IMG/VR virus record: IMGVR_UViG_3300028654_000001
Location: 448,572 to 512,571 of that record
DNA: 64,000 bases
Reading direction: 5' to 3' (one strand)
The notes beneath the pieces were generated by a model. That model had not been told where the DNA came from, did not search any database, and was given only the letters and a program-made list of their open reading frames with translations. Positions 1 to 64,000 of the stretch are shown piece after piece. Positions within the stretch are counted from its first letter, which is position 1, and each line of letters begins with the position of its first letter. The position numbers and the translations under genes were made by a program.

Positions 1-193
1 TGTTAGTAGGATCATCATAGTCAATGTGGTAAGTCTCACACGCTCCGACAACTGTTGCTTCATTTACTAAGGCACCATCCAACCTAGTAATTGCATAACC
101 CTTCTGGTCACGGAACGCATTCAAATCTCGGTCTAATAGAAAGGGCTCCTCTCCAAAAGACACGACTACTGGGGTTGTGAACCTATATCCCAT
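1..193 (-). CDS. holA: DNA polymerase III delta subunit-like, N-terminal part (runs off window)
   Basis: Manual translation MGYRFTTPVVVSFGEEPFLLDRDL...; GEEPFLL resembles the HolA N-terminus; directly downstream of holB. Confidence 0.6.
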   Translation of the reverse strand, partial: MGYRFTTPVVVSFGEEPFLLDRDLNAFRDQKGYAITRLDGALVNEATVVGACETYHIDYDDPTN

Positions 194-196
194 GAT

Positions 197-1147
197 TCAC
201 TTCCCGCAAAACGTAGTTGCAAGAGCCGTTTTGAGCTGAAACCCTAAGTTTATGTAGGCAGACTCATTACGTTCAATCACACTACGGACAGCCACCCATA
301 ATTTGATCCAAGTACTCTGGGGGGCTCTAGCTCTCATAGTTGTTAGGTCTTCTTCTATATCCTGATTGACTACTCGAGACTTATCGACCTCTCCTATGAG
401 CACATCGTGTATGAGGAAGGTCAGAAAAAGAAGAGCAAGAGATAGCTCTTTAGCTAACTCATCGATTGCAGAAAATGCAGAAGGAACGTCTCCTTGGACG
501 CTGCTGTCCAACATATTGAACACACGATCTCTAACTGTGAGGCGGCTCGAACCCCAGTACCTAGTGGCCCGGCCTACCGAACCTTCTCCTAGTCTTGAGT
601 AGACAAGGGCTTTACCGGGATCACTCTCGAACTTGGAGAGTCTCTCGAAAATGAAGGATTCTGGCAATCTACTATAATTGACTCTGCCACACCGTGACCG
701 AATAGTAGGGATCACTCGATCAAAGGATTCTGCCAGCATGAAAAACCTGGATTGCGCTGGTGGCTCCTCTAACTTCTTGAGAATTGCGTTAGAAGCCGCT
801 GGTGTCATCCTATCTACACCATCAACAATGAAAAATCTGTATGGAGCTGAAACTGGGTAGCTTGTAGTCTTGAGCAATAATTCTCGAATCGGCTCAACTC
901 CTATTTCTTTGTCTTCAACAGCAGATACTACTAGTACATCAGGGTGACACCCATTATCCAGTTGTAATAGGTCAGGACTCGAAGCCCCGCGTTGAGCTAT
1001 TAGGAGTTCTCTGATGGTCTCCACCACAGAAAACTTACGACCTACGCCCTCATCACCCACAAGAAGTAAGGGTTTCTGTGCGGAGCCCTCAATGAACTTC
1101 CTGAGATAGATAACGGCCGATTCCTGTCCAACTACGTCACTTAACAC
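197..1147 (-). CDS. holB: DNA polymerase III delta' (clamp loader) subunit
   Basis: DVVGQE, GDEGVGR Walker-A-like, HPD, SNAILKKLEEPP and IPTIRSRC motifs; start moved to GTG at 1147. Confidence 0.9.
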   Translation of the reverse strand: MLSDVVGQESAVIYLRKFIEGSAQKPLLLVGDEGVGRKFSVVETIRELLIAQRGASSPDLLQLDNGCHPDVLVVSAVEDKEIGVEPIRELLLKTTSYPVSAPYRFFIVDGVDRMTPAASNAILKKLEEPPAQSRFFMLAESFDRVIPTIRSRCGRVNYSRLPESFIFERLSKFESDPGKALVYSRLGEGSVGRATRYWGSSRLTVRDRVFNMLDSSVQGDVPSAFSAIDELAKELSLALLFLTFLIHDVLIGEVDKSRVVNQDIEEDLTTMRARAPQSTWIKLWVAVRSVIERNESAYINLGFQLKTALATTFCGK

Positions 1148-1334
1148 AGTCTTCCGGTGCTGGGAGGAGTGATTCGGGCTTGTCTGGTTCAACTGGATGC
1201 AAGACAACACGGACTTGATAGTTCTGACCGCACTTCACACAAACTAACCGTGTTACTTCCTGACCACTTGACCCGAGACTGCCTCCACAACCATCACGAG
1301 TACACCGCATCACGCCAGCTGCAGGATTCATCAC
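1137..1334 (-). CDS. small zinc-ribbon protein
   Basis: CTRDGC...CVKC; overlaps neighbouring genes in operon fashion. Confidence 0.5.
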   Translation of the reverse strand: MMNPAAGVMRCTRDGCGGSLGSSGQEVTRLVCVKCGQNYQVRVVLHPVEPDKPESLLPAPEDCVK

Positions 1335-2011
1335 GTCTTCAGTAACCCGCGATTGACCAAAAACTGAAGTACATCCCCATAAATAGGATTATCAATGAGG
1401 GTACCAGACCTGACGGATTGCTCAGTAGTGGCCAACCAAGTATCGATATCAGCTGAGTTCCAGGACATCTTGTAATAAGACCACCCGACAAAGTAGCTCT
1501 TGATATTCTGCTTAAACTCAGTAGGTATCTCATTCGTCAACCAATACCGGACAGCTATAGTCATCGCATACCCACGCTTTTCAAGCTTAGTACGCCAGAA
1601 GCTTGGCCAAGGTAGCGCGGAGAGAATAGTCAGACCCAGTAAGATCAGCGATGACTTACAGGAGATGAAAGATGTAATGAGGGTTAGAATCAAGAAGGGG
1701 ACAACCAACACTTGAGGTAATAGGTAGGAAATCCTGAACCATAGGGGTTGTCGTTTAGTGTCTAAGAGATGGACCCTTTCATGAGCCAATACCGAAAAGG
1801 ATCCAGTAGGATCCTTTTCATACCCGATCTTTGTCGGAAAATAGACTATAGGGTAATAGGTACTAAAATACTTGGTCATGTAGGTTGGGTTGAAGAATAG
1901 CAACTTACCTAATAGTCTTTGACTCCAAGAATCAGACTTCCAGGCAATTTGAAAGTCGGGGATGAATCGTTTAGTATCTTCCTCAAAAGCTTGGAGATTA
2001 GATTGGTCCAT
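1331..2011 (-). CDS. membrane protein with HExxH (putative Zn metallopeptidase) motif
   Basis: LAHERVH followed by two hydrophobic helices and a downstream Glu (LEKRGY). Confidence 0.55.
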   Translation of the reverse strand: MDQSNLQAFEEDTKRFIPDFQIAWKSDSWSQRLLGKLLFFNPTYMTKYFSTYYPIVYFPTKIGYEKDPTGSFSVLAHERVHLLDTKRQPLWFRISYLLPQVLVVPFLILTLITSFISCKSSLILLGLTILSALPWPSFWRTKLEKRGYAMTIAVRYWLTNEIPTEFKQNIKSYFVGWSYYKMSWNSADIDTWLATTEQSVRSGTLIDNPIYGDVLQFLVNRGLLKT

Positions 2012-2021
2012 TTGTACCTAC

Positions 2022-2267
2022 TCAGAATCCTGCGTATCCGCCCGTGTTTACTGTCCAGGTATGCAGACACTTAATGCACTGGTAAGTCCTGTGATGGGGC
2101 TTTCCCATCACAGGGTTGTTAGCCCCACCAATCACAACTTCAATAGCTTGAACTGAATCACATTGCATCTCCGAGCGACACTTCATGTGAATGATGTTCT
2201 GCTTATTGACTTCAGCTTTGTTTGCTAGCCCGGGAGATGTACCTGCTGGGTCGAATCGATCTGCCAT
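2022..2267 (-). CDS. small zinc-ribbon protein
   Basis: CRSEMQC...YQCIKCLHTW. Confidence 0.55.
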   Translation of the reverse strand: MADRFDPAGTSPGLANKAEVNKQNIIHMKCRSEMQCDSVQAIEVVIGGANNPVMGKPHHRTYQCIKCLHTWTVNTGGYAGF

Positions 2268-2278
2268 TTGATCTAATC

Positions 2279-2665
2279 CTAGTATGATGTTGGAAACTCT
2301 ACAGTGAAGATCCCATTCAATGTATCCAAGATACGCTTATAGAGGGGATCCGTGATGTCAACGATTGATGCATCAAACACCTGATTAGAGGGGGTGAAGC
2401 ACCAACTTGACTCAGGAACAATAGTGGTATCAAAACTACCATCACTCAAGTAAGGAATGATCTTTACCCAATCATCCCACCTGACTATTACACTGAACAG
2501 ACCAGGGTTGAATACCCGGACATAGGGAACATCATTGAGTACACCTTTGGTAACCGAAGCCTGACGGCGGAAGTATGCCGTCATGGCTTTTGCTAACTCA
2601 GGAGTCTCTCGACGAGTCAGCCTCTCTGGGCGTTGTCCTGCAATGTAGAACAGCCTTTGATCCAC
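2279..2665 (-). CDS. hypothetical protein
   Basis: 128-aa ORF in a tightly packed minus-strand run. Confidence 0.6.
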   Translation of the reverse strand: MDQRLFYIAGQRPERLTRRETPELAKAMTAYFRRQASVTKGVLNDVPYVRVFNPGLFSVIVRWDDWVKIIPYLSDGSFDTTIVPESSWCFTPSNQVFDASIVDITDPLYKRILDTLNGIFTVEFPTSY

Positions 2666-2695
2666 ATCGTGGTGGATAGATAACTAATTTCGTAC

Positions 2696-4342
<1,647 letters not shown>

Positions 4343-4355
4343 TTAATCCTCAGAG

Positions 4356-4739
4356 CTACGTTTTATGAGACTTGTACACCGCTTCAATTTCCGCGGGGTC
4401 GAGATCAGGAATCTCTTCTGTCACGTAAGTTTTCGAGTAAACTAAATCGTGAACCCGTTGAGGGTTCAGGTCCCCTCGTCTTCGAATCCAAGGGCTAGAA
4501 TCAGAAAGATTGCTGGTACGAACCTCCAACCAACCAAGAAGATTCAGTAAAGCTAATTGGGTGGTTAGTGCAACACTTGACCATAATTCGACTTGTTGAT
4601 CATCAATTATTGACACAACCCATTGTTTTTGGTCTTCGGTTGAGTTTACCTTGAAACCCCAGCCGGCTGGCAATCTGATAGTAATCTCTTGCTGAAGACG
4701 ATCAGCATCCCAACTTGAAGCATCAAAGCCTAGCGACAT
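4356..4739 (-). CDS. hypothetical protein
   Basis: 127-aa ORF, co-oriented and packed. Confidence 0.55.
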   Translation of the reverse strand: MSLGFDASSWDADRLQQEITIRLPAGWGFKVNSTEDQKQWVVSIIDDQQVELWSSVALTTQLALLNLLGWLEVRTSNLSDSSPWIRRRGDLNPQRVHDLVYSKTYVTEEIPDLDPAEIEAVYKSHKT

Positions 4740-4742
4740 CAG

Positions 4743-5297
4743 CTAGGCTTTAATACACCAGAAGTCTAGCCCCAGAATGTACTTCGGGGGCACTGTTTCA
4801 ACAAGCCAGACTTGGTTAGTGGATACGCGAAACAAGTATCCTTCCAGAACCATCTCTCGAGCTTGAACAGTGAGAACCGCTGGCTTGGGTCGCCGCTTGG
4901 TGGCTATTTCTAGGGCTTTGTCCTTGTTAGCAAAGAGATGAACATCGTGACGGTCCATCTTCAGAAGGCCCTTCTCCCTTATAGAATCGAAGTGATTCTT
5001 GGAGGTCCCATGATACAGAAACTCTGGGGGCTCTGAAGCTTCGTACTCGAGGTCTACCTCGATCGAGTGACCCTGACTTGCACGAATCCTCTTCTGATCT
5101 TCGCTGAACTCGAACCTTTTCTTGTCGTTCTTCGAGACTACCTCAGTCAAATCGAAGAACGACCAGCCCACTGCCTTCAGGAGCTCATTCACTGAGGCCC
5201 AGCCGGCCGAGTCCAGAGCAAGCCCAACTTTACCAGGGTTGTGCCGGAGGATTAGGCTCAAGTACTTGCTCTTCTTGACTAATGACTTAGCATCCAT
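4743..5297 (-). CDS. kptA: RNA 2'-phosphotransferase Tpt1/KptA
   Basis: SKYLSLILRH, DKKRF, IRASQGHS, LYHGT, GLLKMDRHDVHL, NQVWL. Confidence 0.95.
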   Translation of the reverse strand: MDAKSLVKKSKYLSLILRHNPGKVGLALDSAGWASVNELLKAVGWSFFDLTEVVSKNDKKRFEFSEDQKRIRASQGHSIEVDLEYEASEPPEFLYHGTSKNHFDSIREKGLLKMDRHDVHLFANKDKALEIATKRRPKPAVLTVQAREMVLEGYLFRVSTNQVWLVETVPPKYILGLDFWCIKA

Positions 5298-5331
5298 AGG
5301 ATCTCAGACATTCTTATTCCTTGGGCCTAAC

Positions 5332-5574
5332 TTAACTCCAAGCTTTCAACCTATGAAAGACAAACGACTCTTCTCCATACTTGTTCCAAGCGGATTGAAG
5401 ATGAGGTGAGTGATGCCTCCCACTCCTGAGTAGATGAACATGTAAAACCCATCTTTTCCTGAAGTTACTAGTGCTACTTACATAAAAGTTGTGATTCACC
5501 TTATTGTGAATCACGTACACACCACCAAGAGGTAGAGGATCTTCTTGGTACGTCTTGTAGCACTCACAGGTCAT
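5332..5574 (-). pseudogene. truncated GIY-YIG homing endonuclease
   Basis: GVYVIHNKVN..FYVSS..RKRW..H..LQSAWNKYGEESF, then stops early; YIG glycine lost. Confidence 0.65.
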
Positions 5575-6134
5575 CGATTACGGGACTCCTGAAGCATTCT
5601 AATGAATAAAGCCCCTTGTTCTACGGCATCATCCAATGCAACATGAGTGTGCGGAGGAAGCCCCTCAAACCACCTTCGAGGCATGGTCTTCTTCGTGGTT
5701 CCTCTAAAGTTGGTCTTTAGTAGTGCCATAGCGAAGGTTTTCATATCCAAAGCTGAGAAGCTGAAGATACTAGTACCTAGGAATCGCACCAAATACCAGT
5801 GGACGAACTCAAAGTCAAACCCAGCCGGATATCCGACAAAAACAGGACTCAACTTAATACGTTTTACCCAATCAGCATACATGCTCATAGCCTCCCTTGG
5901 GGGAACAATAGCCTTCCGGCATTCAGCCCATTGCTTCGGACGCTCGCTCCACCATTTCATAGTGTCAGGGTGTCCAGAAGCTTCAGGGAGGGTTTCAAGG
6001 TTTACAGTGAAAGTACTCACTAAGTCCCCGTTAGCCCTGTAAGCTGCTGCCCCAAGACTAAGCATTGAATGTGGACCTGGGATAGGCCCGTCGGTTTCCA
6101 CATCGGTGGAAACATAGATTTCGTCATTATACAT
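5571..6134 (-). CDS. DEDDh 3'-5' exo(ribo)nuclease
   Basis: STDVETDG (ExoI), AGFDF (ExoII), HVALDDA (ExoIII). Confidence 0.85.
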
Positions 6135-6151
6135 TTTCCCCTCAAATACAC

Positions 6152-6181
6152 CAAGGGCTCCGATTCACACCGGAGCCCTTG
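6152..6181. terminator. 11-bp hairpin downstream of VWA gene
   Basis: CAAGGGCTCCG-N8-CGGAGCCCTTG; U-tract weak. Confidence 0.5.
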
Positions 6182-6193
6182 ACTATCACCTTA

Positions 6194-7633
6194 CTACCAC
6201 TGATTAATTCGACGCTTTGATAGGCTACCCTTACTCTCCACCTTGATAGGTTCAGGAGGGGTGATCACCGGAGTATTCACTACTGGATCCGGAGCCACGA
6301 AGTTGGATACCATGGCTTCCTGAACGTAGTTCATCCCGCCACCATAACCAGCATCCTTCAGTACAGCTGAATCCTCCACAGCCAGACCAGAGGTACCAAC
6401 CCGACGGCGCATGGCATTATGTAAACCCAATCGATTACCACCACTGGAAGAATACTGATGGGAATCCACGTACATGCCTTGAACGTGAGCTGCAACCGCT
6501 GCAACCCCAACGTGACCTCGGTCAGTCAAACCAAGCCCGTCGAACATACCTCTGGCCGCAGAGAAGTCACCTCGAGTAGCAGCTTCTTCCGCTCGAGTCT
6601 GAACCTTGACCAACTGGGCTCGTGCCACCAACTCGTCAACAGCTTTGGTTGGAGTCGTCTGCTCCTCCCCAGGCTTCACGAACTGAATCTTGGCGTTAAC
6701 CTCTTCGTTCTTCTGCTCAAACTGACCATCATAACCTAGAACCTTATAGGCCAGCTTCAGACCAATAGCATTAACCTGACGCGGACCCGGTTGCTTCTGA
6801 GTAGCCAGCTTCACCGCGATTACGACGTCCATAGTCTCCTCAGAAAGGATCTGAGGGATCTTAATCAGGGCTTCGCCAGTGGTCTCTTCCTCCACCTCGA
6901 GGTCAGAGACGACCTCGATAACCTGGTTGCCATTATGAGGGGCTACCTCGATGGTCAGGTTCTGAGCATAGCTGCTCAGCAGCCCACCAAGCTCCTTACC
7001 GAAGGCCGCGAGGGCATCATCTGGGTTCTGAACCCAGGCAAAGTTACCCTTACCCTTCTCAGCGAGGTTGGACAGCAGGGAGTGCACAACATCCTGACCG
7101 TAACCAAAAGCGGAGACAGTTGCTCGACCCGCTTGCTTCTCAACCAACGTACAGATTCCATCTGCGTTGGTCACCCCGTGCGTGGGTTGCCCGTCGGTGA
7201 ACATGATCACTCGAACGAGGGTGGTAGTCGACACATCGAGCTCATTGGCAGTCTTAAACCCAAGGAGCATCCCATCTGAGAAATTGGTGCACCCTTGTAC
7301 CTGGTACTGATTGATGATGCTCTTAGCCTTAGCTTTGAACTCAGCTGTCACCTTTTCAGGTGGAAGATCGACCTTGGCCGTATCAGAAAAGCTCACCAAG
7401 CCAAAAGTATCTTCACTAGTCAGATTCTCAACCATCTTGTGGAGAGAACGCTTTGCATACTCGAGCTTGCTACCCCTCATCGAGGTTGAAGTATCGAGGA
7501 CTGGGATTATGCAGAGTGGGGGCCGTTTAGCCTGCCAATCACTTCGCGGGGCCGTAAGGCTCAAAACGAGGTGAAGGTTATTGTCTTGGTCAAAACGGAC
7601 TTTTTCAAATGTAAATTGGGGATTTAGTTTCAT
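6194..7633 (-). CDS. von Willebrand factor A (VWA) domain protein
   Basis: MIDAS DTSTSM, GCTN, FTDGQP, FGYG, LAEKGKGNF. Confidence 0.9.
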   Translation of the reverse strand: MKLNPQFTFEKVRFDQDNNLHLVLSLTAPRSDWQAKRPPLCIIPVLDTSTSMRGSKLEYAKRSLHKMVENLTSEDTFGLVSFSDTAKVDLPPEKVTAEFKAKAKSIINQYQVQGCTNFSDGMLLGFKTANELDVSTTTLVRVIMFTDGQPTHGVTNADGICTLVEKQAGRATVSAFGYGQDVVHSLLSNLAEKGKGNFAWVQNPDDALAAFGKELGGLLSSYAQNLTIEVAPHNGNQVIEVVSDLEVEEETTGEALIKIPQILSEETMDVVIAVKLATQKQPGPRQVNAIGLKLAYKVLGYDGQFEQKNEEVNAKIQFVKPGEEQTTPTKAVDELVARAQLVKVQTRAEEAATRGDFSAARGMFDGLGLTDRGHVGVAAVAAHVQGMYVDSHQYSSSGGNRLGLHNAMRRRVGTSGLAVEDSAVLKDAGYGGGMNYVQEAMVSNFVAPDPVVNTPVITPPEPIKVESKGSLSKRRINQW

Positions 7634-7809
7634 GGGGCACTTTCGCTAATGCAATGGGTTTTGCTTCAGATGTGGAACCTGGACAGTGGTTCCCAAATCC
7701 AAAACGATCCGATTACGTCCGCGACTTTGCCCAAACCCCTCAGGGTGCGACTAGGTCGATTCAAGAGACCCAAGCGTGAGCGCGGTCTCGGTACTGACTA
7801 TTACACCAA

Positions 7810-8088
7810 TCATGTCTTTGGCAAGACCAGAATTAGCTCTTCAGCTTCAAGAATAGCTTTGGCCACACAGCCAATGCAATAAGGTTCCATGGCTGATGAC
7901 TCATTGGTAACTTGAAGGAGAAGAAATTTCTCACCCTTTCGAATGTGAATACCACACTCGTGACAACTTGTGTCCCAAGCTATGACTTCAGTAAGACCTC
8001 TTCTAGTAAGCATGAGGTACCTACTAGGAAGAGTCTTAGAAAAGAAAAGGTGGGCTCCCCACCCATGGGAAACCCCACCTACTTGCAT
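7810..8088 (-). CDS. hypothetical zinc-binding protein
   Basis: CHEC...CIGC; coupled to upstream HNH stop. Confidence 0.45.
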   Translation of the reverse strand: MQVGGVSHGWGAHLFFSKTLPSRYLMLTRRGLTEVIAWDTSCHECGIHIRKGEKFLLLQVTNESSAMEPYCIGCVAKAILEAEELILVLPKT

Positions 8089-8651
8089 TATGCCGCGTTA
8101 GAAGTCACTAGGTAGTAACCATTGCCATGAGGTTGAGCTTTTGCCCAATCAAGGTAAGGCTCCCACACGGGCGGGATTTTACCTGCTTCGATAAAGACCG
8201 CATGAAGGGGGAGAGCGTGTGGTCGAGCCGGCTTCCTAAGAAGCTTCATACCGGCTTGCTCAGGTGTCCTGCCTGCTTTTCTCTCATTGCAAGGATAGCA
8301 GCACGTGGCAATATTATCCCAAGTAGTGACCCCACCTTGCTTCCGAGGGATTACGTGGTCGTAGTTCAGTTCACGCATGGTGAACCTCTCACCACAGTAC
8401 TGACACTTGAAGCCATCACGGGTGAAGATATTGATACGTGAAAACTTGACACCCTTCTTCATCGTGGCAACCGCGTGTTTAAGCTGAGCTACCGCTGGAA
8501 TGAAGTATGATATCGATGGGGAGCTGATGATCTCATCATACTCCTCCATGACTGTTACTTTACCTTGGTAGGCCAGGCAGATCGCGTCCTGCCAACAGAG
8601 GATTGCATGAGGCAAACCCCAAGAATTCAAGAGAAGTGTTCGAGTTTCCAT
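8088..8651 (-). CDS. HNH endonuclease (McrA-like)
   Basis: FSRINIFTRDGFKCQYCG, DHVIP, WDNIATCCYPCN..KAGRTP. Confidence 0.9.
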   Translation of the reverse strand: METRTLLLNSWGLPHAILCWQDAICLAYQGKVTVMEEYDEIISSPSISYFIPAVAQLKHAVATMKKGVKFSRINIFTRDGFKCQYCGERFTMRELNYDHVIPRKQGGVTTWDNIATCCYPCNERKAGRTPEQAGMKLLRKPARPHALPLHAVFIEAGKIPPVWEPYLDWAKAQPHGNGYYLVTSNAA

Positions 8652-8703
8652 TGTGCACCTTTACCTTCGCCGTCTCTTTTTCATGGCTTTCTCCACTAAC
8701 AGT

Positions 8704-9318
8704 TTACAAACCATCGATAGCACTGGGTTCAATAACCGAAGCAGGCCTAACTGCACGGCGAACCACTACAAATCCGTGTCTTTGTGCAACTAGATCCTTA
8801 GCTTGATCCACTATACACTGTTGGCTCCCAGAATGGTAGGGGCCGTCGAACTCCACGAGGATGTTAGCATCAAGTAGAGCCAGATCAAAAACATAAGACT
8901 CAAGTTCATATTCGAACTGATGAGGCCTACCCACAAGATACCCCTGAAGAGCCAGATACTTCCAGCCTTCCCTCCTACGAAGGACTTCTTCTTGGCTCAG
9001 CAAATTACCAACTTGTTGGAGTCCGCCTTGACGTTGAGCCTCACGTCGCTCTTCGCTCATGCTGTACCTACTGGAACAAGAGGGCGAACAATGCCGAGCA
9101 GCTTTCTCTTTGAGTGTAGTAGTGAACCTATTACCACAGGGGCAAGTCAGAACTACCTCAGCCTTTCTGGTCCTCAAAGCCGCATACAACCCAGAACAAG
9201 TAAGGTTGCAGAAGTGTCCTGACCCCTTCTTGTTGGACCGGTTGATCTCTCGATTCTCTTTAGGGAATGGTTTTCCGCAGTAGGTACAACTAACAATACT
9301 CGTCGCCATCGTCCCCAC
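8704..9318 (-). CDS. zinc-finger + DUF559/Vsr-like endonuclease next to tmRNA 3' end
   Basis: CTYCG..FCNLTC repeats then FEY, FDLAL, VEFDGPYH, DQAKD. Confidence 0.7.
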   Translation of the reverse strand: MGTMATSIVSCTYCGKPFPKENREINRSNKKGSGHFCNLTCSGLYAALRTRKAEVVLTCPCGNRFTTTLKEKAARHCSPSCSSRYSMSEERREAQRQGGLQQVGNLLSQEEVLRRREGWKYLALQGYLVGRPHQFEYELESYVFDLALLDANILVEFDGPYHSGSQQCIVDQAKDLVAQRHGFVVVRRAVRPASVIEPSAIDGL

Positions 9319-9363
9319 TACACCAAGGTGGAGACGATGGGACTTGCTAATTGTGGAGGTGGT

Positions 9364-9710
9364 TGGAAGTGCGGGGAATCGAACCCCGGTCCTTCAGTCG
9401 TCTGAGATCTCTTTCATTCACGTGCGTAGTTGCCACATCCCTGGCAACTGAGTTCGTGGATTCGGCCTACGACCTATTCTCCTGTTGATTTCATCAGAGG
9501 CTCCGGTGACCCGAGCCCCAAACTATCCCTAGTGGTTGGCAATCTTACCCGCTACCAAGACTATCTCGCGGAAGATCGGCCACAGTTACTCACGCAACCG
9601 CAGCATATGCGTTATCGTTCGCAATCACGTTTGCTTGATTGATCAAAGCGGGTCAAGCACCGCTTACACGCAAAAGATCCTTCCTTCCAAAGTCGAAACC
9701 TATCACTCCC
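9364..9710 (-). ncRNA. ssrA: tmRNA, tag (A)ANDNAYAAVA*
   Basis: 5' GGGAGTG-ATAGGTTTCGAC; 3' GACCGGGGTTCGATTCCCCG-CACTTCC-A with G3.U70; tag ORF 9622..9590. Confidence 0.95.
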
Positions 9711-9721
9711 ATACAATGACA

Positions 9722-9750
9722 CGTATACACCTGCTTTCTCCTAGGGTCAA
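9722..9750 (-). promoter_or_regulatory. sigma70-like promoter for tmRNA
   Basis: TTGACC-17 nt ending GGTG-TATACG. Confidence 0.7.
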
Positions 9751-9795
9751 CAAAAAGGTCAAGCACCCAAGCTTTTGACCAGGGTGCCTGATAAC

Positions 9796-9972
9796 GGTGA
9801 GGGAGATCAGATTCGAGATATGGCTTCAGTCTAAACTGGTAGTCGACTTAGCGGCCCTTCAACTCGAGCAAAAGTTGCCCTGATCCAGGTTTGAGTGCAA
9901 TTAGTGGACTCCACGCAGAACTGATTCCGTACCAATGCCTCTCAGCATAAATTTTGTGGGGCCTCTCTCACC
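9796..9972 (-). ncRNA. candidate rod-shaped structured RNA
   Basis: Non-coding gap; terminal pairing GGTGAGAGAG/CTCCCTCACC plus nested inner stems. Confidence 0.45.
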
Positions 9973-9994
9973 AACAAGGTCTCGCGACCTTGCT

Positions 9995-10534
9995 CTAATC
10001 CGACACCTCAGTGATGAGGGTCGAATCAAAGTCCAATTCGATCTCCGTAGCATTAGCCGTAGCTATCGCCGCCCGGAGACGTCCAGCCTTCCTCGCCAGT
10101 TTTGACGAGAGAGTGGCTGCATCCTTCTGGCTGATCTGAGCCTCAGCCCGTTCCTTAGTCGGGTCTCGCTCCCGATCTGAGTCATCGTAGCCGTACCGAT
10201 CCTTCTTCGGGGAAGCGACCGACCGCCACATCTTCTCGGCTCGAGCCAGACCCCCAATCATCTTGACCGCTTGGGTCAAAGAGATCTGGGAGCCGTCAAC
10301 AGTCAGGAATACCTTAAGGTTATACTCGGCTTGGACGGTTTGAAGCCTGGCAACAGCCAACTCAGAGGCCAGGAAACGGTCAACCACTTCCTGGGGCTTG
10401 TCCTTCAACCCCTTCTCGATCTCACTCGGGAAAGCTCGGAGGGTTCGATCAAAGCCGGTTGCCGCCGCACTTGACCGAAGTTCGTACTCTTTGATCGCTT
10501 CTCGAAGAGTGTATCCTGAAACTTTCATCTTCAT
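9995..10534 (-). CDS. DIP1984/DUF6847-like coiled-coil protein
   Basis: TLREAI N-terminus, ISLTQAV, C-terminal LRAAIATANATEIEL pattern; own TTGACC-17-TAAAGC promoter. Confidence 0.55.
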   Translation of the reverse strand: MKMKVSGYTLREAIKEYELRSSAAATGFDRTLRAFPSEIEKGLKDKPQEVVDRFLASELAVARLQTVQAEYNLKVFLTVDGSQISLTQAVKMIGGLARAEKMWRSVASPKKDRYGYDDSDRERDPTKERAEAQISQKDAATLSSKLARKAGRLRAAIATANATEIELDFDSTLITEVSD

Positions 10535-10589
10535 ACCATCCGATTGTCGGTGCTTTACACCGGAAATAATCAAAGGTCAATACATTTTG

Positions 10590-10662
10590 TGAGAGACATG
10601 GGACTCGAACCCATCATCAACGCCGTGTCACAGCGTGCTCAACACCCGTAGAGAGGTCTCCC
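10590..10662 (-). tRNA. atypical tRNA-Val(GAC)
   Basis: Acceptor GGGAGAC/GTCTCTC, T-arm ATGGG-TTCGAGT-CCCAT, loop GT-GAC-AC; non-canonical D arm, C8. Confidence 0.6.
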
Positions 10663-10672
10663 ATAATGAGCA

Positions 10673-10749
10673 TGGTAGGTTCACTCGGGTTCGAACCGAG
10701 AACAACCCGGTTATGAGCCGGGGGCTCTGACCAATTGAGCTATGAACCT
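10673..10749 (-). tRNA. tRNA(CAT), probably Ile2 (lysidine type)
   Basis: Canonical cloverleaf, loop CT-CAT-AA, AGG acceptor, CCA encoded. Confidence 0.85.
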
Positions 10750-10754
10750 GCTAG

Positions 10755-10825
10755 TCCGAGTGCCCGGGATTGAACCGGGAGCAGAGATTTATAAGAACTC
10801 CTGTGGCTACCAGCCCCACACCCGG
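10755..10825 (-). tRNA. tRNA-Ile(TAT), atypical
   Basis: Acceptor CCGGGTG/CACTCGG, loop CT-TAT-AA, T-arm CCCGG-TTCAATC-CCGGG, short D loop. Confidence 0.7.
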
Positions 10826-10882
10826 AGAGGTGTTTGATGGTAGCCATCGTATCTTGAACATAACACTAACTCCTTGTTGAGT

Positions 10883-10970
10883 TGGTGCACCAGAAAGGAA
10901 TCGAACCTTCACGAGTGTAACCTCTCCAGATCCTAAATCTGGCGCGTCTGCCTAGTTCCGCCACTGGTGC
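10883..10970 (-). tRNA. tRNA-Leu(TAG)
   Basis: Type II cloverleaf, loop TT-TAG-GA, CCA. Confidence 0.95.
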
Positions 10971-10972
10971 AT

Positions 10973-11049
10973 TGGTAGCCCCGATACGACTTGAACGTAC
11001 AAAACCTCCCGCTTGTAGGGCGGGCGCTCTACCCTTGAGCTACGGGGCC
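10973..11049 (-). tRNA. tRNA-Val(TAC)
   Basis: Loop CC-TAC-AA (C33), CCA. Confidence 0.9.
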
Positions 11050-11828
11050 GTAAGTGATTGAGCTTGATTTGGTAAATGGTGTCTACCCCCTGACCAGTAC
11101 CCGCGAGGTGGGGTCTTTATATTAAACCGCGTACACATGCGCTTCACAGCAACACCTGAAACACCAATAAGTTTTGAAACTTTAGCTACTGGATTTGACC
11201 AGACCAAGTTCCGGAGAACTTCAGGACTCGGCCAACTTCCCTTTCTTGGACGTCTAGGTGATCCATTAGAGTTCCTACAAGAAGACGAGCAGTACTCAGT
11301 AGTAACTTGACCGTTCTGCCTCTGCTTGGCCTGAAACTCAGAATGGCATACAACACAACCTATCGTAATATACTTAGAATTACTAGAAGTTGGCATCTGA
11401 GAGTGGCAGTTAGGGCATAGGAACCTGAGGTTAGAAGGAACATTATTAGCCCAAATCCCATCAATATGATCAACCTCCAGAGTCAACTTCTTCCCTTTCC
11501 AAACAGGAGAGCAGTTACACTCACTACAAATGTAGGGAACCCCAGATTCAATCAGAGCGTTCCGTAACCTACGCCCACTCTGGCGATACTTGGCGTTGTA
11601 GACCAAGATGGCTTTCCAGTCTTTCCGGGCATGGAGTCCTCTTTCACAATAACGATTACCAACGAAATGTGAATGGTCTATCTCAAACAAATCAAGTCTA
11701 CCACGTAAGTAGGTGCTCATCCCCCCTGAGTAAGATCCAATACCCAGATAACGAAGAACATCTGCCATATTATGAGACCTCAGAGCCGCTTCAGTTAGTA
11801 ACTCTTTGGTGTACTGGGATCGTTTCAT
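11040..11828 (-). CDS. HNH homing endonuclease
   Basis: CSECN..WKGKKLTLEVDHIDG..NNVPSNLRFLCPNCHSQ; stop inside tRNA-Val 5' end. Confidence 0.9.
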   Translation of the reverse strand: MKRSQYTKELLTEAALRSHNMADVLRYLGIGSYSGGMSTYLRGRLDLFEIDHSHFVGNRYCERGLHARKDWKAILVYNAKYRQSGRRLRNALIESGVPYICSECNCSPVWKGKKLTLEVDHIDGIWANNVPSNLRFLCPNCHSQMPTSSNSKYITIGCVVCHSEFQAKQRQNGQVTTEYCSSSCRNSNGSPRRPRKGSWPSPEVLRNLVWSNPVAKVSKLIGVSGVAVKRMCTRFNIKTPPRGYWSGGRHHLPNQAQSLTAP

Positions 11829-11892
11829 AGTAGAGATCCTAGCACAAGAGAAGATATGTTTCTACTCTCAGAAGTTAGCAGTATTAGTGTAG

Positions 11893-11966
11893 TGCTGAAA
11901 GAGGGACTCGAACCCTCAACCTACGGCTTATGAAACCGTCGCTCTAGCCTGTTGAGCTACATCAGC
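11893..11966 (-). tRNA. tRNA-Met(CAT) with Thr-like body
   Basis: Loop TT-CAT-AA; 5' GCTGATGTAGCTCAA identical to the Thr(TGT/CGT) genes. Confidence 0.85.
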
Positions 11967-11977
11967 ATGAAGAGAGG

Positions 11978-12166
11978 TTACGCCAAACCTCTACTCTTTA
12001 GCTTGAATATCACCTGCATGACAGCAGGGTCATCCTTGCTTGGTAACTTGATCTTGTGCAGGATCTTGTACTTACCACTAGAATCAGTGGTATCTTGACG
12101 TTCGTCACTAGGACTCGACTGGCCTCGCAGCCAAGAGTCATTCTTTGGGTCAAACTTAATGTTCAT
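11978..12166 (-). CDS. hypothetical protein
   Basis: ATGA-coupled to upstream ART gene. Confidence 0.5.
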   Translation of the reverse strand: MNIKFDPKNDSWLRGQSSPSDERQDTTDSSGKYKILHKIKLPSKDDPAVMQVIFKLKSRGLA

Positions 12167-13353
12167 ATAACCCGCCCCTCATGAGCCCCACCCACAACCA
12201 ATATTTCAGCCTCAGTCTCGAGCTCTGGGTGTGTGATATTTGACATCAAGACTTTTTCTACTGGGATCTTAAATTCAAGTGCGGTGCCAAAGGCGGATGC
12301 ACGAGAAGAATCGTAACTGAAAGACGAGATGGACCTTGTGTCCAAACTGGCTTCCTGCCCTTTTTTAGACTTCTCGAGCCCTTGACCTTGAACCCCTCTG
12401 AACAGAGTTAGCTCTTTGATCCCCAAGTGCTTGTAGTAGGCCTGAGAGAAGTCATAGGCATCTTGTAGGTACTTCTTGAGTTCTTTGCTTTTAGCCCCAT
12501 CCTCACGGAATCCCTTAGCTTCATCCTCATCCTCTTTTGGAGTACGAGATCCACTAACCCCCCAGGATTCAACCGCTCCAACCATATTCTGAACAGACTC
12601 TGAATCAGCAAAGTCTCCCGCGATCCTCCACCCAGCAACAGCACCCCTACCGACTTTTTGAGCCTCAGCATCCTTTTTCGACAGGTATTGCTGGAAGTAC
12701 TCGCCGAGTTTATCGCCACCAGCCCATAGAGCTTGTTCCTGAGGGCTGAGACGATCAAAGGCCTTCTTAAACTTGTTAGGATACTGATCCCCAGGAGATC
12801 TCTTCTTCATATGGGCACTCTTGAAGGACTTGACTGCCTTAGTCATCTCAGCAGTGATCCTATCAAAGTGCTCCTTGTTTTCTGCTATGATCGCATCAAG
12901 TTTTTTGGCATCAGGCTTAAATGGATTGGTTGATACCTCTTCGTCGGAGTCACCCTTTGGTTTTGCCTCTGAAACTGGTTCCTTAGTTTCAGGCTTTTTA
13001 TCATCCTGATCTTCAGGATCCTTTGACCTGCCACCAGAGGTGTCCTCTTCCTTCTGCTTGCCAAGCCACTCATAGTACTCTTTTATGGCCTTAGAGTAGA
13101 AGCTAGGGTTCTTCAAAGCAGTACTAAAGGAGACTTCCTTGTTCTTCTTACGAGAATCAGAATCGGAGCTCGGGTTGGGTACTCTTCGCTTACCACCCTC
13201 TTGAGTGGAATCTAACCACTCTTTCCACCTAGGAGGGATCTTACCCTTCTTTGAAGACTCTTCACCTTCCTCCTCACCAGTGCTAAACGCAAGCTTGGTT
13301 TGGGCTCGAGCGTATCGAGCGGCAACACGAAGGATCAGGGCAGCTTCTGACAC
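12163..13353 (-). CDS. putative ADP-ribosyltransferase (R-S-ExE type) with N-terminal RVAARY motif
   Basis: C-terminal LTLFRGV...SISSFS...ASAFG...ETEAEILV; acidic/basic linker. Confidence 0.7.
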   Translation of the reverse strand: MSEAALILRVAARYARAQTKLAFSTGEEEGEESSKKGKIPPRWKEWLDSTQEGGKRRVPNPSSDSDSRKKNKEVSFSTALKNPSFYSKAIKEYYEWLGKQKEEDTSGGRSKDPEDQDDKKPETKEPVSEAKPKGDSDEEVSTNPFKPDAKKLDAIIAENKEHFDRITAEMTKAVKSFKSAHMKKRSPGDQYPNKFKKAFDRLSPQEQALWAGGDKLGEYFQQYLSKKDAEAQKVGRGAVAGWRIAGDFADSESVQNMVGAVESWGVSGSRTPKEDEDEAKGFREDGAKSKELKKYLQDAYDFSQAYYKHLGIKELTLFRGVQGQGLEKSKKGQEASLDTRSISSFSYDSSRASAFGTALEFKIPVEKVLMSNITHPELETEAEILVVGGAHEGRVI

Positions 13354-13382
13354 ACAAGTTCAACCCTATAAGTCAATTAGAT

Positions 13383-13459
13383 TGGCACCCCCAGAAGAAC
13401 TCGAATCTTCAACCTCTGGCTTCGAAGGCCAACGCTCTATCCAATTGAGCTATAGGGGC
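13383..13459 (-). tRNA. tRNA-Arg(TCG)
   Basis: Loop CT-TCG-AA, A20, CCA. Confidence 0.95.
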
Positions 13460-13463
13460 ATGA

Positions 13464-13796
13464 CTAACGGGAACGATTACTACAGTGGATGCTACCACCG
13501 GCATTGGCATTCCCATGAATATCTTGACAGTTGACGCTACCACCCGCGCTAGCTGATCCCTGGATGTTCTCAGCATGAACACTCCCTCCAGCACTCACGT
13601 TACCCGCGACATCTCCACAAGTGACAGACCCGTCAGCACGAAGGTTGACGAGAGGGGCTTCCCAGTTGATGTTGACAACACCTTGAAGACCACCCTCTAC
13701 CACCACCCCATCGATAGAGACTACCCCGTCGATTACCGAAAGGTTGGAGCCAGAGGGGCTTTCTATACGCTTACCGTTGATTACAATTACAGGCAT
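13464..13796 (-). CDS. small beta-solenoid-like repeat protein
   Basis: Repeated (S/N)AGGS(V/I) units; GGTGTA promoter just upstream. Confidence 0.65.
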   Translation of the reverse strand: MPVIVINGKRIESPSGSNLSVIDGVVSIDGVVVEGGLQGVVNINWEAPLVNLRADGSVTCGDVAGNVSAGGSVHAENIQGSASAGGSVNCQDIHGNANAGGSIHCSNRSR

Positions 13797-13816
13797 AGCC
13801 AGTAATACACCGTAGT

Positions 13817-13893
13817 TGGCGATCCTGGGGAGACTCGAACTCCCGACGTTTTGATTCGGAATCAAAGACTCTATCCAACTGAGCTACAGGATC
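13817..13893 (-). tRNA. tRNA-Arg(CCG)
   Basis: Loop TT-CCG-AA, CCA. Confidence 0.95.
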
Positions 13894-13895
13894 AT

Positions 13896-13971
13896 TGGTG
13901 TCCACAGGTGGGATCGAACCACCGGCCTCTCGGTTCGCAGCCGAACGCTCTATCCTCTGAGCTATGCGGAC
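13896..13971 (-). tRNA. tRNA-Arg(GCG)
   Basis: Loop CT-GCG-AA, GGATAGAGC D arm, CCA. Confidence 0.92.
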
Positions 13972-14008
13972 ATGTTAGTAACGGGGTACCGCTACTAACT
14001 TGACCTAG

Positions 14009-14518
14009 CTAGTAGCGGTAGAGTTGAGCCTCTAGGGGAACAGTATCCTTACTGAAGGTTCCCTCTTGACCCTCAGGAATCAGTACAATACTGAGATCTG
14101 GAATACTCCTCGAGAGGAACACCTCGGTACTCCAAAGGAGACCTTGCAGACCAGACCTCAGGAACTCTATCTTCGTCTCTGGGGTGAAGATATCCCTACA
14201 ATGCTTACGAACATTGCAGAAAGTACTTGCAGTCATCCAAACCCGGCTCACTCTCTTATCTAACCGCTCAACTGAAAGGAAAGCGTCAGCAATTAAGTCA
14301 GGAGTGAGTAGGGTAGGAGTTGTAAGAGATCTCTCGAAACAATGAAGGGCTTCCTTCAAGTGTTCGAGACCCTTATCTTGCATCGGGTTCTTGTTGGTCT
14401 TCTTACCAACATTAGTAGCCAGCAAGAGGAAGTCCCCTCTCATCTGATTGATGATCTCGAGCTGGCTGTCAGTGAATAACTTCTTCGGGCCAAAAACAGA
14501 CTGAATATCTAAAGGCAT
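14009..14518 (-). CDS. hypothetical protein; helical hairpin + capsid-protein-like segment
   Basis: SD GGAGG; ADAFLSVERLDKRVSRVWM...GLLWSTEVFLSRSIP recalls a major-capsid A-domain segment. Confidence 0.55.
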   Translation of the reverse strand: MPLDIQSVFGPKKLFTDSQLEIINQMRGDFLLLATNVGKKTNKNPMQDKGLEHLKEALHCFERSLTTPTLLTPDLIADAFLSVERLDKRVSRVWMTASTFCNVRKHCRDIFTPETKIEFLRSGLQGLLWSTEVFLSRSIPDLSIVLIPEGQEGTFSKDTVPLEAQLYRY

Positions 14519-14545
14519 GATAACCTCCAGAACTCAAATACACCA

Positions 14546-14621
14546 TGGTACCTCCGGCAGGATTCGAACCTGCAATAAACAGTTTAGAAAACTGCGAGTC
14601 TATCCGTTGACCTACGGAGGC
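14546..14621 (-). tRNA. tRNA-Arg(TCT)
   Basis: Loop TT-TCT-AA, CCA. Confidence 0.95.
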
Positions 14622-14627
14622 ATGAAC

Positions 14628-15185
14628 TCAAACAACGAATCCGCCCAGGTTCCCAGCCATGAGCTCTTCATAGTCATACGTCTTTCCAAGACAATCCTTG
14701 ATGGTAACATCCTTGGTTCCGAACCCCATGAGATGCCCATCGTAGATTAGGATCTTGTCCGGTACCTTGGACTCACACCGAACGAACTTCTGACCTCTCT
14801 CGGTGATTCGGTACCGACCCGTCATGTCGACAACGGGCTTGTTACTCAAGACCGACTTCTTCACCGGCTGGTGCTCTTCAATGAGCTTCCAGCACTTGAG
14901 CTTGGACCACTCTCCGCCACGGACCTCAGACCCGACTGCAGCCATGTTCTCGAGGTACTTGGACACGTGAAGCCAATCCTCCGGAGTGTCCAGGAAGTGT
15001 CGGTACATCAAGATGAGTACGTAGGCCATCGTTGGGGATAAGTCCTTCTCGAGCACCCTCACCAACTGCTTGCAACAAGGGCAGATGACTCCAGAGCCCC
15101 GGACCCTTTGCTGCATCTGCTCCTGAGCTTTTGCAACCGTAGTGGTCTTAGGGTCAAGGTTGATCTCGAAGGGCTTCTTCGGCAT
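14628..15185 (-). CDS. conserved phage protein (Zn knuckle + winged-helix-like)
   Basis: CPCCKQ, WSKLKCWKLIE, GRYRITERGQKFV. Confidence 0.65.
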   Translation of the reverse strand: MPKKPFEINLDPKTTTVAKAQEQMQQRVRGSGVICPCCKQLVRVLEKDLSPTMAYVLILMYRHFLDTPEDWLHVSKYLENMAAVGSEVRGGEWSKLKCWKLIEEHQPVKKSVLSNKPVVDMTGRYRITERGQKFVRCESKVPDKILIYDGHLMGFGTKDVTIKDCLGKTYDYEELMAGNLGGFVV

Positions 15186-15210
15186 GCGATGTGATTACAC
15201 CTAAAAGATC

Positions 15211-15312
15211 AGGAGAGACAAGAAGAGCGAAAAGAGTGCTCACCTAATGAGCTACCCACCCGAAGGCGGCTACGGAGTTGAACCATTGTACTTCTCGCGG
15301 GCATTCTCCCCT
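15211..15312 (-). ncRNA. Y RNA (YrlA-like) copy A
   Basis: GAATGC..GAAGTACAAT..CTTGTC stem enclosing T-loop GGTTCAACTCC, closed acceptor hairpin, D arm TAGCTCATTAGGTGAGC. Confidence 0.85.
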
Positions 15313-15316
15313 TTAG

Positions 15317-15388
15317 AGCGGGTAACCAGACTCGAACTGGTGACATTCAACTTGGAAGGATGACGTTCTACCACTGAACTATACCCGC
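15317..15388 (-). tRNA. tRNA-Gly(TCC)
   Basis: GCG start, loop CT-TCC-AA, U73. Confidence 0.95.
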
Positions 15389-15393
15389 ATTAG

Positions 15394-15465
15394 AGTCGAG
15401 GATGAGATTCGAACTCACATACAACGGTTTTGCAAACCGCCCCCTGACCATTCGGGCACCTCGAC
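15394..15465 (-). tRNA. tRNA-Cys(GCA)
   Basis: Loop TT-GCA-AA, U73. Confidence 0.93.
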
Positions 15466-15476
15466 GTAATGTATAG

Positions 15477-15549
15477 AGCGGGCGATCGGGATCGAACCGA
15501 CCAGATCCTGATTGGCAACCAGGTACCTCACCGTTGAGGAGTCACCCGC
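15477..15549 (-). tRNA. tRNA-Gly(GCC), possibly 8/4 fold
   Basis: Loop TT-GCC-AA; acceptor GCGGGTG(A)/(T)CGCCCGC. Confidence 0.85.
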
Positions 15550-15551
15550 AC

Positions 15552-15586
15552 AAAAAGAAGGAAGCCCGGTTCTCACTAGGCTTCCT
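15552..15586 (-). terminator. intrinsic terminator inside tRNA array
   Basis: AGGAAGCC..GGCTTCCT followed by TCTTTTT. Confidence 0.6.
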
Positions 15587-15657
15587 ACAGGGGCGAACCG
15601 GTTTCCCAGTTTTGCCCTCCACCACGGATTACCCACGTTTTACGGGGTTATCTCCGG

Positions 15658-15730
15658 AGCCCACACCCGGACTTGAACCGGGCACCCCGTCCTTACCAAG
15701 GACGTGCTCTACCAAATGAGCTATGCGGGC
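15658..15730 (-). tRNA. tRNA-Thr(GGT)
   Basis: Loop TT-GGT-AA. Confidence 0.95.
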
Positions 15731-15731
15731 A

Positions 15732-16046
15732 TTATGACTTACGGTTAGGGAACTTTGACTTGGGGTTGACTGAGAACCCCAAAAGAAGGTTGTGGTCATT
15801 ATCATCGTAGTTCCCGCAAAGGTACCCAACCTCGGTACCCGGGATGGTCCCTATGACCCCATTGAGGAGGCCTAGGATGCTAAGAGTGGTTCGGTTAGCC
15901 ACCCGAACTTGAACCGTAGGGTGATCTGCTAGGACCTCATTCGCCGGAACTCGATGGGCGAACAAGGCCTTGATGGCCTCAGGATCAATCTGAAAGTATT
16001 CATTGAGGCACTTCACAATGTGCTCTGCTAGCTCTATCTGATCCAT
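15732..16046 (-). CDS. conserved phage hypothetical protein
   Basis: DPEAIKALFAHRVPANEVLADHPTVQV..LGLLNG; start at ATG after GGTGTA promoter. Confidence 0.7.
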   Translation of the reverse strand: MDQIELAEHIVKCLNEYFQIDPEAIKALFAHRVPANEVLADHPTVQVRVANRTTLSILGLLNGVIGTIPGTEVGYLCGNYDDNDHNLLLGFSVNPKSKFPNRKS

Positions 16047-16064
16047 GATAACCAGATACACCAG

Positions 16065-16137
16065 AGCGGGAAAAGGGACTCGAACCCTCGACATTTTGGT
16101 TGGGAACCAAGTACTCTACCAACTGAGTTACTCCCGC
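16065..16137 (-). tRNA. tRNA-Gly(CCC)
   Basis: Loop TT-CCC-AA. Confidence 0.95.
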
Positions 16138-16141
16138 AAAA

Positions 16142-16693
16142 TCAGATCTTCTTCTCGATCTCTTCCCACACCTCGAGTGCGGCCTGAGTCCTCTTCATAT
16201 CAGCTTCTGACTCAGGCCTAGGTATGCCATTGATCTCAAAGACAGCGGTAGCGGAGATCAATGCTTTGAGCAACTTGATTTTCTGCTTGGTGAAAGCCTT
16301 GAGAACCTTGAAGTCAGCTTTGGGGAAAGCTTCTACGAAGTCCAGGACATCCGTCTCGTCCGTGTACTCAGTGATGGCTGCCCAAGTCACATGCTCCTGA
16401 TTGTCCAAGTACATGCACGCGGCTATCATCACGTAGGTACTTGCCTTGGGCTTGTTCCACGTACCAGGACGAGCCTTCGGATTCATTGTCTGACTACAGA
16501 ATCGCCACCCTTTCTTTGGAGCATACTCGAGCCAGTAACGAATGGTTGTTCGAAGCTTGAACCCATAGGGGTAGTCATTGACGAAGTACCCATTCTCCTT
16601 GCTGTCGTAGCCATACAGGGGCTTGCCAAACTTGTTGGCAAGCTTGACTGTTTGCAGATACCCCTTTATGACCCGAGCAACTAGAAGATCCAT
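16142..16693 (-). CDS. hypothetical protein with N-terminal LVARVI motif
   Basis: DYPYGFKLRTTIRYWLE..WNKPKASTY; class-2 promoter upstream. Confidence 0.7.
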   Translation of the reverse strand: MDLLVARVIKGYLQTVKLANKFGKPLYGYDSKENGYFVNDYPYGFKLRTTIRYWLEYAPKKGWRFCSQTMNPKARPGTWNKPKASTYVMIAACMYLDNQEHVTWAAITEYTDETDVLDFVEAFPKADFKVLKAFTKQKIKLLKALISATAVFEINGIPRPESEADMKRTQAALEVWEEIEKKI

Positions 16694-16721
16694 ACCTGAT
16701 TGATTGAGATAAGAGGATTAG

Positions 16722-16795
16722 AGCTGACGAGGAGAATCGAACTCCTAACCCCTGGTTTACAAAACCAGAGCTCTACCGGATTGAGCTACATCAGC
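16722..16795 (-). tRNA. tRNA-Thr(TGT)
   Basis: Loop TT-TGT-AA. Confidence 0.95.
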
Positions 16796-16797
16796 AT

Positions 16798-16928
16798 TGG
16801 GTTACTATTGCCAGTGGATTATCCCCGTTCTGGCCCGGAGTAACCACCGGTATTGGCAGCGATTGTACATTACTCTCTAGGTTCACGCGTAGTACCCAGA
16901 TCATCTGGCCTAAGGCATTGCCAGATCC
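16798..16928 (-). ncRNA. candidate structured RNA between tRNAs
   Basis: Stems ATCTGGC/GCCAGAT, TGGGT-ACTA/TAGTAACCCA, TGCCA/TGGCA, CCGG/CCGG. Confidence 0.45.
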
Positions 16929-16930
16929 AG

Positions 16931-17003
16931 TGGATCGGAGGAGAGTTGAACTCCTGCTCTCTCCCGTGCGAGGGGAGCGTTTTCCCAATTAAACTACCGA
17001 CCC
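16931..17003 (-). tRNA. tRNA-Ala(CGC)
   Basis: G3.U70, loop CT-CGC-AC. Confidence 0.93.
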
Positions 17004-17015
17004 CATGAAGTTTAG

Positions 17016-17116
17016 TGCCGAGTGCATTGCCGAGTCGAACGGCTTCTCAATCCAGAGCGAGGGAGGAAATGAACCTCCACAGGGCGTCCCCTGCACGACC
17101 AATCATACACTCGACA
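17016..17116 (-). ncRNA. aberrant tRNA-like RNA with 12-bp acceptor-like stem
   Basis: TGTCGAGTGTAT/ATGCACTCGGCA, 6-bp D-like stem, GGAGG-TTCATTT-CCTCC, T-arm GCCG-TTCGACT-CGGC. Confidence 0.55.
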
Positions 17117-17193
17117 TGGTGGAAGTGAAGGGACTCGAACCCTCAACCTTTGGCTTGCAAAGCCACTGCTCTCCCAAATTGAGCTACACCCCC
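17117..17193 (-). tRNA. tRNA-Ala(TGC)
   Basis: G3.U70, loop TT-TGC-AA, CCA. Confidence 0.95.
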
Positions 17194-17196
17194 ATA

Positions 17197-17406
17197 TTAC
17201 TGGTCAACAATCTCTACTTCACTCTCTTTCCACCAGTAGAGTGGAAAGTCCAACATCACATACCCTATGTAAGGTGGGTGATTTGGCATACTTGTAACAA
17301 CTCGTGTACTGGGTAATGGCTTTTCGATATCAAGCCCATTACGTAACAGGTAGTTATTCCAGGCCTCGGGTTTAATCTTTACGAGTGTACCTACTGAAAG
17401 ATCCAT
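17197..17406 (-). CDS. small SH3/KOW-like hypothetical protein
   Basis: LSVGTLVKIK..WWKESEVEIV; GGTGTA promoter 11 nt upstream. Confidence 0.6.
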   Translation of the reverse strand: MDLSVGTLVKIKPEAWNNYLLRNGLDIEKPLPSTRVVTSMPNHPPYIGYVMLDFPLYWWKESEVEIVDQ

Positions 17407-17604
17407 ACGGATCTATACACCATATCAGTGATAATTATCAGGACGCTGACAACTACTATCATGATGAAGATACTCACCTTGATAGCACCAAGAATCACAG
17501 TAACCACAGACTTGAACGGTGGGTTCCTTTTTGGGTTCCGACTTATGTTCCTTCAAAATCTCTGCTTCCATGGTAACCTCAACTGAGTCACAAAAAAAGA
17601 AGAT

Positions 17605-17848
17605 TGGTGGACAGGATCGGAATCGAACCGACAATCAACACATTGACCTCTTAGGACAACACGCTTCCCTAGCGACCTGGGGTCTCCATGCCATTCGGTG
17701 CTTCTGAAACCTTGGTCAAACCTTCCAGAGTTGTCAAGGCCCGAGCCGCGCCCTGCCTCGCTCCCCTCTTTCCAGCTATGCGTTGGGGAGTCAACCCAAT
17801 CACAACCTTGTTTTTAGTGGTGCCTTCCCAATTTAGGCTATCCAGCCC
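17605..17848 (-). ncRNA. 244-nt Ala-acceptor tRNA-like RNA with ~170-nt insert in place of anticodon arm
   Basis: 5' GGGCTGGA-TAGCCTAAATTGGGAAGGC; 3' GTCGGTTCGATTCCGAT-CCTGTCC-ACCA; G3.U70, A73. Confidence 0.75.
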
Positions 17849-18330
17849 ATAGTGGAACATGCCGGACTCGAACCGGCCACCTCTTGCCTGCCAGGCAAGC
17901 GCTCTCCCAGATGAGCTAATGCCCCATTCTTTCTACCGTGACCTACGTTAAGAGACCCAAATGTTGGGGTAAGCGAGTGACAGTTTGGACATAAGAAGGT
18001 CAGGTTGGTTTCGATTGAGTTGTGAGGATTTCCGTCTAGGTGCTCAACATTCACAGGGACCTTACCTGTTACCGGGTTCTTCTCAGCCCAATCACACCTA
18101 GTACAGTTTTCTCCGTACTTACTTATGAGGTACCTGCGAACATGACTTGAGACCCTAAGGTCTCGGCCATGACTGATGTTACCTGTTTCAAGACCCGACT
18201 TCCATCGATCAATGTACTCAAGGTACTGTTGCTCAAGCTGGCAGTAGTTCGAACAGTACTTGCTCCTGAGGTTGGTGACAGATTTGCCGCATATTGGGCA
18301 TGGTTTTCTATCCCTACGGGGTCTAGCCAT
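17833..18330 (-). CDS. HNH homing endonuclease (reads through tRNA-Ala)
   Basis: CTRCDW..VPVNVEHLDGN..NLTFLCPNCHSLTPTF. Confidence 0.88.
   Translation of the reverse strand: MARPRRDRKPCPICGKSVTNLRSKYCSNYCQLEQQYLEYIDRWKSGLETGNISHGRDLRVSSHVRRYLISKYGENCTRCDWAEKNPVTGKVPVNVEHLDGNPHNSIETNLTFLCPNCHSLTPTFGSLNVGHGRKNGALAHLGERLPGRQEVAGSSPACSTMGWIA
17853..17925 (-). tRNA. tRNA-Ala(GGC)
   Basis: G3.U70, loop CT-GGC-AG. Confidence 0.95.
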
Positions 18331-18372
18331 GCTTTATGGAGAGCATAGGTGAATTACCAGACCGCTCTCACA

Positions 18373-18861
18373 TTACTTACGAATCTTGGACATGAGCTTT
18401 CGACCCATGTTCATCATGTGCATACCTACAACCTCTGGATCAGCTACAATCTCTTTCAATTCAACTAGCTTTGAAAAGTCTGGCTTACCACTGATTGTGA
18501 ATGGTATGTATGACATGCTGATAGTTGTCATCTCTCCACGAATCCCTAGGTGCATCGCTATTGAGTCAACGGGTTGGGGTGGGGCAAAAAAGTAATAGAT
18601 CTCATGTAAACGCGCTGAAGCGTTCACTGAGTATTTATCCCCAAGAGTCTTCCGAAACAAGTTCAGCAAATTAGGTAGGAGTAAGTTTACGGACTCCTTA
18701 GCCAGAGCAAAAATAGGTTTATCACCAGAGGGGGCAAAAGCTAGCTTGTCCTGAAACCTAGAGAAAACCCAATCAGGGATTGGTGGGTTCCACCCTGACA
18801 TGGCTACCCGGAAGTTCCAGCTGGCGACAACTCTTCTAACTAGAGGATCCATTCTAGCCAA
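18373..18861 (-). CDS. hypothetical protein with N-terminal DPLVRRVVA motif
   Basis: 162-aa ORF; class-2 promoter. Confidence 0.65.
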   Translation of the reverse strand: MARMDPLVRRVVASWNFRVAMSGWNPPIPDWVFSRFQDKLAFAPSGDKPIFALAKESVNLLLPNLLNLFRKTLGDKYSVNASARLHEIYYFFAPPQPVDSIAMHLGIRGEMTTISMSYIPFTISGKPDFSKLVELKEIVADPEVVGMHMMNMGRKLMSKIRK

Positions 18862-18880
18862 GGAAGGCTATAGATAGTTC

Positions 18881-19096
18881 CTACTTGCTGTACTTCCGGA
18901 TGTGATGCACAACCCCTTGAGGGTCATATTGATCAAAGTAATCAGCAACTTGCTCACGCTCCGTGTGAAGTTCAGCAAGCTCTTTGATTGTCAACTTGCG
19001 GTGATTGCGAATGCCATCCGTTGTTTGGAGCATACACATTCCACAGCAGCCCTTGATTCCAGCTCTACGCCGGTGATTCCGTTTGAAGTTTGCCAT
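18881..19096 (-). CDS. small basic Cys-rich protein
   Basis: MANFKRNHRRR..CCGMC; SD GGAG upstream. Confidence 0.55.
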   Translation of the reverse strand: MANFKRNHRRRAGIKGCCGMCMLQTTDGIRNHRKLTIKELAELHTEREQVADYFDQYDPQGVVHHIRKYSK

Positions 19097-19142
19097 GAGA
19101 TCTCCGTGCCGCCGTCAGCGGCTTGAACGTGATCTCAGACAA

Positions 19143-19218
19143 TGGTTGGGATGCAGGGATTCGAACCCCGATACACGGCACCAGAAACCGCGGCCCTAGC
19201 CAGTTAGACGACATCCCA
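19143..19218 (-). tRNA. tRNA-Gln(CTG)
   Basis: U1-A72, loop TT-CTG-GT, CCA. Confidence 0.92.
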
Positions 19219-19223
19219 ATGCG

Positions 19224-19460
19224 TTATGAACCTTGAAGGAAGCCAGCGAGTAAGTCAAGTTGATTTGTTCTAGGTAGTGGCTTGAGTAACTCGAGCTCCG
19301 CCTCGAACTCCCTCAAGGGGGCTAGAGCTGCTTCTAGATCCACATCCACTACATCTTCGGACACTGCCCTTAGTGAAGAGGCCCAGCAGGCATAGCTGCA
19401 GTATTCGGCTCTAGGATAGACAACCGGTCTGACACCACACCACGGACAAGGTCTCTTCAT
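19224..19460 (-). CDS. small zinc-finger protein
   Basis: CPWC..YCSYAC. Confidence 0.5.
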   Translation of the reverse strand: MKRPCPWCGVRPVVYPRAEYCSYACWASSLRAVSEDVVDVDLEAALAPLREFEAELELLKPLPRTNQLDLLAGFLQGS

Positions 19461-19470
19461 AGGACATTAG

Positions 19471-19543
19471 CAGGGGCACAGAGACTCGAACTCATGATTG
19501 GCGGTTTTGGAGACCGCTTTCCTACCAATTGAAAGATACCCCT
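19471..19543 (-). tRNA. tRNA-Trp(CCA)
   Basis: AGGGG start, loop CT-CCA-AA, G73. Confidence 0.9.
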
Positions 19544-19579
19544 AGAGTTACACCAAGTAATTGAAACAAGTAAAAAGGT

Positions 19580-19658
19580 TGGCGGAGCTGATGGGATTCG
19601 AACCCACGATCTATACCTTGACAGGGTACTGGGGACGGCCGGACTCCCCTACAGCTCC
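19580..19658 (-). tRNA. tRNA-Asp(GTC)
   Basis: GGAGC start, loop CT-GTC-AA, GCCA end. Confidence 0.93.
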
Positions 19659-19712
19659 GTAGTATCACCACAATCGCCAGAATCGCTATCCATAAAGCAT
19701 CTCCTTTCGTTT

Positions 19713-20249
19713 TCAGTAATCGTAATAGGAACTCTCCCTAGGGAGTTCCAGGTGGTAAAGCTTCAACTTCGCAACATTAGAGGGTGCGTGAGTGTACTTC
19801 GAGAACAGGTCCCAGGCATGAGTAAGCCCGCAACCAGGACGTTTCTCTGGCCAGGGTTGGATATTATCCCAGATCCTCTCGAGACGAGTAGGTGGAGGGA
19901 TATGTTCCTCGTGGAACAATAGAAGGAACTCTGGCTTGAGCAAAGGATCACTTGGCTCATTGTAGATCTTCATCCCGTAGCCGCCGAACATCCCAGTGCA
20001 GGTCATCTCGATGGGAGGGTCATACTCTTCAATGAGTCGGATCACCCTCTCGAACTCTGCGGTCTCGTAGGCCTGAACAACAGGCTTGGAGAACCCACCC
20101 TTCTCGTAAGGGTAGTACTTGTTGTGAAGCTCTTTGAGCCACACCACAGCTTCATCAGGGAAGGTGCTCAATACAGAGTGTCCATTGAGAAAAGGTCTCC
20201 GTACTTTGAGTCCCTCACCATACAGTAAGGAGGCGTAGGGTGCCCGCAA
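19713..20249 (-). CDS. hypothetical protein (start uncertain)
   Basis: Open frame with phage-like composition. Confidence 0.5.
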   Translation of the reverse strand: MRAPYASLLYGEGLKVRRPFLNGHSVLSTFPDEAVVWLKELHNKYYPYEKGGFSKPVVQAYETAEFERVIRLIEEYDPPIEMTCTGMFGGYGMKIYNEPSDPLLKPEFLLLFHEEHIPPPTRLERIWDNIQPWPEKRPGCGLTHAWDLFSKYTHAPSNVAKLKLYHLELPRESSYYDY

Positions 20250-20437
20250 TTGCAGATTGGAGCAACCAAGCCCCTCATTGTACCCTGTACGAAAGGGATC
20301 GTAGTCTCAGTCATCTTTCCACATTTGTAACAGGGGTAGCTAAATGGTTCTAGGTCATAACGCTTTGCCCAGAGCTTAGGGTCTACCCCGTAGCAGATCA
20401 ACCGATGAGGTATTGGAGGGTAGCGTCTACGTGCCAT
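20168..20437 (-). CDS. small zinc-binding protein
   Basis: MARRRYPP..CYKCG..CNCGH; the ORF-track N-terminus overlaps RNA genes, so start moved to 20437. Confidence 0.55.
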   Translation of the reverse strand: MARRRYPPIPHRLICYGVDPKLWAKRYDLEPFSYPCYKCGKMTETTIPFVQGTMRGLVAPICNCGHPTPPYCMVRDSKYGDLFSMDTLY

Positions 20438-20446
20438 AAGAGTTAC

Positions 20447-20577
20447 GCGGAGACAAGAAGTGCAGGGACTGTTTTGGGACCATTGCTCTGCCAGTTGAGC
20501 TACGCCTGCCAAAGCTGACGACGGGAATCGAACCCGCAACCCACGGTTTAGATTGTAGTCTCTACGATATTCTCCGC
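20447..20577 (-). ncRNA. Y RNA (YrlA-like) copy B
   Basis: GAATAT..GACTACAAT..CTTGTC stem; T-arm GCGGGTTCGATTCCCGT, closed acceptor, D arm TAGCTCAACTGGCAGAGC. Confidence 0.9.
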
Positions 20578-20581
20578 ATAG

Positions 20582-20653
20582 TACCCCCGACAGGAGTCGA
20601 ACCTGTGACCTTGAACTTAGGAAGTTCCTGCTCTTCCTCTGAGCTACGAGGGC
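20582..20653 (-). tRNA. tRNA-Arg(CCT)
   Basis: Loop TT-CCT-AA. Confidence 0.93.
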
Positions 20654-20776
20654 GTTATTTAAGTGAGTAGAAAGAATTAAGCCACCTCGAAGATGGTGGT
20701 TCTTGAACTTTACCAAAAGGTTTGGCGGTCACCCAGATAGAGGCTGACTTTTTACCATCAACCTCAGAATAAGGTA

Positions 20777-21115
20777 CTACATATACACCGTCGTTTCGAG
20801 GCAAGGGTTTTTGTAAAGAACCGCAGGGATAGCCTCTAACCACCCGTGCATGATAGCAGGCCTCAATCTCTTTAGGTCTAATCGACGGGCAAAGTGCTTT
20901 TCATCAACGTAGATAAACTCATCATCACCACCCGTTCTATAAAGGATGGCTCCCTGCTCCAAGGTTGTGTCCTCATGCCCAACATGGAAGGTTTTCGTAA
21001 CACGAAAGGCTGCAGTCTTGGACAACCTAATGCCCCATGTTGGGTCGAGTCCTGGGACTCGATTCACATCAGGTGGGATGAAACTAGGCATCGTAGGCAG
21101 TTTGAATCTTATCAA
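20777..21115 (-). CDS. hypothetical protein
   Basis: 112-aa ORF. Confidence 0.5.
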   Translation of the reverse strand: MIRFKLPTMPSFIPPDVNRVPGLDPTWGIRLSKTAAFRVTKTFHVGHEDTTLEQGAILYRTGGDDEFIYVDEKHFARRLDLKRLRPAIMHGWLEAIPAVLYKNPCLETTVYM

Positions 21116-21437
21116 ACCGATCCCAATCAGTCCAGGGGAGATACCCTTTTGCGAGAGCCCAGCCTATTTTGGCTCGGCCTAAGACCTCCCTCGTCACGAG
21201 GGATAGTCGATCAAGGTCTTCCTTCGGAAGGGTTCCCTTGGAGATTGACTCCCTGAGATCTTTGAGCTTGATCACCCACCACGGGTACGGGTCCTCCTCG
21301 TTGTCAGTGACGTACCCAATCTCTAGGAGCTTGGGGTCATCATTGAGGAGGATGTTACCACCGTGCTGCTTGACATACTCCAAGATGGAGTTGCACATCT
21401 CGAAGAAGTCAGTGCATCTAGTCTGAGTCATTGGCAT
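21084..21437 (-). CDS. hypothetical protein
   Basis: Start at ATG after GGTGTA promoter. Confidence 0.55.
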   Translation of the reverse strand: MPMTQTRCTDFFEMCNSILEYVKQHGGNILLNDDPKLLEIGYVTDNEEDPYPWWVIKLKDLRESISKGTLPKEDLDRLSLVTREVLGRAKIGWALAKGYLPWTDWDRFDKIQTAYDA

Positions 21438-21558
21438 ACCTAGAACCAGTACACCAAAAGAAGTATGTGGATTGAACCCCACGACGCATCTCAAGCCACC
21501 CCTCACCACTCTTCACCCAGACCCTGATGATGTCTCCTTTGGCTAGAGGACTTTTAGG

Positions 21559-21849
21559 TTACCTATTAGGCTTACTCTTGAACTTTGCAGCAAGTCTTCG
21601 AGCTGCATCCAAGAAAGAATTATCGTTATTGTCTGAAGTCTCTGTTTTACCTTTACACTCTAATAGATAACCATCAGTAACTGAGGTGACTTTGGTTGGT
21701 CCAATAACGATTTGAAGTGCTTGCTTGGCCGCCTCCCGGATCCCCTTGCTCCGTCGAATAACCTCATACTCCTGATCGAACGTTGTCTCTAGGTTATGCT
21801 TAGCTGCAAACCTAGAGACAACGTTGGAGATACTAACCACGTCTTCCAT
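21559..21849 (-). CDS. hypothetical protein with NVVSRFAA motif
   Basis: Class-2 promoter CACTTATAGG 14 nt upstream. Confidence 0.6.
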   Translation of the reverse strand: MEDVVSISNVVSRFAAKHNLETTFDQEYEVIRRSKGIREAAKQALQIVIGPTKVTSVTDGYLLECKGKTETSDNNDNSFLDAARRLAAKFKSKPNR

Positions 21850-21892
21850 AACAAGGAAATCCTATAAGTGAGAAATTGACTGAACCATAAGT

Positions 21893-21970
21893 TGGGGTGA
21901 TGTACGGGTATCGAACCCGCCAATATAAGGGCCACGACCTTACCCCGTCACCATGCTGGGTCACACCACC
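21893..21970 (-). tRNA. tRNA-His(GTG)
   Basis: G-1:C73, loop TC-GTG-GC (C33), CCA. Confidence 0.88.
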
Positions 21971-21992
21971 ATAAAGTTGTTAGGGATTAATC

Positions 21993-22862
21993 TCAGGGGT
22001 TGAGCCCAAGACGTTCTGGATGAGGTTCCCAAGAAGTTAGTTTACTGCTAACCAAAGCACGGACACTGGATACCTCTCGAATCTGAGCTTTTTCATGGCT
22101 TATAACCATCTCCCGGTAGCGTTCCCAATCTACAGGAGAGGTATCTTTTCTAGTGTAGGCCTTCAGGAATCCGATGACTAAAGTGTCTTCCTCATCTCGT
22201 TCAAGTCTGCCGAGTCGAACATTGAGATCCTTCAGAAAAGAGTCCAATTGGATGAGGTACTCTTTGGTTCCTTCAGCACTAAGCTCGAAAGGTGGCCACC
22301 CGTTACCGAAACACTCCCCTTGAAGGTACCCTGTCCCAGGACGTTTGTATCCGTGAAGAACGACCCCGGGCATTGACCGATCACCCTTCTTGGCTCTTGG
22401 AAGCAGCATGAAGGGTCTGAAACAACACGGACAGGTTGCCCTGCCAACTCGAGCCCTCTCCTCACGCTCTTGCTTCTTCCTCTCGGTCTCAGCTTCGTAG
22501 GACTCCATCTGCAGAGCTTCGAGTACTTGATCCTGGAAGTGATTCTTCGTCAACCACTTCTCTAGGGTCTCACCCTCAGCGTTTCGAATGATGAATAGGT
22601 ACTCCCTCCCGATGTAATCGAAGAAGACTCCAGTCTCGAATACAGCTCCGTTTGGGGCAGTGAACTTGGTTCCTCCCCTGAGGGGCTCGATTGTCCAACC
22701 AAGATAGTCGAAGACTGGCCATAGCTCCTTGAGTGTTTTCCCTAGCTTTGGATTCTTTCGAACCCAGAGTAAGAGCTTTGTCATCTTCTCTGGATCCAGA
22801 GGTCTCTTACGAGCAGCCGCTTGAAAACGACGGGCCACTCTCTGGACAATAGGATCTTCCAC
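21993..22862 (-). CDS. hypothetical protein with N-terminal DPIVQRVARRF motif
   Basis: TCPCCFR..VLHGYKRPGTGY..GECFG zinc module. Confidence 0.7.
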   Translation of the reverse strand: MEDPIVQRVARRFQAAARKRPLDPEKMTKLLLWVRKNPKLGKTLKELWPVFDYLGWTIEPLRGGTKFTAPNGAVFETGVFFDYIGREYLFIIRNAEGETLEKWLTKNHFQDQVLEALQMESYEAETERKKQEREERARVGRATCPCCFRPFMLLPRAKKGDRSMPGVVLHGYKRPGTGYLQGECFGNGWPPFELSAEGTKEYLIQLDSFLKDLNVRLGRLERDEEDTLVIGFLKAYTRKDTSPVDWERYREMVISHEKAQIREVSSVRALVSSKLTSWEPHPERLGLNP

Positions 22863-22900
22863 ACCAAGAAGTACCCTATAAGTGAAACTTGATCAAGTAG

Positions 22901-22983
22901 CGGAAGAGAGCAGAGTCGAACTGCGGTCCTTACGGGCATCCAGGTTTCCAAGCTGGCGGGCGACCACTCACCCCATCCCTTCC
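22901..22983 (-). tRNA. tRNA-Ser(GGA), 8/4 cloverleaf
   Basis: Acceptor GGAAGGGA/TCTCTTCC, T stem GCAG/CTGC, 6-bp D stem, G73. Confidence 0.88.
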
Positions 22984-23490
22984 ATTTGTCCGATTACCCA
23001 CACCACAAGTCCAAGAACCAAATAAACCAGACTCTCGAACTAATCGAAGAAATGGACTCAATAGAATCCAAGCCTCATAAGGCATATCTCTTCTTATGTA
23101 GTTACATCGTATACAACACGGTATTACATTGGACTCAAGATGCCCAAGTGAGTTACCTCTACGATCCAAAGTCATTTTAAGTGAGGTCTCACCACAATAC
23201 TGACACTCTTGTGAGATTAACTTCTCGATAATCTCTTTGGTCAAGTCATTTGACCGCCCTGCCCTCCTATCTGACTGTTTAGAGTCCTTGAGTATGAACC
23301 CGGATCTGAATCTAGGATTAGCTCTTCGATCCCGATCAAGTCTATTATACATATCCCTAATTCGTTGGTTATCTCGATAGATCTTAGCAGTACCCTCCTT
23401 CTTCAAGTAGTAGCACTTCCTACAGACAGCACTCTTATCGTAAAAAGGCTCATCTGGGGTTTCTTCTTTACCACAAGAGCAGACTCGCAT
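22930..23490 (-). CDS. HNH-family endonuclease
   Basis: CQYCG..TLDRRGNSLGHLESNVIPCCIRCN; start at ATG after GGTGTA promoter; ends inside tRNA-Ser. Confidence 0.8.
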   Translation of the reverse strand: MRVCSCGKEETPDEPFYDKSAVCRKCYYLKKEGTAKIYRDNQRIRDMYNRLDRDRRANPRFRSGFILKDSKQSDRRAGRSNDLTKEIIEKLISQECQYCGETSLKMTLDRRGNSLGHLESNVIPCCIRCNYIRRDMPYEAWILLSPFLRLVRESGLFGSWTCGVGNRTNGRDGVSGRPPAWKPGCP

Positions 23491-23506
23491 ACTAAAGTTA
23501 CACCAG

Positions 23507-23591
23507 CGGAAGGCAGACGATTCGAACGCCATAGTGTTACCTACGCACCGCTCAGCAGGCGGGCTCCAGACCAGATCCAGATTTACCTTCC
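23507..23591 (-). tRNA. tRNA-Ser(GCT), 8/4 cloverleaf
   Basis: Acceptor GGAAGGTA/TGCCTTCC, T stem GGCG/CGTC, loop CT-GCT-GA. Confidence 0.85.
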
Positions 23592-23597
23592 ATAAAG

Positions 23598-23762
23598 TTT
23601 GGCAGGATCTCATTATTGGGTGCGCACCCTCAGAAATCTTGCTGGATCGGACCCTCAAGACCGACTGCCATTCAGCTTCCGCTTCCCTCATCTTACAAGA
23701 GTTCAGCAGCTTCAGCCCAAGTCAGGTAACAGAGGTAAGATGATCCCTGATGATTCGGGCTT
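23598..23762 (-). ncRNA. candidate pseudoknotted RNA between Ser tRNAs
   Basis: AGCCCGA..TCAGG/CCTGA.TTGGGCT crossed by TCATCTTAC/GTAAGATGA; then TGGCAG/CTGCCA multibranch. Confidence 0.5.
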
Positions 23763-23764
23763 AG

Positions 23765-23852
23765 CGGAAAGTGTAGGAATCGAACCCTTACCCCTTACGA
23801 GGTACCCACCAGTTTTCGAAGCTGGTTGCCATCCGGTTAGCTGGCACCTTCC
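23765..23852 (-). tRNA. tRNA-Ser(CGA), 8/4-like cloverleaf
   Basis: Acceptor GGAAGGTG/CACTTTCC, loop TT-CGA-AA, long V arm. Confidence 0.85.
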
Positions 23853-23865
23853 GTAAAATTGTGAT

Positions 23866-24636
23866 CTAAATCTCGAGATCATCTAAAAGAGACTCTAGGT
23901 CACCTTGGATGTACTCGAAGATCGACTGGTTGCCATCAAAGTACTTAGTCACACCCTGACCAACCTTGGTCTCTACTACATCAGTGCTAATCTCTTCAAA
24001 GTTAGATGGAAGTGCATCCTCCCACTCATCATAGTTAGTAGGAAGGTTGTGTATCCACTCCTTGAAGAAAGCGAAACTACCGTAATCATGGTCAGAAGGT
24101 GAGAAGTCTGGGATGTAGCTATGAACCTGATCCAGAGCCCTCTGTTGTTTAGAGAAGTCTAATGACTTCAACCAACTTAGATCCTCCTCTGTAGGAGCAT
24201 CCTCAGGGAATGACCCAATACGATCTATCAGATCGTTCCGATCAAAATCAACAAGTACTTTGGCTATAGGAGAATCATCAATATCACTGTAGATATCGTC
24301 AGCATTGAAGTCATATCGTTGAAGAAGAAGCCCGATTAGCTTAAGTTCTCGCTTGAGTTCTTTTTGTAGGTTGGGTAAGTCAGAGGGATCATCTATTAAA
24401 GACTTGAATCGATGAGTGTATTCCTTGTCTAACTTCTTCAACCTAGAATCAATGTCCAGGAGTTTTCTGGTCTTATCACTCAAGGGTTTCGAGTCGAACG
24501 CTTTACTCATGGTATCTAATAAAGAGAGAGGCCCCGATAGATTCCACTCCTTGAATGTATACCAAGCTAGATTGAGTCTTCGGACATCAACCGCAGCTTT
24601 ATACCTAGCAACCACCCGAGAAACTAGAGAACTCAT
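23866..24636 (-). CDS. acidic hypothetical protein with N-terminal LVSRVVARY motif
   Basis: 256-aa ORF; class-2-like promoter. Confidence 0.65.
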   Translation of the reverse strand: MSSLVSRVVARYKAAVDVRRLNLAWYTFKEWNLSGPLSLLDTMSKAFDSKPLSDKTRKLLDIDSRLKKLDKEYTHRFKSLIDDPSDLPNLQKELKRELKLIGLLLQRYDFNADDIYSDIDDSPIAKVLVDFDRNDLIDRIGSFPEDAPTEEDLSWLKSLDFSKQQRALDQVHSYIPDFSPSDHDYGSFAFFKEWIHNLPTNYDEWEDALPSNFEEISTDVVETKVGQGVTKYFDGNQSIFEYIQGDLESLLDDLEI

Positions 24637-24664
24637 ATTGTAGATCTGAATACGAAAAGAATAG

Positions 24665-24736
24665 TCGGGGTGGTCAGACTTGAACTGACGGCCTCATGCT
24701 CCCAAAGCACGCGATCTACCACTGATCTACACCCCG
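24665..24736 (-). tRNA. tRNA-Pro(TGG)
   Basis: CGGGGTG start, loop TT-TGG-GA. Confidence 0.93.
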
Positions 24737-24799
24737 GTAACGATTACTCTTCTAGCACTTGGAGGGCAGGGTACCACATTACCCATCAAGTGGTATTAG

Positions 24800-24883
24800 T
24801 GCATCAGAGAGGACTTGAACCTCCACGGGTATTACCCCACTTGCACCTCAAGCAAGCGTGTTTGCCAGTTACACCACTGATGC
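24800..24883 (-). tRNA. tRNA-Leu(GAG)
   Basis: Type II, loop TT-GAG-GT. Confidence 0.93.
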
Positions 24884-24940
24884 ATATGTTAGTAAGATAT
24901 GTCTAGGAAACCAAAGGTTTAACCCAAACAAAAAAAATTC

Positions 24941-25049
24941 AAGGAAAAAGCCGCTAAGTCACCCCTGACAAGGGGTGCATAAGACTCGTTTTCAACCATA
25001 GAATGTAGTCCCACACAGTATTCAGGGGCTACTTAGCGGCTATTTCCTT
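24941..25049 (-). ncRNA. Y RNA-like copy C (minimal core on extended ~19-bp stem)
   Basis: CCCCT-GAATAC..GACTACATT..CTTGTC-AGGGG; outer stem AAGGAAATAGCCGCTAAGT/ACTTAGCGGCTTTTTCCTT. Confidence 0.75.
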
Positions 25050-25057
25050 AAAAGTTT

Positions 25058-25285
25058 GACCTCGACAAGTGGTGACAGAGAGGGTTTTTGTGGCCTACAC
25101 ATTGATGGCCCATCTTTCGATGGGTGACATCCGTTCGTCCCGAGCCTTCGGCTCCCGACTAGTCTAAGTAGACGAGAGTCTCTGAGCCCTTGTTAAAGGG
25201 GCTACTGGCTCCATCGCTAGTCCCTCACGGGGCATCGCTACCTTAGGACCGTTATCGATTGTACTCCTTGTCGGTATTCGAGGTC
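25058..25285 (-). ncRNA. Y RNA-like copy D with large non-tRNA multi-hairpin domain
   Basis: GACCTC-GAATAC..GAGTACAAT..CTTGTC-GAGGTC; own promoter. Confidence 0.8.
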
Positions 25286-25291
25286 GAACGA

Positions 25292-25321
25292 GATATACAC
25301 CGATCTGATACCCAAGTGCAA
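25292..25321 (-). promoter_or_regulatory. promoter for Y RNA D/C
   Basis: TTGCAC-18 nt ending GGTG-TATATC, RNA starts ~7 nt later. Confidence 0.65.
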
Positions 25322-25369
25322 TAGGGAAAGTTGTCGGGGTGAAAGGATCTTCAACCTAGGTCAGCTAAT

Positions 25370-25446
25370 TGGTCAGGGCAGCCAGAGTTGAACTGGCGAT
25401 CTTGTGTTCCCGAAACACACGCTTTACCAGGCTAAGCTATACCCTG
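25370..25446 (-). tRNA. tRNA-Pro(CGG)
   Basis: Loop TT-CGG-GA, CCA. Confidence 0.93.
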
Positions 25447-25956
25447 AAGAGATAATTTCCCCTCGTGCACCCCAGCGTGACAGTTTCTACATAAGAGCAC
25501 ACAATTTTGAAGTTCTTGCTCTATCCGTTGCCAAGACCAACCCCTCCAACCTGAAAAGTTTGGGTCTTTCTTGCTAGGATCAAGGTGGTGCATATCTAGA
25601 GCTGACTTAAAAACATCAAACCCACAAATACGACAGTTACCACCGAGGTAAGCTATAACCTTACCCTTCTTTTCTTGACCCTTAGTTATGCAGTAATTAT
25701 TGTGACACCTACCGCACACTTTTAGCTTATGCCCATAAAACTTGGTGAGGTCGTCTTCACCACAGTATATACACTTGCGGGGTTTCCCATTAGGGTTTGG
25801 ATCATTCGGAAGTTTTCCATATGGGCCTCGTTTGGTATGAAGCTCATACTTATTAAGCCAATATCTAACATTTGTGAAAGAGGTGTTTAGATCTATGGCA
25901 ATCTGCCTTACACTCTTCCATTGCTGAAGATGTAGGATAAGAACTTCTTTTTCCAT
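25432..25956 (-). CDS. HTH + HNH homing endonuclease
   Basis: SVRQIAIDL HTH; LGGNCRICG..ALDMHHLDP..CVLLCRNCHAGVH; stop inside tRNA-Pro. Confidence 0.88.
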   Translation of the reverse strand: MEKEVLILHLQQWKSVRQIAIDLNTSFTNVRYWLNKYELHTKRGPYGKLPNDPNPNGKPRKCIYCGEDDLTKFYGHKLKVCGRCHNNYCITKGQEKKGKVIAYLGGNCRICGFDVFKSALDMHHLDPSKKDPNFSGWRGWSWQRIEQELQNCVLLCRNCHAGVHEGKLSLQGIA

Positions 25957-26014
25957 TATTCAGAGTGTAGCTCAGATTAGTAAAGGTACCAGATTGAGCT
26001 ATACCCTGATGAAA

Positions 26015-26178
26015 GTTGGCCGCTACTGGCGGGTTTCCCCGGCCAGTTACCAGAGCTTGCCTCTATCCGCTGCTTGCAACGGGGTCTACGGCAAGATGCC
26101 CAAGCCCGCGGTCTTTGCCAGGCTTGGAGATTCAGCTAGCCCGGTCCTTGTAGAGGCCCGGATGATCATTGCTAGCCT
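26015..26178 (-). ncRNA. candidate GC-rich multi-hairpin RNA
   Basis: GGCTAGC/GCTAGCT, CCAAGCCTG/CGGGCTTGG, CTTGCC/GGCAAG, ACTGGC/GCCAGT. Confidence 0.5.
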
Positions 26179-26540
26179 TATGAAAGTTCTTTGGAATCGT
26201 GTAGTCGACGCATCTGAATCTCGGCAGTATTCAGGGCGGCTTGGTAAACTGTGGATTCCCAGGGACTCAAGGACGCTTTATTTGGCTTGAACAAAGCCTT
26301 CTTCAAGAAGATCCCATCCATGCGGCCACATCTCTTGAGCTCGATTGGATTATCGATGATGAGGCCCAGAATGCCCATCGAGGCGTCCGAGGCCCCGCAC
26401 CAAGAGTCATCCCCACTGTTATTGAAGATGGCCCCAGAGAGGGCTATCTTACCGCACTGGAGGATGGTCAGGTGCCTCACCACAGGGGCGGGCATCCTAG
26501 CCAGGGTATCACCGATGAGGGTTCCTCGTTTGAGTGACAT
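26178..26540 (-). CDS. hypothetical protein
   Basis: ATG 11 nt after GGTG-TATTAT promoter. Confidence 0.55.
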   Translation of the reverse strand: MSLKRGTLIGDTLARMPAPVVRHLTILQCGKIALSGAIFNNSGDDSWCGASDASMGILGLIIDNPIELKRCGRMDGIFLKKALFKPNKASLSPWESTVYQAALNTAEIQMRRLHDSKELS

Positions 26541-26557
26541 GCTGAATAATACACCAG

Positions 26558-26631
26558 TCAGGGTAAATGGACTCGAACCATCGACCTCTTGCTCCCCGAG
26601 CAAGCGCTCTACCAAACTGAGCTACACCCTG
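26558..26631 (-). tRNA. tRNA-Pro(GGG)
   Basis: Loop TC-GGG-GA (C33). Confidence 0.9.
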
Positions 26632-26636
26632 ATAGT

Positions 26637-26776
26637 CACGAAGACAAGAATTCGAAAGAGAAACGTACGGCGTCTTGACCGCTAGACGACCCCCGCATAG
26701 GCTTGAGCGGAGGGAGGGATTCGAACCCCCGATATCCGGCTTGGATGGCAATGTACTCCTTCAGGCATTCTTCGTG
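26637..26776 (-). ncRNA. Y RNA (YrlA-like) copy E
   Basis: GAATGC..GAGTACATT..CTTGTC stem; T-arm GGGGGTTCGAATCCCTC, closed acceptor, Glu-type D arm TCGTCTAGCGGTCAAGAC. Confidence 0.88.
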
Positions 26777-27366
26777 GTGGTTGGAGGCGGAGTTGAACCG
26801 CCGACACCTTGATTTTCAGTCAAGTGCTCTACCGACTGAGCTATCCAACCGTTAGGCAAATCAAAGTCAAGAAGATCTCCTTCATACCTCTCTGCCTCAG
26901 CAATAAGCAATGAGTCCTCTCTGGTTGAATGCTCTATTCTGTGGCAACAAGAGCAGAGCAACTCACACTTCTCAAGTTCTTTCTTCAGTACACTCCAACT
27001 CTTGTTAGCTAAACCACCAAAGTTGAAGTCCTTATCACGTAGGTGGTGGAACTCAAAGGCTGACTGATGCCCAGACCACCCACACCTAATACATTTCCCA
27101 CCCAGCATCTTGATCCCAGTAGCTTTAGCTCGATATCTACGGATCTTGGTGTTGCAAGAGTTGCATCTACGTCTACGACTACTCCCATTAAGTCTACCGC
27201 AAATCACACATGAGTCATACGTTGGTGATTGAATCAACTCGACCCTAAGACCTGACTTGAATGGGACACAAGTAAGGCAAGCTCTTCTCCTGTTGAGAAC
27301 CCTAATGGTACCATCAACAATGACCCGATTAGGGAAGTTTACCTTGCATACTCGACAGGTAGGCAT
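26761..27366 (-). CDS. HNH homing endonuclease (reads through tRNA-Phe)
   Basis: LGGKCIRCG..AFEFHH..ELEKCELLCSCCHRIEH. Confidence 0.88.
   Translation of the reverse strand: MPTCRVCKVNFPNRVIVDGTIRVLNRRRACLTCVPFKSGLRVELIQSPTYDSCVICGRLNGSSRRRRCNSCNTKIRRYRAKATGIKMLGGKCIRCGWSGHQSAFEFHHLRDKDFNFGGLANKSWSVLKKELEKCELLCSCCHRIEHSTREDSLLIAEAERYEGDLLDFDLPNGWIAQSVEHLTENQGVGGSTPPPTTTKNA
26775..26850 (-). tRNA. tRNA-Phe(GAA)
   Basis: Loop CT-GAA-AA, CCA. Confidence 0.96.
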
Positions 27367-27385
27367 ACCAAAAATATAGCACAAT

Positions 27386-27471
27386 TGGTATCGGAGGAGG
27401 GACTCGAACCCTCAAGGGATTTCTCCCAGCAGTATTTGAAGCTGCCGCGTTTGCCTTTTCGCCACTCCGGC
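27386..27471 (-). tRNA. tRNA-Leu(CAA)
   Basis: Type II, loop TT-CAA-AT, CCA; C2.A71 mismatch. Confidence 0.88.
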
Positions 27472-27477
27472 ATGTAG

Positions 27478-27559
27478 TACCCAAGGAGAGACTTGAACTC
27501 TCACGTCACAAGGACCACCGGTTCTGAGCCGGCGCTGTACGCCATTCCAGCACTTGGGC
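27478..27559 (-). tRNA. tRNA-Leu(CAG)
   Basis: Type II, loop CT-CAG-AA. Confidence 0.92.
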
Positions 27560-27563
27560 ATGG

Positions 27564-27633
27564 ACCAGAGACAAGAAGTGCAGAGAGGGTGTTTTCTCCA
27601 ATTGAATTGTACTCCCCACGAGCATTCTCTGGT
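27564..27633 (-). ncRNA. Y RNA-like copy F (minimal)
   Basis: ACCAGA-GAATGC..GAGTACAAT..CTTGTC-TCTGGT. Confidence 0.75.
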
Positions 27634-27634
27634 T

Positions 27635-27709
27635 TGGTCGGCCGAGGTGGACTTGAACCACCGTTACACGCGTATCAGGCGTAGATCCTAACCATTAGAA
27701 GACCGGCCG
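27635..27709 (-). tRNA. tRNA-Ile(GAT), atypical body
   Basis: Loop CT-GAT-AC, acceptor CGGCCGG/TCGGCCG, CCA. Confidence 0.85.
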
Positions 27710-28093
27710 TCGTCGCATCCCATTGGTTCGATACCTGTGACAGAGAGCGCAAACAAGCTCACACTTGGCGATCTCCTCAAGTAATCTTTCAACGGAGGTG
27801 CATTTTGAATTTGCACGAGCTATCTCAAAAGACTTTGTTGTTGGGTCAAGATGATCAAAGTCCATAGCCCAGTAAGGGTGTGGCTCTCCACAATCTGTAC
27901 AAGGCTTGCCACTCTTGGCCTCCTGGATGACCCTCTTGATTTCAGCTCTGATCTTTACCTTATCCTTTCTAACTCTGGCACATTGACACAACTTGCAGTA
28001 CCCCATGAGGTACTTACCCCTCCCGTGAAACTCACGTTCGGACTTAGTTTGAGTGCAAGCCGGGCAATACTTGGTGCGCTTAGCTTTCGGTAT
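27695..28093 (-). CDS. zinc-finger + HNH endonuclease (non-ATG start or decaying)
   Basis: KYCPACTQTK..EF upstream of first ATG; PCTDCG..MDFDHLDP..EIAKCELVCALCHRYRT. Confidence 0.75.
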   Translation of the reverse strand: MPKAKRTKYCPACTQTKSEREFHGRGKYLMGYCKLCQCARVRKDKVKIRAEIKRVIQEAKSGKPCTDCGEPHPYWAMDFDHLDPTTKSFEIARANSKCTSVERLLEEIAKCELVCALCHRYRTNGMRRRPVF

Positions 28094-28132
28094 ACTGGTG
28101 ATAACTACACCAATGAGTTATCACCGAAAGTG

Positions 28133-28271
28133 AGCGAAGACAAGAGAGTGAAAGACAAGGGAACCCTTCTAAATACCACTCGTGAAGCTTTCACTTCACG
28201 GCAGGATCTGCCCCTGCAAAGCTCCCGGGCGTAAGCCCCCGGATAATGAAGTCCTTCTTGCATTCTTCGCT
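28133..28271 (-). ncRNA. Y RNA-like copy G (three-hairpin domain)
   Basis: AGCGAA-GAATGC..GACTTCATT..CTTGTC-TTCGCT; inner CCGGG, GCAGG/CCTGC, CGTGAAG/CTTCACG hairpins. Confidence 0.75.
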
Positions 28272-28358
28272 TGGTAGCCCCTCCCGGACTCGAACCGGGA
28301 CGTCACGAAGGACAGGAGGGTTTAAGCCTCCCCCGTCTGCCAGTTCCAGCAAGGAGCC
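28272..28358 (-). tRNA. tRNA-Leu(TAA)
   Basis: Type II, loop CT-TAA-AC, CCA. Confidence 0.92.
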
Positions 28359-28361
28359 ATG

Positions 28362-28550
28362 TTAGTCTTTGGTCTTCCAGATCTCGTCTGTAATTGGAGG
28401 GAGCAGCTCGCCAGCCTCAAGGGCTCTTCGACGGTCTTCCTCCATACGAATCTTCATCTCTTCATAACGGAGGCGATCCTCCTCCGTCTCCTCGGGCTCT
28501 GGGATGATCCCACCCTCTTCAGCTATCACCCTAGTCTGAACTATAACCAT
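28362..28550 (-). CDS. small acidic protein
   Basis: 62-aa ORF between FmdB-like gene and tRNA. Confidence 0.5.
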   Translation of the reverse strand: MVIVQTRVIAEEGGIIPEPEETEEDRLRYEEMKIRMEEDRRRALEAGELLPPITDEIWKTKD

Positions 28551-28719
28551 CGGAGGCCCAACCCTTCCCTTGAAGTTGAAAACCTGTGCCGCCGCTTATG
28601 AGCCTCTTGGCTTCTGGCTTGTCGCACTTGGGGCAATCCGTCAACGGAGGCTCCGTAATCTTCTGGTCAGCCTCCCAGGTGTGTTGGCAGGCCTTGCATT
28701 GGTACTCGTAAGTCGGCAC
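28531..28719 (-). CDS. FmdB-family zinc-ribbon protein
   Basis: (M)PTYEYQCKACQH..QKITEPPLTDCPKC..KRLIS..FQLQGKGW; GTG start. Confidence 0.85.
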   Translation of the reverse strand: MPTYEYQCKACQHTWEADQKITEPPLTDCPKCDKPEAKRLISGGTGFQLQGKGWASDGYSSD

Positions 28720-28729
28720 TTGATTACCC

Positions 28730-29191
28730 TTAGGATGGCATTGGGCCTGGGCCAATGTTGACTTCGTGTTTGACCCGGGTGAACCTATCGAACAGCGGCT
28801 TACCACCAAGGAGTTTGATGAGTCGGCACCGGGTCTTGAAGATGATCCTATGAAGACGGTTTGGATCTGGAGGTGGTGGTGGCTCATACTTGTGCCAATG
28901 ATTTCTTGCAGAACTCAAAGATGCTATTAGACATTGAACACCACCAGGGTCAGGTATCGCATCCGGGTACCCAGCTTCGACCTTGGTAGTACTAATCACC
29001 GAGGTTCCCCAAAGGTGCCCTACTAAATTACCACCCCACTCTGGTCTGGGTTCTGACTTACCAAGTAACTCATAGTCACCATGAGCAGCAAGAACTGGTA
29101 CATCTTCTGGGTGAACAAGAAGTACTGCTACTCGCAGATCTTCACATTCAACCCTAGACAAGGTATCAGAAACATCATGAAGCGTGATCAT
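28730..29191 (-). CDS. hypothetical protein with capsid-like segment
   Basis: VECEDLRVAVLLVHPED..VGHLWGTSVISTTKV similar to 14009-14518; GGTGTA promoter. Confidence 0.55.
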   Translation of the reverse strand: MITLHDVSDTLSRVECEDLRVAVLLVHPEDVPVLAAHGDYELLGKSEPRPEWGGNLVGHLWGTSVISTTKVEAGYPDAIPDPGGVQCLIASLSSARNHWHKYEPPPPPDPNRLHRIIFKTRCRLIKLLGGKPLFDRFTRVKHEVNIGPGPMPS

Positions 29192-29210
29192 AAAGATCAC
29201 TACACCGAAG

Positions 29211-29720
29211 CTATCGAATACTAGAACCAAGGAACCTGAACGCCACCCGTGTTTCAACAGAAGCCTCTTTGGCCTTCTGCACGAATTGACGCATCTTTCC
29301 CTTGAGGATATCTATGTCGTCTTGAGTAGCTGGACGTCCAAGTTGAGTACTCAGAGCCTTACTCCACTGTTGAACGAATGGATCCTTGGGGTCAGGCTTC
29401 GGAGCATCCTTGGGCTTCTTATCGAAGACTGGGGCATCTTTGGCCTTCTCCTTTTGGACAAACTGCTTCATCTGTCCTTTGAGAATGTCGATATCGGCCT
29501 CCGTTGCAGGCCTACCAAGATTATCACTAAGCGCCTTCTGCCACTGATTCTTAAAGTGGTCATCCTTGCCACCTTCAGACTTAGGAGCTGGAGGCTTACC
29601 CTTGTTCTCAACCACCCGGTGCTTGTGCTTGTCAGCTTTCGGGTGAGCTTTCAGATAGGTATCCAAAGCCTCTTGAGTTGGGAACTCCTTAGCAAGTTTG
29701 GTATCTTCCATAATGACCAC
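29211..29720 (-). CDS. repeat protein with EFPT..HPKAD module and C-terminal RVAFRF motif
   Basis: Two copies of QWxKALSxxLGRPATxxDIDILKGxMxQFVQK. Confidence 0.7.
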   Translation of the reverse strand: MVIMEDTKLAKEFPTQEALDTYLKAHPKADKHKHRVVENKGKPPAPKSEGGKDDHFKNQWQKALSDNLGRPATEADIDILKGQMKQFVQKEKAKDAPVFDKKPKDAPKPDPKDPFVQQWSKALSTQLGRPATQDDIDILKGKMRQFVQKAKEASVETRVAFRFLGSSIR

Positions 29721-29767
29721 ACTCAGGACAAGAATAAGAACTATACCGTGATCTCAAAGAAGAGTTT

Positions 29768-29841
29768 TGGTGACCCCACCGGAATTTGAATCCGGACCAC
29801 GGCCTTGAAAGGGCCGTCACCTACCGTTAGTGTATGGGGCC
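29768..29841 (-). tRNA. tRNA-Glu(TTC)
   Basis: Loop CT-TTC-AA, CCA. Confidence 0.9.
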
Positions 29842-29846
29842 GTTAG

Positions 29847-29921
29847 CGTCCCTGAGGGGCGATGATCCCCTTTCAGCAGCTTGAGAGGCTACTATCCTAA
29901 CCAAACGTAGACGACAGGGAC
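29847..29921 (-). tRNA. tRNA-Glu(CTC), atypical T loop
   Basis: Loop CT-CTC-AA; T loop ATCATCG. Confidence 0.85.
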
Positions 29922-29927
29922 ATGATA

Positions 29928-29994
29928 GGTGAGACAAGGGACAAACTAGAGAGGTTCAATTATCGAGATTGTACTCCAGTTCAGCATTCTCACC
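29928..29994 (-). ncRNA. Y RNA-like copy H (minimal)
   Basis: GGTGA-GAATGC..GAGTACAAT..CTTGTC-TCACC. Confidence 0.75.
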
Positions 29995-29996
29995 GG

Positions 29997-30080
29997 CGGA
30001 AGGAGCGGGATTCGAACTCGCAGAGCTGTTACGCTCGATTGTTTTCAGGACAATTCCCCTCACCAATAGGGAGCCCTTCC
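29997..30080 (-). tRNA. tRNA-Ser(TGA)
   Basis: Type II, loop CC-TGA-AA (C33), G73. Confidence 0.87.
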
Positions 30081-30091
30081 GTAAAGTAGAG

Positions 30092-30168
30092 TGGATGCAG
30101 GAATTGGATTTGAACCAATGACCTCCAGCTTATGAGGCTGGCAAGCTACCGGGCTGCTCTATCCTGCG
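30092..30168 (-). tRNA. tRNA-Met(CAT), initiator-like acceptor
   Basis: C1.A72 mismatch, GAGCAGCCCGGTAGCT D arm, lacks GGG/CCC anticodon stem, U73. Confidence 0.85.
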
Positions 30169-30169
30169 G

Positions 30170-30241
30170 AGCTGATGAGGGGACTTGAACCCGCAACCGC
30201 TGGTTTACGAAACCAGTGCTCTACCATTGAGCTACATCAGC
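30170..30241 (-). tRNA. tRNA-Thr(CGT)
   Basis: Loop TT-CGT-AA. Confidence 0.93.
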
Positions 30242-30244
30242 ATG

Positions 30245-30322
30245 GGGCACTCCCGGCTGTGCCAGGCGCCCAGGGGATCTCTACTTCCCCCACTCGTCTC
30301 CCGTAGAGATGAGGAAAACGAG
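30245..30322 (-). ncRNA. H-type pseudoknot + hairpin immediately 3' of tRNA-fMet
   Basis: CTCGTTT/AGACGAG crossed by ATCTCTAC/GTAGAGAT; GGGCGC..GTGCCC hairpin. Confidence 0.5.
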
Positions 30323-30323
30323 T

Positions 30324-30401
30324 TGGTTGCGGAGCCTTGGATTTGAACCAAGAACCTTCGGGTTATGAGCCCGACGCGCTACCGGGTTGCGCCAGCCCGC
30401 A
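30324..30401 (-). tRNA. tRNA-fMet(CAT)
   Basis: TCGGG-CTCATAA-CCCGA anticodon arm, CCA; acceptor bulge. Confidence 0.9.
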
Positions 30402-30445
30402 ATGCTGACCCTACCAGAGTGACTTGGAAGGGTCAAGAGACTTTG

Positions 30446-30518
30446 CTCCAGAGAAGGGACTCGAACCCCTAACACCGCGGTTAACAGCCGCGTGCTCTAC
30501 CAATTGAGCTACACTGGA
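30446..30518 (-). tRNA. tRNA-Asn(GTT)
   Basis: TCC start, loop CT-GTT-AA, G73. Confidence 0.95.
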
Positions 30519-30521
30519 ATA

Positions 30522-30725
30522 TGGAGGCTGTTTCAAGCCTCCCCCGACACGAGTTGGTGCTCGCGCCGTCGGCACTGTGCTTGCCCCTACGGGGCTTGCC
30601 AATGCCTTACTTCATTACGGTCAGGAATGAACAACTACCCCACAGGCACGGTCGCTGCAGCCCTCGGTTTACTTGAGGTCGATCACGGCACGTCTGCTAC
30701 CCTGGCCCACAACAGACCAGTAGAA
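30522..30725 (-). ncRNA. candidate ~200-nt structured RNA
   Basis: Six stems incl. CTGGTC/GGCCAG, TTCATT/AATGAA, GCCCC/GGGGC, GGAGGCT/AGCCTCC; long-range GTGCCGT/ACGGCGC. Confidence 0.5.
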
Positions 30726-30784
30726 TCAGAATTCATTCACTGTTTAGATTGTCAAGGATCTAGAAAGCAAGGTGCCTTCTTGAT

Positions 30785-30859
30785 TGGTTCCGACACCTGG
30801 ACTCGAACCAGGATAACGGGATTCAAAGTCCCGTGCCCTAACCATTGGACGATATCGGA
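30785..30859 (-). tRNA. tRNA-Gln(TTG)
   Basis: Loop CT-TTG-AA, CCA. Confidence 0.93.
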
Positions 30860-30871
30860 TCAATTACTTAG

Positions 30872-30942
30872 TGGGACATCACAGATTCGAACTGAAATCT
30901 ACGGTTTAAGAGACCGCTGCTCTACCATTGAGCTAATATCCC
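30872..30942 (-). tRNA. tRNA-Lys(CTT)
   Basis: Loop CT-CTT-AA. Confidence 0.88.
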
Positions 30943-30948
30943 ATTGAG

Positions 30949-31022
30949 TGGTAGAGGCAGAGAGATTCGAACTCACATTAACGGGTTAAAAGCCCGCTGG
31001 TCTACCGTTGACCTATACCTCC
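30949..31022 (-). tRNA. tRNA-Lys(TTT)
   Basis: Loop CT-TTT-AA, CCA. Confidence 0.9.
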
Positions 31023-31105
31023 ATATCGTTTTGGCCCGTCTTCCACGGGCTTGTTCTTGCGTTTCATTCTGGCCTTCTTCTTTCTCATCTCATCTAGTGT
31101 CTTTG

Positions 31106-31188
31106 TGGGGCATGGTGGAGTTGAACCACTTAACCTGAGGCGACAGTTTTACAGACTGCTACTACTTCCGCGTAGTTAATCACACCCC
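31106..31188 (-). tRNA. tRNA-Tyr(GTA), 8/4 cloverleaf
   Basis: Acceptor GGGGTGTG/CATGCCCC, T stem GTGG/CCAC, loop CT-GTA-AA. Confidence 0.82.
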
Positions 31189-31359
31189 ATAGAGATTGGG
31201 TCTAGCTGCGGTTACGAGTCGATAGCGATCTGTGATTCCCATTGTCCTTTGCTTTCCTAACGAACTGACAAACCTATCCTGATGCCACTGTGTGTGGCAG
31301 ACGAAACTCTAGTTTGCACACAGTCTCTGTGTGGTGTGTTTTATTGGAAAAAGAGCCCT

Positions 31360-31400
31360 AAAACGACTGAAGCCACCGTGGGTTCTCCCAGGGCGGCTTC
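31360..31400 (-). terminator. attenuator terminator in tRNA-array leader
   Basis: GAAGCCGCC-CTGGGAGAACCCAC-GGTGGCTTC-AGTCGTTTT; 5' arm AGCCGCCCT also complements AGGGCGGCT at 31430-31438. Confidence 0.7.
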
Positions 31401-31436
31401 TGTTTACGGACATTCCGTATGTTCAGTCTAGCCGCC

Positions 31437-31589
31437 CTATTTTCCCACCTCTTCTGGACGCATTGTATGATAAGAGGTGGGTGCCCAAGGCTTTGCAATA
31501 AAAAGTCCACTATTACCCTGGGCGCACGTATCCAATAGCGATAATCTCGCTGATTTGGATTGTGATATGAGCCTGGATAGAGAGGACAC
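31437..31589 (-). CDS. leader peptide using all 20 amino acids (putative pan-codon attenuator)
   Basis: GTG start after AGGTAGGT; MSSLSRLISQSKSARLSLLDTCAQGNSGLFIAKPWAPTSYHTMRPEEVGK*; stop overlaps antiterminator strand. Confidence 0.7.
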   Translation of the reverse strand: MSSLSRLISQSKSARLSLLDTCAQGNSGLFIAKPWAPTSYHTMRPEEVGK

Positions 31590-31635
31590 GTTTACCTACC
31601 TGTGGGGCACACCTAAACGATGCGCCAACTCAAGA

Positions 31636-31664
31636 ACCATACACCGAAGGAACAAGGGGGTCAA
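31636..31664 (-). promoter_or_regulatory. main promoter of tRNA/ncRNA array
   Basis: TTGACC-17 nt ending GGTG-TATGGT, A-rich UP-like tract upstream. Confidence 0.8.
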
Positions 31665-31754
31665 GGGGGTCAAGCACTTTTTTGAAAATTCTTTTTTTTG
31701 ACCACATGCCCGCCCCTCGGGGACAGAAAGTTCTTATCCAACTTCCTAGAAAGG

Positions 31755-32360
31755 ATGCTCACTCCGATCACACCCAAGACGGCTTCTGTAAAGGCTAGCT
31801 CAGAAAACACCAAGAAATTCAAAAGCTTGGTGTTCAATTCTGATTGGGACAAGTTCGTCGAAGAGTGGACACCCAAGATCTACTACTACCTTATAGGGGC
31901 TCTAGGCCCCTTTGGACGCGAACCTCTTCCCACAATCCTCCCCATGAGTGATGGTCCACACATGAGTGGGGCGACCGCCTCCTTCAACATGGATACGGGT
32001 CAGGTGAGGCTTTGTCCTTCTGTTGAGGGTAACCCAGGGCAAACTCTCGAGAAGCTTACTCATGAGTTTACACACGGAAGTTATGCTCTCTTTCCTTCCA
32101 ATGACGAGTTCTATGACGAGGGTTATGTCGACTTCTCGACCTGGGTTTTAGTGCACGCACCTACCTATGGTGAATACCGACAACAAGCTATTGATGCTGC
32201 TGCTTACAATATCAAGATGCGCCGAGAGAGGGCAATGAAGAACCTCTCCAACTATGATCGGAAAAGGTGGGCAGGAGGGTGTTATGCCTCTATGTTCCTA
32301 GGGCCTATGATCCTACATCGAATGAGAATGAAAAAGTCTGAGGGTGACTACACTTGGTAG
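31755..32360 (+). CDS. HExxH zincin-like metallopeptidase domain protein
   Basis: LTHEFTH..YDEGYVD. Confidence 0.6.
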   Translation: MLTPITPKTASVKASSENTKKFKSLVFNSDWDKFVEEWTPKIYYYLIGALGPFGREPLPTILPMSDGPHMSGATASFNMDTGQVRLCPSVEGNPGQTLEKLTHEFTHGSYALFPSNDEFYDEGYVDFSTWVLVHAPTYGEYRQQAIDAAAYNIKMRRERAMKNLSNYDRKRWAGGCYASMFLGPMILHRMRMKKSEGDYTW

Positions 32361-32364
32361 TTCT

Positions 32365-32643
32365 ATGTCAAGTCTAACCATAATATCCAATGTTGTTAGA
32401 AGATATTCGAATAAGTCAAAGGATCAGGACGAGGATTACATACCATTCGGCCCTGTTGCACGTGGAAAACTGAACAATCAAGCTCAATATGCCAGGCACT
32501 GGTTAAAAGACCCTGAAGTGAATGATGGTATTCGATGGAGGGGTGACTTCTCTAATTACCATACCCTTGAGATTCACAGGGATGATGTAGAGGATCTAGT
32601 AAAACGAGTCAAAGATAAAGAGAAGGAACGAGGGATTAGGTAG
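32365..32643 (+). CDS. hypothetical protein with NVVRRY motif
   Basis: Co-oriented small ORF. Confidence 0.55.
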   Translation: MSSLTIISNVVRRYSNKSKDQDEDYIPFGPVARGKLNNQAQYARHWLKDPEVNDGIRWRGDFSNYHTLEIHRDDVEDLVKRVKDKEKERGIR

Positions 32644-32656
32644 TACCTAGGGTAGT

Positions 32657-33235
32657 TCACATCTCGAGCATCATTCTAAATGCATCCGTGTACTCAGGTC
32701 TAGACCCCAAGAATATCTTCTTCTGATCCGGATTCCCATCGAGTCCAGCGAGTACCCCTCTCCACAGACCGTCTTCGGAATCGAAGGCTAGTGATTTGAT
32801 CCCATGCATCACACTAGTTGACTCCCAAATGGATAACTTCTCAGATGGGTAGTTGTCCATTAAGTAAGCTAGTTTTCTCAGGTCAAAACCAACCTTGAAC
32901 ATCTTACCCTGCAGCTTACTAACAGGGTCATCATCAAACCCAATCAATCCAGGGTTAGATACTCCAGCCCACTCAAGAAGCTCTTTTCGAGAAGCTTGAA
33001 TGCCGTTAGAGTCTCTAGTAACCCATAAGAATGGGAGTTTTGGGGAGCCTAACATTGGCTCAGCCACTCTCCCCTTATAGGCCATCAGTGTATGACCACA
33101 GGTGCCAACTGACCAAAAGACATCAGCATCTTGTAATGGAAACTCAGGTTCGGCCAAGAAAGGTCTGTCCCTCCAAGGATCTGAGAATCCCTTGAAGATT
33201 CCAACAAACTTGCTGAGTACTTCAATTGGTTCCAT
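32657..33235 (-). CDS. hypothetical protein
   Basis: 192-aa ORF. Confidence 0.6.
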   Translation of the reverse strand: MEPIEVLSKFVGIFKGFSDPWRDRPFLAEPEFPLQDADVFWSVGTCGHTLMAYKGRVAEPMLGSPKLPFLWVTRDSNGIQASRKELLEWAGVSNPGLIGFDDDPVSKLQGKMFKVGFDLRKLAYLMDNYPSEKLSIWESTSVMHGIKSLAFDSEDGLWRGVLAGLDGNPDQKKIFLGSRPEYTDAFRMMLEM

Positions 33236-33527
33236 ATGGAATGTCTACATTATTCAGAGCGAGATCTCTGGTAAGCTTTACACCGGAATCACCAACAACC
33301 CACAAAAAAGGCTTAAAGCCCATAACCAAGGGACTGGAGCCAAGGCTACCCGATCTGGAAGGCCCTGGCACTTCGTTTACCTCGAGGTTGTTCCAGATAA
33401 GGGGTCTGCCCTTCGAAGGGAACTAGCAATCAAGAAGCTTACTCGTCTGAAGAAGCTTACTCTGATTCAAGCTCAAGCATCAAGTCAAAAGCTTCCCGTT
33501 GAAGCTCTTCTTCGTTGCGTTCCTTAA
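33210..33527 (+). CDS. GIY-YIG nuclease (UPF0213/YhbQ-like), start uncertain
   Basis: WNVYII..LYTGITNN..RLKAHNQGTGAKATR..ALRRELAIKKL. Confidence 0.85.
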   Translation: MLSTSIGSIWNVYIIQSEISGKLYTGITNNPQKRLKAHNQGTGAKATRSGRPWHFVYLEVVPDKGSALRRELAIKKLTRLKKLTLIQAQASSQKLPVEALLRCVP

Positions 33528-34848
33528 GGGCATGATCAACCCTCACTTGGGCGGTATAAGCTGAAGCAGATTCCTTTTCGATCCCAATGAAGTCGAAGCC
33601 CTTATGGACAGCAGCCACGCACGTAGTACCTGATCCACAATAAGGGTCGAGTATCAAACCCTTCACAGGAGTAGCCATGGTGACCAAGTACTCCATTAAC
33701 CTAACGGGCTTTACCGTCGCATGCTCGTTCTCATCATCCTGTTCAAGACCCTCATTCTTTTCAGCCTGACTCGGCTTTGGAACATAGAAGAAAGTTGACT
33801 CAGGGTCGATGTTGACGAAGTACTTTGAGGCACCATTAGGAGACTTAGTAGGAGCTATAGATTTGGACCCCTTCCTAGCTCTAGTAGGCTTCCCAATAGC
33901 TCCACTATGAAAGTGAAGCCAACGGATCGGACAGGAGTGGTGACAATCCCAGATCTCTATCTCTTCATCGTCTCTCGTAATGGTCGTATACTTGTGTCCA
34001 GCTCCACCACCAAATGGTTTAGCACCATCATCAAATCGATTGATGGGTGGCATAGCAACCATCTCGGACCCGACTTTACGACACAAATCGGAGTGAACCA
34101 TGATGAGGTTTGGGGGAAACCTACCAGACGTCTTTACGTCATTGGCTCCAGAGAGATCTGAACTATTCTTCCAACTATTGCCCATCTTCCCCCCGCGGGC
34201 CTTGATAGCATCTACGCCTGCTTTATGCTTCTCAAAGTCCTCTGGGGATGAGTGCTTAACTCGAGAAGACTCGATGTTGATCCCGCCGGTACCCGTCTTC
34301 TTGATCTGCTCAATCACTGAGCTCTCTTTGACTGGCTTGCGGAACATCAAGATGGGTTCCCAGTAAGGCTTCAAAGCTGTACCAAAACCATCCCATTGCT
34401 CAAGAAGATCATCGAGATTGAGTTCTCGCATCTTCTTTCCAATGTCTGAACTCTTCGGCATCCCTTGAGCTCGAATCCACCTCAAGATAGGCGGACCCAT
34501 CTCAGCTGGAATCACATCCCTGTTCTCAAACCCTGCAGCTCGAATCCCAATCGACAAGATGTCTTGGGTACGAGTACCGGCGAAGCAGAAGAGAAAAGCT
34601 CCTGGTTTGAGTACTCGGAAGCATTCCTTCCAAACCGCAACAGAAGGTAAATCCCAATCCTTGTGCATGAACTCGCCCATATCGAGTTCTGAACCCAATA
34701 GGTAAGCAACAATCTCCTCAATTGTTGGGTCTCGGTCACCTAGGCCATAAGGAGGGTCTGTGACAATAGAGTCAACCGACTCATTAGGGATCAGCTTGAG
34801 AGTGGGTAGACAAAGGCCATGGACGATGGTGTTGTTTGGTACTGTCAC
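33457..34848 (-). CDS. N6A/N4C DNA methyltransferase (beta class)
   Basis: SVDSIVTDPPY near N-terminus; HATVKP, ILDPYCGSGTT, FIGIE near C-terminus. Confidence 0.92.
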   Translation of the reverse strand: MTVPNNTIVHGLCLPTLKLIPNESVDSIVTDPPYGLGDRDPTIEEIVAYLLGSELDMGEFMHKDWDLPSVAVWKECFRVLKPGAFLFCFAGTRTQDILSIGIRAAGFENRDVIPAEMGPPILRWIRAQGMPKSSDIGKKMRELNLDDLLEQWDGFGTALKPYWEPILMFRKPVKESSVIEQIKKTGTGGINIESSRVKHSSPEDFEKHKAGVDAIKARGGKMGNSWKNSSDLSGANDVKTSGRFPPNLIMVHSDLCRKVGSEMVAMPPINRFDDGAKPFGGGAGHKYTTITRDDEEIEIWDCHHSCPIRWLHFHSGAIGKPTRARKGSKSIAPTKSPNGASKYFVNIDPESTFFYVPKPSQAEKNEGLEQDDENEHATVKPVRLMEYLVTMATPVKGLILDPYCGSGTTCVAAVHKGFDFIGIEKESASAYTAQVRVDHALKERNEEELQREAFDLMLELESE

Positions 34849-34868
34849 AAGGTTGACTTACACCAGAG

Positions 34869-35672
34869 TCACAAGTCAAAGTGCTGTTCTAAGACGTTTT
34901 TGATAGTTCGCTTGTATTTGTCCAATCGGCTATCAGCCCTGTTATCAGGAAACTCTTTACCCTCTAGGTAGGGAAGCATTCTACCACGTGTAATCTCGAC
35001 ATCACTATACCCATCTAGAATCAACTTGAAGTAAAGGCCAATGTCTTCCGCGTAATCAGAACTAACCGAACTCTCGAGCTCAGTTATGATCTGCTGCTGT
35101 TCTGATTGAGGTATCAAATCCCCAAGGTTATCCCAAGCTGACGGTTGCTCAACAACGTCGTCGAGGGTGTCGTGTTCCCTAAGCTTCTCACGCCTAAGTG
35201 TGTTGATGGTCTCATTCTTTACAGCGCTCAATGTGTAGTTCTCGGCATAGCTCAAGGACTGCCCTTGAATCTTGTTCTTGAAGTTCTTGTCCGAATAGAG
35301 CTTGAGAGACACTCTCGAGAGTACATCCTCGATAGCATCGTCCCTGGTAAAGGAGTTCTGGGATCTGGTTCGGAAGTCATTCTTCAAGTACCTGAACGCG
35401 GCTCCTCTGGCTCTCTTACCAAAGTCTAGACCGTAACCCTTTAGCCGAGTGATCTCCCTTGTATTCTTCGGCATGAATGGAGCCGGTGGCATATCCGTCA
35501 CGCCATACAACAAGAAAAGTCCATACATGAGCTGACCGAACTCAGCTGGCTCAGTAGCAAACTTGACTCGATGAAGTAGTCTGGCTACTCGCAGCCCCCA
35601 AGGTAGAGAGGCAGCAACCTTTGCCCGAAGATCTCTGGTAGCTCGCACTAAACGAGGAAGGGTGTCCATCAC
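34869..35672 (-). CDS. sigma-factor-like protein
   Basis: AIEDVLSRVSLKLY..YTLSAVKNETINTLRRE (region 2-like); LILDGYSDVEI (region 4-like). Confidence 0.55.
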   Translation of the reverse strand: MMDTLPRLVRATRDLRAKVAASLPWGLRVARLLHRVKFATEPAEFGQLMYGLFLLYGVTDMPPAPFMPKNTREITRLKGYGLDFGKRARGAAFRYLKNDFRTRSQNSFTRDDAIEDVLSRVSLKLYSDKNFKNKIQGQSLSYAENYTLSAVKNETINTLRREKLREHDTLDDVVEQPSAWDNLGDLIPQSEQQQIITELESSVSSDYAEDIGLYFKLILDGYSDVEITRGRMLPYLEGKEFPDNRADSRLDKYKRTIKNVLEQHFDL

Positions 35673-35696
35673 ACCAGATTTCGAATAAAGAGATCC

Positions 35697-36851
35697 TCAA
35701 TTCAAGTGAGCGAGTACTTTGAGTACTCGCTTCGGAAGCCTCATCCTGCTAACAATCTCTTCTGCAGTAAGCCCTCGAGCGACAAGTGACAGGATCTCCT
35801 CATGCTTTGCAGCAATTAGGTCTTCTTTCCCGTTGAAAAAGAACCCTAGTGCTTCATGTAGGGCATACATATTCTCTTGGCGAGGCCCATAGTTGTCAAC
35901 CAGAGTGTCTTCCCAGGACTTGCCAGTATCCAAGTCCATACCTGGGAAGTGCTCCTTGTACTTCCGATCTCTAGTGCGGCACCAATTAGCGTAAATGTTG
36001 TGAACTGACCTAGCTAAGTACAACTTGAAGTAAGGTTTTGGTTGAAGCTTGAGAGGTTGGACACTTGGATTACTCTTGCAACGAGGGTTGGTGTCCCGCT
36101 CACTCTTGAGCCGTTCAACGTCAGCCGTGTGGTAAGTGGCCACTCTGGAGCCATAAGTACCGCTAGCTGGAGTCAAGCACGGGCGCTCAGGAGGGCTATT
36201 TACAATTAGCAGTTCCTCTGGAACACCTCCGAACACCTTCACCACACAAGATGGGCAGAACACCTTGTATCTGACCTTGAAGGTATCGCCTTTCTTAAAG
36301 GAGATGGTCTCATCTAGGCCGACGTAACAGAATACTCGGTGGTTGCTTGGAACCCACATCCTGGCCATGACCTTTGCGTACTTGGCTCTATCGGAATACA
36401 ACCAATGGTCATCGAGGACGTGTTGAAGTTTCTTAGTGCTGTTCCCGCAGCAGTGACAATCAGGACCATCTCTCAGGAGTACTTCGTCTTTTAGGGTAGG
36501 GGAGGCTTGTCTAAAATACCCATTACTCTTACTTCGCGGATCGCCGTTCATACCTCTAATCTGCATGTACTTGAAACCCTCCCAGGTCATACCCAGAAAG
36601 GAGCAAGTTTGATCCGTGGTCAGAACTTTAGGGATTGAACCTGTAGACGAATTATACTTTGTTATTAAATCTACCCTGAGTATCTCGAGCCAGACATGTT
36701 GGAGTAGGTCATCGAAGTTGGCCGACACACGATTGTAACGAGTTACCAAACGAGTCACAAACGGTGCATATGACTTGTAAAGATCATCCCCGTTCTTAGG
36801 CACATAGTCGTCAGGTAAGCCAAAAGTAGCCTGATTAGCAGAATTAACCAC
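35697..36851 (-). CDS. sigma-factor-like protein with internal HTH/Zn insertion
   Basis: LYKSYAPFV..FDDLLQHVWL..[~200 aa]..FKLYLARSVHNIYANWCR..LVARGLTAEEIVSRM. Confidence 0.65.
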   Translation of the reverse strand: MVNSANQATFGLPDDYVPKNGDDLYKSYAPFVTRLVTRYNRVSANFDDLLQHVWLEILRVDLITKYNSSTGSIPKVLTTDQTCSFLGMTWEGFKYMQIRGMNGDPRSKSNGYFRQASPTLKDEVLLRDGPDCHCCGNSTKKLQHVLDDHWLYSDRAKYAKVMARMWVPSNHRVFCYVGLDETISFKKGDTFKVRYKVFCPSCVVKVFGGVPEELLIVNSPPERPCLTPASGTYGSRVATYHTADVERLKSERDTNPRCKSNPSVQPLKLQPKPYFKLYLARSVHNIYANWCRTRDRKYKEHFPGMDLDTGKSWEDTLVDNYGPRQENMYALHEALGFFFNGKEDLIAAKHEEILSLVARGLTAEEIVSRMRLPKRVLKVLAHLN

Positions 36852-36982
36852 AAGACCTCTGTTGGTTTCTACACTAGAAGTTGTTTCTTGAATTAGGTAC
36901 CAAGCCTAACCCCACATTGGTACACATAGGTGGTGAGGGGCTTAGTGTAATAACCCACTGGGTCGACCGGTGTCAATACTAA

Positions 36983-37675
36983 ATGAGAGAGCCAATGCAC
37001 GAAAATATTCTCCCTGGAGGTAGGAGGAAAACCCCTACCAAAATATTTGGATCTCACTCAAAGAGTAGTAGCTCTAACCCGATTAGTTCTACATATAAAA
37101 TCACTGAGAGCGGAGAGTATGACCTTGATTTACCGGATGATTCTGAAAATGTAGAGTCAATTCTTGCTGAAATGGAGGCTCAAAGATCTTTGTTCGATGT
37201 TGCCTTCCAAAGAGGATCACTTGAAAGAGCCATCTCTCTAGTGAGGGATGCTTTGAACCTTCAATCAGAGAACCCAGAGAAGTTCGAAACCAAACTTCTG
37301 GTTTTCTGTTTGAATCATTGCCTAGGTAACATCAGAAGTGAGTTAATCCCACATTCCCCAAGAGGAGCCAGTTGGTCCCAACTGGCTTTTGAGTCTTTAG
37401 CAATTGGTTGGATGCGCTGGATGTCTAATGGAGACAAAGGGGTCCTTAACTACATCAACCACATGAGCGAAGATGAACCCGAAGAGGGTGACAAGGCTGT
37501 CGAGACCCTCAGCTTGAACTTCTGGGCTAAAGCGATCGAGATGCTTGTGATTGGACGATCTGAAGATTCTCGAAGATTCTTCGAACGAGCTAATGAAGTT
37601 GGAGCCAACTACGGTACTCGAACCAATCCTTCTATCTGTTGGACTTATGCTACAAGCTTCTTTATGACTATCTGA
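36983..37675 (+). CDS. hypothetical helical protein
   Basis: 230-aa ORF. Confidence 0.6.
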   Translation: MREPMHENILPGGRRKTPTKIFGSHSKSSSSNPISSTYKITESGEYDLDLPDDSENVESILAEMEAQRSLFDVAFQRGSLERAISLVRDALNLQSENPEKFETKLLVFCLNHCLGNIRSELIPHSPRGASWSQLAFESLAIGWMRWMSNGDKGVLNYINHMSEDEPEEGDKAVETLSLNFWAKAIEMLVIGRSEDSRRFFERANEVGANYGTRTNPSICWTYATSFFMTI

Positions 37676-37847
37676 CTCGGGATTACTGATACTACTAAGA
37701 GGGGTGATTACTACTGATACAGTTGCGACTGGGGTTGCGATTAGGATTGTGATTGAGATTAGGATTCAGATATTAGTGATTGTTTGAGTTCTCAACTTCA
37801 CTACTACATACATACTCTATATAGAGTATGTTAAGAAGGATCTTAAT

Positions 37848-37893
37848 CGATCGATCAATAATTCTGATCGATCGATCAATAGTTCTGATCGAT
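37848..37893. repeat. GATC-rich 21-bp tandem duplication
   Basis: GATCGATCAATA(A/G)TTCTGATC twice in a low-coding gap. Confidence 0.7.
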
Positions 37894-38300
37894 CTTGAGC
37901 TACTTGGGTCATAGGATTGGACAAGGTAGAACGAATACCAAACCAATCTTCCCTAGGGATACCATTCGAGGTCACTAACTCCCTCTCAAATGGAAGAGCA
38001 ACTTCTGAAGCCAACAAACTTCTGAAGCCTAGGGTACAATCCCGAGAGACCATTCTTGAGGAATGGGTGTCCAGTTCTCGAGTTGAGACACGGAAGTTTT
38101 TCAAGAGCTGGCCTGAGGAGTAATTCAGGGTCTCTTGTACCTTCTTCAGCTCAATGTTATGTGCGCTGATTACGGTCATGGAGCAGGGAACCAACCTCAA
38201 CGGACACGTGAGGGTCTGTTGATATACACCGCTCAGATCACTCTGTCCAGTGTATTGTGAATGAAGTAATTTGACCAGCCACCTCGTAGGTAACTGTTAC

Positions 38301-38627
38301 ATGAACCACCCCACACTTCTCAAATTAGAAGACTTCGATGACCTAGCACCAATTAGAATTAGTCTTCCAGCGCCTCTTCACATCGGAACCAAATTGAAAC
38401 TTAGATTTCCAGTTCAACGAAAGAATGGAGGCAGAACAGAAGTGTTGAATGTCGACGGTGAGTTCAAGGTGACCGCGGTTGTAATCGATGCTCGTGGGAA
38501 TGCAAAGCAATTGATCTCGGTTGCTGCTGTCGGAGCTGCACCCACCTGGAAGTCGATCAAGAATCCTGCTACACGGAAGTTGAATCCAACTTCCCGAGCT
38601 AAGATCAAAAAGACAGAAGTCACATGA
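38301..38627 (+). CDS. hypothetical protein
   Basis: ATGA-coupled to next ORF. Confidence 0.55.
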   Translation: MNHPTLLKLEDFDDLAPIRISLPAPLHIGTKLKLRFPVQRKNGGRTEVLNVDGEFKVTAVVIDARGNAKQLISVAAVGAAPTWKSIKNPATRKLNPTSRAKIKKTEVT

Positions 38628-38923
38628 ACGACGTCAACCACTTCATTGATGGGAAGCAAGTGCTACCGATATCTGTCTGGTCACAATTTAGTGACTTCAA
38701 CATCTATCGGGGCACCCCTTCCGAGATGGTTCTGGAGATGATTGGCAGGGGACACCAGGGATCTGTGCGGGAAGCTCTTGAGCAGCTGGTGAATCATGTC
38801 TCTCAAACACGGAACATTCAGATTCAACTTCCTTGGCAGGTCCCCGATGACGAGATCTTAGCCAACTTGTTCATCTACACACTTCTGCAGGCCGGAATAG
38901 TTCACCCGACCCCACTCGCCTAG
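38624..38923 (+). CDS. hypothetical protein
   Basis: 99-aa ORF. Confidence 0.55.
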   Translation: MNDVNHFIDGKQVLPISVWSQFSDFNIYRGTPSEMVLEMIGRGHQGSVREALEQLVNHVSQTRNIQIQLPWQVPDDEILANLFIYTLLQAGIVHPTPLA

Positions 38924-39504
38924 GACCATCGCCGGCACAATTCTTTGGCCCAGGAATTCATCCAACCGCCCTTATCCAGATAGGTTCGGAATCGGCGCTC
39001 GAGTTTTGTCATCTGGTTCCGGTTGCTTAGACAGATGTTCGGCCAAATGTCGAAGTATATGGTCTGAAACTTAGCACCCTTGGCAGGCTTCCAAGAGTAG
39101 ATGTCTCCGCAGATGATCTGAAGACGGTCGTCTTTGAAGTTGGGTGCAATTAGGTCGACCACATCTTGATGAAGCTCAACCACGGTGACGCTTCTCACAT
39201 TGGTTTTGGCCAAGATAGGCACAAGGATGAGTCCGATGCCGAGCCCAGCTATCAGAATGTCACCAGAGGCCTTCCAAACCACCGTCTGATTGGTGTCATG
39301 CTCGAGCCTGGTGTCACTCATCATTAGTTCTCCGGCAACAATGAGCTGGCAGTAATCCCCAGGTGAGGTTGCTTTCTCACGTCCGTGGGTAATCAGCTCT
39401 CGGAGAAGCATACTCTTGGCTGCCTGTTCGGTGATGGTAATGTGCCTGACTTTGGCAACACCTTTGACGCCAGGGGAAACTAGCTTGACCATTGGTTCGA
39501 ACAT
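38920..39504 (-). CDS. class I SAM-dependent methyltransferase (spermidine-synthase-like)
   Basis: LMMSDT, ILIAGLGIG, VTVVELHQDVVDLI, IICGD, YFDIWP; SD GGAG. Confidence 0.8.
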   Translation of the reverse strand: MFEPMVKLVSPGVKGVAKVRHITITEQAAKSMLLRELITHGREKATSPGDYCQLIVAGELMMSDTRLEHDTNQTVVWKASGDILIAGLGIGLILVPILAKTNVRSVTVVELHQDVVDLIAPNFKDDRLQIICGDIYSWKPAKGAKFQTIYFDIWPNICLSNRNQMTKLERRFRTYLDKGGWMNSWAKELCRRWS

Positions 39505-39785
39505 ATTTGGCTCCAAGTTACTGGTTTGTGGTTGACAGATACTACACTTGGCGAGGCTGGATCTCCCCAAAACCTACAAGTTATCTGAGCAGTCTCCTAC
39601 ACGTAAGTGTTCATGAGAGGATCTGAATCTCAGATCTATTTTCGAACTGGCTTAAAATAAGCACCGGCCTTCTACTACTGAACATGGGAATTACGTCTTA
39701 AATTCAATTATTTTCTGGTATAGTTGTAGTAATCAACCTTGTCAGTAAAACCAACTCATAAGTCAGGGCGGTGTACTAATGCCTC

Positions 39786-40400
39786 ATGTCGATTGGTCTG
39801 CTCTCAAAAAGCGTCACAAATTTGATCAGGTCAGCCAAGGCTGCCTGGGGTCAGAGGTCAACCGGGATACTCTCCGGTAGGGCGATAGCCGCGGCCATCG
39901 ACGATGGGTCGATCATCATCGACCCATACGACCGGAAGCATTTGAACCCAGCCTCCTACGACTTGACTTTAGGTGATGAGGTTAAGATTTACGACATAAA
40001 CTCCATAGGAAACTGCACATTGGATTCGAAGAAGGCCAATCCGACCAGAGAGCTGAAGATCCCTCCAGAGGGGATTCGTCTCCTACCCGGTACTGGCTAC
40101 TTGATGCACACGCGCGAGAGGGTAGGGACCAAGAAGTTTGTCCCAATCATCGACGGAAAGTCAAGTATCGGTAGGCTTTTTGCTCTAATCCACTATACGG
40201 CCGGGTACGGTGACCCTGGGTTCTTCGGCCAATACACACTAGAGGTTTCGGTAGTACACTCTATCATCCTCTATGCGGGTATGCAGATTTGTCAGATTAG
40301 ATTCCAAACTATTAGTGGTGAAGTTGATCTTTACAACGGGCACTACAAGGGTGAAACAGCACAAGGAGCTGTAGCCTCTCACGCATATGAGCAGTTTTAG
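39786..40400 (+). CDS. dcd: dCTP deaminase
   Basis: LNPASYDLTLG, GKSSIGRL, TAGYGDPGFFGQYTLE, GMQICQI. Confidence 0.95.
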   Translation: MSIGLLSKSVTNLIRSAKAAWGQRSTGILSGRAIAAAIDDGSIIIDPYDRKHLNPASYDLTLGDEVKIYDINSIGNCTLDSKKANPTRELKIPPEGIRLLPGTGYLMHTRERVGTKKFVPIIDGKSSIGRLFALIHYTAGYGDPGFFGQYTLEVSVVHSIILYAGMQICQIRFQTISGEVDLYNGHYKGETAQGAVASHAYEQF

Positions 40401-40440
40401 TACTCGTTGAAACAACATGGTACATGAAAGGCACAAATAA

Positions 40441-41169
40441 ATGAACTTTCGTAACCCTATCGTCGCTGACTACATGTTCCACCAACCCAAAGACCACGCT
40501 ACAGAAGCGGGACCCGACGAACACACCCACGATGTCGACTGCGCTTGTGAAGAGAAGCTCAAGATCCTAACCCTCCGATACTTTCCAGACGAGATCCTGA
40601 AGAAGAAGTGCAACCCCATCCCCGAGGTTACTGAGGACATCGTAAGGTTGGCCAAGAACATGGTCTACACGATGATGATCGAAGGTGGTGTGGGTTTGTC
40701 TGGTCCCCAGGTGGGCAAGCTGCTCAAGATCTTCGTAGTTGACGTCTCGTGGCACGGGAAGGCCGAGGATGCTGACCCTCAAATCTTCATCAACCCCGAG
40801 GTTGAACCCTTTACGGAAGAAGCTGACGCTCTTGGGACCGACGTGGATTACTCCAAGGCAACCCCACGGATCACTTCTACCGAAGGATGCCTATCCTTCC
40901 CCGGCGGGCGCGGGAAGGTCGAACGGTATGAATCCATTCGGGTGAAGTACCTCGATATTGATGGGAAGCCCTGTACCATGAATGCCCAAGGGTATCTTGC
41001 CAGAGCTATCCAACACGAGAATGATCACCTAGATGGGATCACTATTCAGTCGAGTATCCCCGCTTTCGATATGCGGAATGTCCATGAGAACGTCAAGATA
41101 CTCCTCCGCAAGCGGGTCCGCGATCTGAAGCCGGCACCCAAGAAAACGAAGGCTAAGACCCACCGTTAG
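40441..41169 (+). CDS. def: peptide deformylase
   Basis: GVGLSGPQVG, FINPE, EGCLS, QHENDHLDG. Confidence 0.95.
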   Translation: MNFRNPIVADYMFHQPKDHATEAGPDEHTHDVDCACEEKLKILTLRYFPDEILKKKCNPIPEVTEDIVRLAKNMVYTMMIEGGVGLSGPQVGKLLKIFVVDVSWHGKAEDADPQIFINPEVEPFTEEADALGTDVDYSKATPRITSTEGCLSFPGGRGKVERYESIRVKYLDIDGKPCTMNAQGYLARAIQHENDHLDGITIQSSIPAFDMRNVHENVKILLRKRVRDLKPAPKKTKAKTHR

Positions 41170-42353
41170 TGTTGGTGATTCTTGTACTGATCTAAAAAGT
41201 AAAAGGCCCAAGCCAACTTATCCAGTACACGTTGACCAGTAGGTTGACTTTTTGACCATAACTCTAAGTTATCCGGATGATTATCCAACCGGTCTCCATT
41301 TTTATGGTGGACACTCTCATGTTTTAATAGGGGTCTCCCAATAATGGCTTCCATTACAACACGGTGCTCTAGTACTTGTTTACCGCCAACAGTAACGAGC
41401 CAATAACCATCCACATGTAAGGTACCAGTTCCTTTTGCACGACGATCTTGTCTGGGTTTGATCCCACCACTCCTGGATTGATTGTAGTGGTAGCAACACA
41501 TACCCTTTGCTTGGTAGGTCCCATTACAACCAGGCATCTCACAAACACGCTTAACCCTAACCGTTAGAATACCTGCTAGTACCAGCTTACTATAGTGCTT
41601 GCGGCAAAAACCTTGTGCATGAGTAGGCCGCGAGCAAATACTCATAGCACAAAATCCATCTGGGTTTACCTTGAGGGTATAGCCTGATTCGTCCTTCACT
41701 GATGTTGGTTTATACTTTGGAAGGTTAGCGAGCCCTGTTTGAGGAAGGTTACTTCCAAATAAGTGGTTGTAAGTAACCACAAGCTCCTCAGCATACCTGA
41801 TCTTGTCCTGCACTCGCTGTCCGCTTGGTTGGTAATTAGACCACAACTCTAGATTCCCTGGTCGATTATCTGATCTGTCACCATTTATGTGATGTACGGA
41901 CTCACCTCTGATGAGTTTCCTGTCTAAAATAGACTCCATCACGCAACGGTGTTCACTCTTTCCGTTGATGAGTCTATACCCGCTTGGGGTGGTATAACCG
42001 GAACCTTTTCTTGCTCGAAGCCTAACTAACGGATCTCCGTATCGCTTCCATTGGTCATAGTGTTCTAAGCAGAACCCCTTTGAGGCATAAAGGTTGGGAC
42101 AGCCCTCAACACTACATTGTTTCTTTTCTTGTACTCGTATTTTACCTAATCTCCAAAGTTCTTGGTTAAAGCAACCACAACTATAGAAGGCCCCTTTCTT
42201 AAAGTGTTCCGTGGGTAGAACCCTCTCTTGCCCACAATCACATCGACAAGCCCAAGCAGTAACAACCCTACCACCATACAAGACGTTCTCCGCTGGTTTA
42301 ATAGCGGTCCAATGGTGACTCCTCAAACCTGTGATATTGATGCGAGCAGGCAT
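41166..42353 (-). CDS. double-HNH homing endonuclease
   Basis: Two EHR.VME..ESVHH.NGDR.DN.P.NLELW modules with Cys/His zinc fingers. Confidence 0.9.
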   Translation of the reverse strand: MPARINITGLRSHHWTAIKPAENVLYGGRVVTAWACRCDCGQERVLPTEHFKKGAFYSCGCFNQELWRLGKIRVQEKKQCSVEGCPNLYASKGFCLEHYDQWKRYGDPLVRLRARKGSGYTTPSGYRLINGKSEHRCVMESILDRKLIRGESVHHINGDRSDNRPGNLELWSNYQPSGQRVQDKIRYAEELVVTYNHLFGSNLPQTGLANLPKYKPTSVKDESGYTLKVNPDGFCAMSICSRPTHAQGFCRKHYSKLVLAGILTVRVKRVCEMPGCNGTYQAKGMCCYHYNQSRSGGIKPRQDRRAKGTGTLHVDGYWLVTVGGKQVLEHRVVMEAIIGRPLLKHESVHHKNGDRLDNHPDNLELWSKSQPTGQRVLDKLAWAFYFLDQYKNHQH

Positions 42354-42395
42354 ACCTAAAGCAAGGCATAAGTACAATACCAAACTTTGGTTTGT

Positions 42396-42740
42396 CTACT
42401 TAAGATCTGGAAAGATTGGTTCAACCTCTTGCATTGCTTCGTTCACTGCTCGTTCTTTCACATCCGCCCTCCACAACTTGAATAAGCCGAACGTCTTTGG
42501 TTGCTTTCTTCCTAGAGGGATTGGTTCAACCGTTACAGTGGGGTTTCCCCACTTATCCTGTCCAAAACCAAGAATCCGACCACGGTGATTCTTATACTTC
42601 CCGTAGAGAACAATATCCCCCGGTGAAAAGTAGCTAGCCCTAATGAATCGCTCAGCAACTCTTGAGATCAGAGTGCTTGTCTTCGATTCCTCAGCAAAAC
42701 TACTTGCTACTTTATGGACAAGGAGATCTTGGTCAGACAC
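42396..42740 (-). CDS. small SH3/KOW-like protein with KVASSF/RVAERF motifs
   Basis: FSPGDIVLYGKYKNHRGRI. Confidence 0.6.
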   Translation of the reverse strand: MSDQDLLVHKVASSFAEESKTSTLISRVAERFIRASYFSPGDIVLYGKYKNHRGRILGFGQDKWGNPTVTVEPIPLGRKQPKTFGLFKLWRADVKERAVNEAMQEVEPIFPDLK

Positions 42741-42827
42741 GGGGTTCCACTTCACTAGGGATTGGAATATTAGAAGCTTATTGATGCTCACCTATCAATA
42801 AACTTTTGACGGTCACCACCTATTAGG

Positions 42828-44222
42828 ATGACTGTATCACCGCTTGTTAGAGTTCAGTTCTCTTCCGATCTCTCCCACGCTTGGAACCCTACGTCAGGAG
42901 GGGTGGATGTTACTCCTGGGGATACTGTTAGTATCCAGCTGGATGACACCCTCGGAGTTGGATCTTGGTATCTAACGGTGGTGGGTGTTGATGAAGTCAC
43001 GGCTAACCCTCCAGTCCTTGTCAATGTATTGACGAGCCCAGACACTCCTGGGCTCGTTGTCAGTCCAACCTCTATTGTATCCTTTACAGTTCCAGTTGGA
43101 CGTGGTCAAGCATACATACTAAGATCTTCAGTCAATGGCCCAAGTATCACCACTACTTTCGGGATATTCGTCAGAACTGCTGCTGGTTTTAGGGTAGGAG
43201 CTGTCGGAGAAAGGTTCGAGGGGGATCCAGTCTTTGGTTGGACCACAACCCTAAACCAATTCATTCGTAATGGAGGTGGTGGGGGTGGGGGGCCTGCAGC
43301 AGCCCTCCAAACAACAACGGGGAACGTAGATGTCTCCGGGGCAGCAGCCCCCTCTACTGGAGAGGTTCTCACAGCGGTTGATTCAACTCATGCTACCTGG
43401 CAACCAGGAGGCAGTGCACCCGCTCTGCCTTGGTCGGCAACCGGTAATAACCCAGGCGACGATATACTACCCAGTGAGATTTTTCCTGAACCTATCTACA
43501 GTCTCTTCTTTGACACCGCTGGTGATGGTAACCCGCTCGGGATAATGACGGATAGGCTAAGTGTTAGGGCTGTGGCTCTTAAATCATCCCCCGACCCAAC
43601 CATCCCATCAAACTTCGATGGAGTAACTTTGGTTGACTTCGATCGGGTTCTACTAACTAGAGAGTCCTCTGGTAACAATGGTATCCGCTTCTTTTTCAGA
43701 GGTTCTTTAGTTGCTTGGACCCCACCGTGGATGACATGTGGGTTCCAAGTTTATGTAACCGATGGTGAGATCTATAAAGGAAAGACCTTCAGACAGATAA
43801 CACCAGGAAATCCAGCCCCACCTTCGTCATTTGGTGCCCAGGTTTGGGAATGCGATATTGGACCTCACATTGCACCCCCACTTTCCACGTACAATGGTTC
43901 AGGAGACGCTGTTACCTGGCACCTACTTGACACTATTCCTGGACCTCCAGCAAATGGTTATGACCTGATTGTTGTAACAGACAGTGTTGCAACCAACACA
44001 GGTACTGGGGACAATCTCCAGAGAGAACGCGGAGCGGTCACCTACCACTTCGCAGGAGGGACTCTAACATTATCCGATGATAGTCGATCCCTCACATCAA
44101 CTGACTACTTCAAACAGGTGATCAACGTTAACACTGTTCAACTCCAGGTTGGCCAACAGACAACTGGAAACAATTACAGCTTCAGAGTCCGAGCTTGGTT
44201 TGAGTATGTGAGGTCGATCTAA
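42828..44222 (+). CDS. putative virion structural/fibre protein
   Basis: Gly/Thr/Pro-rich, poly-G linker, AAAPSTGEVLTA..ATWQ fibre motif, DRVLL..NNGI. Confidence 0.6.
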   Translation: MTVSPLVRVQFSSDLSHAWNPTSGGVDVTPGDTVSIQLDDTLGVGSWYLTVVGVDEVTANPPVLVNVLTSPDTPGLVVSPTSIVSFTVPVGRGQAYILRSSVNGPSITTTFGIFVRTAAGFRVGAVGERFEGDPVFGWTTTLNQFIRNGGGGGGGPAAALQTTTGNVDVSGAAAPSTGEVLTAVDSTHATWQPGGSAPALPWSATGNNPGDDILPSEIFPEPIYSLFFDTAGDGNPLGIMTDRLSVRAVALKSSPDPTIPSNFDGVTLVDFDRVLLTRESSGNNGIRFFFRGSLVAWTPPWMTCGFQVYVTDGEIYKGKTFRQITPGNPAPPSSFGAQVWECDIGPHIAPPLSTYNGSGDAVTWHLLDTIPGPPANGYDLIVVTDSVATNTGTGDNLQRERGAVTYHFAGGTLTLSDDSRSLTSTDYFKQVINVNTVQLQVGQQTTGNNYSFRVRAWFEYVRSI

Positions 44223-46045
44223 TGCGCACAATTGCAAGGGCCCCTGAGTGGGTTCTAGGAAGCAAACCTCCACTAAGTGGAGGTCATATGTGGGTTCCAC
44301 TTGGATCGACAGATCTAGTACCGCGCATCAATACCACTACTGGAATTATTGACAGCACAATTACAGTAGTAGGTGACCCTCAAGCAATAGTATGGGATGG
44401 GGGATCCTACATGTATGTGGCTGAAAAGGATAGTCAACTAGTCCAAAGAGTTAGTATCTTCAGATTAGCTATGGACACTACTACTAACATTGGGTCCCAT
44501 CCGGTTGAACTGGCTTGTGACGCCAACTTTGTGTATGCGGTTGGCGATGAGAACACACTCACCAGAATAAATATACTATCGGGGACCATCTTAGAGTCGG
44601 CTATCAATTTTAGTGGTAGTGATGGTGTCCCCAACAAAGTGGCCTGGGGCGGCAGCGATAGCATGTATGTCACTGCCAATAATATTAACCCAAACACGAA
44701 TAACCTCCTGAAAGTCTCGACGTCAAGCTGGCTTGACTTTTCTTCAATACGTTTACTGAACGCCCCCAACCCGTGGGGTGTTGCACGGGATGGATCAGAT
44801 CACATATACACAGCGAATTTTGGTCAAGGAACTGTCTCGAGGATCATTGCCTCCACTGGGGTCCTTGACCTGGTCATTCCTGTTGGTCAATCTCCAATTG
44901 ACCTTACATGGGATGGGGGTTCCTACATCTATGTAGTGGACCAGAGTGGGTCAGTTTACAGAATTCTGATCTCAACGGGAGTTGTTGACTCAATCATTCC
45001 TGTTGGAGAAAACTCATATAGGATCGCGTGGGATGGTGCAGATCATATGTATGTCACTAACAGTGGCACCAACACGGTATCACGTATCCTGATCTCTTCA
45101 GGAGCTGTTGATGCAACCATTAGTTTGGGTACCTCTAGCCCCTCAGGTATTGCATGGGATGGTGGTTCCTACATGTATGTTGCCTTTGAAAGCCCTGCAA
45201 ACATAGTCAAAAGGATTTTGATCTCTTCCGGTGCCGTAGTAGGTGGGTCTATCCCTGTGGGTAACGAACCAGTTGTTATTGCATGGGATGGTGGTTCCTA
45301 CATGTATGTTGTTAACCAAAATGACAACACAGTTACCAGGATAGCTATATCAGACTTGAGTACCACTACGATCATTAGTGCTGAAACCAACCCCTTCGGT
45401 GTTGCATGGGATGGTGGTTCCTACATGTATGTCGTTGGTCGTGGTGGGAATACTGCTCACCGGATTCAAGTATCGACGGGTTCTCTACTTGGCACTGCAA
45501 TAACACTTGGGAACTCTCCACGTGCTATCATGTGGGATGGTGGAACCCAGATGTTCGCTGTCAATAGTGTTGACGCTACAGTGTCCAGAATAGATATTAC
45601 CGGAACACCCTCAGTTGACATGACCATCCCGCTTCTCAACGACTTTGAGGGTGTTGCATGGGATGGCTCAGATCACATTTATGTGGTTAGTTCATTAACC
45701 AACCAAGTGATCAGAATCACATTGTTAGATAGTATTGATGCTAGGATCTCTGTAGGGAGTACTCCAAGGAAAGCCGCGTGGGATGGTGCAGATCATATGT
45801 ATATTACCAACTCAGGTGACGGAACCGTTTCACGTATACTAATCTCTTCAGGAGAGGTTGACGCCACTATCACTGTTGGGACAAGCCCAGATGAGATCGC
45901 ATGGGACGGAGCGGATCATATGTATGTGAACAACAGAGGTAGTAACAATGTTTCACGTATACTAATCTCCTCTGGAACGGTTGATGCCACTATTAGTGTG
46001 GCTGGTGTCCCGAGTGGCCTCGCATGGGATGGCCCTCTAAGGTAA
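44222..46045 (+). CDS. YVTN/YncE-like beta-propeller repeat protein
   Basis: ~14 repeats of P..IAWDG..YMYV.N....VSRI; consistent with two 7-bladed propellers. Confidence 0.85.
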   Translation: MRTIARAPEWVLGSKPPLSGGHMWVPLGSTDLVPRINTTTGIIDSTITVVGDPQAIVWDGGSYMYVAEKDSQLVQRVSIFRLAMDTTTNIGSHPVELACDANFVYAVGDENTLTRINILSGTILESAINFSGSDGVPNKVAWGGSDSMYVTANNINPNTNNLLKVSTSSWLDFSSIRLLNAPNPWGVARDGSDHIYTANFGQGTVSRIIASTGVLDLVIPVGQSPIDLTWDGGSYIYVVDQSGSVYRILISTGVVDSIIPVGENSYRIAWDGADHMYVTNSGTNTVSRILISSGAVDATISLGTSSPSGIAWDGGSYMYVAFESPANIVKRILISSGAVVGGSIPVGNEPVVIAWDGGSYMYVVNQNDNTVTRIAISDLSTTTIISAETNPFGVAWDGGSYMYVVGRGGNTAHRIQVSTGSLLGTAITLGNSPRAIMWDGGTQMFAVNSVDATVSRIDITGTPSVDMTIPLLNDFEGVAWDGSDHIYVVSSLTNQVIRITLLDSIDARISVGSTPRKAAWDGADHMYITNSGDGTVSRILISSGEVDATITVGTSPDEIAWDGADHMYVNNRGSNNVSRILISSGTVDATISVAGVPSGLAWDGPLR

Positions 46046-46063
46046 ACCAACCAAACTTGTGAC

Positions 46064-46531
46064 TTACTTTTGGAATGGTAGCACTCTAACTAAAACCTCT
46101 TGAAACTGTGGGTTACTTAATGCCCCAAATCTCTTCAATCTAATGAGTCTCATACAAGTACAACCTGAGTTCCCAGTAAGAAAGTGAAGGGCGAGGGCAT
46201 TTACGAGACCTGACCGGTTAAGTCCAGCCATGCACGTTGTCAAAACATTTTTCCCACTATGAACCGCGGCAGCAATCTCTTTACTTGTACTGATAGCCCT
46301 TAGAAGCTCATTACGGGTTGGCTCTCTGAAGGGGTCATCAGCATTAGGGGAGTAGATCACCGAAACGGAATCAGGAAATAGTGATCTTGGGGGCTGCCAT
46401 TCCTCAGCACACAAAACTAATACATTGAAGTTATACCTAACCAAGTATTTTGAGATGGAATGCCTGGAACCTTGCCATAGGTTTGGTACAATCTCGCTTA
46501 GGTCTTCAATCTTACCCATGCCAACTACCAT
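46064..46531 (-). CDS. dual-specificity (CX5R) phosphatase
   Basis: EIVPNLWQGS, VLTTCMAGLNRSG, NPQF. Confidence 0.88.
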   Translation of the reverse strand: MVVGMGKIEDLSEIVPNLWQGSRHSISKYLVRYNFNVLVLCAEEWQPPRSLFPDSVSVIYSPNADDPFREPTRNELLRAISTSKEIAAAVHSGKNVLTTCMAGLNRSGLVNALALHFLTGNSGCTCMRLIRLKRFGALSNPQFQEVLVRVLPFQK

Positions 46532-46612
46532 ACTAACACTCTAGATACTAGGTATCAACTGAGCCCTTGTTAAGAGAACAATTTTTCAATAAACCTTTGA
46601 CATAAGGTTGTT

Positions 46613-47236
46613 GTGACAGAACCAAAAGCACCCCCACCGCGGCCAATGAACCAGTTTAGAGCTACAGGTACCCACTATGATTTACCTAAAAGGGAACCAG
46701 ATCTTGAGATTGTTGATGTAGGGGCTCGTCAGGAATTACAAGAGCTCAACAGACAACTTGAGTTAGTCAGAGAGAATAACGAAGAGCTAGAGAGAGAGAA
46801 CAAGGATCTTGAGCACAAGGTTGACATACTCACAATCCGCCTCAATAACTTTGAATTCTCTACACTTGAGCGCCTGGCTAAGCCAAGTCAAAGCTCGCTG
46901 CCGGCCTCAACCAGAATCAAGAAGTGGACAGTAATAGGAAGTATCATTGCAGCTCTGATAGCAGCAGGCGGAGCAGTCACCTCTTCGGTCATCAATAGTA
47001 GGTCGAACACTCTAAGCAAAGCTCAATTGGCTACTCAAGCTGATGAGACCAGAAGACTCATTTCAGCCGCACAAAAAAGTACAGAAGAGTCATTCAATGC
47101 GGGTGCTCGAGAAGGTGCTCGTTTGACTGCGATTGATTATGAAAAGAACAAACCCATCCCACCCATCAAGAAACCACCAACACCTGTAAAAAAGAGAGTG
47201 GCACCAAAGCCTCCGGTAGTAATCCAGGTACCTTGA
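46613..47236 (+). CDS. coiled-coil membrane-anchored protein
   Basis: Heptad region, TM IGSIIAALIAAGGAV, Pro/Lys tail. Confidence 0.55.
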   Translation: MTEPKAPPPRPMNQFRATGTHYDLPKREPDLEIVDVGARQELQELNRQLELVRENNEELERENKDLEHKVDILTIRLNNFEFSTLERLAKPSQSSLPASTRIKKWTVIGSIIAALIAAGGAVTSSVINSRSNTLSKAQLATQADETRRLISAAQKSTEESFNAGAREGARLTAIDYEKNKPIPPIKKPPTPVKKRVAPKPPVVIQVP

Positions 47237-47261
47237 TGCCACTCGTCACTTAGTCAACTCG

Positions 47262-48911
47262 TTAGAGTTGAACTTGATTGATAGTCTCGATCCAGTGCCC
47301 ATTGCCTGTACCAGTGATGAACGCGTTCATCACTTTGAACACCTCATCGCTAAAACCCCCGATGTTGAGAACATCAACATTATCCTTCACTTGGGTGGTC
47401 GTGTGCGGGGTGATGTCAATGCAAACGAGCTTTGCATTCGGGTTACGGGTCTTGAGCTTCTCCCATTCGTCAGCCATTGAAGTCGGCTTCGGGCCTCGAC
47501 TCCCCCAGTAGGATTCATAGACCCTACCCATCCCGCCACCATGACTCCATGACTCATAATCGGAAACGAAGATCACAACATCTACCTTCCTATTATCTTT
47601 GTTCATCACCTGTAGAGGAGAGGCACAGTTCGTGGACCCACCGCCGACTGCCGCAAGAATCCCGGCGTTCTTCATGATGGTGTTGTTTGAGTTCAACTTC
47701 ACATCAGTCCGAACATCACCTTCGAACGGGTACACTTGAGCACGAGGATTCTTCCTCAGCAAGCAGGAAGAGATCAAAGCTGCCACATCGACACACATTA
47801 CGGTGGTTGTTGAGCCCTTTCGCTCACCCGTAACCGGGCTCCGCATTGACCCAGAGACGTCCGTGCAGATAGCTACCTCGAGACCCTCGAAGGCAGGAAC
47901 GTTAACCGTTGCCACCTCCATAGCTACCTCGAGAGCATGCTCAATCTCCTTGGGCATGTTGACCGGCTTCTCATCCTTGTGCCAGGTGCTACCCTCATTG
48001 ATGGCTTTGTAAGCCGTCATGATCTGGTATGGAAAGACATTCGCCTTCCTGATGAGATCCGTATGGTTTAGCTTCTCTACCACTAGCTTCACCATCTTGG
48101 GATCAGTGAAGACACCGTGACGAGCAAAGGTGTTGAGACTCCTGAAAGTCTGGAACCAAGAAGCCTTAGTAGCCACAGCTTTCCAGTCCTCCGGGCTTAA
48201 CTGGAGACCGAGCAGCATCTCGAAAGGTGCGTTCGGTATCTCACCTACCGGGGAAGCCTTGAAGGCCTCATACGAGGCAATCAGAGCTGGCACGGCCTCA
48301 CTCACAGTGAAGGGCAGACCTTCGAACTTACCCTCCTTCTTACCGATCAGGTAAGCATAGAGGGCAGACCTCTGAGCGGACGTCGGGGCTACCCGAGCCA
48401 TCTTTACGATATCACCCAGGGTCGGTTTATCACCAACTGACTGGAAGAAGATCTGCTCATCAGTCCTGGAATTAAACCAGGCCGTGACCATTCTCTTGAG
48501 CCGCTGAGCTGACAGATTATGCCGCCCAAAAGACCCAGACCGGATCATCTGCGCGAAGTTACGCAGCATCTTGCCATTATTGATGACCCTCGGGAACACC
48601 TGAGCACAGAGGTCAGGATCCCTAGCTGCTAGGTAGGAGACCAGGGCTGCCGGCATGTCCTTCATGAACCCACTCTCGCGGGCATAGACTGCCACCTTGG
48701 CCAGGAACAATGGATGTGCCTGACGTGCAAGGGTCAGAACCTGAGCCAACTGATCTTCGGCCTTCGTGTAATAAGTGTTGTTAAAACAACCAGTTACACT
48801 TAACTGTGCAAGAGCCGCTTCAGCTTCCATGCTGTAGGCCGCCGCCCCAGCATAGTTCACTACCGTCGCATCTTGGACAGACTTACGCCCTGCTTTCTTC
48901 GACGACTTCAT
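47262..48911 (-). CDS. Ro60/Rsr TROVE-domain RNA-binding protein
   Basis: LAQLSVTGCFNNTYY, AVYARESGFMKDMPA, GKMLRNF, VFPYQ, VWA DVSGSM, GGGSTNC, SDYESW, IGGFSD. Confidence 0.95.
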   Translation of the reverse strand: MKSSKKAGRKSVQDATVVNYAGAAAYSMEAEAALAQLSVTGCFNNTYYTKAEDQLAQVLTLARQAHPLFLAKVAVYARESGFMKDMPAALVSYLAARDPDLCAQVFPRVINNGKMLRNFAQMIRSGSFGRHNLSAQRLKRMVTAWFNSRTDEQIFFQSVGDKPTLGDIVKMARVAPTSAQRSALYAYLIGKKEGKFEGLPFTVSEAVPALIASYEAFKASPVGEIPNAPFEMLLGLQLSPEDWKAVATKASWFQTFRSLNTFARHGVFTDPKMVKLVVEKLNHTDLIRKANVFPYQIMTAYKAINEGSTWHKDEKPVNMPKEIEHALEVAMEVATVNVPAFEGLEVAICTDVSGSMRSPVTGERKGSTTTVMCVDVAALISSCLLRKNPRAQVYPFEGDVRTDVKLNSNNTIMKNAGILAAVGGGSTNCASPLQVMNKDNRKVDVVIFVSDYESWSHGGGMGRVYESYWGSRGPKPTSMADEWEKLKTRNPNAKLVCIDITPHTTTQVKDNVDVLNIGGFSDEVFKVMNAFITGTGNGHWIETINQVQL

Positions 48912-49093
48912 GATTATCTCTCCATTTCCACCGAAGTGGAACAAGTTGCCCCAATAATTGAGGACCGTCACTTATACACTACCTTTTGAGACGTGCAAGG
49001 TAAAATCGACAGGAACCTCAAAAAGGGTTATCCCACAATGTGGCCAAGTTATGAAAATTACTTGACTTTTTGAGACGCCCTTCGGTGTAGAGA

Positions 49094-50026
49094 GTGGACA
49101 TGGCTGAAGATCCGTCCACCCTGATAGGCCAGGGAGTTGCTGACGCTTTAGGAATGCCCTTCGAAACCCGGAAACCGGATGATCCTTTCCTGGTCAACTG
49201 GGATGGTACTTATCAGGCTAGTGAGTATCATCAACTAAGACCTGGACAGTGGACTGACGATACAATGATGGCCAAGATCGTCATGGAGAGCCTATACATC
49301 TGTGGTGGGTTTTACCCAAGGGACATCGCCCAAAGGTACCAACACTGGTACCTCGCTGGTCCTCTACGAGGCATGGGGACTACCACAAAGAAGGCAATGC
49401 AGAACCTTCGAGCTGGAATGTCTTGGAGCGAAAGTGGGATAGTTGGGGCTGAAGGAAACGGAACAGCCATGAGGGCAGCTCCGTTCGGAGCATTTTACCA
49501 AGAGGATCCTTTTACGGCTGCCCAGTTCGCTCGGATGGAAGCCAATATTACTCACAAGTCTCTTGAAGCTGAGGAGGGTTCCGCCGCGGTAGCTGTAGCC
49601 GTCTCCCTACTCTGGACAGGAGCGGAACCTAAGGAAGTTGTTGCAAAAACGATGGAGTACCTTCGGGAGTCTAAGGTGAAGCTTGCTTTGAATAGGCTTG
49701 TGTTCTATCAAAAAAGCAATGACGTCTCCGCCAGTGAAGCCCTCAAACTCTTTGGTACAAAGGCACACGTTGTTCAAACTGTACCATCAGCATTCGCAGC
49801 CTTTGTCCTCACGGCTTCTTATGAAGAAGCCGTTCTCACATCCATTAGATCGGGAGGGGACACGGATACAACAGCCGCCATTGCTGGGGCCCTTGCCGGA
49901 ACCTACTACGGATTCAAGGCCATCCCTAAAAAGTACCGAGAAGGACTCGAGGACTGGGAACATCTGAGAAAGATTGAGTCCAAGATTAACGTTGGGCCAA
50001 ATACCAGTGTTCTCTGGAGACTATGA
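49094..50026 (+). CDS. ADP-ribosylglycohydrolase (DraG/ARH family)
   Basis: ADALGMPFE, WTDDT, GNGTAMRAAP, ITH, GGDTDTTAAIAGALAG. Confidence 0.95.
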   Translation: MDMAEDPSTLIGQGVADALGMPFETRKPDDPFLVNWDGTYQASEYHQLRPGQWTDDTMMAKIVMESLYICGGFYPRDIAQRYQHWYLAGPLRGMGTTTKKAMQNLRAGMSWSESGIVGAEGNGTAMRAAPFGAFYQEDPFTAAQFARMEANITHKSLEAEEGSAAVAVAVSLLWTGAEPKEVVAKTMEYLRESKVKLALNRLVFYQKSNDVSASEALKLFGTKAHVVQTVPSAFAAFVLTASYEEAVLTSIRSGGDTDTTAAIAGALAGTYYGFKAIPKKYREGLEDWEHLRKIESKINVGPNTSVLWRL

Positions 50027-50031
50027 GTTAG

Positions 50032-50103
50032 AGACCCCAGGGGGGTTCGAACCCCCGCATATGGAGTTAGAGTCCGGTGTTCTGCCAATTGAACTATGGG
50101 GTC
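50032..50103 (-). tRNA. amber suppressor-type tRNA(CTA)
   Basis: Acceptor GACCCCA/TGGGGTC, D and T arms canonical, loop CT-CTA-AC, only 3-bp anticodon stem. Confidence 0.75.
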
Positions 50104-50108
50104 GTGAA

Positions 50109-50288
50109 TCATTTTTTCACTGGTGGATCTGATGGAAGACTCTTAATCTTCGCACGCGCTAACTTCCATGCCTTAGTTACCACCCACGAAAGTGATCTCT
50201 CAAGCCGTGCAGCCTCAGACTTAATTTCGTCATGCATATCTGTAGGAAAGTAAAGACTTTGCTTCTGATTATTGTTGGCGTCAACCAT
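50109..50288 (-). CDS. TIGR04563 (MXAN_4361/4362)-like small ribbon-helix-helix protein
   Basis: 59 aa, not in ORF track: KQSLYFPTDMHDEIKSEAARLERSLSWVVTKAWKLARAKIKSLP. Confidence 0.8.
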   Translation of the reverse strand: MVDANNNQKQSLYFPTDMHDEIKSEAARLERSLSWVVTKAWKLARAKIKSLPSDPPVKK

Positions 50289-50296
50289 GTGGTTGA

Positions 50297-50617
50297 CTAT
50301 ACCCCAAAGGCTAGGGGTAGGTTACTCAAAAGTGATCTGGCTTTCGGTTCGAGAGCTAGAGCGGTCAGTTCATTATCACGATCGGGCTCTCGAAATAATG
50401 AACATCGAACACCCATTCGACTAGCCTTGGAGGCTAGTCGAATTAGATCTTGTTCGTCCGGCACAACAAGGAGTGCCAAGGTGTTCGAGCTCGAGTGCCA
50501 CTGAGAGGCCCGCTCCTTGTGCTCAACAAGAAACTCAGTCATCGCATGACAGGCTTGAACTGCTTGTTGTCCAAGAGGTAAATCTAAACGGGTCACAAGA
50601 TACAGCTTCTCTGCCAT
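50297..50617 (-). CDS. peptidyl-tRNA hydrolase PTH2-like protein
   Basis: KLYLVTRLDL..GQQAVQACHA..FREPD..LTALAL. Confidence 0.8.
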   Translation of the reverse strand: MAEKLYLVTRLDLPLGQQAVQACHAMTEFLVEHKERASQWHSSSNTLALLVVPDEQDLIRLASKASRMGVRCSLFREPDRDNELTALALEPKARSLLSNLPLAFGV

Positions 50618-50790
50618 GGGCCAACCTCAGATAAAGGGCTTAAAATCCTCAATAGGACCTAGATTAAACCGAGTCACCTTCGAATTCACGCTGGGGGAGA
50701 AGATCTCAAAAAGCTTCGCCAACCAATCGATCTTCGACTGCTTCTTCTGGGACTCTCCCTGAAGCTTGGCAATCTCTTCGGATACGGTGG

Positions 50791-51861
50791 TCATGCTGCC
50801 TCTTTAGCTGCCTGGAAGGCTTGCTGCATTCCCTCTACGGAATGCTCGAACCACTTGTCTTCCACGTGGCTTCCGTCCTTGTAGATAACCAGCTTGATGG
50901 GACCTGTTTGCATCCCCCACTCCAGGTTAATTAGGATCCCTTCCTTACTCTTGTGCGTCACAATATTACGACAATAGCGCTGCTCTTGCACCTTGAAGTG
51001 GGGACACCAATTCTCGTGAGTGACACCAATTCCACAATGAGCTTCAGGGGAAAGAGCGGGATCCTTCACGAGCTCTATGTAGGCCAGGTACAGCGGGTCT
51101 TCAGCCTTGAACTTAGCCATCCTCTCATCGTACAGGCGTTGGGATTCAGCTTGCTGCTCTCGATGAACCCTCTCTTCTTCCGAAACCTCCTCGCGGACTA
51201 GGATCAGGTTAGGACCCTCTCGACGGAAGATTTTGGTTGCCCTCCACTCTCCTGGCTGGGCTACCTCCTCTTCGTCATCGTCATCGGTTTCAGTGGAGTA
51301 GGTCTGGATGGTTCCGTCCACTTCGAAGGTAGGCCACCTGCCATCCTCGTAGCAACACTCGTCACATTCAAGGACGGGCCACCCATTCATTGGGTCCGAG
51401 AAGTCATAGAACCGGAACTCGTAGGGGCACGCCCAACAGCAACCAAGGACTGTGAGGAGCTTGGTTCTCGGGTCCAATCGGTGCTTAACCCAACAGAAGC
51501 CCCAGCCATGCTCAGCCTCTTCAGGCAAGGAGTCCTTCCGCTTCCCGGTGTCCAACTCGAGCACGGTGCTCCCTTGGTAGTCAGCACCACAGACCAGATA
51601 CGGGTGTCCGTTCGGATGACCTATCCAAGAAAATGGGAACTGAGAGTAGTTCCGCTGAACCTCAAACAGAGGCTTGTCTTCGCCGACGCGGTAGACAAGT
51701 CCTTGAGTGAAGTCCCAACACCCTTCCTTCGTTGAGTAACTTCGGATGACAAGCTTGAACTTCCCATCCGGTGAGAGGTGCTCAGTGAACTTGTCACTTG
51801 CATTCTCGGGCTTGAAGTACTTGGCGAGTTCAGCCAGTCTTTCTTCATACTTGGTAGTCAT
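50791..51861 (-). CDS. hypothetical protein
   Basis: Long ORF, coupled to upstream gene. Confidence 0.65.
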   Translation of the reverse strand: MTTKYEERLAELAKYFKPENASDKFTEHLSPDGKFKLVIRSYSTKEGCWDFTQGLVYRVGEDKPLFEVQRNYSQFPFSWIGHPNGHPYLVCGADYQGSTVLELDTGKRKDSLPEEAEHGWGFCWVKHRLDPRTKLLTVLGCCWACPYEFRFYDFSDPMNGWPVLECDECCYEDGRWPTFEVDGTIQTYSTETDDDDEEEVAQPGEWRATKIFRREGPNLILVREEVSEEERVHREQQAESQRLYDERMAKFKAEDPLYLAYIELVKDPALSPEAHCGIGVTHENWCPHFKVQEQRYCRNIVTHKSKEGILINLEWGMQTGPIKLVIYKDGSHVEDKWFEHSVEGMQQAFQAAKEAA

Positions 51862-52328
51862 GCTGCCGCAACCTCGGTTCTCCAAACAGGGGCCGCGCCG
51901 CCGTCAATCCAAGATTTGATCTGCTCCTCAGTAATCGATGACTTGGGTAGGTACCGATCCAAGCACATTTTGAACAGGTATGTTCCCGGGAGGCAATCGT
52001 TCCCTGCATGATTTGGCTCAATCTTCGAGAACTTACGTCCTCGAAGCATCCCGTAGACCAAGAGGAGGTACCTGGCATCGTAACCAATGTCCCGCTTCTT
52101 GCTCCAAAGCTTGCTGCGTTCTTCACCGGTCTCAGGCCGTCGAAAAGGTGCAAGAGCCCGTTTTCCCTTGATTCTACGTCCCAGCTCATCCCGTTCAGAA
52201 CGAATCTTTTGGATCTCCGGAAGAGATCCTTCTCGCCACTTGAGCGAGGATATACTGGTACGAACCTGATTGCTCTTTGCAATCAATTCACAAACGTCAC
52301 TCTTTAGCTGCTGTATCACGGTATTCAT
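51858..52328 (-). CDS. conserved phage hypothetical protein
   Basis: ARYLLLVYGMLRGRKFSKIE; SD AGGAG. Confidence 0.65.
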   Translation of the reverse strand: MNTVIQQLKSDVCELIAKSNQVRTSISSLKWREGSLPEIQKIRSERDELGRRIKGKRALAPFRRPETGEERSKLWSKKRDIGYDARYLLLVYGMLRGRKFSKIEPNHAGNDCLPGTYLFKMCLDRYLPKSSITEEQIKSWIDGGAAPVWRTEVAAA

Positions 52329-52522
52329 CACACTAACTCCTTTTATTCTTGCAATTTCTGGTTGGAAGAGCAAGAAGGAGTGGTGGGCCGCGAGCACTAG
52401 CTAGCTGACAAAGGGCCGGATGTACCTACGTGAATTTTGACATGGTCTGGTTTTCGAAGGTTGACAGGATACTAACTACTCTACCCCGAGTTGTCAACAG
52501 GGCTGTTCCTGAAAACCCCTTA

Positions 52523-53932
52523 TCATGGGATTCCTTCGGAATTTGAAGCTATGCCAAGTTTCCTATTTGGAGATACCTTGGTAGTAAGCTTCCGGCTCGG
52601 AGCTACGAGCTCGTCTGACAGCCTTCCAGAGGAACTGTCCCGGCGAAGCCGGTATCGCTCTCTCAAGAGGGCCTTCACTTCGGAGGGGTAATCATCGAGA
52701 CCAATCTGTTTGTCCTCGGAACGTCCGAGCAAATTGATCCCTCCAACCACATCCGCGTGTGAAATCCTGCCGCATCCACGGCATCGAAACCTTGTCCCAG
52801 ATCGGTTTGACCTGGAGATGTACCCACATGAGGGGCACATCTGTGATGAATAAGCTGGGTTTACTACAATTGTAGGAGCCTTCGTGCTTAATGAGTGATG
52901 CAAGGCCCGATAAGCAAATCTCTTTTGACCACTACAACCAGAAAGATTCAGATCCTCAATGACGAAAGCATGACCTGGATACTTAGTAACTAGTTTGTTA
53001 GCAACAGTACCCGTTGCTGTCTTGATCAAACCCGATAGTTGATCTTCGAGACGGTTCAACCTAGGAGAGTTCTCTTTGAAACCTTGTCGTTGTCGATTGG
53101 CTCGAAGAGCTCTTACTCTCGTATAGAGTTCATTAAACCTAGGCTTAATGGAAGCCCCATAAAGATCCCCTTTAGATGTAGCCGCTATTACATTGAGACC
53201 AATATCAACCCCAATCCTTGGCATCCCAGGATAAAATTTAGGCTCTTCGATGATCTTCTTCTCTAGGACCTCAACTCGCCAACGACCCCTTTTGTCCTTA
53301 CGGATGAGGCACCCGTTGACGATCTCTTCTGGGGACTTGATGTGAGGGTTAGCTACAATTGGAACCCAAACCCGATGATTTTTCTTGAGGTTTGAGAATC
53401 CAAGCCACCAGGGAGAGAGCCTTGTTTCATTGACCTTGATGTCGCTCGTATGGATCGACATCCGTATCCCGATTCGGTTCGAAGACGTAGGACTCTTCCC
53501 ACTTACCTTTGGATCAAGTAAAAGAGACCAATAGAGGTCAATGGCTTCTTGAGTGATTATATCTGTTGGCCGGTCTACGTTGTACTTCCCGATAGTGAAG
53601 AGTTGAAAGCGGATGGCCTCAATGATCTGATCTTCTTTGAAGAATTTCTTTATGTGCTTCTTGATTCTTCTGGTATACAGAGAAGTCGTCCAAGTTAGAA
53701 CTATTTCTACGGCGTGCTGTTGACAGGCCATCACGAGATTGGTTGAAAGAACCTTCTCGACTGGGAAGAAACGAAGGATCTCTCCGCGAGGGACACGCAT
53801 CCTCCTGGATTGAATCATCAAGTCAATACAGGATTGAAGATACCGACGATATTCGATATGAAGGGCTTCGAGAGCCTGGATTTTTTCTGAGTTGGTCTCA
53901 GGGTGAAAGTAGAGGACGCGGGAGCGCTTCAC
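52523..53932 (-). mobile_element. tnpB: TnpB (IS200/IS605-family RNA-guided nuclease), no TnpA
   Basis: RuvC-I IGVDIGLN, RuvC-II VIEDLN, AYSSQMCPSCG..FRCRGCG, RuvC-III HADVVGGINL. Confidence 0.9.
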
Positions 53933-53975
53933 ACTAAGTGTAATCGATAGAGAGGTTATTGGTGTACTTCACAAA

Positions 53976-54353
53976 GTGGCTGACTTCTACAAGCTAAACG
54001 GAAAAGTAGCAGTTCCGATTGATACAGACGAATACATCCGGTGGCTTATTGATGATCCAGACCACGGGAGGAGGGTAGTAGCCTTCAACGAGTTCAATAA
54101 CAGAGAGGTCAGGGTATCGACGGTCTTCATACTTGGAATCAACCATGCGTTCGGTGAAGGGGACCCGCTCTTATTCGAGACCATGATCTTTGAGGGTACG
54201 ATGGATGGCTATCAGGTTAGGTACTCAACTTGGGAGCAAGCCGAAGCTGGTCACGCAGCAGCTCTAGAAGAACTGTTCAAGCAAATGCCTGAGATCAGAC
54301 CACCTATAGAAGGGTACGCCACCAGATTTGAAAGGATCCTTAGAGATGATTGA
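53976..54353 (+). CDS. conserved phage hypothetical protein
   Basis: VSTVF..PLLFETMIF..RYSTWEQAEAGH; GGTGTA promoter. Confidence 0.7.
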   Translation: MADFYKLNGKVAVPIDTDEYIRWLIDDPDHGRRVVAFNEFNNREVRVSTVFILGINHAFGEGDPLLFETMIFEGTMDGYQVRYSTWEQAEAGHAAALEELFKQMPEIRPPIEGYATRFERILRDD

Positions 54354-54579
54354 AACGATCTCTACCACGGAGTTGGCGCTACTCTTTGCTAAGTATCGCC
54401 AGAATGTCAAAATTAGTTGCGACGATGAGCATGCTCACTCGGCTGTTGATGGGTGTTTGTCCCCCAAGGAAAATGTAGGGGCCGATGAAAGGGACGTGAC
54501 TATTTGTAAGCTCTGTGAGATCATACTCCGAGAGCGACGAATAGCCAAAGACCTTCTTTCTAAGATAACTGGTGATTGA
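54346..54579 (+). CDS. hypothetical protein
   Basis: Overlap-coupled ORF. Confidence 0.45.
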   Translation: MIETISTTELALLFAKYRQNVKISCDDEHAHSAVDGCLSPKENVGADERDVTICKLCEIILRERRIAKDLLSKITGD

Positions 54580-55060
54580 CACGGTAACAACCGACCAACC
54601 TTGGAAGGTGGCCAGCATTAGCGGTCATCGAGCTATCGGCCCGAACAGTAAGAAACGGGTCTGGGACGCGATCCAGATGTTGGTCAATAACAGTGCCATC
54701 AGAGCAATATACTTTGGCGGTGCTCGAGGAACTGACACTGAAGCCCTCAAAGCTGCCCTCTACTACCGAAAGGGAGTATACCCCCGATTGATTGTTGTCC
54801 TCCCTGACACTCTTGATCAGCAGCCGGTATCTACTCACCAGTGGACTCGTAGGGCCGATGAGTTGATTGAGTTAAGGCGAAAAATCAACCCAGAAGATGG
54901 TTACTTGAGCTATCGGAAACGAAACGAGTACATGGTAGATAACGGAACGTTCCTAGTAGCATTCTTCAATGGGAACTTCCAGTCAGGGACAGGACAGGCA
55001 ATCGACTACTCAAATAAATTGGGTAAGCCAGTCTACAAGATCAACATCTCTTCGGCTTAG
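54572..55060 (+). CDS. SLOG-superfamily (YspA/DprA-like) protein
   Basis: ISGHR, FGGARGTD, RNEYMVD, SGTGQAI. Confidence 0.8.
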   Translation: MIDTVTTDQPWKVASISGHRAIGPNSKKRVWDAIQMLVNNSAIRAIYFGGARGTDTEALKAALYYRKGVYPRLIVVLPDTLDQQPVSTHQWTRRADELIELRRKINPEDGYLSYRKRNEYMVDNGTFLVAFFNGNFQSGTGQAIDYSNKLGKPVYKINISSA

Positions 55061-55090
55061 TCTGAATCCTTTTATAGGTTCCACGAAGTT

Positions 55091-55993
55091 ATGGATCCCA
55101 TCCTACGCTCATTCCAAGATGCCGTGATTGTTCGTAATGTGGTGGCCAAGAGCCTCAAGGCCTTTGCTAAGTACCACCCCATCCTCACCACGGTGGAAAG
55201 AGCGGCTAAGATCATCGAGAAGAACTACCAGTCTGCACTAAGGTTCTCTGAAATTGCGTCAAAACATGATAGTGCATACCACGGAGACCGAAGCAAGATC
55301 CAGCCCAACATGGATAAGGCTATCAAGTCCATCGAACTTATCCTTAGTACAGCTGGGTCTATCGAGGAACCCGTGGTTGCATTTAGGGATGAGCTTCAAC
55401 ATACATCAGGATCTAACCTCAATGATCAACTCACCAAGTGGGTTACTTGGTTTGTTAGTTCACTCAAGGAAGCAAGGGGCGAAGACTTTAGGGCTATGCG
55501 CCCATCTAGTTTGAATGACTTTGCAGAACGTGAGTTAGGAACTCTCATAGGCTCTGTTAAGAATTTGAGTGTCATCGTTCGCATGACCTCCAAGGTTCAA
55601 GAAGCAGGACCAGAGTATGAAGACACAGCCTCTGATGCCGACAAGTTCAAGGCCTATCAAACAAGTCAAGTCACCTCAATGGCTAAATCTTGTGCGAAGA
55701 AGTTGGGCAACGAAGCTGCTCCATGTATCACCCTAGGTCTAGGGGTTTTAGAGGACGTCAACGCGGATTCAGCTCTCAGACTCCTCAATAATACCATCGG
55801 ACATTACGAGAAGACGGTTTCCGATGAGGATTTGAAACTACTCAGGCCCTTAGTTGGCAAGGTTTCAACAGCCATTGACTTTGGAGTTGTTGAAGCCGGA
55901 GCTTTTCTCTGCGCTATCATGCAGATTGTTAGAGCCCCTGAGACAAGTAGGGTATTTGCAGAGCTAACGAAGTACTATAGTGAGTACATGTAA
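55091..55993 (+). CDS. hypothetical protein with MDPILRSFQDAVIVRNVVA leader
   Basis: Shares promoter and N-terminus with 56029 gene. Confidence 0.65.
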   Translation: MDPILRSFQDAVIVRNVVAKSLKAFAKYHPILTTVERAAKIIEKNYQSALRFSEIASKHDSAYHGDRSKIQPNMDKAIKSIELILSTAGSIEEPVVAFRDELQHTSGSNLNDQLTKWVTWFVSSLKEARGEDFRAMRPSSLNDFAERELGTLIGSVKNLSVIVRMTSKVQEAGPEYEDTASDADKFKAYQTSQVTSMAKSCAKKLGNEAAPCITLGLGVLEDVNADSALRLLNNTIGHYEKTVSDEDLKLLRPLVGKVSTAIDFGVVEAGAFLCAIMQIVRAPETSRVFAELTKYYSEYM

Positions 55994-56028
55994 CTTACCC
56001 TGAATCCTTTTATGGGTCTAACTAAGTT

Positions 56029-56547
56029 ATGGATCCCCTCCTACGTTCATTTCAAGATGCCGTGATCGTCTGCAATGTGGTGGCTAGAACCAAAGCGGCT
56101 ACAGAGTTTCCGACTGAAGAAGCTCGGAAGAAGTACCTGCAGAAACACCCAAAGGCGGATCCTCGGAAGCATACTGTCAAGAAACAAGAGGGTGGAGGCG
56201 CGAAGAGTGAGCCTGAGAGCAAGGAGCCTGCTAAAAAAGAGGAGTCACAGGATCACGATCAGGGCCACGAAAAAGAACAGTTCAAGCCAACATCCTACCA
56301 TAAGGACTTAGGGGGTAATATGTCTCAATGGCATGGACCCGGAAGCCCTGCAATCTCTGAGGTAGCTTCTCACCTTATAGCTGGGAAGCCGTTTAAGAAG
56401 GAGAAGTTATTGGAGGCTGCTAAAGAACTTGAGGGCTTCCTTCCTGCTGCCAAAGCTGGAAAACATGGGTGGGGTAAAAGCGAGGTTAAAGAGTTGAACA
56501 AGATGATCTCTCACTTGAAAAACCTCCATACACCTCAGAAGCTCTAA
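56029..56547 (+). CDS. hypothetical protein with same leader and EFPT..HPKAD module
   Basis: Module shared with 29211-29720. Confidence 0.65.
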   Translation: MDPLLRSFQDAVIVCNVVARTKAATEFPTEEARKKYLQKHPKADPRKHTVKKQEGGGAKSEPESKEPAKKEESQDHDQGHEKEQFKPTSYHKDLGGNMSQWHGPGSPAISEVASHLIAGKPFKKEKLLEAAKELEGFLPAAKAGKHGWGKSEVKELNKMISHLKNLHTPQKL

Positions 56548-56553
56548 TTAGAA

Positions 56554-56985
56554 TCAGGGAAGAACGAACTTGTAGTCCAGAGACCGAGAACAAGGCCAAG
56601 TCCTGTGACAATCTGGGCATTCCCAGAACTCAACCCTATCGGTGCCGCGGTCGACATGCCCTATCTGTCGTAACCCTGGCGGTCCATGCTCCAAGTCTCG
56701 GAGATCTGCCCTACAATGGGGGCACTCAAGGGTCGCCCCATCTCTCCACTTGTACCAGTAGGCCCCGTAGCTGTTCACCATCTCAAGAACGGTACGGTGG
56801 TTCCCTGGTACGGTTTCCTTTGGGTAAACTCCAAGTTCAGTTAGGGCATCAATGTAGATCTGGATCCTAGCCGGGTTGGCCGCTGAGTACTTCAAATGCT
56901 CTTCTTGGAGCATCTCTAGAAGTCTTTCGTTATCACCCATCTCTCTCAAAACCTCAATAATGTCTCGAACTTCATTCTCTTTCAT
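56554..56985 (-). CDS. zinc-ribbon hypothetical protein
   Basis: CPHC..WECPDC; GGTG-TATATT promoter. Confidence 0.6.
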   Translation of the reverse strand: MKENEVRDIIEVLREMGDNERLLEMLQEEHLKYSAANPARIQIYIDALTELGVYPKETVPGNHRTVLEMVNSYGAYWYKWRDGATLECPHCRADLRDLEHGPPGLRQIGHVDRGTDRVEFWECPDCHRTWPCSRSLDYKFVLP

Positions 56986-57005
56986 GCTTCAATATACACC
57001 GAGTT

Positions 57006-57743
57006 ATGAGAAAAGCTTACATCCGCTATAACGAAGAGCTTCCAGCATCTACTATGTTGGCATCTGCTCAACAGGGCCTTCATGAGCGTGGTGTTCACAC
57101 CACACCATTCTACGGGTTTGGTGATATCGAAGCCATATCAGATTTAGGCCCGGATGTTGGGTTAGTAGGCTTCGTCAACGATGTTCATCAAGCACTAGCT
57201 AGGATCAATCGTCCAGCCCCTCCCACTATAGACTACCCACCGGTCCTACAGGACTGGCTCCACAGATCGGTAACCAAGACAACCCTTGGCGAGGTACTTG
57301 CACGAAATGACAGGTTTTTTGTAAAACCTGTCTCGGAGAAACTGTTCACCGGATTCATCTGGCCAACCTACATTCAACGAGTCTGCGGACTATCTGAGGA
57401 TACCGAGCTCCTGATATCAGAAGTAGTTGACTTCAAGGCTGAATACAGGACCTTTGTCCTCGATGGAAGGGTACTAGATTGCCGGCGCTACAAGGGTGAT
57501 TGGAGCTTGGCTTTGGACAAGGACCTTACCCTGGCTGCTGTAGAGGCGATGTCCTCTTGGGAAGGCTGCCCGCGGGCTTATTGTCTTGATCTTGGGGTAG
57601 TAGACCAAAGCAATTGCTGCTTAGTAGAGGTAAATGATGCCTACTCTTTTGGAAACTATGGCTTGAATGACTGCCTGTATGCCCAGATGTTAGAAGCCAG
57701 GTGGGATGAGCTATCAATCAGTAGGAGACAGTTAGGCCCCTGA
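57006..57743 (+). CDS. ATP-grasp domain protein (R2K/DUF4343-like)
   Basis: DYP..L, FFVKP..KLFTG, ISEVVDFKAEYRTFV, YCLDLG, LVEVND..GNYG. Confidence 0.8.
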   Translation: MRKAYIRYNEELPASTMLASAQQGLHERGVHTTPFYGFGDIEAISDLGPDVGLVGFVNDVHQALARINRPAPPTIDYPPVLQDWLHRSVTKTTLGEVLARNDRFFVKPVSEKLFTGFIWPTYIQRVCGLSEDTELLISEVVDFKAEYRTFVLDGRVLDCRRYKGDWSLALDKDLTLAAVEAMSSWEGCPRAYCLDLGVVDQSNCCLVEVNDAYSFGNYGLNDCLYAQMLEARWDELSISRRQLGP

Positions 57744-57962
57744 GGTATCGGCCACGTTGAAGACCATCCCATCCTTCACGTTGATGCTCTCACCGGGAGT
57801 CAAAGAACCAGAAGACTTCCTAAACGGACCTCGATAGAAGGTAACAGTGAGTAGGTGACCTGGAGGATTCTCGTAGGCTAGCTTCACCACGTCCTCGTAC
57901 GAAACTGTTTTGGTGGTGGTAATCCTGGACCTCCCATTTACGATGATCGATGTATCAATCAT
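57732..57962 (-). CDS. multiubiquitin-domain (beta-grasp) protein
   Basis: IIVNGR..VSYEDVVKLA..TVTF..GSLTPGESINVKDGMVFNV..T. Confidence 0.75.
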   Translation of the reverse strand: MIDTSIIVNGRSRITTTKTVSYEDVVKLAYENPPGHLLTVTFYRGPFRKSSGSLTPGESINVKDGMVFNVADTSGA

Positions 57963-58348
57963 GACTTCTTCTTTGCCTTTTCTGGTACTTGGGTTTTGGC
58001 TAACTCCAACATTGCATCCAAAACATGCTTGTCCAGGGTCGACAAGGAGTTAGCCCACGCATAGGAGATGAACACCTCTGGATGCCTCATCACCTCTTGG
58101 TAGAAGGGTACCAAAACTTCCTCTCGCTCAACCTCGGTAGCAGTCTCTTTGAGGGCAACCGTCTTGAGCCAGAGATCTCGAACAGAAGCCACTTTTCCAA
58201 GCAGTTTAGTGGCATCTCTACGGGACTCCCTGCTTTTGATAGCAAGGTAAGCTCGGAGGGCAGATAGCTCTGCTTGAGTCAAAGAGGACAGATCCGGCAG
58301 TGGGACTTGAGTTGTCAATCGATTATCGGCCACGAGGGGAATTAACAC
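57959..58348 (-). CDS. hypothetical protein
   Basis: 129-aa ORF. Confidence 0.5.
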   Translation of the reverse strand: MLIPLVADNRLTTQVPLPDLSSLTQAELSALRAYLAIKSRESRRDATKLLGKVASVRDLWLKTVALKETATEVEREEVLVPFYQEVMRHPEVFISYAWANSLSTLDKHVLDAMLELAKTQVPEKAKKKS

Positions 58349-58775
58349 CTGTCGGCCTCATCTGAACAACCTTGTCGGCATTTGTTGAATATCTGTTCTG
58401 AGTTTCTGTTCCAGGGTACCCCACTGGGTAGTAGCGAGGCACCCCTGGCCTCTTGGGTGGAGGTGGTGGGATCGGACCTCCAAAAGTTGTTTTATATCGA
58501 ACTGTTGGCGGTGGTTTGATCTTCAAACTAGCAAACTCTTTAGCCACCGCCATGAGCAAGTGGAACTGAGCAGTCTTCTCTGGATCCCCGCCGTTTGTAT
58601 CTGGGTGCAGAAGAAGAACCAGTTTATTGAAACCTGTCTTGAACTTACCTCTCAGGGCAGTAAATATTTGTATAGCCTCTTCTCGGTTTCGGGCATCACC
58701 CACAGCGCTAAAGTCCTCTTGTTGAAGCCCCATTTGTAGCAACAGGTTTTGAACTTGCTGGGGATCGAACTGCAT
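58323..58775 (-). CDS. J-domain (DnaJ-like) protein
   Basis: FNKLVLLLHPDTNGGDPEKTAQF; Pro-rich tail. Confidence 0.65.
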   Translation of the reverse strand: MQFDPQQVQNLLLQMGLQQEDFSAVGDARNREEAIQIFTALRGKFKTGFNKLVLLLHPDTNGGDPEKTAQFHLLMAVAKEFASLKIKPPPTVRYKTTFGGPIPPPPPKRPGVPRYYPVGYPGTETQNRYSTNADKVVQMRPTGVNSPRGR

Positions 58776-59118
58776 GAATAGCCTCAACCAAGGCCTTCCC
58801 ATCAATAGGTTTTTTGAAGAGGCGGCACCCAGACTTGTTAATATACACCTCGAGATCCGACGGCATCCCACCAGAGCAGAAGAAGAACTTGTTTAGCAAG
58901 TACGGGCGATTCTTAGCTACCCACTCGTGAAGTTCAACCCCAGTGCCATTAGGCATTCTAACATCCGAGACCACTGCCAAGAATCTGTACTGACGCAAAG
59001 CTTCCTTTGCGTCTTCAATGCAACAAACTGCAGTGACCTTGACCCCACTTCTCTCAATAACCCTTTTTAGCGCCTCTCGGACAAGAGCATCATCATCTAC
59101 TAGTAGTATAAAAGACAT
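58708..59118 (-). CDS. single-domain response regulator receiver (CheY-like)
   Basis: ILLVDDD, VVSDVRMPNGTGVEL, CSG, KKPI. Confidence 0.9.
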   Translation of the reverse strand: MSFILLVDDDALVREALKRVIERSGVKVTAVCCIEDAKEALRQYRFLAVVSDVRMPNGTGVELHEWVAKNRPYLLNKFFFCSGGMPSDLEVYINKSGCRLFKKPIDGKALVEAIHAVRSPASSKPVATNGASTRGL

Positions 59119-59307
59119 TTGGTGTACTTACACCAATCTTTACCAGATTTAGTGCACATTTGTGGACCAAAATGAGTGCATTGTTGAAATAAGTACAGAT
59201 AACTACAGCATGCTACCTGAGTATTCGATAATCTATGATTGACTAAACCGGTGTAATGACTAAAGTTAGGTCAACTTAGACCTAACTTAGACCGAAGATC
59301 TCGAGCT

Positions 59308-59601
59308 ATGGAAGACACTCAGACTCAAACTACCGACACTACGATCAACTGCATCGACTGCCACCAAAACTTTACTTTCACAGTCAGAGAACAAGAGTTC
59401 TTTGCCAAGATGGGGTACAAACCAACGCGGCGATGCGTTCCTTGCCGAGCTAAGAGGCGAGCTGAATTTAACGGAACCGAGCAATCTGGAAATTCAGTCC
59501 AGAGCACTCCAGTTCGTGAAGAGCTTCCTCCAACTGGGGGTAAGAAGAAGAGTGGTGGTCGAGGTGGTCGACGTAATCAAAATGATTACGATGAAGACTG
59601 A
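59308..59601 (+). CDS. zinc-ribbon protein (CxxC..FTF..EQEFF..PRRC type)
   Basis: CIDCHQNFTFTVREQEFFAKMG..PTRRCVPCR. Confidence 0.8.
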   Translation: MEDTQTQTTDTTINCIDCHQNFTFTVREQEFFAKMGYKPTRRCVPCRAKRRAEFNGTEQSGNSVQSTPVREELPPTGGKKKSGGRGGRRNQNDYDED

Positions 59602-60008
59602 AAGCCTCTGATCGGGAACCGAATGAACGGTTCCTCGAAGTTCAGACTGTAGTTAACACTCGGGGTATCCCCTGCTGTGAGGTTCACCCCGAGTTCAAGA
59701 TCCATCCGCTGAGTGGGTACCGCTGTTGTTTCAGATGACCATATAGCGAGCCTAGCCAGGTGAATAGGCCCTGGAAGAGGTGGGAAGTTGAGGGTACCCA
59801 TTATGGATCCAACTCTAATCCTAGGGGTTTGCTCGCGGCCCTGACTATCAAGAAGTGATACCCAGAACTCGATATCAGATAATGCTGGCTCTAGTGTAGG
59901 GGGTTCGGGAGGATCCCTTTGGGAGAGTCTAACTGGTCTGACTATAACCCAGTACTCTTCGAGGTCGTCCGTATCACTCACGGGTTTCTCAGTTTGACTA
60001 GAACACAA
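59586..60008 (-). CDS. hypothetical protein (start uncertain)
   Basis: Follows coaE. Confidence 0.45.
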   Translation of the reverse strand: MCSSQTEKPVSDTDDLEEYWVIVRPVRLSQRDPPEPPTLEPALSDIEFWVSLLDSQGREQTPRIRVGSIMGTLNFPPLPGPIHLARLAIWSSETTAVPTQRMDLELGVNLTAGDTPSVNYSLNFEEPFIRFPIRGFQSSS

Positions 60009-60577
60009 AGAGCTTTTTGCAAAAGTTCATCTTTGGTTCCGTTATTCCAGATTACGTGGTTAGCTAACTTAACCTTCTCCTCCATCGGGATCTGCGCTGA
60101 AAGCCTAGCTCTGGCCTCCTCTTCTGTAAAGCCATCTCGCTCTTGAACCCTCTTCAGTTGAACCTCTGGGGAGACTGCAACGACTACAAGAGGGCGGTAT
60201 TCGTCCTGGTGTCCCTTCTCAATGATGAGGGCGGCGTCAAGCCCGACAAGCGGATGCGACTCAATGAGTTTCCTCAATTGAGATCCGATCTCATCAGACA
60301 GGATCCCTTGGACGATATTGTCAAGGGTCCCCCTTTTCTGGGGATCCAGAAAGACCATAGAACCTAACTTAGGACGGTTCAGAGAACCGTCGGGGAGGAG
60401 AATATGATCCCCAAAGGCACTGACCAACATTCTCAAAGCTGGCATCCCAGGAGCCACAATCGAGCGAGCTACCTCGTCAGCATCAACCATTGGAACGCCA
60501 TCCACACGAAATAACCTAGTAACTGTACTTTTTCCTGAAGCAATGCCACCAGTTAGGCCGAATACCCTACCTCGCAT
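59978..60577 (-). CDS. coaE: dephospho-CoA kinase
   Basis: GLTGGIASGKSTV, VDADEVAR, LNRPKLG, QLKRVQERD, IWNNG. Confidence 0.93.
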   Translation of the reverse strand: MRGRVFGLTGGIASGKSTVTRLFRVDGVPMVDADEVARSIVAPGMPALRMLVSAFGDHILLPDGSLNRPKLGSMVFLDPQKRGTLDNIVQGILSDEIGSQLRKLIESHPLVGLDAALIIEKGHQDEYRPLVVVAVSPEVQLKRVQERDGFTEEEARARLSAQIPMEEKVKLANHVIWNNGTKDELLQKALCVLVKLRNP

Positions 60578-60656
60578 AATTGGAGCATACACCAATGTCA
60601 CCGAATTGTGGATTTACTTTGAACTTTTCTTGGTGTAGTAGTCGATTATCAAGGAA

Positions 60657-61055
60657 ATGGCACAACAATCACTATTCTCCGTGCTCGGTTTGTTGATTAG
60701 AGATGGGAAGATTCTTGCGGTTTCCAGAAAGGACAATCACACAGATCTTGGGTTACCTGGGGGAAAGATTGATCCTGGTGAGACCCCTGAACAAGCTCTA
60801 ATTCGAGAGTTGGGGCAAGAGATTGGGGTTAGACCCAAGGAATTCAGAAAGATTTTCGAGGATCTAGACCGTATTGTGGGTGGGGAGCTTCGCCCATGTC
60901 GTACTTACCTGATTGAGTCCTGGGAAGGGGAGCCGGTTTCATTGGAGGCCGCCGTTATTGAGTGGGTACATCCTCCAAGGCTACTGGAACCAACCCACTC
61001 ATTCCACCAATACAACCAAAAGCTCTTTGATCACATCGGGCCGATCTGGCTCTGA
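60657..61055 (+). CDS. NUDIX hydrolase
   Basis: LPGGKIDPGETPEQALIRELGQEIG. Confidence 0.9.
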   Translation: MAQQSLFSVLGLLIRDGKILAVSRKDNHTDLGLPGGKIDPGETPEQALIRELGQEIGVRPKEFRKIFEDLDRIVGGELRPCRTYLIESWEGEPVSLEAAVIEWVHPPRLLEPTHSFHQYNQKLFDHIGPIWL

Positions 61056-61088
61056 CACCTAGAATTCCATCGTGGATCTGATAATCTA

Positions 61089-61748
61089 TTGTTGATGAGT
61101 ATAGTAGAGGTCCCGGTGGTAAAAACTAGAGAGTACCTTACAGCCCGTTGGGCTGAAACACTTAATCTTGTCGGTTCGACTGGGGCGCCTTCAAGTGTGT
61201 TTGAAGAGATCCTAACTAAGTACCAGGAACCTTGGCGCTTCTATCACACCTTGAAGCACCTTCGATCTGGGTTTGAAGTCTTGGACCATTTCTTCAAGTC
61301 AAAGGTAACGGGGCAAGTGGAGCTCGCCCTCTGGTACCATGACTTCGAGTATGACACCCACGCTTCGGACAACGAAAACAAGAGTGCCGAGGTAGCATCG
61401 GATAGGATCACCAAGATTCTTCAAATCCCACTGAACTTCGCTATTGAAGTTGGGCAGCTCATTCTAGCTACCAAGTACACGGCTGGCCCCAGTACGGATC
61501 AGGCTAAGATCTTGTTAGACGTAGATCTGTCCGTTCTTGGTGAGGCCCCTGCAGTATTTGATCAGTACGAGGAGGATGTTCGTAAGGAGTACTCTTGGGT
61601 TCCCGAGGTTGACTTCAGGAATGGCCGCAGAGAGATCTTGGAACGCTTCCTCAACCCGACTATCTACAACACCACTGAGATGCGCAGCAGCCTCTATGAA
61701 GTGAGAGCTCGAGAAAACCTGAAGAGGTCCATCGAGAAGCTCACTTAG
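61089..61748 (+). CDS. HD-superfamily phosphohydrolase
   Basis: RFYHTLKH, LWYHD, NENKSA, LLDVDLSVLG, VRKEY. Confidence 0.85.
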   Translation: MLMSIVEVPVVKTREYLTARWAETLNLVGSTGAPSSVFEEILTKYQEPWRFYHTLKHLRSGFEVLDHFFKSKVTGQVELALWYHDFEYDTHASDNENKSAEVASDRITKILQIPLNFAIEVGQLILATKYTAGPSTDQAKILLDVDLSVLGEAPAVFDQYEEDVRKEYSWVPEVDFRNGRREILERFLNPTIYNTTEMRSSLYEVRARENLKRSIEKLT

Positions 61749-62452
61749 GGGAATCCTTGCCATAGTAAGTAAGCGGTTACCGTTCCAGTTGTTGGGTCCC
61801 CTGACTGAGTTACATTTGCATAAATGACTTGGCTAGCTGGGTAAATAGCTTCAAAACCAGTGGTTTGGTTCATGTCAGCCCCCAGAGTTCCAAGGGCGAA
61901 ACCTCCAATGCTAGAACCAACGGTTGTCGAGGAGGTTACTTCTTGATCTATTACTACTTGTTGCCCACCTGAGGTTGACCCGATACTAAGGGTCGAACTT
62001 GGGCTACCACTTCCAGTTATTGCAACCTTCAATCGAAGATCGATTGACTTAAGTTTCCATCTACCTAGGCCTGTTGGGGTGGCAGGACGCGTATCAACAA
62101 CTGGATTACCAGTTGTTGTAAGGTCTATATCAACTGCGGTGGTTATTAGAGTAGTCTCAGCCTCAGTTAGAATATCGGACTTGAGCTGATTCAACCCTCC
62201 AGCAGTCAAGATATGGTTTATCGGTATCCCACTAGAATGAGGTACCGCTAACGTCCCTTCAACCCCTCTTTGTACGGTATAGTTGGCCCCACTGACCCCT
62301 GTTACTAGCATAAGTTCGCTCTCAGCCAGTAACCTAAATTGAGGTGAGGTGGGAAACTTAGAGGGATCTGCAACCACCAGGGAGTTTACAACCCCATCAA
62401 TACCTCCATTGAGGGTCGTGGTGGACTTGTTGGCAAACCTTTCGGTAGTCAT
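61745..62452 (-). CDS. putative virion structural protein
   Basis: TTLNGGI..ESELMLVT..TVQRGVEGT..H pattern typical of tail/fibre modules. Confidence 0.6.
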   Translation of the reverse strand: MTTERFANKSTTTLNGGIDGVVNSLVVADPSKFPTSPQFRLLAESELMLVTGVSGANYTVQRGVEGTLAVPHSSGIPINHILTAGGLNQLKSDILTEAETTLITTAVDIDLTTTGNPVVDTRPATPTGLGRWKLKSIDLRLKVAITGSGSPSSTLSIGSTSGGQQVVIDQEVTSSTTVGSSIGGFALGTLGADMNQTTGFEAIYPASQVIYANVTQSGDPTTGTVTAYLLWQGFP

Positions 62453-62530
62453 ACTAACCTGATCTTTGATATAAGAACTTCATCCGGGGTTCTGGAGTAG
62501 ACAGTGGTTCAATGGAACTTGGCAGCCTAA

Positions 62531-64000
62531 TTACCCATTCGTCGGGGTTTGGTCTAGTTGGTAAATATCCCAAATACCCAAAGAATTTGGGATATACTGA
62601 GTACCGACCCCCCAACGTGTTGGTATTATAGCTCCCCCACCCCAGTTGAATATGTTTGCACCCCCGACAGTACTAACACTCCAGGTAGCTCCATCAATGC
62701 TGTACTCTGAGATATAGTTTGTCCCATCAAAACGTAGACGTACCCACGTAATACCATTGGAAGTGTGTAAGTTGTTTGAAGTTAACCCGCCATAGTAGTT
62801 ACGATAATGACCTGAGAACCCACAGGCTGATGCTGATAGTAACAATGGCCCATAGGGGCTATCCTGTGGCCCAAACATGAACCTATGGTCACTCTCATCG
62901 AAAAGAACTATATTTATGCTGGAGTAGGGGTTACCATCACCACCACGTGCATCTGTTGGATGGTACCTGGTGCACATCTTAATAGTCCAGATTCCACCAG
63001 CGCCTACTTGCAAGGTAGGCACCGGAGGTAACCAGTCGACGTAATCTGGAGCCGAATTCGGCAGCAGGTTAGTCATCCTAGTGTATCCGTTATGTGCTTG
63101 TAAAATTGCTGCGTCAGCAATTCCACTTTCATAGGTCCAACCAGAGATATCACCAACGGACATTGGTATTGGTACCGCCCCAGGTATAAGCAGGTTCCAG
63201 TTGTGATCTATATTGACCAACTGCGTTGTATCATCAGTAGGGATGTATAGAGTCCCGTCTGGTAACCCTGCAGGATCCGGTAGACCTGAAACTGACCCAA
63301 CATAAATTGTACCACCTCCTCCACCACCTCCTCCACTAGGTCCTTGGAAGCCTTGAACTCCTTGATTACCACTACCCTGCCAACCTTGAGGACCTTGATA
63401 ACCTCCTCCTCCCCCACCTGAGCCCTGGAAGCCTTGAGAGCCTGTATCCCCTTGAGGGCCTTGATAACCGTCACCCTGAGCCCCTTGAGTTCCGGATCCT
63501 ACGTCCCCCTGAGCTCCTTGATTACCTTGAGTTCCGGATCCTACGTTTCCTTGAGCTCCTTGATTACCCTGAGTTCCGGATCCTACACTTCCTTGAGATC
63601 CTTGAGTACCTTGAGTTCCGGATCCTACACTTCCTTGAGATCCTTGAGTACCTTGAGTTCCAGATCCTACGTTTCCTTGAGCTCCTTGATTACCCTGAGT
63701 TCCAGATCCTACGTTCCCTTGAGCTCCTTGATTACCCTGAGTTCCAGATCCTACGTTTCCTTGAGCTCCTTGATTACCCTGAGTTCCAGATCCTACGTTC
63801 CCTTGGTTACCCTGAGTTCCGGATCCTACACTTCCTTGAGATCCTTGAGTACCCTGAGTTCCGGATCCTACACTTCCTTGAGATCCTTGAGTACCTTGAG
63901 TTCCAGATCCTACGTTTCCTTGAGCTCCTTGATTACCCTGAGTTCCAGATCCTACGTTCCCTTGAGCTCCTTGATTACCCTGAGTTCCAGATCCTACGTT
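62531..64000 (-). CDS. collagen-like fibre protein with C-terminal beta-sandwich domain (5' end beyond window)
   Basis: Frame of 62531..63220 stays open upstream through a poly-Gly linker into G-X-Q repeats. Confidence 0.85.
   Translation of the reverse strand, partial: NVGSGTQGNQGAQGNVGSGTQGNQGAQGNVGSGTQGTQGSQGSVGSGTQGTQGSQGSVGSGTQGNQGNVGSGTQGNQGAQGNVGSGTQGNQGAQGNVGSGTQGNQGAQGNVGSGTQGTQGSQGSVGSGTQGTQGSQGSVGSGTQGNQGAQGNVGSGTQGNQGAQGDVGSGTQGAQGDGYQGPQGDTGSQGFQGSGGGGGGYQGPQGWQGSGNQGVQGFQGPSGGGGGGGGTIYVGSVSGLPDPAGLPDGTLYIPTDDTTQLVNIDHNWNLLIPGAVPIPMSVGDISGWTYESGIADAAILQAHNGYTRMTNLLPNSAPDYVDWLPPVPTLQVGAGGIWTIKMCTRYHPTDARGGDGNPYSSINIVLFDESDHRFMFGPQDSPYGPLLLSASACGFSGHYRNYYGGLTSNNLHTSNGITWVRLRFDGTNYISEYSIDGATWSVSTVGGANIFNWGGGAIIPTRWGVGTQYIPNSLGIWDIYQLDQTPTNG
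63475..64000 (-). repeat. 42-bp tandem repeat (GTQGNQGAQGNVGS and variants)
   Basis: Near-identical units GAGTTCC(A/G)GATCCTAC...; about a dozen copies. Confidence 0.9.

What the first reader, a model, noticed from the sequence alone, without database searches (positions are those of the whole stretch)
6134..60657. Widespread leaderless genes behind a GGTG-TAnnnn extended -10 promoter
Seen: GGTGTA is followed by a start codon at nearly fixed spacing (4-6 nt after the -10 hexamer) with no SD at 13796, 15185, 16046, 17406, 23490, 26540, 29191, 34848, 39786, 53976, 56985 and 60577. The same GGTG-TA element follows TTGAC(C)-type -35 boxes before the tmRNA, 10534 and the array leader. Inference: transcription starts at or next to the AUG, so much of the phage proteome is translated from leaderless mRNA. 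The -10 lacks the usual conserved final T, hinting at a phage sigma or modified host polymerase. This also corrects many starts in the ORF track.
Basis: partly seen in the sequence, partly recalled or inferred. Interest (0 to 1): 0.6.

Follow-up and report, generated by a model that had tools for sequence, protein, structure and literature searches.

The report
Phage promoter hexamer abutting start codons
A 0.5-Mb soil phage and its relatives place an invariant GGTGTA hexamer 9-10 bases before the start codons of about one gene in six, most likely a phage-specific promoter that makes mRNAs with no leader; the principle is known, this motif and this phage group are new.

Summary
All 12 listed sites hold, and I found 5 more in the window. 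Genome-wide (512,571-bp phage with terminal repeats), 64 GGTGTA copies have an ATG or GTG opening at least 60 codons exactly 15-16 nt downstream, against about 4 expected. No single-mismatch variant shows this peak. The sites lack Shine-Dalgarno (SD) sequences and never use TTG. They are enriched 2-3-fold at divergent gene junctions. Five carry TTGAC at a 17-bp spacing, including the tmRNA promoter, and an SD reappears when the leader is long. The hexamer survives as an island before orthologous genes in relatives. The same signature marks other 0.37-0.45-Mb phages (GC 59-64%), one of which has GGTG-TATGGT, a full TAnnnT box. It is absent from 76 unrelated phage loci and 61 Myxococcota genomes. 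The best reading is a -10-type promoter that starts transcription at or within 2 nt of the start codon. The likely reader is a clade-specific phage sigma. The candidate is window ORF 35697-36851, a divergent sigma with an HNH-like insertion, conserved in four of the five motif-bearing relatives tested. No RNA data exist, so start sites are inferred. "Much of the proteome" is overstated: 13-17% of genes.

The parts
13794..13811 (-). GGTGTA + 9 nt + ATG (110-aa ORF). It lies 5 nt after the 3' end of tRNA-Arg(CCG). The longest-ORF TTG start at 13865 lies inside that tRNA.
15183..15201 (-). GGTGTA + 10 nt + ATG (185-aa ORF).
16044..16062 (-). GGTGTA + 10 nt + ATG (104-aa ORF), directly after tRNA-Gly(CCC). 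The ATG at 16094 lies inside the tRNA.
17404..17421 (-). GGTGTA + 9 nt + ATG (69-aa ORF).
23488..23504 (-). GGTGTA + 8 nt + ATG (186-aa ORF). The 67 upstream in-frame codons score as non-coding.
26538..26555 (-). GGTGTA + 9 nt + ATG (120-aa ORF), directly after tRNA-Pro(GGG).
29189..29206 (-). GGTGTA + 9 nt + ATG (153-aa ORF). The G001 orthologue keeps the hexamer, there after a tRNA-like 3' end.
34846..34864 (-). GGTGTA + 10 nt + GTG of the N6/N4 DNA methylase (463 aa). The hexamer and its spacing are kept in relatives L020-L023, L200 and L201, while the spacer has diverged.
39770..39788 (+). GGTGTA + 10 nt + ATG of the dCTP deaminase gene (204 aa). Orthologues in L201 and L202 keep the hexamer at 14 and 16 nt.
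53961..53978 (+). GGTGTA + 9 nt + GTG (125-aa ORF). The G001 orthologue keeps the hexamer.
56983..57000 (-). GGTGTA + 9 nt + ATG (143-aa ORF). The whole gap to the divergent gene at 57006 is 20 nt.
60575..60593 (-). GGTGTA + 10 nt + ATG of the dephospho-CoA kinase gene (199 aa). The CoaE domain starts at residue 5. The G001 orthologue keeps the hexamer.
9307..9324 (-). Extra site: GGTGTA + 9 nt + ATG (201-aa DUF559-like ORF).
49084..49102 (+). Extra site: GGTGTA + 10 nt + ATG of the ADP-ribosylglycohydrolase gene (308 aa). The G001 orthologue keeps the hexamer.
59116..59134 (-). Extra site: GGTGTA + 10 nt + ATG of a receiver-domain protein (136 aa). The domain starts at residue 4.
21435..21455 (-). 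Extra site: GGTGTA + 12 nt + ATG (117-aa ORF). A leader of about 2 nt is expected.
6132..6152 (-). GGTGTA + 12 nt + ATG (187-aa exonuclease-like ORF), after a hairpin. The spacer holds GAGGGG, so the leaderless status is ambiguous.
9726..9750 (-). TTGACC-N13-GGTGTA promoter. The mature 5' end of the tmRNA (9710) lies 21 nt from the first G, so it drives a non-coding RNA.
10556..10580 (-). TTGACC-N13-GGTGTA promoter. The in-frame ATG at 10534 implies a leader of about 11 nt.
31640..31664 (-). Duplicated TTGACC(CC) box, N13, then GGTGTA, at the head of a roughly 620-nt non-coding stretch that leads into the tRNA array.
14516..14544 (-). Leadered variant: GGTGTA, then 20 nt that contain GGAGG, then ATG at 14518 (169 aa).
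60632..60659 (+). Leadered variant: GGTGTA + 19 nt (AAGGAA) + ATG of the NUDIX gene at 60657. It is divergent from the 60593 site.
35697..36851 (-). Candidate specificity factor: a 384-aa divergent sigma-70-family protein. It has regions 2.1-2.2, an HNH-like Cys-rich insertion, regions 2.3-2.4 and a C-terminal helix-turn-helix. It is SD-led, not GGTGTA-led, and is conserved in four of the five motif-bearing relatives tested.
34869..35672 (-). Second clade-conserved sigma-like gene (267 aa, ECF-like sigma2 + sigma4 model), lying between the sigma gene and the methylase gene.

Best explanation
YYGGTGTA is a promoter element of the -10 type. Its TA occupies about -12/-11 (or -11/-10) relative to the first base of the start codon. 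RNA polymerase therefore starts at, or 1-2 nt before, the A or G of ATG or GTG. The mRNA has no leader and no SD, and would be translated by the 5'-terminal-AUG (70S-type) route known for leaderless mRNAs. A TTGAC box 17 bp upstream strengthens a few copies, such as those before the tmRNA and the tRNA array. Where the gene begins further downstream, an ordinary SD is used instead. What is shown: the motif, its strictness, its spacing, its context and its conservation. What is inferred: the TSS position, and that a phage sigma reads the element. For the second inference I give about even odds to the clade-conserved sigma-like pair at 35697-36851 and 34869-35672, against the host primary sigma.
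For: (1) Spacing: 64 sites at 15-16 nt against 4.3 expected, and only the exact hexamer shows the peak. The A of the TA lies 10-11 nt from the start codon, which is the canonical A(-11)-to-+1 distance. (2) Start features: start codons are ATG (74) or GTG (16) and never TTG (p = 1e-6). Position -1 is a pyrimidine in 68% of sites. (3) SD use: SD 5-mers precede 2% of motif starts and 19% of other genes. SD returns in 5 of 11 sites with leaders of 25 nt or more (p = 1e-4). (4) DNA-level behaviour: 46% of motif genes have a divergent upstream neighbour, against 21% of others (p = 3e-6). There are back-to-back TACACC|GGTGTA pairs in intergenic gaps of 18-34 nt. TTGAC sits at a 17-bp spacing in 5 sites, one driving the tmRNA. 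Antisense copies in gene bodies number 56 against 80 expected, the 18th most depleted of 4096 hexamers, whereas sense copies are not depleted. (5) Conservation: 11 of 16 orthologue pairs between G000 and G001 keep the hexamer while the flanks diverge, and methylase and dCTP deaminase orthologues keep it in distant relatives. (6) Clade-wide counts against the control pattern: G001 42 vs 2, G068 63 vs 3, G069 60 vs 0, G070 79 vs 6. In G068 the box is GGTG-TATGGT, with the final T in 15 of 19 sites. (7) Specificity: there is no peak in 667 kb of unrelated phage loci or in 61 Myxococcota genomes. (8) Polymerase and sigma: no phage RNA polymerase was detected. ORF 35697-36851 has a sigma2 fold; most of the top 33 VIA-align rows are sigma domain 2, at Z 6-8. 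It is present in G001, G068, G069 and G070. (9) A second, bipartite motif class also abuts ATG, which shows independently that promoters sit on start codons in this genome.
Against: There are no RNA data of any kind, so +1 is inferred from geometry. Six invariant bases give about 200 background copies per genome, and sense-strand intragenic copies are not depleted, so either extra determinants exist or internal starts are tolerated. The spacer is not AT-rich and the -7 T is missing here. TG is one base off the canonical extended -10 position. Terminators are not enriched upstream of co-directional motif genes. The link to the sigma rests on co-occurrence in related, non-independent genomes. 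The host is unknown; the only hint is that the nearest cellular CoaE proteins are Myxococcota, at 45-47% identity.
Confidence: 0.72

Rival explanations
1. It is the same promoter and the same leaderless architecture, but the host's primary sigma reads it as an unusual extended -10 (GGTG + TAnnnT), with no phage sigma involved.
For: TTGAC lies at the canonical 17-bp spacing in 5 sites. There is a full TAnnnT hexamer in G068. The two clearly canonical phage sigmas (188 and 269 aa) are not conserved in the other motif-bearing phages. Leaderless genes behind bare -10 boxes are the host norm in Deinococcus-Thermus (PMC12340547).
Against: All six bases are invariant, with no tolerated mismatch, which is unlike housekeeping -10 boxes. 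There is no enrichment in 61 Myxococcota genomes, although the host is not established. The motif is stable across phages of 49-64% GC, and a conserved phage sigma-like pair travels with it.
Confidence: 0.2
2. GGUGUA acts in the RNA as a start-associated translation signal, a substitute ribosome-binding site read by the ribosome or a phage factor on polycistronic mRNA. This would resemble the start-associated sequences of cluster K mycobacteriophages.
For: The spacing to start codons is strict. About half of the sites follow a co-directional gene closely, with a median gap of 38 nt. GGUG can pair with the CACC of the anti-SD.
Against: The real SD-type GGTGAT in this genome sits at -10 to -7, not at -16. 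The motif also precedes the tmRNA, with a -35 box. It is enriched at divergent junctions. SD reappears when the distance grows. Antisense copies are depleted. TTG starts are absent and -1 is a pyrimidine. In a relative the motif is a TAnnnT box.
Confidence: 0.06
3. GGUGUA marks an RNA-processing site. A phage or host endoribonuclease cuts about 10 nt downstream and releases leaderless mRNAs from long precursors, for example after tRNAs.
For: Five sites directly follow tRNA 3' ends. Many lie in tightly packed co-directional gene runs.
Against: It does not explain the divergent back-to-back pairs, the -35 association, the TAnnnT form in G068 or the antisense depletion.
Confidence: 0.04

Closest known systems
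Leaderless genes behind a bare -10 box (TANNNT 6-7 bp before the ORF) in Deinococcus-Thermus and Actinobacteria (PMC12340547; PMC4633059)
   Same: A -10-like element sits at a fixed 5-7 bp before ATG or GTG. There is no SD. An optional -35 box 17 bp upstream enhances. A second set of genes uses GGAG-type SDs.
   Different: Here the conserved part is GGTG + TA, the final T is not conserved, and all six bases are invariant. It is a property of a phage clade and was not seen in the bacterial genomes tested.
Middle and late genes of Thermus phage phiYS40, and P23-45 (Sevostyanova et al. 2007 as summarised in PMC3594737; details from my own knowledge)
   Same: A large phage whose later genes are transcribed from promoters that lack a -35 box and yield leaderless mRNAs, alongside SD-led genes.
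   Different: Those promoters are read by host sigma-A holoenzyme and look like TATAAT or extended -10 boxes. phiYS40 shifts host IF2 and IF3 levels; no IF2, IF3, EF-Tu or bS21 gene is found here. The motif, host and phage lineage are unrelated.
T4 late promoters (TATAAATA read by gp55, a sigma reduced to region 2, with gp33 and the sliding clamp)
   Same: A short, nearly invariant -10-only element read by a highly divergent phage sigma. T4 gp55 (7d7d_F) is among the structural matches of ORF 35697-36851, at Z 7.1.
   Different: T4 late mRNAs have leaders and SDs. The sequences are unrelated. No clamp dependence can be inferred here.
Start-associated sequences of cluster K mycobacteriophages (own knowledge: Pope et al. 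2011)
   Same: A phage-specific conserved short sequence at a fixed place before a subset of start codons.
   Different: The cluster K sequence is 13 bp, contains the SD and lies 3-8 nt from the start. GGTGTA lacks an SD, lies 9-10 nt away and shows promoter-like context.

Membership tests
Sigma-70-type -10 element adjoining an ORF (leaderless gene architecture) | TA of the hexamer lies about 11-12 nt before the first base of the start codon. | tested here: met
   Offsets 15 or 16 in 62 of 87 sites put the A at -10 or -11.
Sigma-70-type -10 element adjoining an ORF (leaderless gene architecture) | A conserved T at the last hexamer position (-7). | tested here: not met
   T in 18 of 87 sites in this genome. 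It is met in relative G068, in 15 of 19 sites.
Sigma-70-type -10 element adjoining an ORF (leaderless gene architecture) | No SD, and a start codon limited to ATG or GTG. | tested here: met
   SD 5-mers at 2% against 19% elsewhere; 0 TTG among 90 starts.
Sigma-70-type -10 element adjoining an ORF (leaderless gene architecture) | The primary 5' end of the mRNA maps to the start codon. | not testable with these tools
   Only DNA runs hold this sequence.
Extended -10 (TGn) promoters | TG at -15/-14, one base away from the hexamer. | tested here: not met
   In GGTGTA the TG directly abuts the TA, so it sits at -14/-13.
Shine-Dalgarno-type ribosome-binding site | Complementarity to the anti-SD, 4-9 nt before the start. 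| tested here: not met
   Only GGTG could pair, and it lies 11-12 nt away. Genuine SDs (AGGAG, GAGGT, GTGAT) peak at -12 to -7 in the other genes.
Sigma-70 family (ORF 35697-36851) | Region 2 (core binding and -10 recognition). | tested here: met
   Pfam Sigma70_r2 scores 25.0 bits against a cut-off of 24. The blocks NFEDLLQHVW and FKxYLARSVHNIYANWCRTR are conserved in 40 homologues. The sigma2 domain dominates the structural matches, at Z 6-8.
Sigma-70 family (ORF 35697-36851) | A region 4 helix-turn-helix, and binding to RNA polymerase core. | tested here: inconclusive
   The C-terminal helix-turn-helix matches LuxR/GerE-type domains only weakly (E about 0.06-0.1). Core binding was not tested.

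The most novel reading that the evidence does not exclude
A clade of 0.4-0.5-Mb soil phages carries its own transcription code. A sigma factor split by an HNH-like zinc module, possibly working with the adjacent ECF-like sigma and the always-linked N6/N4 methylase, reads a -10-only GGTGTA box. In this way it converts 60-90 genes per genome to leaderless expression, separating phage gene expression from host promoter and SD rules.
Probability: 0.3. Interest if true: 0.75.

Novelty: new variant of a known kind. Interest (0 to 1): 0.6.

Why it matters
It gives a simple sequence rule, YYGGTGTA-N9/10-ATG or GTG. The rule fixes start codons and transcription units in a whole group of uncultured giant phages, where gene callers pick wrong starts (32 of 87 cases here). 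It names a testable sigma-promoter pair: a sigma with an HNH-like insertion and a 6-bp -10-only box. It also extends large-scale leaderless expression, so far documented for Thermus phages and for a few bacterial phyla, to megaphages from soil. An orthogonal promoter this compact could also serve as a tool.

Tried and rejected
- RNA evidence: none of the 17 runs that hold the DNA is an RNA run. Read laying was therefore not used, because contigs cannot show 5' ends.
- Megablast of 8 kb against GenBank phages found nothing. The GroEL-like protein is about 44% identical to any GroEL, so it says nothing about the host.
- Host: no WhiB or Lsr2 gene. ADP-ribosylglycohydrolase found no cellular relative. 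CoaE found only three Myxococcota assemblies, at 45-47% identity; this is a weak hint, and the motif is not enriched in 61 Myxococcota genomes.
- The codon-shuffle null for hexamer depletion proved unusable, because many hexamers deviate by |z| > 7. I replaced it with a phase-specific Markov expectation.
- TTGAC-N17-TA as a general host-type promoter gave no signal.
- Hairpins and terminators upstream of co-directional motif genes do not differ from other genes.
- Foldseek against the PDB gave no significant match for the sigma model, and the profile search against PDB sequences gave only weak helix-turn-helix hits.
- No Pfam hits for RNA polymerase beta, beta' or T7-type polymerase, and none for IF2/EF-Tu, IF3 or bS21.
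- A literature search for GGTGTA as a promoter or in a leaderless context found nothing relevant.
- Table 11 was used throughout. The tRNA(CUA) was not taken as evidence for another genetic code, since TAG ends 24% of the genes. Nothing resembling human sequence was met.


Full report
**What the window is.** The 64-kb window is the right end (448,572-512,571) of a 512,571-bp IMG/VR virus record with direct terminal repeats, rated 100% complete. GC content is 49%. The DNA occurs in rhizosphere and soil metagenomes, and no RNA run holds it. The window carries 42 tRNA genes, a tmRNA and a tRNA(CUA). My crude gene model gives about 663 protein genes covering 87% of the genome. Table 11 was used throughout.

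**The observation.**
- Every one of the 12 listed sites is correct, and five more exist in the window: starts at 9309, 21437, 49100, 59118 and 6134.
- Genome-wide there are 297 GGTGTA copies. An ATG or GTG that opens at least 60 codons lies 15 nt (28 sites) or 16 nt (36 sites) from the first G, against 4.3 expected for two offsets (p = 4e-51).
- GGTGTA is the strongest position-specific hexamer before start codons (z = 17).
- None of the 18 single-mismatch variants shows any peak, in this genome or in a relative.
- Aligned, the element reads YYGGTGTA(nT). It has no -35 box, no T at the end of a TAnnnn hexamer (18 of 87) and no other conserved position.

**Is it a promoter or an RNA signal?** Several independent lines point to a DNA-level promoter that puts +1 on the start codon.
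- *Geometry.* The A of the TA is 10-11 nt from the start codon, the canonical A(-11)-to-+1 distance. The start is ATG (74) or GTG (16) and never TTG, although TTG makes up 14% of SD-led starts. Position -1 is a pyrimidine in 68% of sites.
- *SD use.* SD 5-mers precede 2% of these starts, 19% of the other genes and 6% of internal ATGs. The other genes use a normal AGGAG/GAGGT/GTGATC SD at -12 to -7. So the GGTG at -16 is not the local form of an SD.
- *Longer leaders.* Sixty-five further intergenic copies share the YY context. Among those that precede real genes by 25 nt or more, 5 of 11 have a strong SD (p = 1e-4). An example is 14544-14518, which contains GGAGG.
- *Gene context.* 46% of motif genes are the first gene after a divergent neighbour, against 21% of other genes (p = 3e-6). 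Some divergent pairs share only 18-34 nt, made of two back-to-back hexamers (genome 203061/203078 and 222696/222697; window 56985/57006).
- *A -35 box.* Five copies have TTGAC exactly 17 bp before the TA, against 0.3 expected. One drives the tmRNA, which is not translated as an mRNA, and one heads the tRNA array.
- *Strand bias.* Antisense copies inside genes are under-represented: 56 against 80 expected by a phase-specific Markov model, rank 18 of 4096. Sense copies are not (84 against 89).
- *Start positions.* In the 16 cases with 12 or more upstream in-frame codons, the ORF extension scores as non-coding (0.06 against 0.24 bits per codon). Pfam domains begin within a few residues of the proposed N-termini.

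**Conservation.**
- The methylase gene at 34848 keeps GGTGTA at 15-16 nt in four relatives that are 66-74% identical in protein, while the spacer differs completely.
- Against a 228.6-kb relative (G001), 11 of 16 orthologue pairs keep the hexamer at 14-17 nt as an island in diverged sequence.
- Whole-record counts of GGTGTA-N9/10-ATG against a reversed control pattern are: G001 42 vs 2; G068 (372 kb, GC 59%) 63 vs 3; G069 (435 kb, complete, GC 64%) 60 vs 0; G070 (448 kb, complete, GC 61%) 79 vs 6.
- In G068 the element is CC-GGTG-TATGGT, with a T at the last hexamer position in 15 of 19 sites. That is a full TAnnnT box placed 6 nt before the ATG. It identifies the TA of GGTGTA as the start of a -10 hexamer.
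- Controls: 76 unrelated phage loci (667 kb) show no peak, and 61 Myxococcota genomes show no enrichment.

**Who reads it?**
- No phage RNA polymerase is detectable.
- The genome encodes two clear sigma-70-family proteins, of 188 and 269 aa. Neither has a homologue in the other motif-bearing phages.
- Window ORF 35697-36851 (384 aa) is conserved in G001, G068, G069 and G070. It has 55 metagenomic homologues, many on contigs of 0.2-0.5 Mb.
- Its alignment shows sigma regions 2.1-2.2 and 2.3-2.4 separated by a Cys-rich insertion, followed by a C-terminal helix-turn-helix.
- The model (pLDDT 78) matches sigma domain 2 in most of the top rows, including SigI6, SigB, SigC, gp55 and RpoS, at Z 6-8. 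The insertion matches an HNH domain at Z 6.3. These Z values are middling; the consistency of the matches and the Pfam hit above its cut-off carry the call.
- The next gene, 34869-35672, is also conserved and models as an ECF-like sigma2 + sigma4 protein. Some homologues are named sigma-24 family by their source.
- The order sigma-like, sigma-like, methylase holds even in relatives with 31-35% identity.
- All five sigma-like orthologues are SD-led rather than GGTGTA-led, as expected for the factor that switches the class on.
- This assignment rests on co-occurrence in related genomes and remains an inference.

**A second class, outside the window.** Between 34 and 158 kb of the genome, 21 sites read (T)TG-GTGAGATC-N13-15-(C)GTA(G/A)TACTGAGC. 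In 16 of them ATG follows 5-6 nt after GTAnTA. Two have a 21-22-nt leader with a GAGGGA SD. This bipartite promoter recalls ECF-type promoters (own knowledge: -35 ..AAC, -10 CGT). It also abuts start codons, and it occurs in a relative too.

**Comparison with what is known.** The architecture is that of leaderless genes in Deinococcus-Thermus and Actinobacteria (PMC12340547, PMC4633059) and of the middle and late genes of Thermus phage phiYS40 (PMC3594737). phiKZ and AR9, in contrast, use leaders (PMC8244752, PMC5312081). New here are the invariant GGTG-TA element, its restriction to a clade of giant soil phages and the candidate split sigma. I found no prior description of it.

**Limits.**
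- Transcription start sites are inferred, not observed.
- The host is unknown.
- About 200 background GGTGTA copies per genome are unexplained.
- The share of genes concerned is 13-17%, not "much of the proteome".

Noticed in passing
Outside the window: genome 34,475-158,291 (e.g. G000:C1:73410, 87586, 140970): A second promoter-like class: TTG-GTGAGATC-N13-15-CGTA(G/A)TACTGAGC-ATG. There are 21 sites before small ORFs, 16 of them with ATG 5-6 nt after GTAnTA. Its arms GTGAG / CTCA / TGAG are mutually complementary. It is also present in IMGVR_UViG_3300037067_007264.
   Followed up: partly
window 33457-36851 (-): A conserved three-gene module: sigma-like protein with an HNH-like insertion, ECF-like sigma, then N6/N4 DNA methylase. 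It is kept even in relatives with 31-35% identity (L200-L202). Whether the methylase targets the promoter hexamer is unknown.
   Followed up: partly
window 31106-31189 (-) and 21896-21970 (-): Sub-threshold tRNA-like elements that ARAGORN missed (Rfam tRNA-Sec model, 33 and 30 bits). The first looks like a long-variable-arm tRNA with anticodon GTA (Tyr), an isoacceptor otherwise absent from the array.
   Followed up: partly
window 31023-31640 (-): About 620 nt without a convincing ORF lie between a strong TTGACC/GGTGTA promoter and the first tRNA of the array. This may be a structured leader or an unknown RNA. Rfam matched only the tRNA-like element.
   Followed up: partly
window 50031-50103 (-): A tRNA with a CUA anticodon (amber suppressor type; ARAGORN calls it Pyl). 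TAG still ends 162 of 662 called genes, so nothing suggests genome-wide recoding.
   Followed up: partly
window 19543-19554 (-): A GGTGTA with the usual YY context lies only 11 nt before the mature 5' end of tRNA-Trp. That is too close for the geometry seen elsewhere and is unexplained.
   Followed up: no
window 28085-28135, 59116-59134; genome 222680-222714: Several hexamers are embedded in longer perfect palindromes (e.g. gtgataac..GGTGTA..gttatcac; ttagttaccacTACACCGGTGTAgtggtaacta). These may be operator sites.
   Followed up: no
window 63486-64000: A tandem repeat with a 42-nt unit, 12.5 copies at 89% identity, inside a long minus-strand ORF that runs off the end of the window.
   Followed up: no
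window 2696-4342, 12163-13353, 47262-48971, 49100-50026, 52523-53932: Cargo genes: a GroEL-like chaperonin, a DRAT-like ADP-ribosyltransferase paired with an ADP-ribosylglycohydrolase, a Ro60/TROVE-vWA protein and a TnpB-like (OrfB_IS605 / Cas12f TNB) ORF. A second TnpB-like gene at genome 285339-286967 is GGTGTA-led.
   Followed up: no
genome 320-440 kb (outside the window): Both motif classes are nearly absent from this long minus-strand block, presumably the structural and late genes. A third promoter class is to be expected there.
   Followed up: no

What the first reader, a model, noticed from the sequence alone, without database searches (positions are those of the whole stretch)
12163..56547. 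Shared N-terminal RV(A/V)xR(F/Y) motif on unrelated proteins, coupled to a second promoter class
Seen: ILRVAARY (12163), LVARVIKGY (16142), DPLVRRVVASW (18373), ISNVVSRF (21559), DPIVQRVARRF (21993), LVSRVVARY (23866), ISNVVRRY (32365), LRVARLL (34869), ISRVAERF (42396), IVRNVVAKS and IVCNVVART (55091, 56029), and C-terminal TRVAFRF (29211). The motif is often followed by K(L/F/A)A. Most of these genes lack an SD and have AAT-N4-(T/C)TAT, or a close variant, 13-15 nt before the start (e.g. AATCCTTTTAT, AATCCTCTTAT, AATTGACTTAT). Inference: a portable capsid-targeting or propeptide tag, analogous to the T4 capsid targeting sequence, on late-expressed cargo that is packaged and injected. The cargo would include an ADP-ribosyltransferase and a sigma-like factor.
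Basis: partly seen in the sequence, partly recalled or inferred. Interest (0 to 1): 0.75.

Follow-up and report, generated by a model that had tools for sequence, protein, structure and literature searches.

The report
Portable terminal tag on huge-phage proteins
About 29 unrelated proteins of a 512-kb soil phage begin with the same ~15-residue peptide and often share a special upstream DNA element, which looks like an address label for late-made effector proteins, read either by the capsid or by the phage's own ClpX unfoldase.

Summary
The window is the last 64 kb of a complete 512,571-bp phage genome from rhizosphere metagenomes.

- **The tag.** Genome-wide, 26-29 of about 674 proteins carry D-phi-x-phi-phi-x-R-V-[AV]-x-R-[FY]-x-x-A, almost always at residues 6-15. 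Conservation is at the protein level and holds across a family of 360-570 kb phages.
- **The upstream element.** TAA-N4-CTTATAG, 11-14 nt before the start codon, precedes 11/29 tagged and 24/645 untagged genes. Lack of an SD is genome-wide, not tag-specific.
- **The cargo.** Tagged proteins include a DRAT-like ADP-ribosyltransferase, topoisomerase IB (inside the head operon), zincin-like peptidases and a DnaJ protein. The sigma-like ORF is not tagged.
- **For capsid delivery.** In relatives the same proteins are fused into 1000-2800-aa polyvalent-type proteins, next to the portal gene in the one record read there.
- **The rival.** The phage encodes a ClpX with its zinc-binding N-domain. That gene is flanked by tagged genes in most relatives, and the tag core resembles the ClpX-binding LRVV motif.

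Function is unproven. I put capsid delivery at about 0.4 and a ClpX handle at about 0.3.

The parts
13294..13347 (-). N-terminal tag (EAALILRVAARYARAQTK) of ORF 12163-13353, a 396-aa DRAT-like ADP-ribosyltransferase
   Evidence: Pfam DRAT E 1.1e-10; homologs keep the tag plus an acidic linker
13366..13379 (-). upstream element TAATTGACTTATAG, 12 nt before the GTG start of ORF 12163-13353
16640..16693 (-). N-terminal tag (MDLLVARVIKGY..., weak member) of ORF 16142-16693, 183 aa, no family
16707..16720 (-). upstream element TAATCCTCTTATCT, 13 nt before the ATG
18799..18852 (-). N-terminal tag (MDPLVRRVVASW, weak member) of ORF 18373-18861; real start probably ATG at 18852
18868..18879 (-). upstream element AACTATCTATAG, 15 nt before the ATG
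21790..21843 (-). N-terminal tag (DVVSISNVVSRF) of ORF 21559-21849, 96 aa; its C-terminus also ends with a tag-like RRLAAKFKSK
21862..21877 (-). upstream element AATTTCTCACTTATAG, 12 nt before the ATG
22806..22859 (-). N-terminal tag (EDPIVQRVARRFQAAARK) of ORF 21993-22862, 289 aa
   Evidence: PHROG families of unknown function only
22876..22890 (-). upstream element AAGTTTCACTTATAG, 13 nt before the GTG
24583..24636 (-). N-terminal tag (MSSLVSRVVARYKAAVDV) of ORF 23866-24636, 256 aa; its upstream element is degenerate (TTTTCGTA)
32371..32424 (+). N-terminal tag (SLTIISNVVRRY) of ORF 32344-32643; probable start ATG 32365
42627..42680 (-). second of two tandem tags (TSTLISRVAERFIRAS) in ORF 42396-42791; a first, degenerate copy (DLLVHKVASSF) lies about 23 residues upstream. 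This small domain is the module most often fused into relatives' polyproteins
55118..55171 (+). tag (DAVIVRNVVAKS) of ORF 55091-55993, 300 aa, after the leader MDPILRSFQ
55065..55077 (+). upstream element AATCCTTTTATAG, 13 nt before the ATG
56056..56109 (+). tag (DAVIVCNVVART) of ORF 56029-56547, 172 aa, N-terminal paralog of 55091
56003..56015 (+). upstream element AATCCTTTTATGG, 13 nt before the ATG
29214..29255 (-). candidate C-terminal copy (ETRVAFRFLGSSIR) at the end of ORF 29211-29720; weak
   Evidence: C-terminal copies are common in relative G002
35697..36851 (-). sigma-70 region-2-only ORF; NOT tagged. It is one of three phage sigma-like genes and a candidate reader of one of the two upstream-element classes (inference)

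Best explanation
The motif is a portable, roughly 15-residue peptide tag. It is probably a short amphipathic helix with core R-V-[A/V]-x-R-[F/Y], usually 5-9 residues after the initiator Met and followed by a flexible linker. It marks a set of about 29 accessory, effector-like proteins of a huge soil phage.

Shown:
- The tag is real, conserved as protein, and N-terminal.
- It is shared by unrelated domains.
- It is conserved across a family of 360-570 kb phages.
- It is linked to its own upstream element, TAA-N4-CTTATAG, at a fixed 11-14 nt from the start codon.

Inferred:
- The element is a -10-type promoter read by host RNA polymerase with a phage sigma factor, probably late. This gives very short, SD-less leaders.
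- The tag docks the proteins to one common receptor during head assembly. They are then enclosed in the procapsid and delivered with the DNA. This is the job done in related phages by fusing the same domains into one giant polyvalent protein, which lies next to the portal gene in the one record read there, and in T4 by the capsid targeting sequence.

Whether the tag is cut off afterwards is unknown.
For: - Enrichment and position.
- Protein-level conservation. More than 100 Topo IB homologs from 360-570 kb contigs keep N-terminal LRVAARY, and some carry two tandem copies. ART homologs keep the tag plus a linker.
- Tag-bearing proteins are unrelated enzymes and ORFans.
- The tagged Topo IB (G000:414860-415906) overlaps the stop of the large terminase gene. 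With a tagged 130-aa gene it lies inside the operon TerL - portal - protease - Q-rich scaffold-like protein - MCP.
- In relatives, 8 of the 29 tagged proteins (against 9 of 645 untagged) match segments of ORFs of 900 aa or more around Topo IB. One example is L058 = Topo IB + 738-aa zincin protein + Peptidase_Mx protein, all three tagged in this phage. Tag-like motifs sit at some of the module junctions.
- Such polyvalent proteins, with ART and zincin domains, are predicted to be head-packaged and injected (PMC5512222).
- The element class also precedes two tail-fibre-like genes and a structural-region gene. The main GGTGTA class avoids the 320-440 kb structural region and all 29 tagged genes.
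- Similar elements (CTTATGA-N12-ATG, CCTATAG-N12-ATG) precede tagged genes in relatives G001 and G002.
- The AF2 model shows the tag as a short helix of low confidence, detached from the Topo IB fold.
Against: - No virion proteomics exists for any relative, and none is cultured.
- No conserved protease site follows the tag.
- MCP, portal, protease and the scaffold-like protein do not carry the motif.
- Docking of a tag against MCP and the scaffold ends gave no answer.
- A J-domain protein is an odd capsid cargo.
- The conserved linkage of tagged genes with the phage clpX gene is not explained by this model.
- 'Late' rests on a few relaxed element matches. No RNA run was listed, so no transcription start is known.
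- Tag number varies widely among close relatives: about 29, about 11, and 0-10.
Confidence: 0.4

Rival explanations
1. The tag is a handle for the phage-encoded ClpX. It binds the zinc-binding N-domain (like the SspB XB tail or the UmuD N-terminal tether) and/or enters the pore as an N-terminal degron. Tagged proteins are then unfolded and, with host ClpP, degraded or remodelled. This would be a phage-private timer for potentially harmful effectors, or a set of adaptors.
For: - G000 encodes a full ClpX (277071-279446, minus strand). Its zf-C4_ClpX domain scores E 2.4e-10, and the protein matches E. coli ClpX at E 5e-99. It keeps an MGF (IGF-like) loop, and an intein interrupts Walker A.
- The gene lies inside a run of seven tagged genes.
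- Tagged genes, or homologs of tagged genes, flank clpX in G001 and G003-G005. A tag match lies within 3 kb of clpX in 9 of 12 further clpX-bearing records. The naive binomial P is 8e-7.
- The flanking families differ between genomes.
- G002 lacks clpX and lacks the canonical tag.
- The tag core L-R-V-[VA] matches the XB peptide RGGRPALRVVK, which binds the ClpX N-domain (PMC3983244) regardless of its position in the chain (PMC12373786).
- Tags occur at N-termini, at C-termini, in tandem and internally, and are followed by flexible linkers, as in SspB.
Against: - The resemblance to XB covers only four residues, and XB binds as an extended strand whereas the tag is predicted helical (the XB binding mode is recalled from memory, not checked here).
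- The linkage is partly inherited synteny, so the P value is inflated.
- The phage has no ClpP.
- G002 has no ClpX yet carries its own clear variant, RVA[ST]RY, on 16 ORFs.
- clpX uses the other (GGTGTA) element class, so tagged proteins made later would meet pre-existing ClpX. That seems wasteful for a pure degron.
- It does not explain why the tagged set equals the polyvalent-protein modules.
Confidence: 0.3
2. The tag binds some other common partner. It could be a membrane-targeting amphipathic helix, a homo- or hetero-oligomerisation helix, a chaperone (Cpn60 or DnaK) handle, or a host hub protein.
For: - The pattern is amphipathic: hydrophobic at -3, -2, +1, +2, +5 and +8.
- It occurs at either terminus and in tandem, as known membrane-targeting sequences do.
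- The phage encodes Cpn60 and a J-domain protein.
Against: - Val +1 is invariant (26/26), Arg +4 is in 24/26 and R/N at position 0 is in 22/26. This points to a specific protein pocket rather than to lipid binding.
- There is no hydrophobic h-region, so it is not a Sec or Tat signal.
- No genomic linkage to Cpn60 was seen.
Confidence: 0.15
3. The tag is an artefact: chance, paralogy of whole proteins, or a DNA/RNA-level signal (downstream box, promoter-proximal element) that merely happens to be translated.
For: - 55091 and 56029 are N-terminal paralogs.
- 12163-13353 has a paralog at G000:274706-276049.
- The element and the tag lie close together.
Against: - Shuffle and position statistics.
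- Synonymous codon variation.
- Different Pfam domains behind the tag.
- Conservation in genomes of 49-59% GC, at C-termini, and inside polyproteins far from any start codon.
Confidence: 0.02

Closest known systems
T4 capsid targeting sequence (CTS) of internal proteins IPI-III, and the Alt propeptide
   Same: - A short N-terminal peptide shared by otherwise unrelated, rapidly varying accessory proteins.
- The cargo includes an ADP-ribosyltransferase.
- The genes have their own compact promoters.
- The proposed role is co-assembly into the prohead and injection.

(T4 facts are from established knowledge and PMC9026906/PMC5512222.)
   Different: - No sequence similarity to the T4 CTS as I recall it (memory, not tested).
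- No recognisable protease site after the tag.
- About 29 carriers instead of a handful.
- The tag also occurs C-terminally, in tandem and internally.
- The head protease is not T4 gp21-like by the searches run (PHROG 18299 only).
- Packaging is untested.
Polyvalent proteins of phages and conjugative elements (Iyer et al. 2017, PMC5512222)
   Same: - In relatives the same domains (Topo IB, zincin peptidases, ART-like, PolyA_pol-type nucleotidyltransferase) are strung into ORFs of 1000-2800 aa; the one read in full lies next to the portal gene.
- The domain repertoire and the genomic context match.
   Different: - In this genome the modules are separate genes, each with its own tag and often its own upstream element.
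- No MuF domain was found.
- A tag at the module boundaries is not part of the published description.
ClpX N-domain ligands: SspB XB tail (RGGRPALRVVK), the UmuD N-terminal tether, and lambda O-type N-terminal degrons
   Same: - A terminal, linker-attached short peptide with an L-R-V-V/A core.
- It works at either end.
- The phage supplies a ClpX with the zinc-binding domain, encoded among tagged genes.
   Different: - The similarity covers only four residues.
- The tag has further invariant positions (Arg +4, aromatic +5, Ala +8) that XB lacks.
- Binding is untested.
- A relative without ClpX (G002) keeps a variant tag.
T4-type late promoters (a -10-only element read by a region-2-only sigma, gp55)
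   Same: - A short AT-rich element (CTTATAG) with no -35 partner.
- The phage has no RNA polymerase of its own but has three sigma-like genes, one with region 2 only.
   Different: - The sequence differs from TATAAATA.
- The spacing to the start codon is fixed at 11-14 nt.
- The transcription start and timing are unknown.

Membership tests
T4-type capsid targeting sequence | Short N-terminal peptide shared by unrelated proteins of one phage | tested here: met
   26-29 proteins; 24 have the core at residues 6-15
T4-type capsid targeting sequence | Carriers are found inside the capsid, and the tag is sufficient to load a foreign protein | not testable with these tools
   No cultured relative and no proteome. 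Indirect only: head-operon location and homology to polyvalent-protein modules
T4-type capsid targeting sequence | Tag removed by the prohead protease at a consensus site | tested here: inconclusive
   Only R[FY]-x-[AQ]-A follows the core. No motif is shared with MCP, portal or the scaffold-like protein. Cleavage cannot be seen in sequence
T4-type capsid targeting sequence | Binds a scaffold or shell component | tested here: inconclusive
   Complex prediction of a tag against MCP and the scaffold-like ends scored 0.17: 'no answer'
Polyvalent proteins (Iyer 2017) | Two to 15 effector-type domains in one polypeptide, encoded with virion genes | tested here: not met
   Not met in this genome, where the modules are separate genes. 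Met in relatives: L058, L079, L095, L041 and the G002 1798-aa ORF next to portal
Polyvalent proteins (Iyer 2017) | Typical domains: zincin metallopeptidase, ART, nucleic-acid enzymes | tested here: met
   DRAT-like ART, Topo IB, weak Peptidase_Mx/Zincin matches, and HExxH motifs in the 738-aa protein
ClpX N-domain-binding (XB-like) tag or ClpX degron | A ClpX with the zinc-binding N-domain is available | tested here: met
   PF06689 E 2.4e-10; ClpX E 5e-99. Present in 16 of the 25 related records searched
ClpX N-domain-binding (XB-like) tag or ClpX degron | Peptide resembles the known ligand LRVVK | tested here: inconclusive
   Core [LI]-R-V-[AV] is shared with RGGRPALRVVK: four residues only
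ClpX N-domain-binding (XB-like) tag or ClpX degron | Physical binding, and ClpXP-dependent turnover | not testable with these tools
The phage has no ClpP
ClpX N-domain-binding (XB-like) tag or ClpX degron | Tag and receptor co-occur across genomes | tested here: inconclusive
   More tags in clpX-bearing records (MWU P 0.011) and adjacency in most. But clpX-less G002 has a variant tag, and the records are related or incomplete
Twin-arginine (Tat) or Sec signal peptide | RRxFLK followed by a hydrophobic h-region and a cleavage site | tested here: not met
   Most tags have A-A-R or x-x-R rather than RR. The next 22 residues are Lys-rich, not hydrophobic
Sigma-dependent -10-only (T4-late-like) promoter | Conserved short element at a fixed distance upstream of a mapped transcription start | not testable with these tools
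   The element and its spacing to the start codon are shown. No RNA run was listed

The most novel reading that the evidence does not exclude
The tag is the address label of a ClpX-assisted protein-loading pathway. The phage's own ClpX grips the tag through its zinc-binding domain. It then unfolds or hands over late-made effector modules so that they can be enclosed in the procapsid and ejected. In lineages without ClpX, the same end is reached by fusing the modules into one polyvalent protein next to the portal gene. This would tie together the tag, its promoter class, the clpX linkage and the polyprotein homology. It would also give a mechanism for the speculation that jumbo-phage ClpX/ClpA act as translocases in virion assembly (PMC7824862).
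Probability: 0.12. Interest if true: 0.9.

Novelty: new variant of a known kind. Interest (0 to 1): 0.72.

Why it matters
Huge phages carry hundreds of unexplained accessory genes. A sequence label that picks out a coherent subset (about 4% of the proteome here) gives three things:

- It gives a way to predict which proteins share a fate, whether injected effectors or ClpX clients, in uncultured phages.
- It offers a compact tag that could be tested for loading foreign proteins into large capsids, or for targeted unfolding.
- It ties together three features that are usually studied apart: split versus fused polyvalent proteins, a phage-encoded ClpX, and a dedicated promoter class.

Two literature searches on capsid targeting and huge or jumbo phages found no description of this motif.

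Tried and rejected
- Megablast of 10 kb of the window against GenBank phages: no match. A protein search found only one unannotated uncultured 485-kb record.
- Alternative genetic codes: the standard code fits best.
- PHROG scans gave nothing for most tagged proteins; Pfam and PHROG scans of the head-module neighbours beyond MCP, protease, portal and terminase, and of the G000 homologs of G002's tagged proteins, found only endonuclease families.
- My iterated DNA PSSM for the upstream element drifted into non-genic hits. I fell back on simple patterns with a spacing requirement.
- Complex prediction (tag + MCP + scaffold-like ends): no answer.
- T7-like and multisubunit phage RNA polymerases: none found. 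The T7-promoter-like look of CACTTATAGG is therefore probably coincidental.
- ClpP: none.
- RNA-seq: no run was listed, only DNA runs from rhizosphere and soil metagenomes.
- ESM Atlas look-up of the 130-aa head-module tagged protein: nothing usable.
- A PDB search with the ZBD alone found nothing. The whole ClpX protein did match.
- Tat/Sec signal, membrane helix and a DNA-level artefact were considered and set aside (see rivals).
- Neher et al. 2003 (the UmuD tether) could not be read. That comparison rests on memory.

Full report
**Setting.** The window is the last 64 kb (448572-512571) of a single-contig, 512,571-bp viral record with direct terminal repeats, rated 100% complete. It has 49% GC and uses the standard genetic code. 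The DNA is held in rhizosphere and soil metagenome runs. The window holds 42 tRNA genes, a tmRNA and a CTA-anticodon tRNA. It also encodes Cpn60, Ro60/TROVE-vWA, TnpB, a DNA pol III delta'-like protein and a sigma-70 region-2 ORF. This is a 'huge phage'. GenBank phages hold no close DNA relative, and a protein search found only one distant, unannotated uncultured phage.

There were 17 hits against 1.9 in shuffled proteins. Twelve lay within the first 20 residues against 0.24 expected (binomial P 1e-9).
- A PSSM iterated on the genome splits the proteome cleanly: 26 proteins score above 25 bits and everything else scores 10 bits or less. Three weaker members were added by eye.
- The logo is D(-6), L/I(-3), I/V(-2), R/N(0), V(+1, 26/26), A/V(+2), R(+4, 24/26), Y/F/V(+5), A(+8). 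This is an amphipathic pattern.
- In 20 of the 26 proteins the core starts at residue 6-10.
LRVARLL (34869) is not, and the C-terminal copy at 29211 is weak.
- The codons differ at synonymous positions, so the conservation is at the protein level.

**What carries the tag.** Pfam finds the following:
- topoisomerase IB (G000:414860-415906);
- a DRAT-like ADP-ribosyltransferase (window 12163-13353);
- a J-domain protein;
- weak zincin/Peptidase_Mx matches.

A 738-aa tagged protein shows two HExxH motifs. Most of the rest have no family in Pfam or PHROGs. The sigma-like ORF 35697-36851 is not tagged.

**Upstream elements.**
- Tagged genes are enriched for TAA-N4-CTTATAG(G), which ends 11-14 nt before the start codon. 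[CT]TTAT lies in -26..-8 of 11/29 tagged against 24/645 untagged genes (P 2.6e-8).
- The dominant element of the genome is different: YYYGGTGTA, ending 9-12 nt before ATG, on 79 genes. It precedes none of the 29 tagged genes.
- SD-like words are uncommon everywhere.
- The phage has neither a T7-like nor a multisubunit RNA polymerase, but it has three sigma-like genes. The two elements are therefore probably -10-type promoters read by host polymerase with different sigma factors, giving very short or no leaders. This is inference. No RNA run was listed, so starts and timing cannot be checked.
- Three hints suggest the TTATAG class is late. Relaxed matches precede two tail-fibre-like paralogs. 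One precedes a gene in the structural region. The GGTGTA class is almost absent from 320-440 kb, where the head genes lie.
- CTTATGA-N12-ATG and CCTATAG-N12-ATG precede tagged genes in two relatives.

**Conservation.**
- More than 100 metagenomic Topo IB homologs, many from 360-570 kb contigs, keep the N-terminal LRVAARY. Some have two tandem copies, or an extra domain inserted behind the tag.
- ART homologs keep the tag, an acidic linker and the catalytic domain.
- An AF2 model of the Topo IB shows the tag as a short helix (residues 7-13) of low confidence ahead of the fold.

**Link to the capsid.**
- The head module reads TerL (415906-417894), tagged Topo IB, four small genes, portal (410943-412766), three genes, protease (406716-408386), a Q-rich acidic scaffold-like protein, a 210-aa protein and MCP (403571-404440). 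A tagged 130-aa gene lies just upstream of the putative small terminase. Two tagged genes are therefore co-oriented with, and overlap, head genes.
- I fetched eighty loci around Topo IB from related viral contigs. They show Topo IB embedded in ORFs of 1000-2800 aa.
- BLAST of these giant ORFs against this phage's proteome hits 17 proteins, 8 of them tagged.
- L058 is simply Topo IB + the 738-aa zincin protein + the Peptidase_Mx protein, three separate tagged genes here, with tag-like motifs still at the start and ahead of the last module.
- In G002 a 1798-aa ORF next to the portal gene contains a nucleotidyltransferase-type module, the small domain of window ORF 42396-42791 with its RVANRY, and Topo IB.
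- This is the architecture and context of 'polyvalent proteins', which are predicted to be head-packaged and injected (PMC5512222).
- The untagged 366-aa gene just downstream of the portal gene is the usual C-terminal partner of Topo IB in those fusions.

**The unexpected rival.**
- A search for ClpX parts found a zf-C4_ClpX domain (E 2.4e-10) at the start of a 791-aa ORF, G000:277071-279446.
- It is a complete ClpX (E 5e-99 to E. coli ClpX). A PI-SceI-type intein sits in Walker A, and an MGF loop occupies the place of IGF. The phage has no ClpP.
- This gene sits in the middle of the densest run of tagged genes, seven between 273096 and 281715.
- In relatives G003 and G005 clpX is flanked by tagged genes of other families. 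In G001 and G004 it is flanked by homologs of this phage's tagged genes.
- In 9 of 12 further clpX-bearing records a tag match lies within 3 kb of clpX. The naive P is 8e-7, but it is inflated by shared ancestry.
- The SspB tail that binds the ClpX N-domain is RGGRPALRVVK (PMC3983244), and it works wherever it sits in a chain (PMC12373786). The tag core is [LI]-R-V-[AV].
- G002, which has no clpX, has no canonical tag.
- Against this, G002 has its own sharp variant, RVA[ST]RY, on 16 ORFs, eight of them at the C-terminus. So a receptor other than phage ClpX must exist there.
- In addition, clpX belongs to the GGTGTA class, and the XB likeness covers only four residues.

**Weighing.**
- I hold it as shown that this is a portable, protein-level terminal tag with its own upstream-element class, conserved in a phage family.
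- Its receptor is not shown.
- Capsid delivery explains the head-operon members, the effector repertoire, the equivalence with polyvalent modules and the probable late class. I put it at about 0.4.
- A ClpX handle for degradation or remodelling explains the clpX linkage and the motif resemblance. I put it at about 0.3.
- A combined model, ClpX-assisted loading, is possible at about 0.12 within the first figure. It echoes a published speculation about jumbo-phage ClpX (PMC7824862).
- Other partners come to about 0.15, and an artefact to about 0.02.

**Novelty.** Two literature searches on capsid targeting and huge or jumbo phages found no description of the motif. As a class it is closest to the T4 capsid targeting sequence and to ClpX N-domain ligands. 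It differs from both in sequence, in the number of carriers, and in its link to split versus fused polyvalent proteins. I therefore rate it a new variant of a known kind, of high interest because it can be tested directly.

Noticed in passing
window 9364-31022 and 50031-50103: There are 42 tRNA genes, a tmRNA (9364-9710) and a CTA-anticodon (amber-suppressor type, called tRNA-Pyl by ARAGORN) tRNA, all on the minus strand. Small tagged and untagged genes are interleaved between the tRNAs, each with its own upstream element. The standard code still fits the genome best.
   Followed up: partly
window 39770-39775, 53961-53966, 34859-34864, 15196-15201 and others; 79 genes genome-wide: The main upstream element is YYYGGTGTA(nT), ending 9-12 nt before the start codon, with no SD and no -35 partner. 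If TGTAnT is a -10 hexamer, transcription would begin at or next to the ATG, giving leaderless mRNAs. The element is nearly absent from the 320-440 kb structural region.
   Followed up: partly
outside the window: G000:C1:277071-279446 (locus L023:9072-11447, minus strand): The phage encodes a ClpX with a zinc-binding N-domain. A PI-SceI-type intein splits the Walker A motif (GPSG|C...HN|TGKT). The genome has no ClpP, and the phage also encodes a tmRNA.
   Followed up: yes
loci L037, L061, L079, L090, L091, L101, L103: In relatives the large terminase and the head protease ORFs are interrupted by long inserts. These inserts are homologous to stand-alone G000 genes 303557-306655 and 433254-435350, which suggests inteins or other mobile inserts in essential head genes.
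   Followed up: no
window 29211-29720 and 56029-56547; locus L097: A second short shared motif, EFPT-x-EA-x3-YL-x2-HPKAD-x2-KH-x-V, occurs near the N-termini of two otherwise different window proteins. A short stretch of a relative's polyprotein (L097, residues 1155-1183) is 65% identical to the part of the 56029 protein that holds it. Only two copies occur in this genome.
   Followed up: partly
window 55091-55171 and 56029-56109: The two adjacent tagged genes share a near-identical 27-residue N-terminus (MDP[IL]LRSFQDAVIV[RC]NVVA...) and the same upstream element, but they diverge afterwards. This looks like duplication of a promoter-leader-tag cassette in front of different bodies.
   Followed up: no
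window 47262-48971, 52523-53932 and 44222-46045: These ORFs are a Ro60/TROVE-vWA protein, a TnpB/Cas12f-like ORF and a beta-propeller protein. No search for a partner Y-RNA or omega-RNA was made.
   Followed up: no
outside the window: G000:C1:403571-404440 compared with 414860-415906: The major capsid protein is 85-96% identical among relatives whose Topo IB is only 49-61% identical and whose GC ranges from 49 to 59%. The shell is unusually constrained.
   Followed up: no
outside the window: G000:C1:255886-256089: One of the three sigma-like genes lies directly downstream of a tagged Peptidase_Mx-like gene (256165-257607).
   Followed up: no
outside the window: G000:C1:413273-414905: Three small paralogous genes (172, 175 and 193 aa, sharing an R[SD]RDC...GD N-terminal block) and a 167-aa gene lie between the tagged Topo IB and the portal gene. 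Their function is unknown.
   Followed up: no

What the first reader, a model, noticed from the sequence alone, without database searches (positions are those of the whole stretch)
17605..17848. tmRNA-like architecture: alanine-acceptor tRNA shell with a ~170-nt structured insert
Seen: acceptor GGGCTGG/CCTGTCC with G3.U70, A73 and encoded CCA, an Ala-type D loop (TTGGGA) and a canonical T loop. The anticodon arm is replaced by a nested structure (TTGAC/GTCAA, CTCCCC/GGGGAG, GACAAC/GTTGTC, TCTGGAA/TTTCAGA). It sits among the three Ala tRNAs. No group I P7 motifs are present. One frame stays open for about 50 codons to a TAG, without an AA degron. Established: G3.U70 is sufficient for AlaRS charging, as in tmRNA. 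Inference: a new aminoacylatable RNA class (second rescue RNA, EF-Tu/AlaRS decoy, or tRNA with an unknown type of intron), separate from the genuine tmRNA at 9364.
Basis: partly seen in the sequence, partly recalled or inferred. Interest (0 to 1): 0.82.

Follow-up and report, generated by a model that had tools for sequence, protein, structure and literature searches.

The report
tRNA-Ala-derived structured RNA in huge phages
A 244-base gene in a giant phage's tRNA cluster encodes a conserved RNA that keeps the body of an alanine tRNA but has a large folded domain where the anticodon arm should be; it fits no known RNA family and its function is unknown.

Summary
The feature is real. Window 17848..17605 (- strand) is a 244-nt RNA gene with an intact tRNA acceptor stem, D arm and T arm, but no anticodon arm. 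The window is a 512-kb rhizosphere phage contig.

Eight homologues sit at the same spot, right after tRNA-Ala(GGC), in related huge-phage contigs. Together they support one nested fold: 98% of cells pair, 20 of 63 pairs show compensatory changes, and 0 of 500 shuffles reach that.

An 8-bp helix (RNA positions 64-71 with 206-213) takes the anticodon-stem position and opens into two arms. A further 36-nt two-hairpin insert sits at the D/anticodon hinge.

- **Not a tmRNA:** the 50-codon frame is broken by stops in every relative, the D arm is complete, and no tmRNA model hits.
- **Not an intron-bearing tRNA:** the inferred anticodons disagree between relatives, the splice-site bases are not conserved, Rfam group I gives no hit, and no intron-less allele exists.
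- **Alanine signals are incomplete:** G3.U70, A73 and G20 occur in 4 of 6 lineages; two lineages have G3-C70.
- **Lost at least twice** in relatives.

Best reading: a tRNA-Ala-derived stable RNA of a new family, in which the tRNA body provides processing and stability and the insert does the work.

The parts
17605..17848 (-). Whole RNA gene, 244 nt. RNA position p = 17849 - window coordinate.
   Evidence: Homologues score 235-304 bits with covariance model R1, against at most 35 bits for ordinary tRNAs.
17842..17848 (-). Acceptor stem, 5' strand (p1-7), including G3
   Evidence: Pairs with p234-240. 62 of 63 cells pair, with compensatory changes at 4:69, 5:68 and 6:67.
17605..17615 (-). Acceptor stem 3' strand (p234-240, U70 at p238), discriminator A73 (p241) and encoded CCA (p242-244)
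   Evidence: A73 is invariant. U70 is present in 7 of 9 copies. CCA is encoded in 7 of 9.
17822..17838 (-). D arm (p11-27) with the G18/G19-type GG. One extra base (A8) lies between the acceptor stem and U8.
   Evidence: 34 of 36 cells pair; loop positions invariant.
17786..17821 (-). Hinge insert (p28-63): a CAC/GUG mini-hairpin with an invariant A5 loop, and hairpin p52-55/60-63
   Evidence: The hairpin covaries: GGGU/ACCC, GGGCU/AGCCC in L026, GGAGA/UCUCC in L016.
17778..17785 (-). Long helix, 5' strand (p64-71)
   Evidence: Pairs with p206-213. 97% of cells pair; six pairs vary on one side only, with pairing kept in all but one cell, and 71:206 covaries.
17636..17643 (-). Long helix, 3' strand (p206-213). 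It occupies the place of the 3' anticodon-stem strand. p207-217 is invariant.
17719..17777 (-). Arm A (p72-130): helices 74-75/127-128, 80-83/119-122, 89-94/109-114 and 96-99/103-106
   Evidence: Compensatory changes at 75:127, 80:122, 81:121, 90:113, 92:111 and 94:109.
17644..17718 (-). Arm B (p131-205): helices 131-135/201-205, 137-139/194-196, 143-144/188-189, 156-159/173-176 and 161-163/169-171. Includes the invariant block p172-187.
   Evidence: Compensatory changes at 132:204, 133:203, 134:202, 137:196, 144:188, 161:171 and 162:170.
17616..17632 (-). T arm (p217-233) with a UUCGAUU loop
   Evidence: 45 of 45 cells pair. 218:232 and 219:231 covary.
17852..17925 (-). tRNA-Ala(GGC), 3 nt upstream. 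It is the constant 5' neighbour in all relatives.
17425..17571 (-). Small Cys/His-rich ORF (48 aa) starting 33 nt after the CCA. It is the constant 3' neighbour, and it stays in place where the RNA gene was deleted.
17926..18330 (-). HNH-endonuclease-like ORF upstream of tRNA-Ala(GGC). It is context only and not part of the element: relatives that carry the RNA have no gene at this spot.
   Evidence: HNH motif read by eye in the translation; Pfam gave no hit. Absent here in L014 and the other relatives. A joint in a related contig skips 17928-18372.

Best explanation
This is a stable, structured non-coding RNA that arose from a duplicated tRNA-Ala gene in the phage's tRNA array.

Shown:
- The acceptor stem, D arm, T arm and the tRNA core positions (U8, A14, an A15:U48 pair, G18G19, the T loop) are intact.
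- There is no anticodon arm. An 8-bp helix takes the anticodon-stem position and opens into a Y-shaped 134-nt domain of two arms.
- A 36-nt two-hairpin insert sits at the D/anticodon hinge.
- The fold is kept by compensatory changes across six phage lineages.

Inferred mechanism:
- The RNA is transcribed with the array.
- RNase P cuts at G1, a few bases after the 3' end of tRNA-Ala(GGC).
- The 3' end is matured to the encoded CCA.
- The tRNA body gives correct processing, resistance to nucleases and access to tRNA-binding factors.
- The invariant loops and strands of the insert (p34-38, p148-160, p172-187, p207-216) carry the function by binding a phage or host partner.

The window's copy carries the full alanine set (G3.U70, A73, G2-C71, G20, CCA), so host AlaRS probably charges it. 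Because two lineages have lost G3.U70, charging is not the conserved core of the function. The RNA cannot decode, having no anticodon loop, and it carries no message.
For: - Eight homologues lie at the same syntenic position.
- The consensus fold pairs 98.2% of cells. 20 of 63 pairs show compensatory changes, 0 of 500 shuffles reach that, and slid controls give 0-2.
- Model R1 separates members (235-304 bits) from all tRNAs (at most 35 bits). The best non-members are tRNA-Ala(UGC) genes.
- A tRNA-Ala(UGC) in another phage contig, L012, shares the identical 28-nt T-arm and acceptor 3' end.
- The element is 73-89% identical between phages, against 67-79% for the adjacent tRNA-Ala(GGC).
- tRNA core positions are invariant.
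- There is no conserved ORF and no Rfam family.
Against: - There are no expression data; no RNA run was listed.
- The partner and activity of the insert are unknown.
- The gene was deleted in L023, L024/L025 and L015, so it is dispensable in some phages.
- Only nine copies in six lineages are available, so some helices (151-152/180-181, 156-159/173-176 versus the alternative hairpin 175-178/184-187) rest on invariant bases. Pseudoknots cannot be excluded.
Confidence: 0.6

Rival explanations
1. It is an alanine-charged, non-decoding tRNA mimic whose function needs the aminoacyl end. It could be a second ribosome-rescue RNA working like tmRNA, or a decoy or sensor for AlaRS or EF-Tu.
For: G3.U70, A73, G2-C71, G20 and encoded CCA are present in the window, and G3.U70 is present in 7 of 9 copies. 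G1-G3 and A73 are invariant. The helix in the anticodon-stem position recalls tmRNA helix P2.
Against: - The open frame is not conserved and no tag peptide exists.
- The full D arm and the hinge insert occupy the region that, from established knowledge of tmRNA, SmpB binds.
- ARAGORN and the Rfam tmRNA models do not hit.
- L016 and L019 have G3-C70, and L019 and L026 lack CCA.
- The phage already has a tmRNA.
- The gene was lost in relatives.
Confidence: 0.17
2. It is a tRNA gene interrupted by a self-splicing or enzyme-removed intron (a small group I intron or a new type) that yields a normal tRNA after splicing.
For: In the window the 5' exon ends in U and the intron ends in G. An HNH endonuclease gene lies 80 nt upstream.
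Against: - The same parse gives anticodons ACC, CCT and GCT in relatives.
- p33 is U, A or G; p192 is G in two copies and otherwise U or A.
- The proposed anticodon stem pairs in 27 of 45 cells and the P1-like helix in 41 of 63.
- The strand before the variable loop pairs with p64-71, with covariation.
- The helix topology is a nested Y, not P3-P9.
- Rfam group I gives no hit at E<=10.
- No intron-less allele exists; the losses remove the gene.
- The HNH gene is absent from relatives that keep the RNA.
Confidence: 0.04
3. It is a Y-RNA-like partner of the phage's own Ro60 protein, with the tRNA-like module playing the role it has in bacterial YrlA RNAs.
For: - The window encodes a full-length Ro60 orthologue at 48971..47265.
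- Bacterial and phage Y RNAs mimic tRNA and carry a CGAA motif (PMC4201824, PMC12135203).
- The element has CCGAA in an internal loop of arm B (p151-155).
Against: - The gene is 29 kb from Ro60, whereas Y RNAs are normally adjacent.
- The topology is opposite: here the RNA ends form the acceptor stem, while in YrlA they form the Ro-binding stem.
- CGAA is a 4-mer expected by chance, and it reads CAAA in L016.
- The Rfam YrlA score is 18.5 bits against a threshold of 69, and the match spans two genes, a known false positive for tandem tRNAs.
- A stem-loop with CGAA lies directly upstream of the Ro60 gene and is a more conventional candidate.
Confidence: 0.1
4. It is a decaying tRNA-Ala pseudogene that picked up junk sequence and has no function.
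For: It lacks an anticodon, it was deleted in several relatives, and it has a U5.U68 mismatch in the window.
Against: The insert is as conserved as or more conserved than real tRNAs. 20 pairs carry compensatory changes. There are long invariant blocks.
Confidence: 0.03

Closest known systems
tmRNA (SsrA; Rfam RF00023 and its variants)
   Same: An alanine-type acceptor stem with G3.U70, A73 and CCA, and a T arm. A long helix leaves the tRNA-like part where the anticodon stem would be, and a large structured body lies between the two halves of the tRNA-like part.
   Different: This RNA has a complete D arm and an extra hinge insert. It has no conserved reading frame or tag and is much smaller (244 nt). 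No covariation for a pseudoknot was seen, though the test had low power. tmRNA models do not hit it. G3.U70 is not universal in the family.
Bacterial and phage Y RNAs of the YrlA type (Rfam RF02553; PMC4201824)
   Same: A non-coding RNA built around an authentic tRNA-like D/T/acceptor module and joined to a second module. Such RNAs are found in phages with tRNA clusters, and a Ro60 gene is present in this phage.
   Different: In YrlA the RNA ends form the Ro60-binding stem and the acceptor-like stem is capped by a loop. Here the ends form the acceptor stem with CCA. This gene is not next to the Ro60 gene, and the 5' GNCGAAN0-1G motif is absent.
tRNA genes with group I introns in the anticodon loop
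   Same: A tRNA shell interrupted by a structured insert of 150-250 nt, with a homing-endonuclease-like gene nearby in the window.
   Different: The exons cannot rebuild an anticodon arm. The splice-site bases and a P1 helix are not conserved, the helix topology differs from P3-P9, and no intron-less allele exists.
Engineered 'tRNA scaffold' RNAs (from my own knowledge, not checked here)
   Same: A foreign structured RNA replaces the anticodon arm of a tRNA, so that the cell processes and stabilises it like a tRNA.
   Different: Those are man-made. This one is natural and conserved, and it also carries an insert at the hinge.

Membership tests
tmRNA | tRNA-like domain with G3.U70, a T arm and a CCA end | tested here: met
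   Present in the window. Across the family G3.U70 is in 7 of 9 copies and CCA in 7 of 9.
tmRNA | Conserved internal reading frame ending in a stop and encoding a tag | tested here: not met
   The window's frame is interrupted by stops in all eight relatives, and no short frame is shared.
tmRNA | Reduced D region without a D stem (the SmpB site), and pseudoknots around the frame | tested here: not met
   The D stem pairs in 34 of 36 cells. All covariation is explained by a nested fold. A scan of unpaired columns gave no pseudoknot signal, though its power is low.
tmRNA | Recognised by ARAGORN or Rfam tmRNA models | tested here: not met
   ARAGORN tmRNA mode found nothing, even at a lowered threshold. 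The best Rfam clan hit is 9.5 bits on the T arm only.
tRNA with a group I intron | Exons join to give a tRNA with a 7-nt anticodon loop and the same anticodon in orthologues | tested here: not met
   The inferred anticodons are ACC, CCT and GCT, with different intron borders. The proposed anticodon stem pairs in 27 of 45 cells.
tRNA with a group I intron | U.G pair at the 5' splice site in P1, and a terminal G at the 3' splice site | tested here: not met
   p33 is U, A or G. p192 is G in only 2 of 9 copies. The P1-like helix pairs in 41 of 63 cells.
tRNA with a group I intron | P3-P9 catalytic core | tested here: not met
   Rfam RF00028 gives no hit at E<=10. The covarying helices form a nested Y with no P3/P7 arrangement.
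Y RNA / YrlA | Encoded next to a Ro60 gene | tested here: not met
   The Ro60 orthologue lies at 48971..47265, 29 kb away.
Y RNA / YrlA | Terminal stem formed by the 5' and 3' ends, carrying GNCGAAN0-1G near the 5' end | tested here: not met
   The ends form a 7-bp acceptor stem. Only an internal ACCGAAUG is found, and it is not conserved in L016.
Y RNA / YrlA | Binding to Ro60 | not testable with these tools
   Needs a gel-shift or pull-down assay.
Canonical tRNA-Ala | Acceptor, D and T arms with the core tertiary positions, and G3.U70 with A73 | tested here: met
   The nearest ordinary tRNAs by model R1 are tRNA-Ala(UGC) genes.
Canonical tRNA-Ala | A 5-bp anticodon stem with a 7-nt loop, U33 and an NGC anticodon | tested here: not met
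   No such arm exists in any copy; the position is taken by helix 64-71/206-213.
Aminoacylatable RNA (AlaRS substrate) | Actual charging with alanine | not testable with these tools
   The sequence signals are present in the window only as a prediction. An AlaRS assay is needed.

The most novel reading that the evidence does not exclude
This is a new class of chargeable but non-decoding tRNA-like RNA. Host AlaRS loads the window-type copies and EF-Tu carries them, and the Y-shaped domain then acts on the ribosome or on a tRNA-dependent enzyme. That would give the phage a translation-linked function that neither tRNAs nor tmRNA provide. The G3-C70/G1.U72 lineages would then be a second functional state, or would use another charging enzyme.
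Probability: 0.2. Interest if true: 0.85.

Novelty: new variant of a known kind. Interest (0 to 1): 0.62.

Why it matters
tRNA mimics with a second functional module are rare, and each has revealed new biology: tmRNA for ribosome rescue, and Y RNAs for RNA decay with Ro60. This is a natural RNA that keeps a complete, probably chargeable tRNA-Ala body while swapping the anticodon arm for a conserved 134-nt domain. It is carried by 0.3-0.5-Mb soil and wetland phages that bring nearly a full translation toolkit.

It gives a well-defined object, with a covariation-backed fold and natural G3.U70-plus and G3.U70-minus variants. That makes it possible to test how giant phages manipulate host tRNA-handling machinery. 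It also shows that tRNA arrays of huge phages hide RNA genes that standard tRNA finders skip or mislabel.

Tried and rejected
- **Rfam:** gathering thresholds on the whole window; E<=10 on 17400-18000, 45500-51000 and 31000-64000. Nothing for the element.
- **ARAGORN tmRNA mode at a lowered threshold:** nothing.
- **ARAGORN intron mode:** it gives a call, but the call is not consistent between relatives.
- **Single-sequence folding:** no better than shuffles (z = +0.98), and the MFE fold is wrong in most helices.
- **GenBank phage BLAST:** only tRNA-Ala matches to the neighbouring gene, and no relative of the phage.
- **IMG/VR pattern scans (five) and one protein scan:** only the source contig itself.
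- **GTDB genome scan with the invariant blocks:** nothing.
- **RNA sequencing runs:** none was listed, so splicing and expression could not be tested.
- **My own group I P1 idea (p27-33 with p42-48):** rejected by relatives.
- **Similarity of the insert to the phage's tmRNA or to anything else in the window:** none.
- **Co-occurrence with Ro60 via contig lengths:** uninformative, because the relatives' contigs do not appear in the hit list.
- **Covariation scan for pseudoknots:** only artefacts of one divergent sequence.
- **Literature searches for a described equivalent:** none found.
- **More relatives:** the look-up cap for encoding contigs was reached, so none could be fetched.

Full report
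**Source and setting**

The window is 100% identical to part of IMGVR_UViG_3300028654_000001, a 512,571-bp phage contig from a rhizosphere metagenome. On the - strand it carries 42 ARAGORN tRNA genes and a tmRNA (96 bits to Rfam RF00023), most of them in an array from about 9 to 31 kb. The finding lies inside this array. It sits 3 nt downstream of tRNA-Ala(GGC) (17925..17852) and upstream of a small Cys/His-rich ORF, tRNA-Ala(UGC) and tRNA-Ala(CGC).

**The observation**

I number the RNA as p = 17849 minus the window coordinate. Read on the - strand, it has these parts:

- A 7-bp acceptor stem with G3.U70 and a U5.U68 mismatch, followed by A73 and an encoded CCA.
- A D arm (GCCU/AGGC) with a GG-containing loop.
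- A standard T arm.

ARAGORN and Rfam do not call it at default settings. At E<=10, Rfam gives only a 9.5-bit T-arm match to a tmRNA model. It also gives an 18.5-bit YrlA match that spans the T arm of the upstream tRNA and the D arm of this gene. The YrlA authors themselves flag that kind of match as a false positive for tandem tRNAs. So the tRNA shell and the ~190-nt interruption are real.

**Relatives**

Contigs from related samples showed diverged copies. They gave the first compensatory change, U218-A232 to C-G in the T stem, and a copy in which U5 becomes G.

A degenerate pattern for the 3' end found one full homologue in JGI metagenomes (L014). It also found a tRNA-Ala(UGC) in another phage contig (L012) with the identical 28-nt T-arm and acceptor 3' end.

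The conserved 159-aa protein upstream of tRNA-Ala(GGC) led to 12 more syntenic loci from contigs of up to 473 kb. BLAST and ARAGORN showed the element in L014, L016, L017, L018, L019 (identical to L020 over the element), L021, L022 and L026. It is always 1-4 nt after tRNA-Ala(GGC).

The element is 73-89% identical to the window copy. The adjacent tRNA-Ala(GGC) is 67-79% identical, and the flanking protein gene is 62-81% identical at the DNA level.

**The fold**

RNAalifold on the nine sequences gives one nested structure. I turned it into covariance model R1 and used the model to realign the members. On that alignment:

- 98.2% of cells form standard pairs.
- 20 of 63 pairs have changes on both sides.
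- 0 of 500 shuffles reach the observed values.
- Sliding the partner strand by 1-3 columns leaves 0-2 such pairs.

The alignment was fitted to the model, which favours the structure. The same helices and compensatory changes are already visible in the plain MAFFT alignment.

The helices are:

| Part | Pairing (RNA positions) |
|---|---|
| Acceptor stem | 1-7 / 234-240 |
| D arm | 11-14 / 24-27 |
| Hinge insert (28-63) | mini-hairpin 30-32 / 46-48 with an invariant A5 loop; hairpin 52-55 / 60-63 |
| Long helix | 64-71 / 206-213 |
| Arm A | 74-75 / 127-128, 80-83 / 119-122, 89-94 / 109-114, 96-99 / 103-106 |
| Arm B | 131-135 / 201-205, 137-139 / 194-196, 143-144 / 188-189, 151-152 / 180-181, 156-159 / 173-176, 161-163 / 169-171 |
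| Variable loop | 214-216 (3 nt) |
| T arm | 217-221 / 229-233 |

The 3' strand of the long helix lies exactly where a 3' anticodon-stem strand would lie. It is invariant together with the variable loop (p207-217). Its 5' partner changes only in ways that keep pairing.

Blocks p172-187 and most of p148-160 are also invariant. For that reason, helices made only of those bases, and the alternative hairpin 175-178 / 184-187, cannot be told apart.

Measured on the alignment:

- UUGAC/GUCAA pairs in 30 of 45 cells.
- GACAAC/GUUGUC pairs in 40 of 54.
- UCUGGAA/UUUCAGA pairs in 53 of 63, with two positions broken in four relatives. Its one compensatory pair (122:144) is explained as well or better by 80:122 and 144:188.
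- CUCCCC/GGGGAG is compatible (51 of 54) but has no double changes, and it clashes with three covarying helices.

**Why it is not a tmRNA**

- The ~50-codon frame is open only in the window. In every relative, stops interrupt it, and indels shift the frame.
- No short frame with a shared stop exists.
- The D arm is complete, and an extra domain sits at the hinge, the region that SmpB occupies on tmRNA (established knowledge).
- ARAGORN tmRNA mode finds nothing even at a lowered threshold.
- The insert has no similarity to the phage's own tmRNA.

**Why it is not an intron-bearing tRNA**

- With introns allowed, ARAGORN calls tRNA-Arg(CCT) with a 159-nt intron in the window. In relatives it calls Gly(ACC), Arg(CCT) or Ser(GCT), with different borders.
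- The base before the putative 5' splice site is U, A or G.
- The putative terminal G is kept in only 2 of 9 copies.
- The proposed anticodon stem pairs in 27 of 45 cells.
- My own P1-like helix pairs in 41 of 63.
- The covarying helices form a nested Y, not a P3-P9 core.
- Rfam group I gives no hit.

Relatives without the element do not carry an intron-less tRNA. L023 keeps the first 18 nt joined to the last 8 nt, an internal deletion. L024 and L025 lost the whole gene by recombination between the CCACCA ends of the two tandem genes. In L015, an HNH gene replaces both tRNA-Ala(GGC) and the element.

The HNH-like ORF next to the window's copy is missing from relatives that keep the RNA, so it is an unrelated mobile insertion.

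**Alanine identity**

The window, the L014 group, L022 and L026 have G1-C72, G2-C71, G3.U70 and A73. The window and the L014 group also have G20. L016 and L019 have G3-C70 with G1.U72. L019 and L026 do not encode CCA.

By model R1, the ordinary tRNAs closest to the shell are tRNA-Ala(UGC) genes. Origin from tRNA-Ala is therefore well supported, and charging of the window copy is plausible from established AlaRS rules. Charging cannot be the conserved core of the family's function.

**The Ro60 lead**

The window encodes a full-length Ro60 orthologue at 48971..47265 (Pfam TROVE plus the Ro60 vWA domain). Its many homologues are named 60 kDa SS-A/Ro.

Bacterial and phage Ro60 proteins bind Y RNAs that mimic tRNA and carry a CGAA-type motif (PMC4201824, PMC12135203). 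The element has CCGAA in an internal loop. Against a link:

- The motif is short and changes in L016.
- The RNA has the opposite topology to YrlA.
- It lies 29 kb from the Ro60 gene.
- A stem-loop with CGAA sits directly upstream of the Ro60 gene.

I keep this as a low-probability rival that a binding assay could settle.

**Conclusion**

The best-supported reading is a new family of tRNA-Ala-derived structured RNA. It is confined, as far as the searches reached, to one clade of huge soil, peat and wetland phages.

- *Shown:* the shell, the fold, the conservation, the lack of a message or an anticodon, and the repeated loss.
- *Inferred:* tRNA-type processing by RNase P and 3' maturation, stabilisation by the tRNA body, probable alanylation of the window type, and an effector role for the invariant parts of the insert.

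The function itself remains open. I put 0.6 on 'stable tRNA-bodied effector RNA' and about 0.17 on a function that truly depends on the aminoacyl end. The intron, Ro60-partner and pseudogene readings score lower.

Noticed in passing
window 47265-48971 (- strand), with the upstream intergenic region 48972-49093: The phage encodes a full-length Ro60/TROVE orthologue. The intergenic region upstream of it folds into a stem-loop that carries an ACCGAAGGG (CGAA) motif and a perfect 9-bp CUCAAAAAG/CUUUUUGAG stem. This is a possible Y-RNA-like gene. Its folding energy is not significant (z = -1.4), and Rfam YrlA does not hit it.
   Followed up: partly
window 17926-18330 (- strand): An HNH-endonuclease-like ORF lies directly upstream of tRNA-Ala(GGC). 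Its open frame runs on through the tRNA to 17833. Syntenic relatives have no gene at this spot, and a related contig joins 17927 to 18373, so it is a recent mobile insertion. The 69-aa ORF at 17197-17406 is likewise missing from L014.
   Followed up: partly
L023:4547-4577; L024:4540-4560; L025:1275-1295: These are traces of loss of the RNA gene. L023 keeps its first 18 nt fused to its last 8 nt. L024 and L025 lost it cleanly by recombination between the CCACCA ends of the tandem tRNA-Ala(GGC) and the element.
   Followed up: yes
window 31106-31189 (- strand): This is a likely class II tRNA-Tyr (loop CUGUAAA, anticodon GUA) with an odd D arm. ARAGORN misses it, and Rfam sees it only as a sub-threshold tRNA-Sec match (32.7 bits). 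tRNA-His is absent from the window, although relatives have one just upstream of the syntenic block.
   Followed up: partly
window 50031-50103 (- strand): A tRNA with anticodon CUA, labelled Pyl by ARAGORN, is an amber suppressor. It hints that the phage reads TAG as a sense codon in some genes.
   Followed up: no
window 9364-9710 (- strand): This is a genuine phage tmRNA (96 bits). Its predicted tag, VADLPRDSLGSG, does not end in the usual hydrophobic Ala-Ala degron.
   Followed up: no
window 12166-13353 (-), 49094-50023 (+), 52526-53932 (-), 2699-4342 (-): Other cargo in the window: a DRAT-like ADP-ribosyltransferase, an ADP-ribosylglycohydrolase next to the Ro60 gene, a TnpB/Cas12f-like protein and a GroEL-type chaperonin.
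   Followed up: no
L012:6265-6340: A tRNA-Ala(UGC) in an unrelated 113-kb contig shares the identical 28-nt T-arm and acceptor 3' end with the element. This fits an origin of the shell from a phage tRNA-Ala gene.
   Followed up: partly
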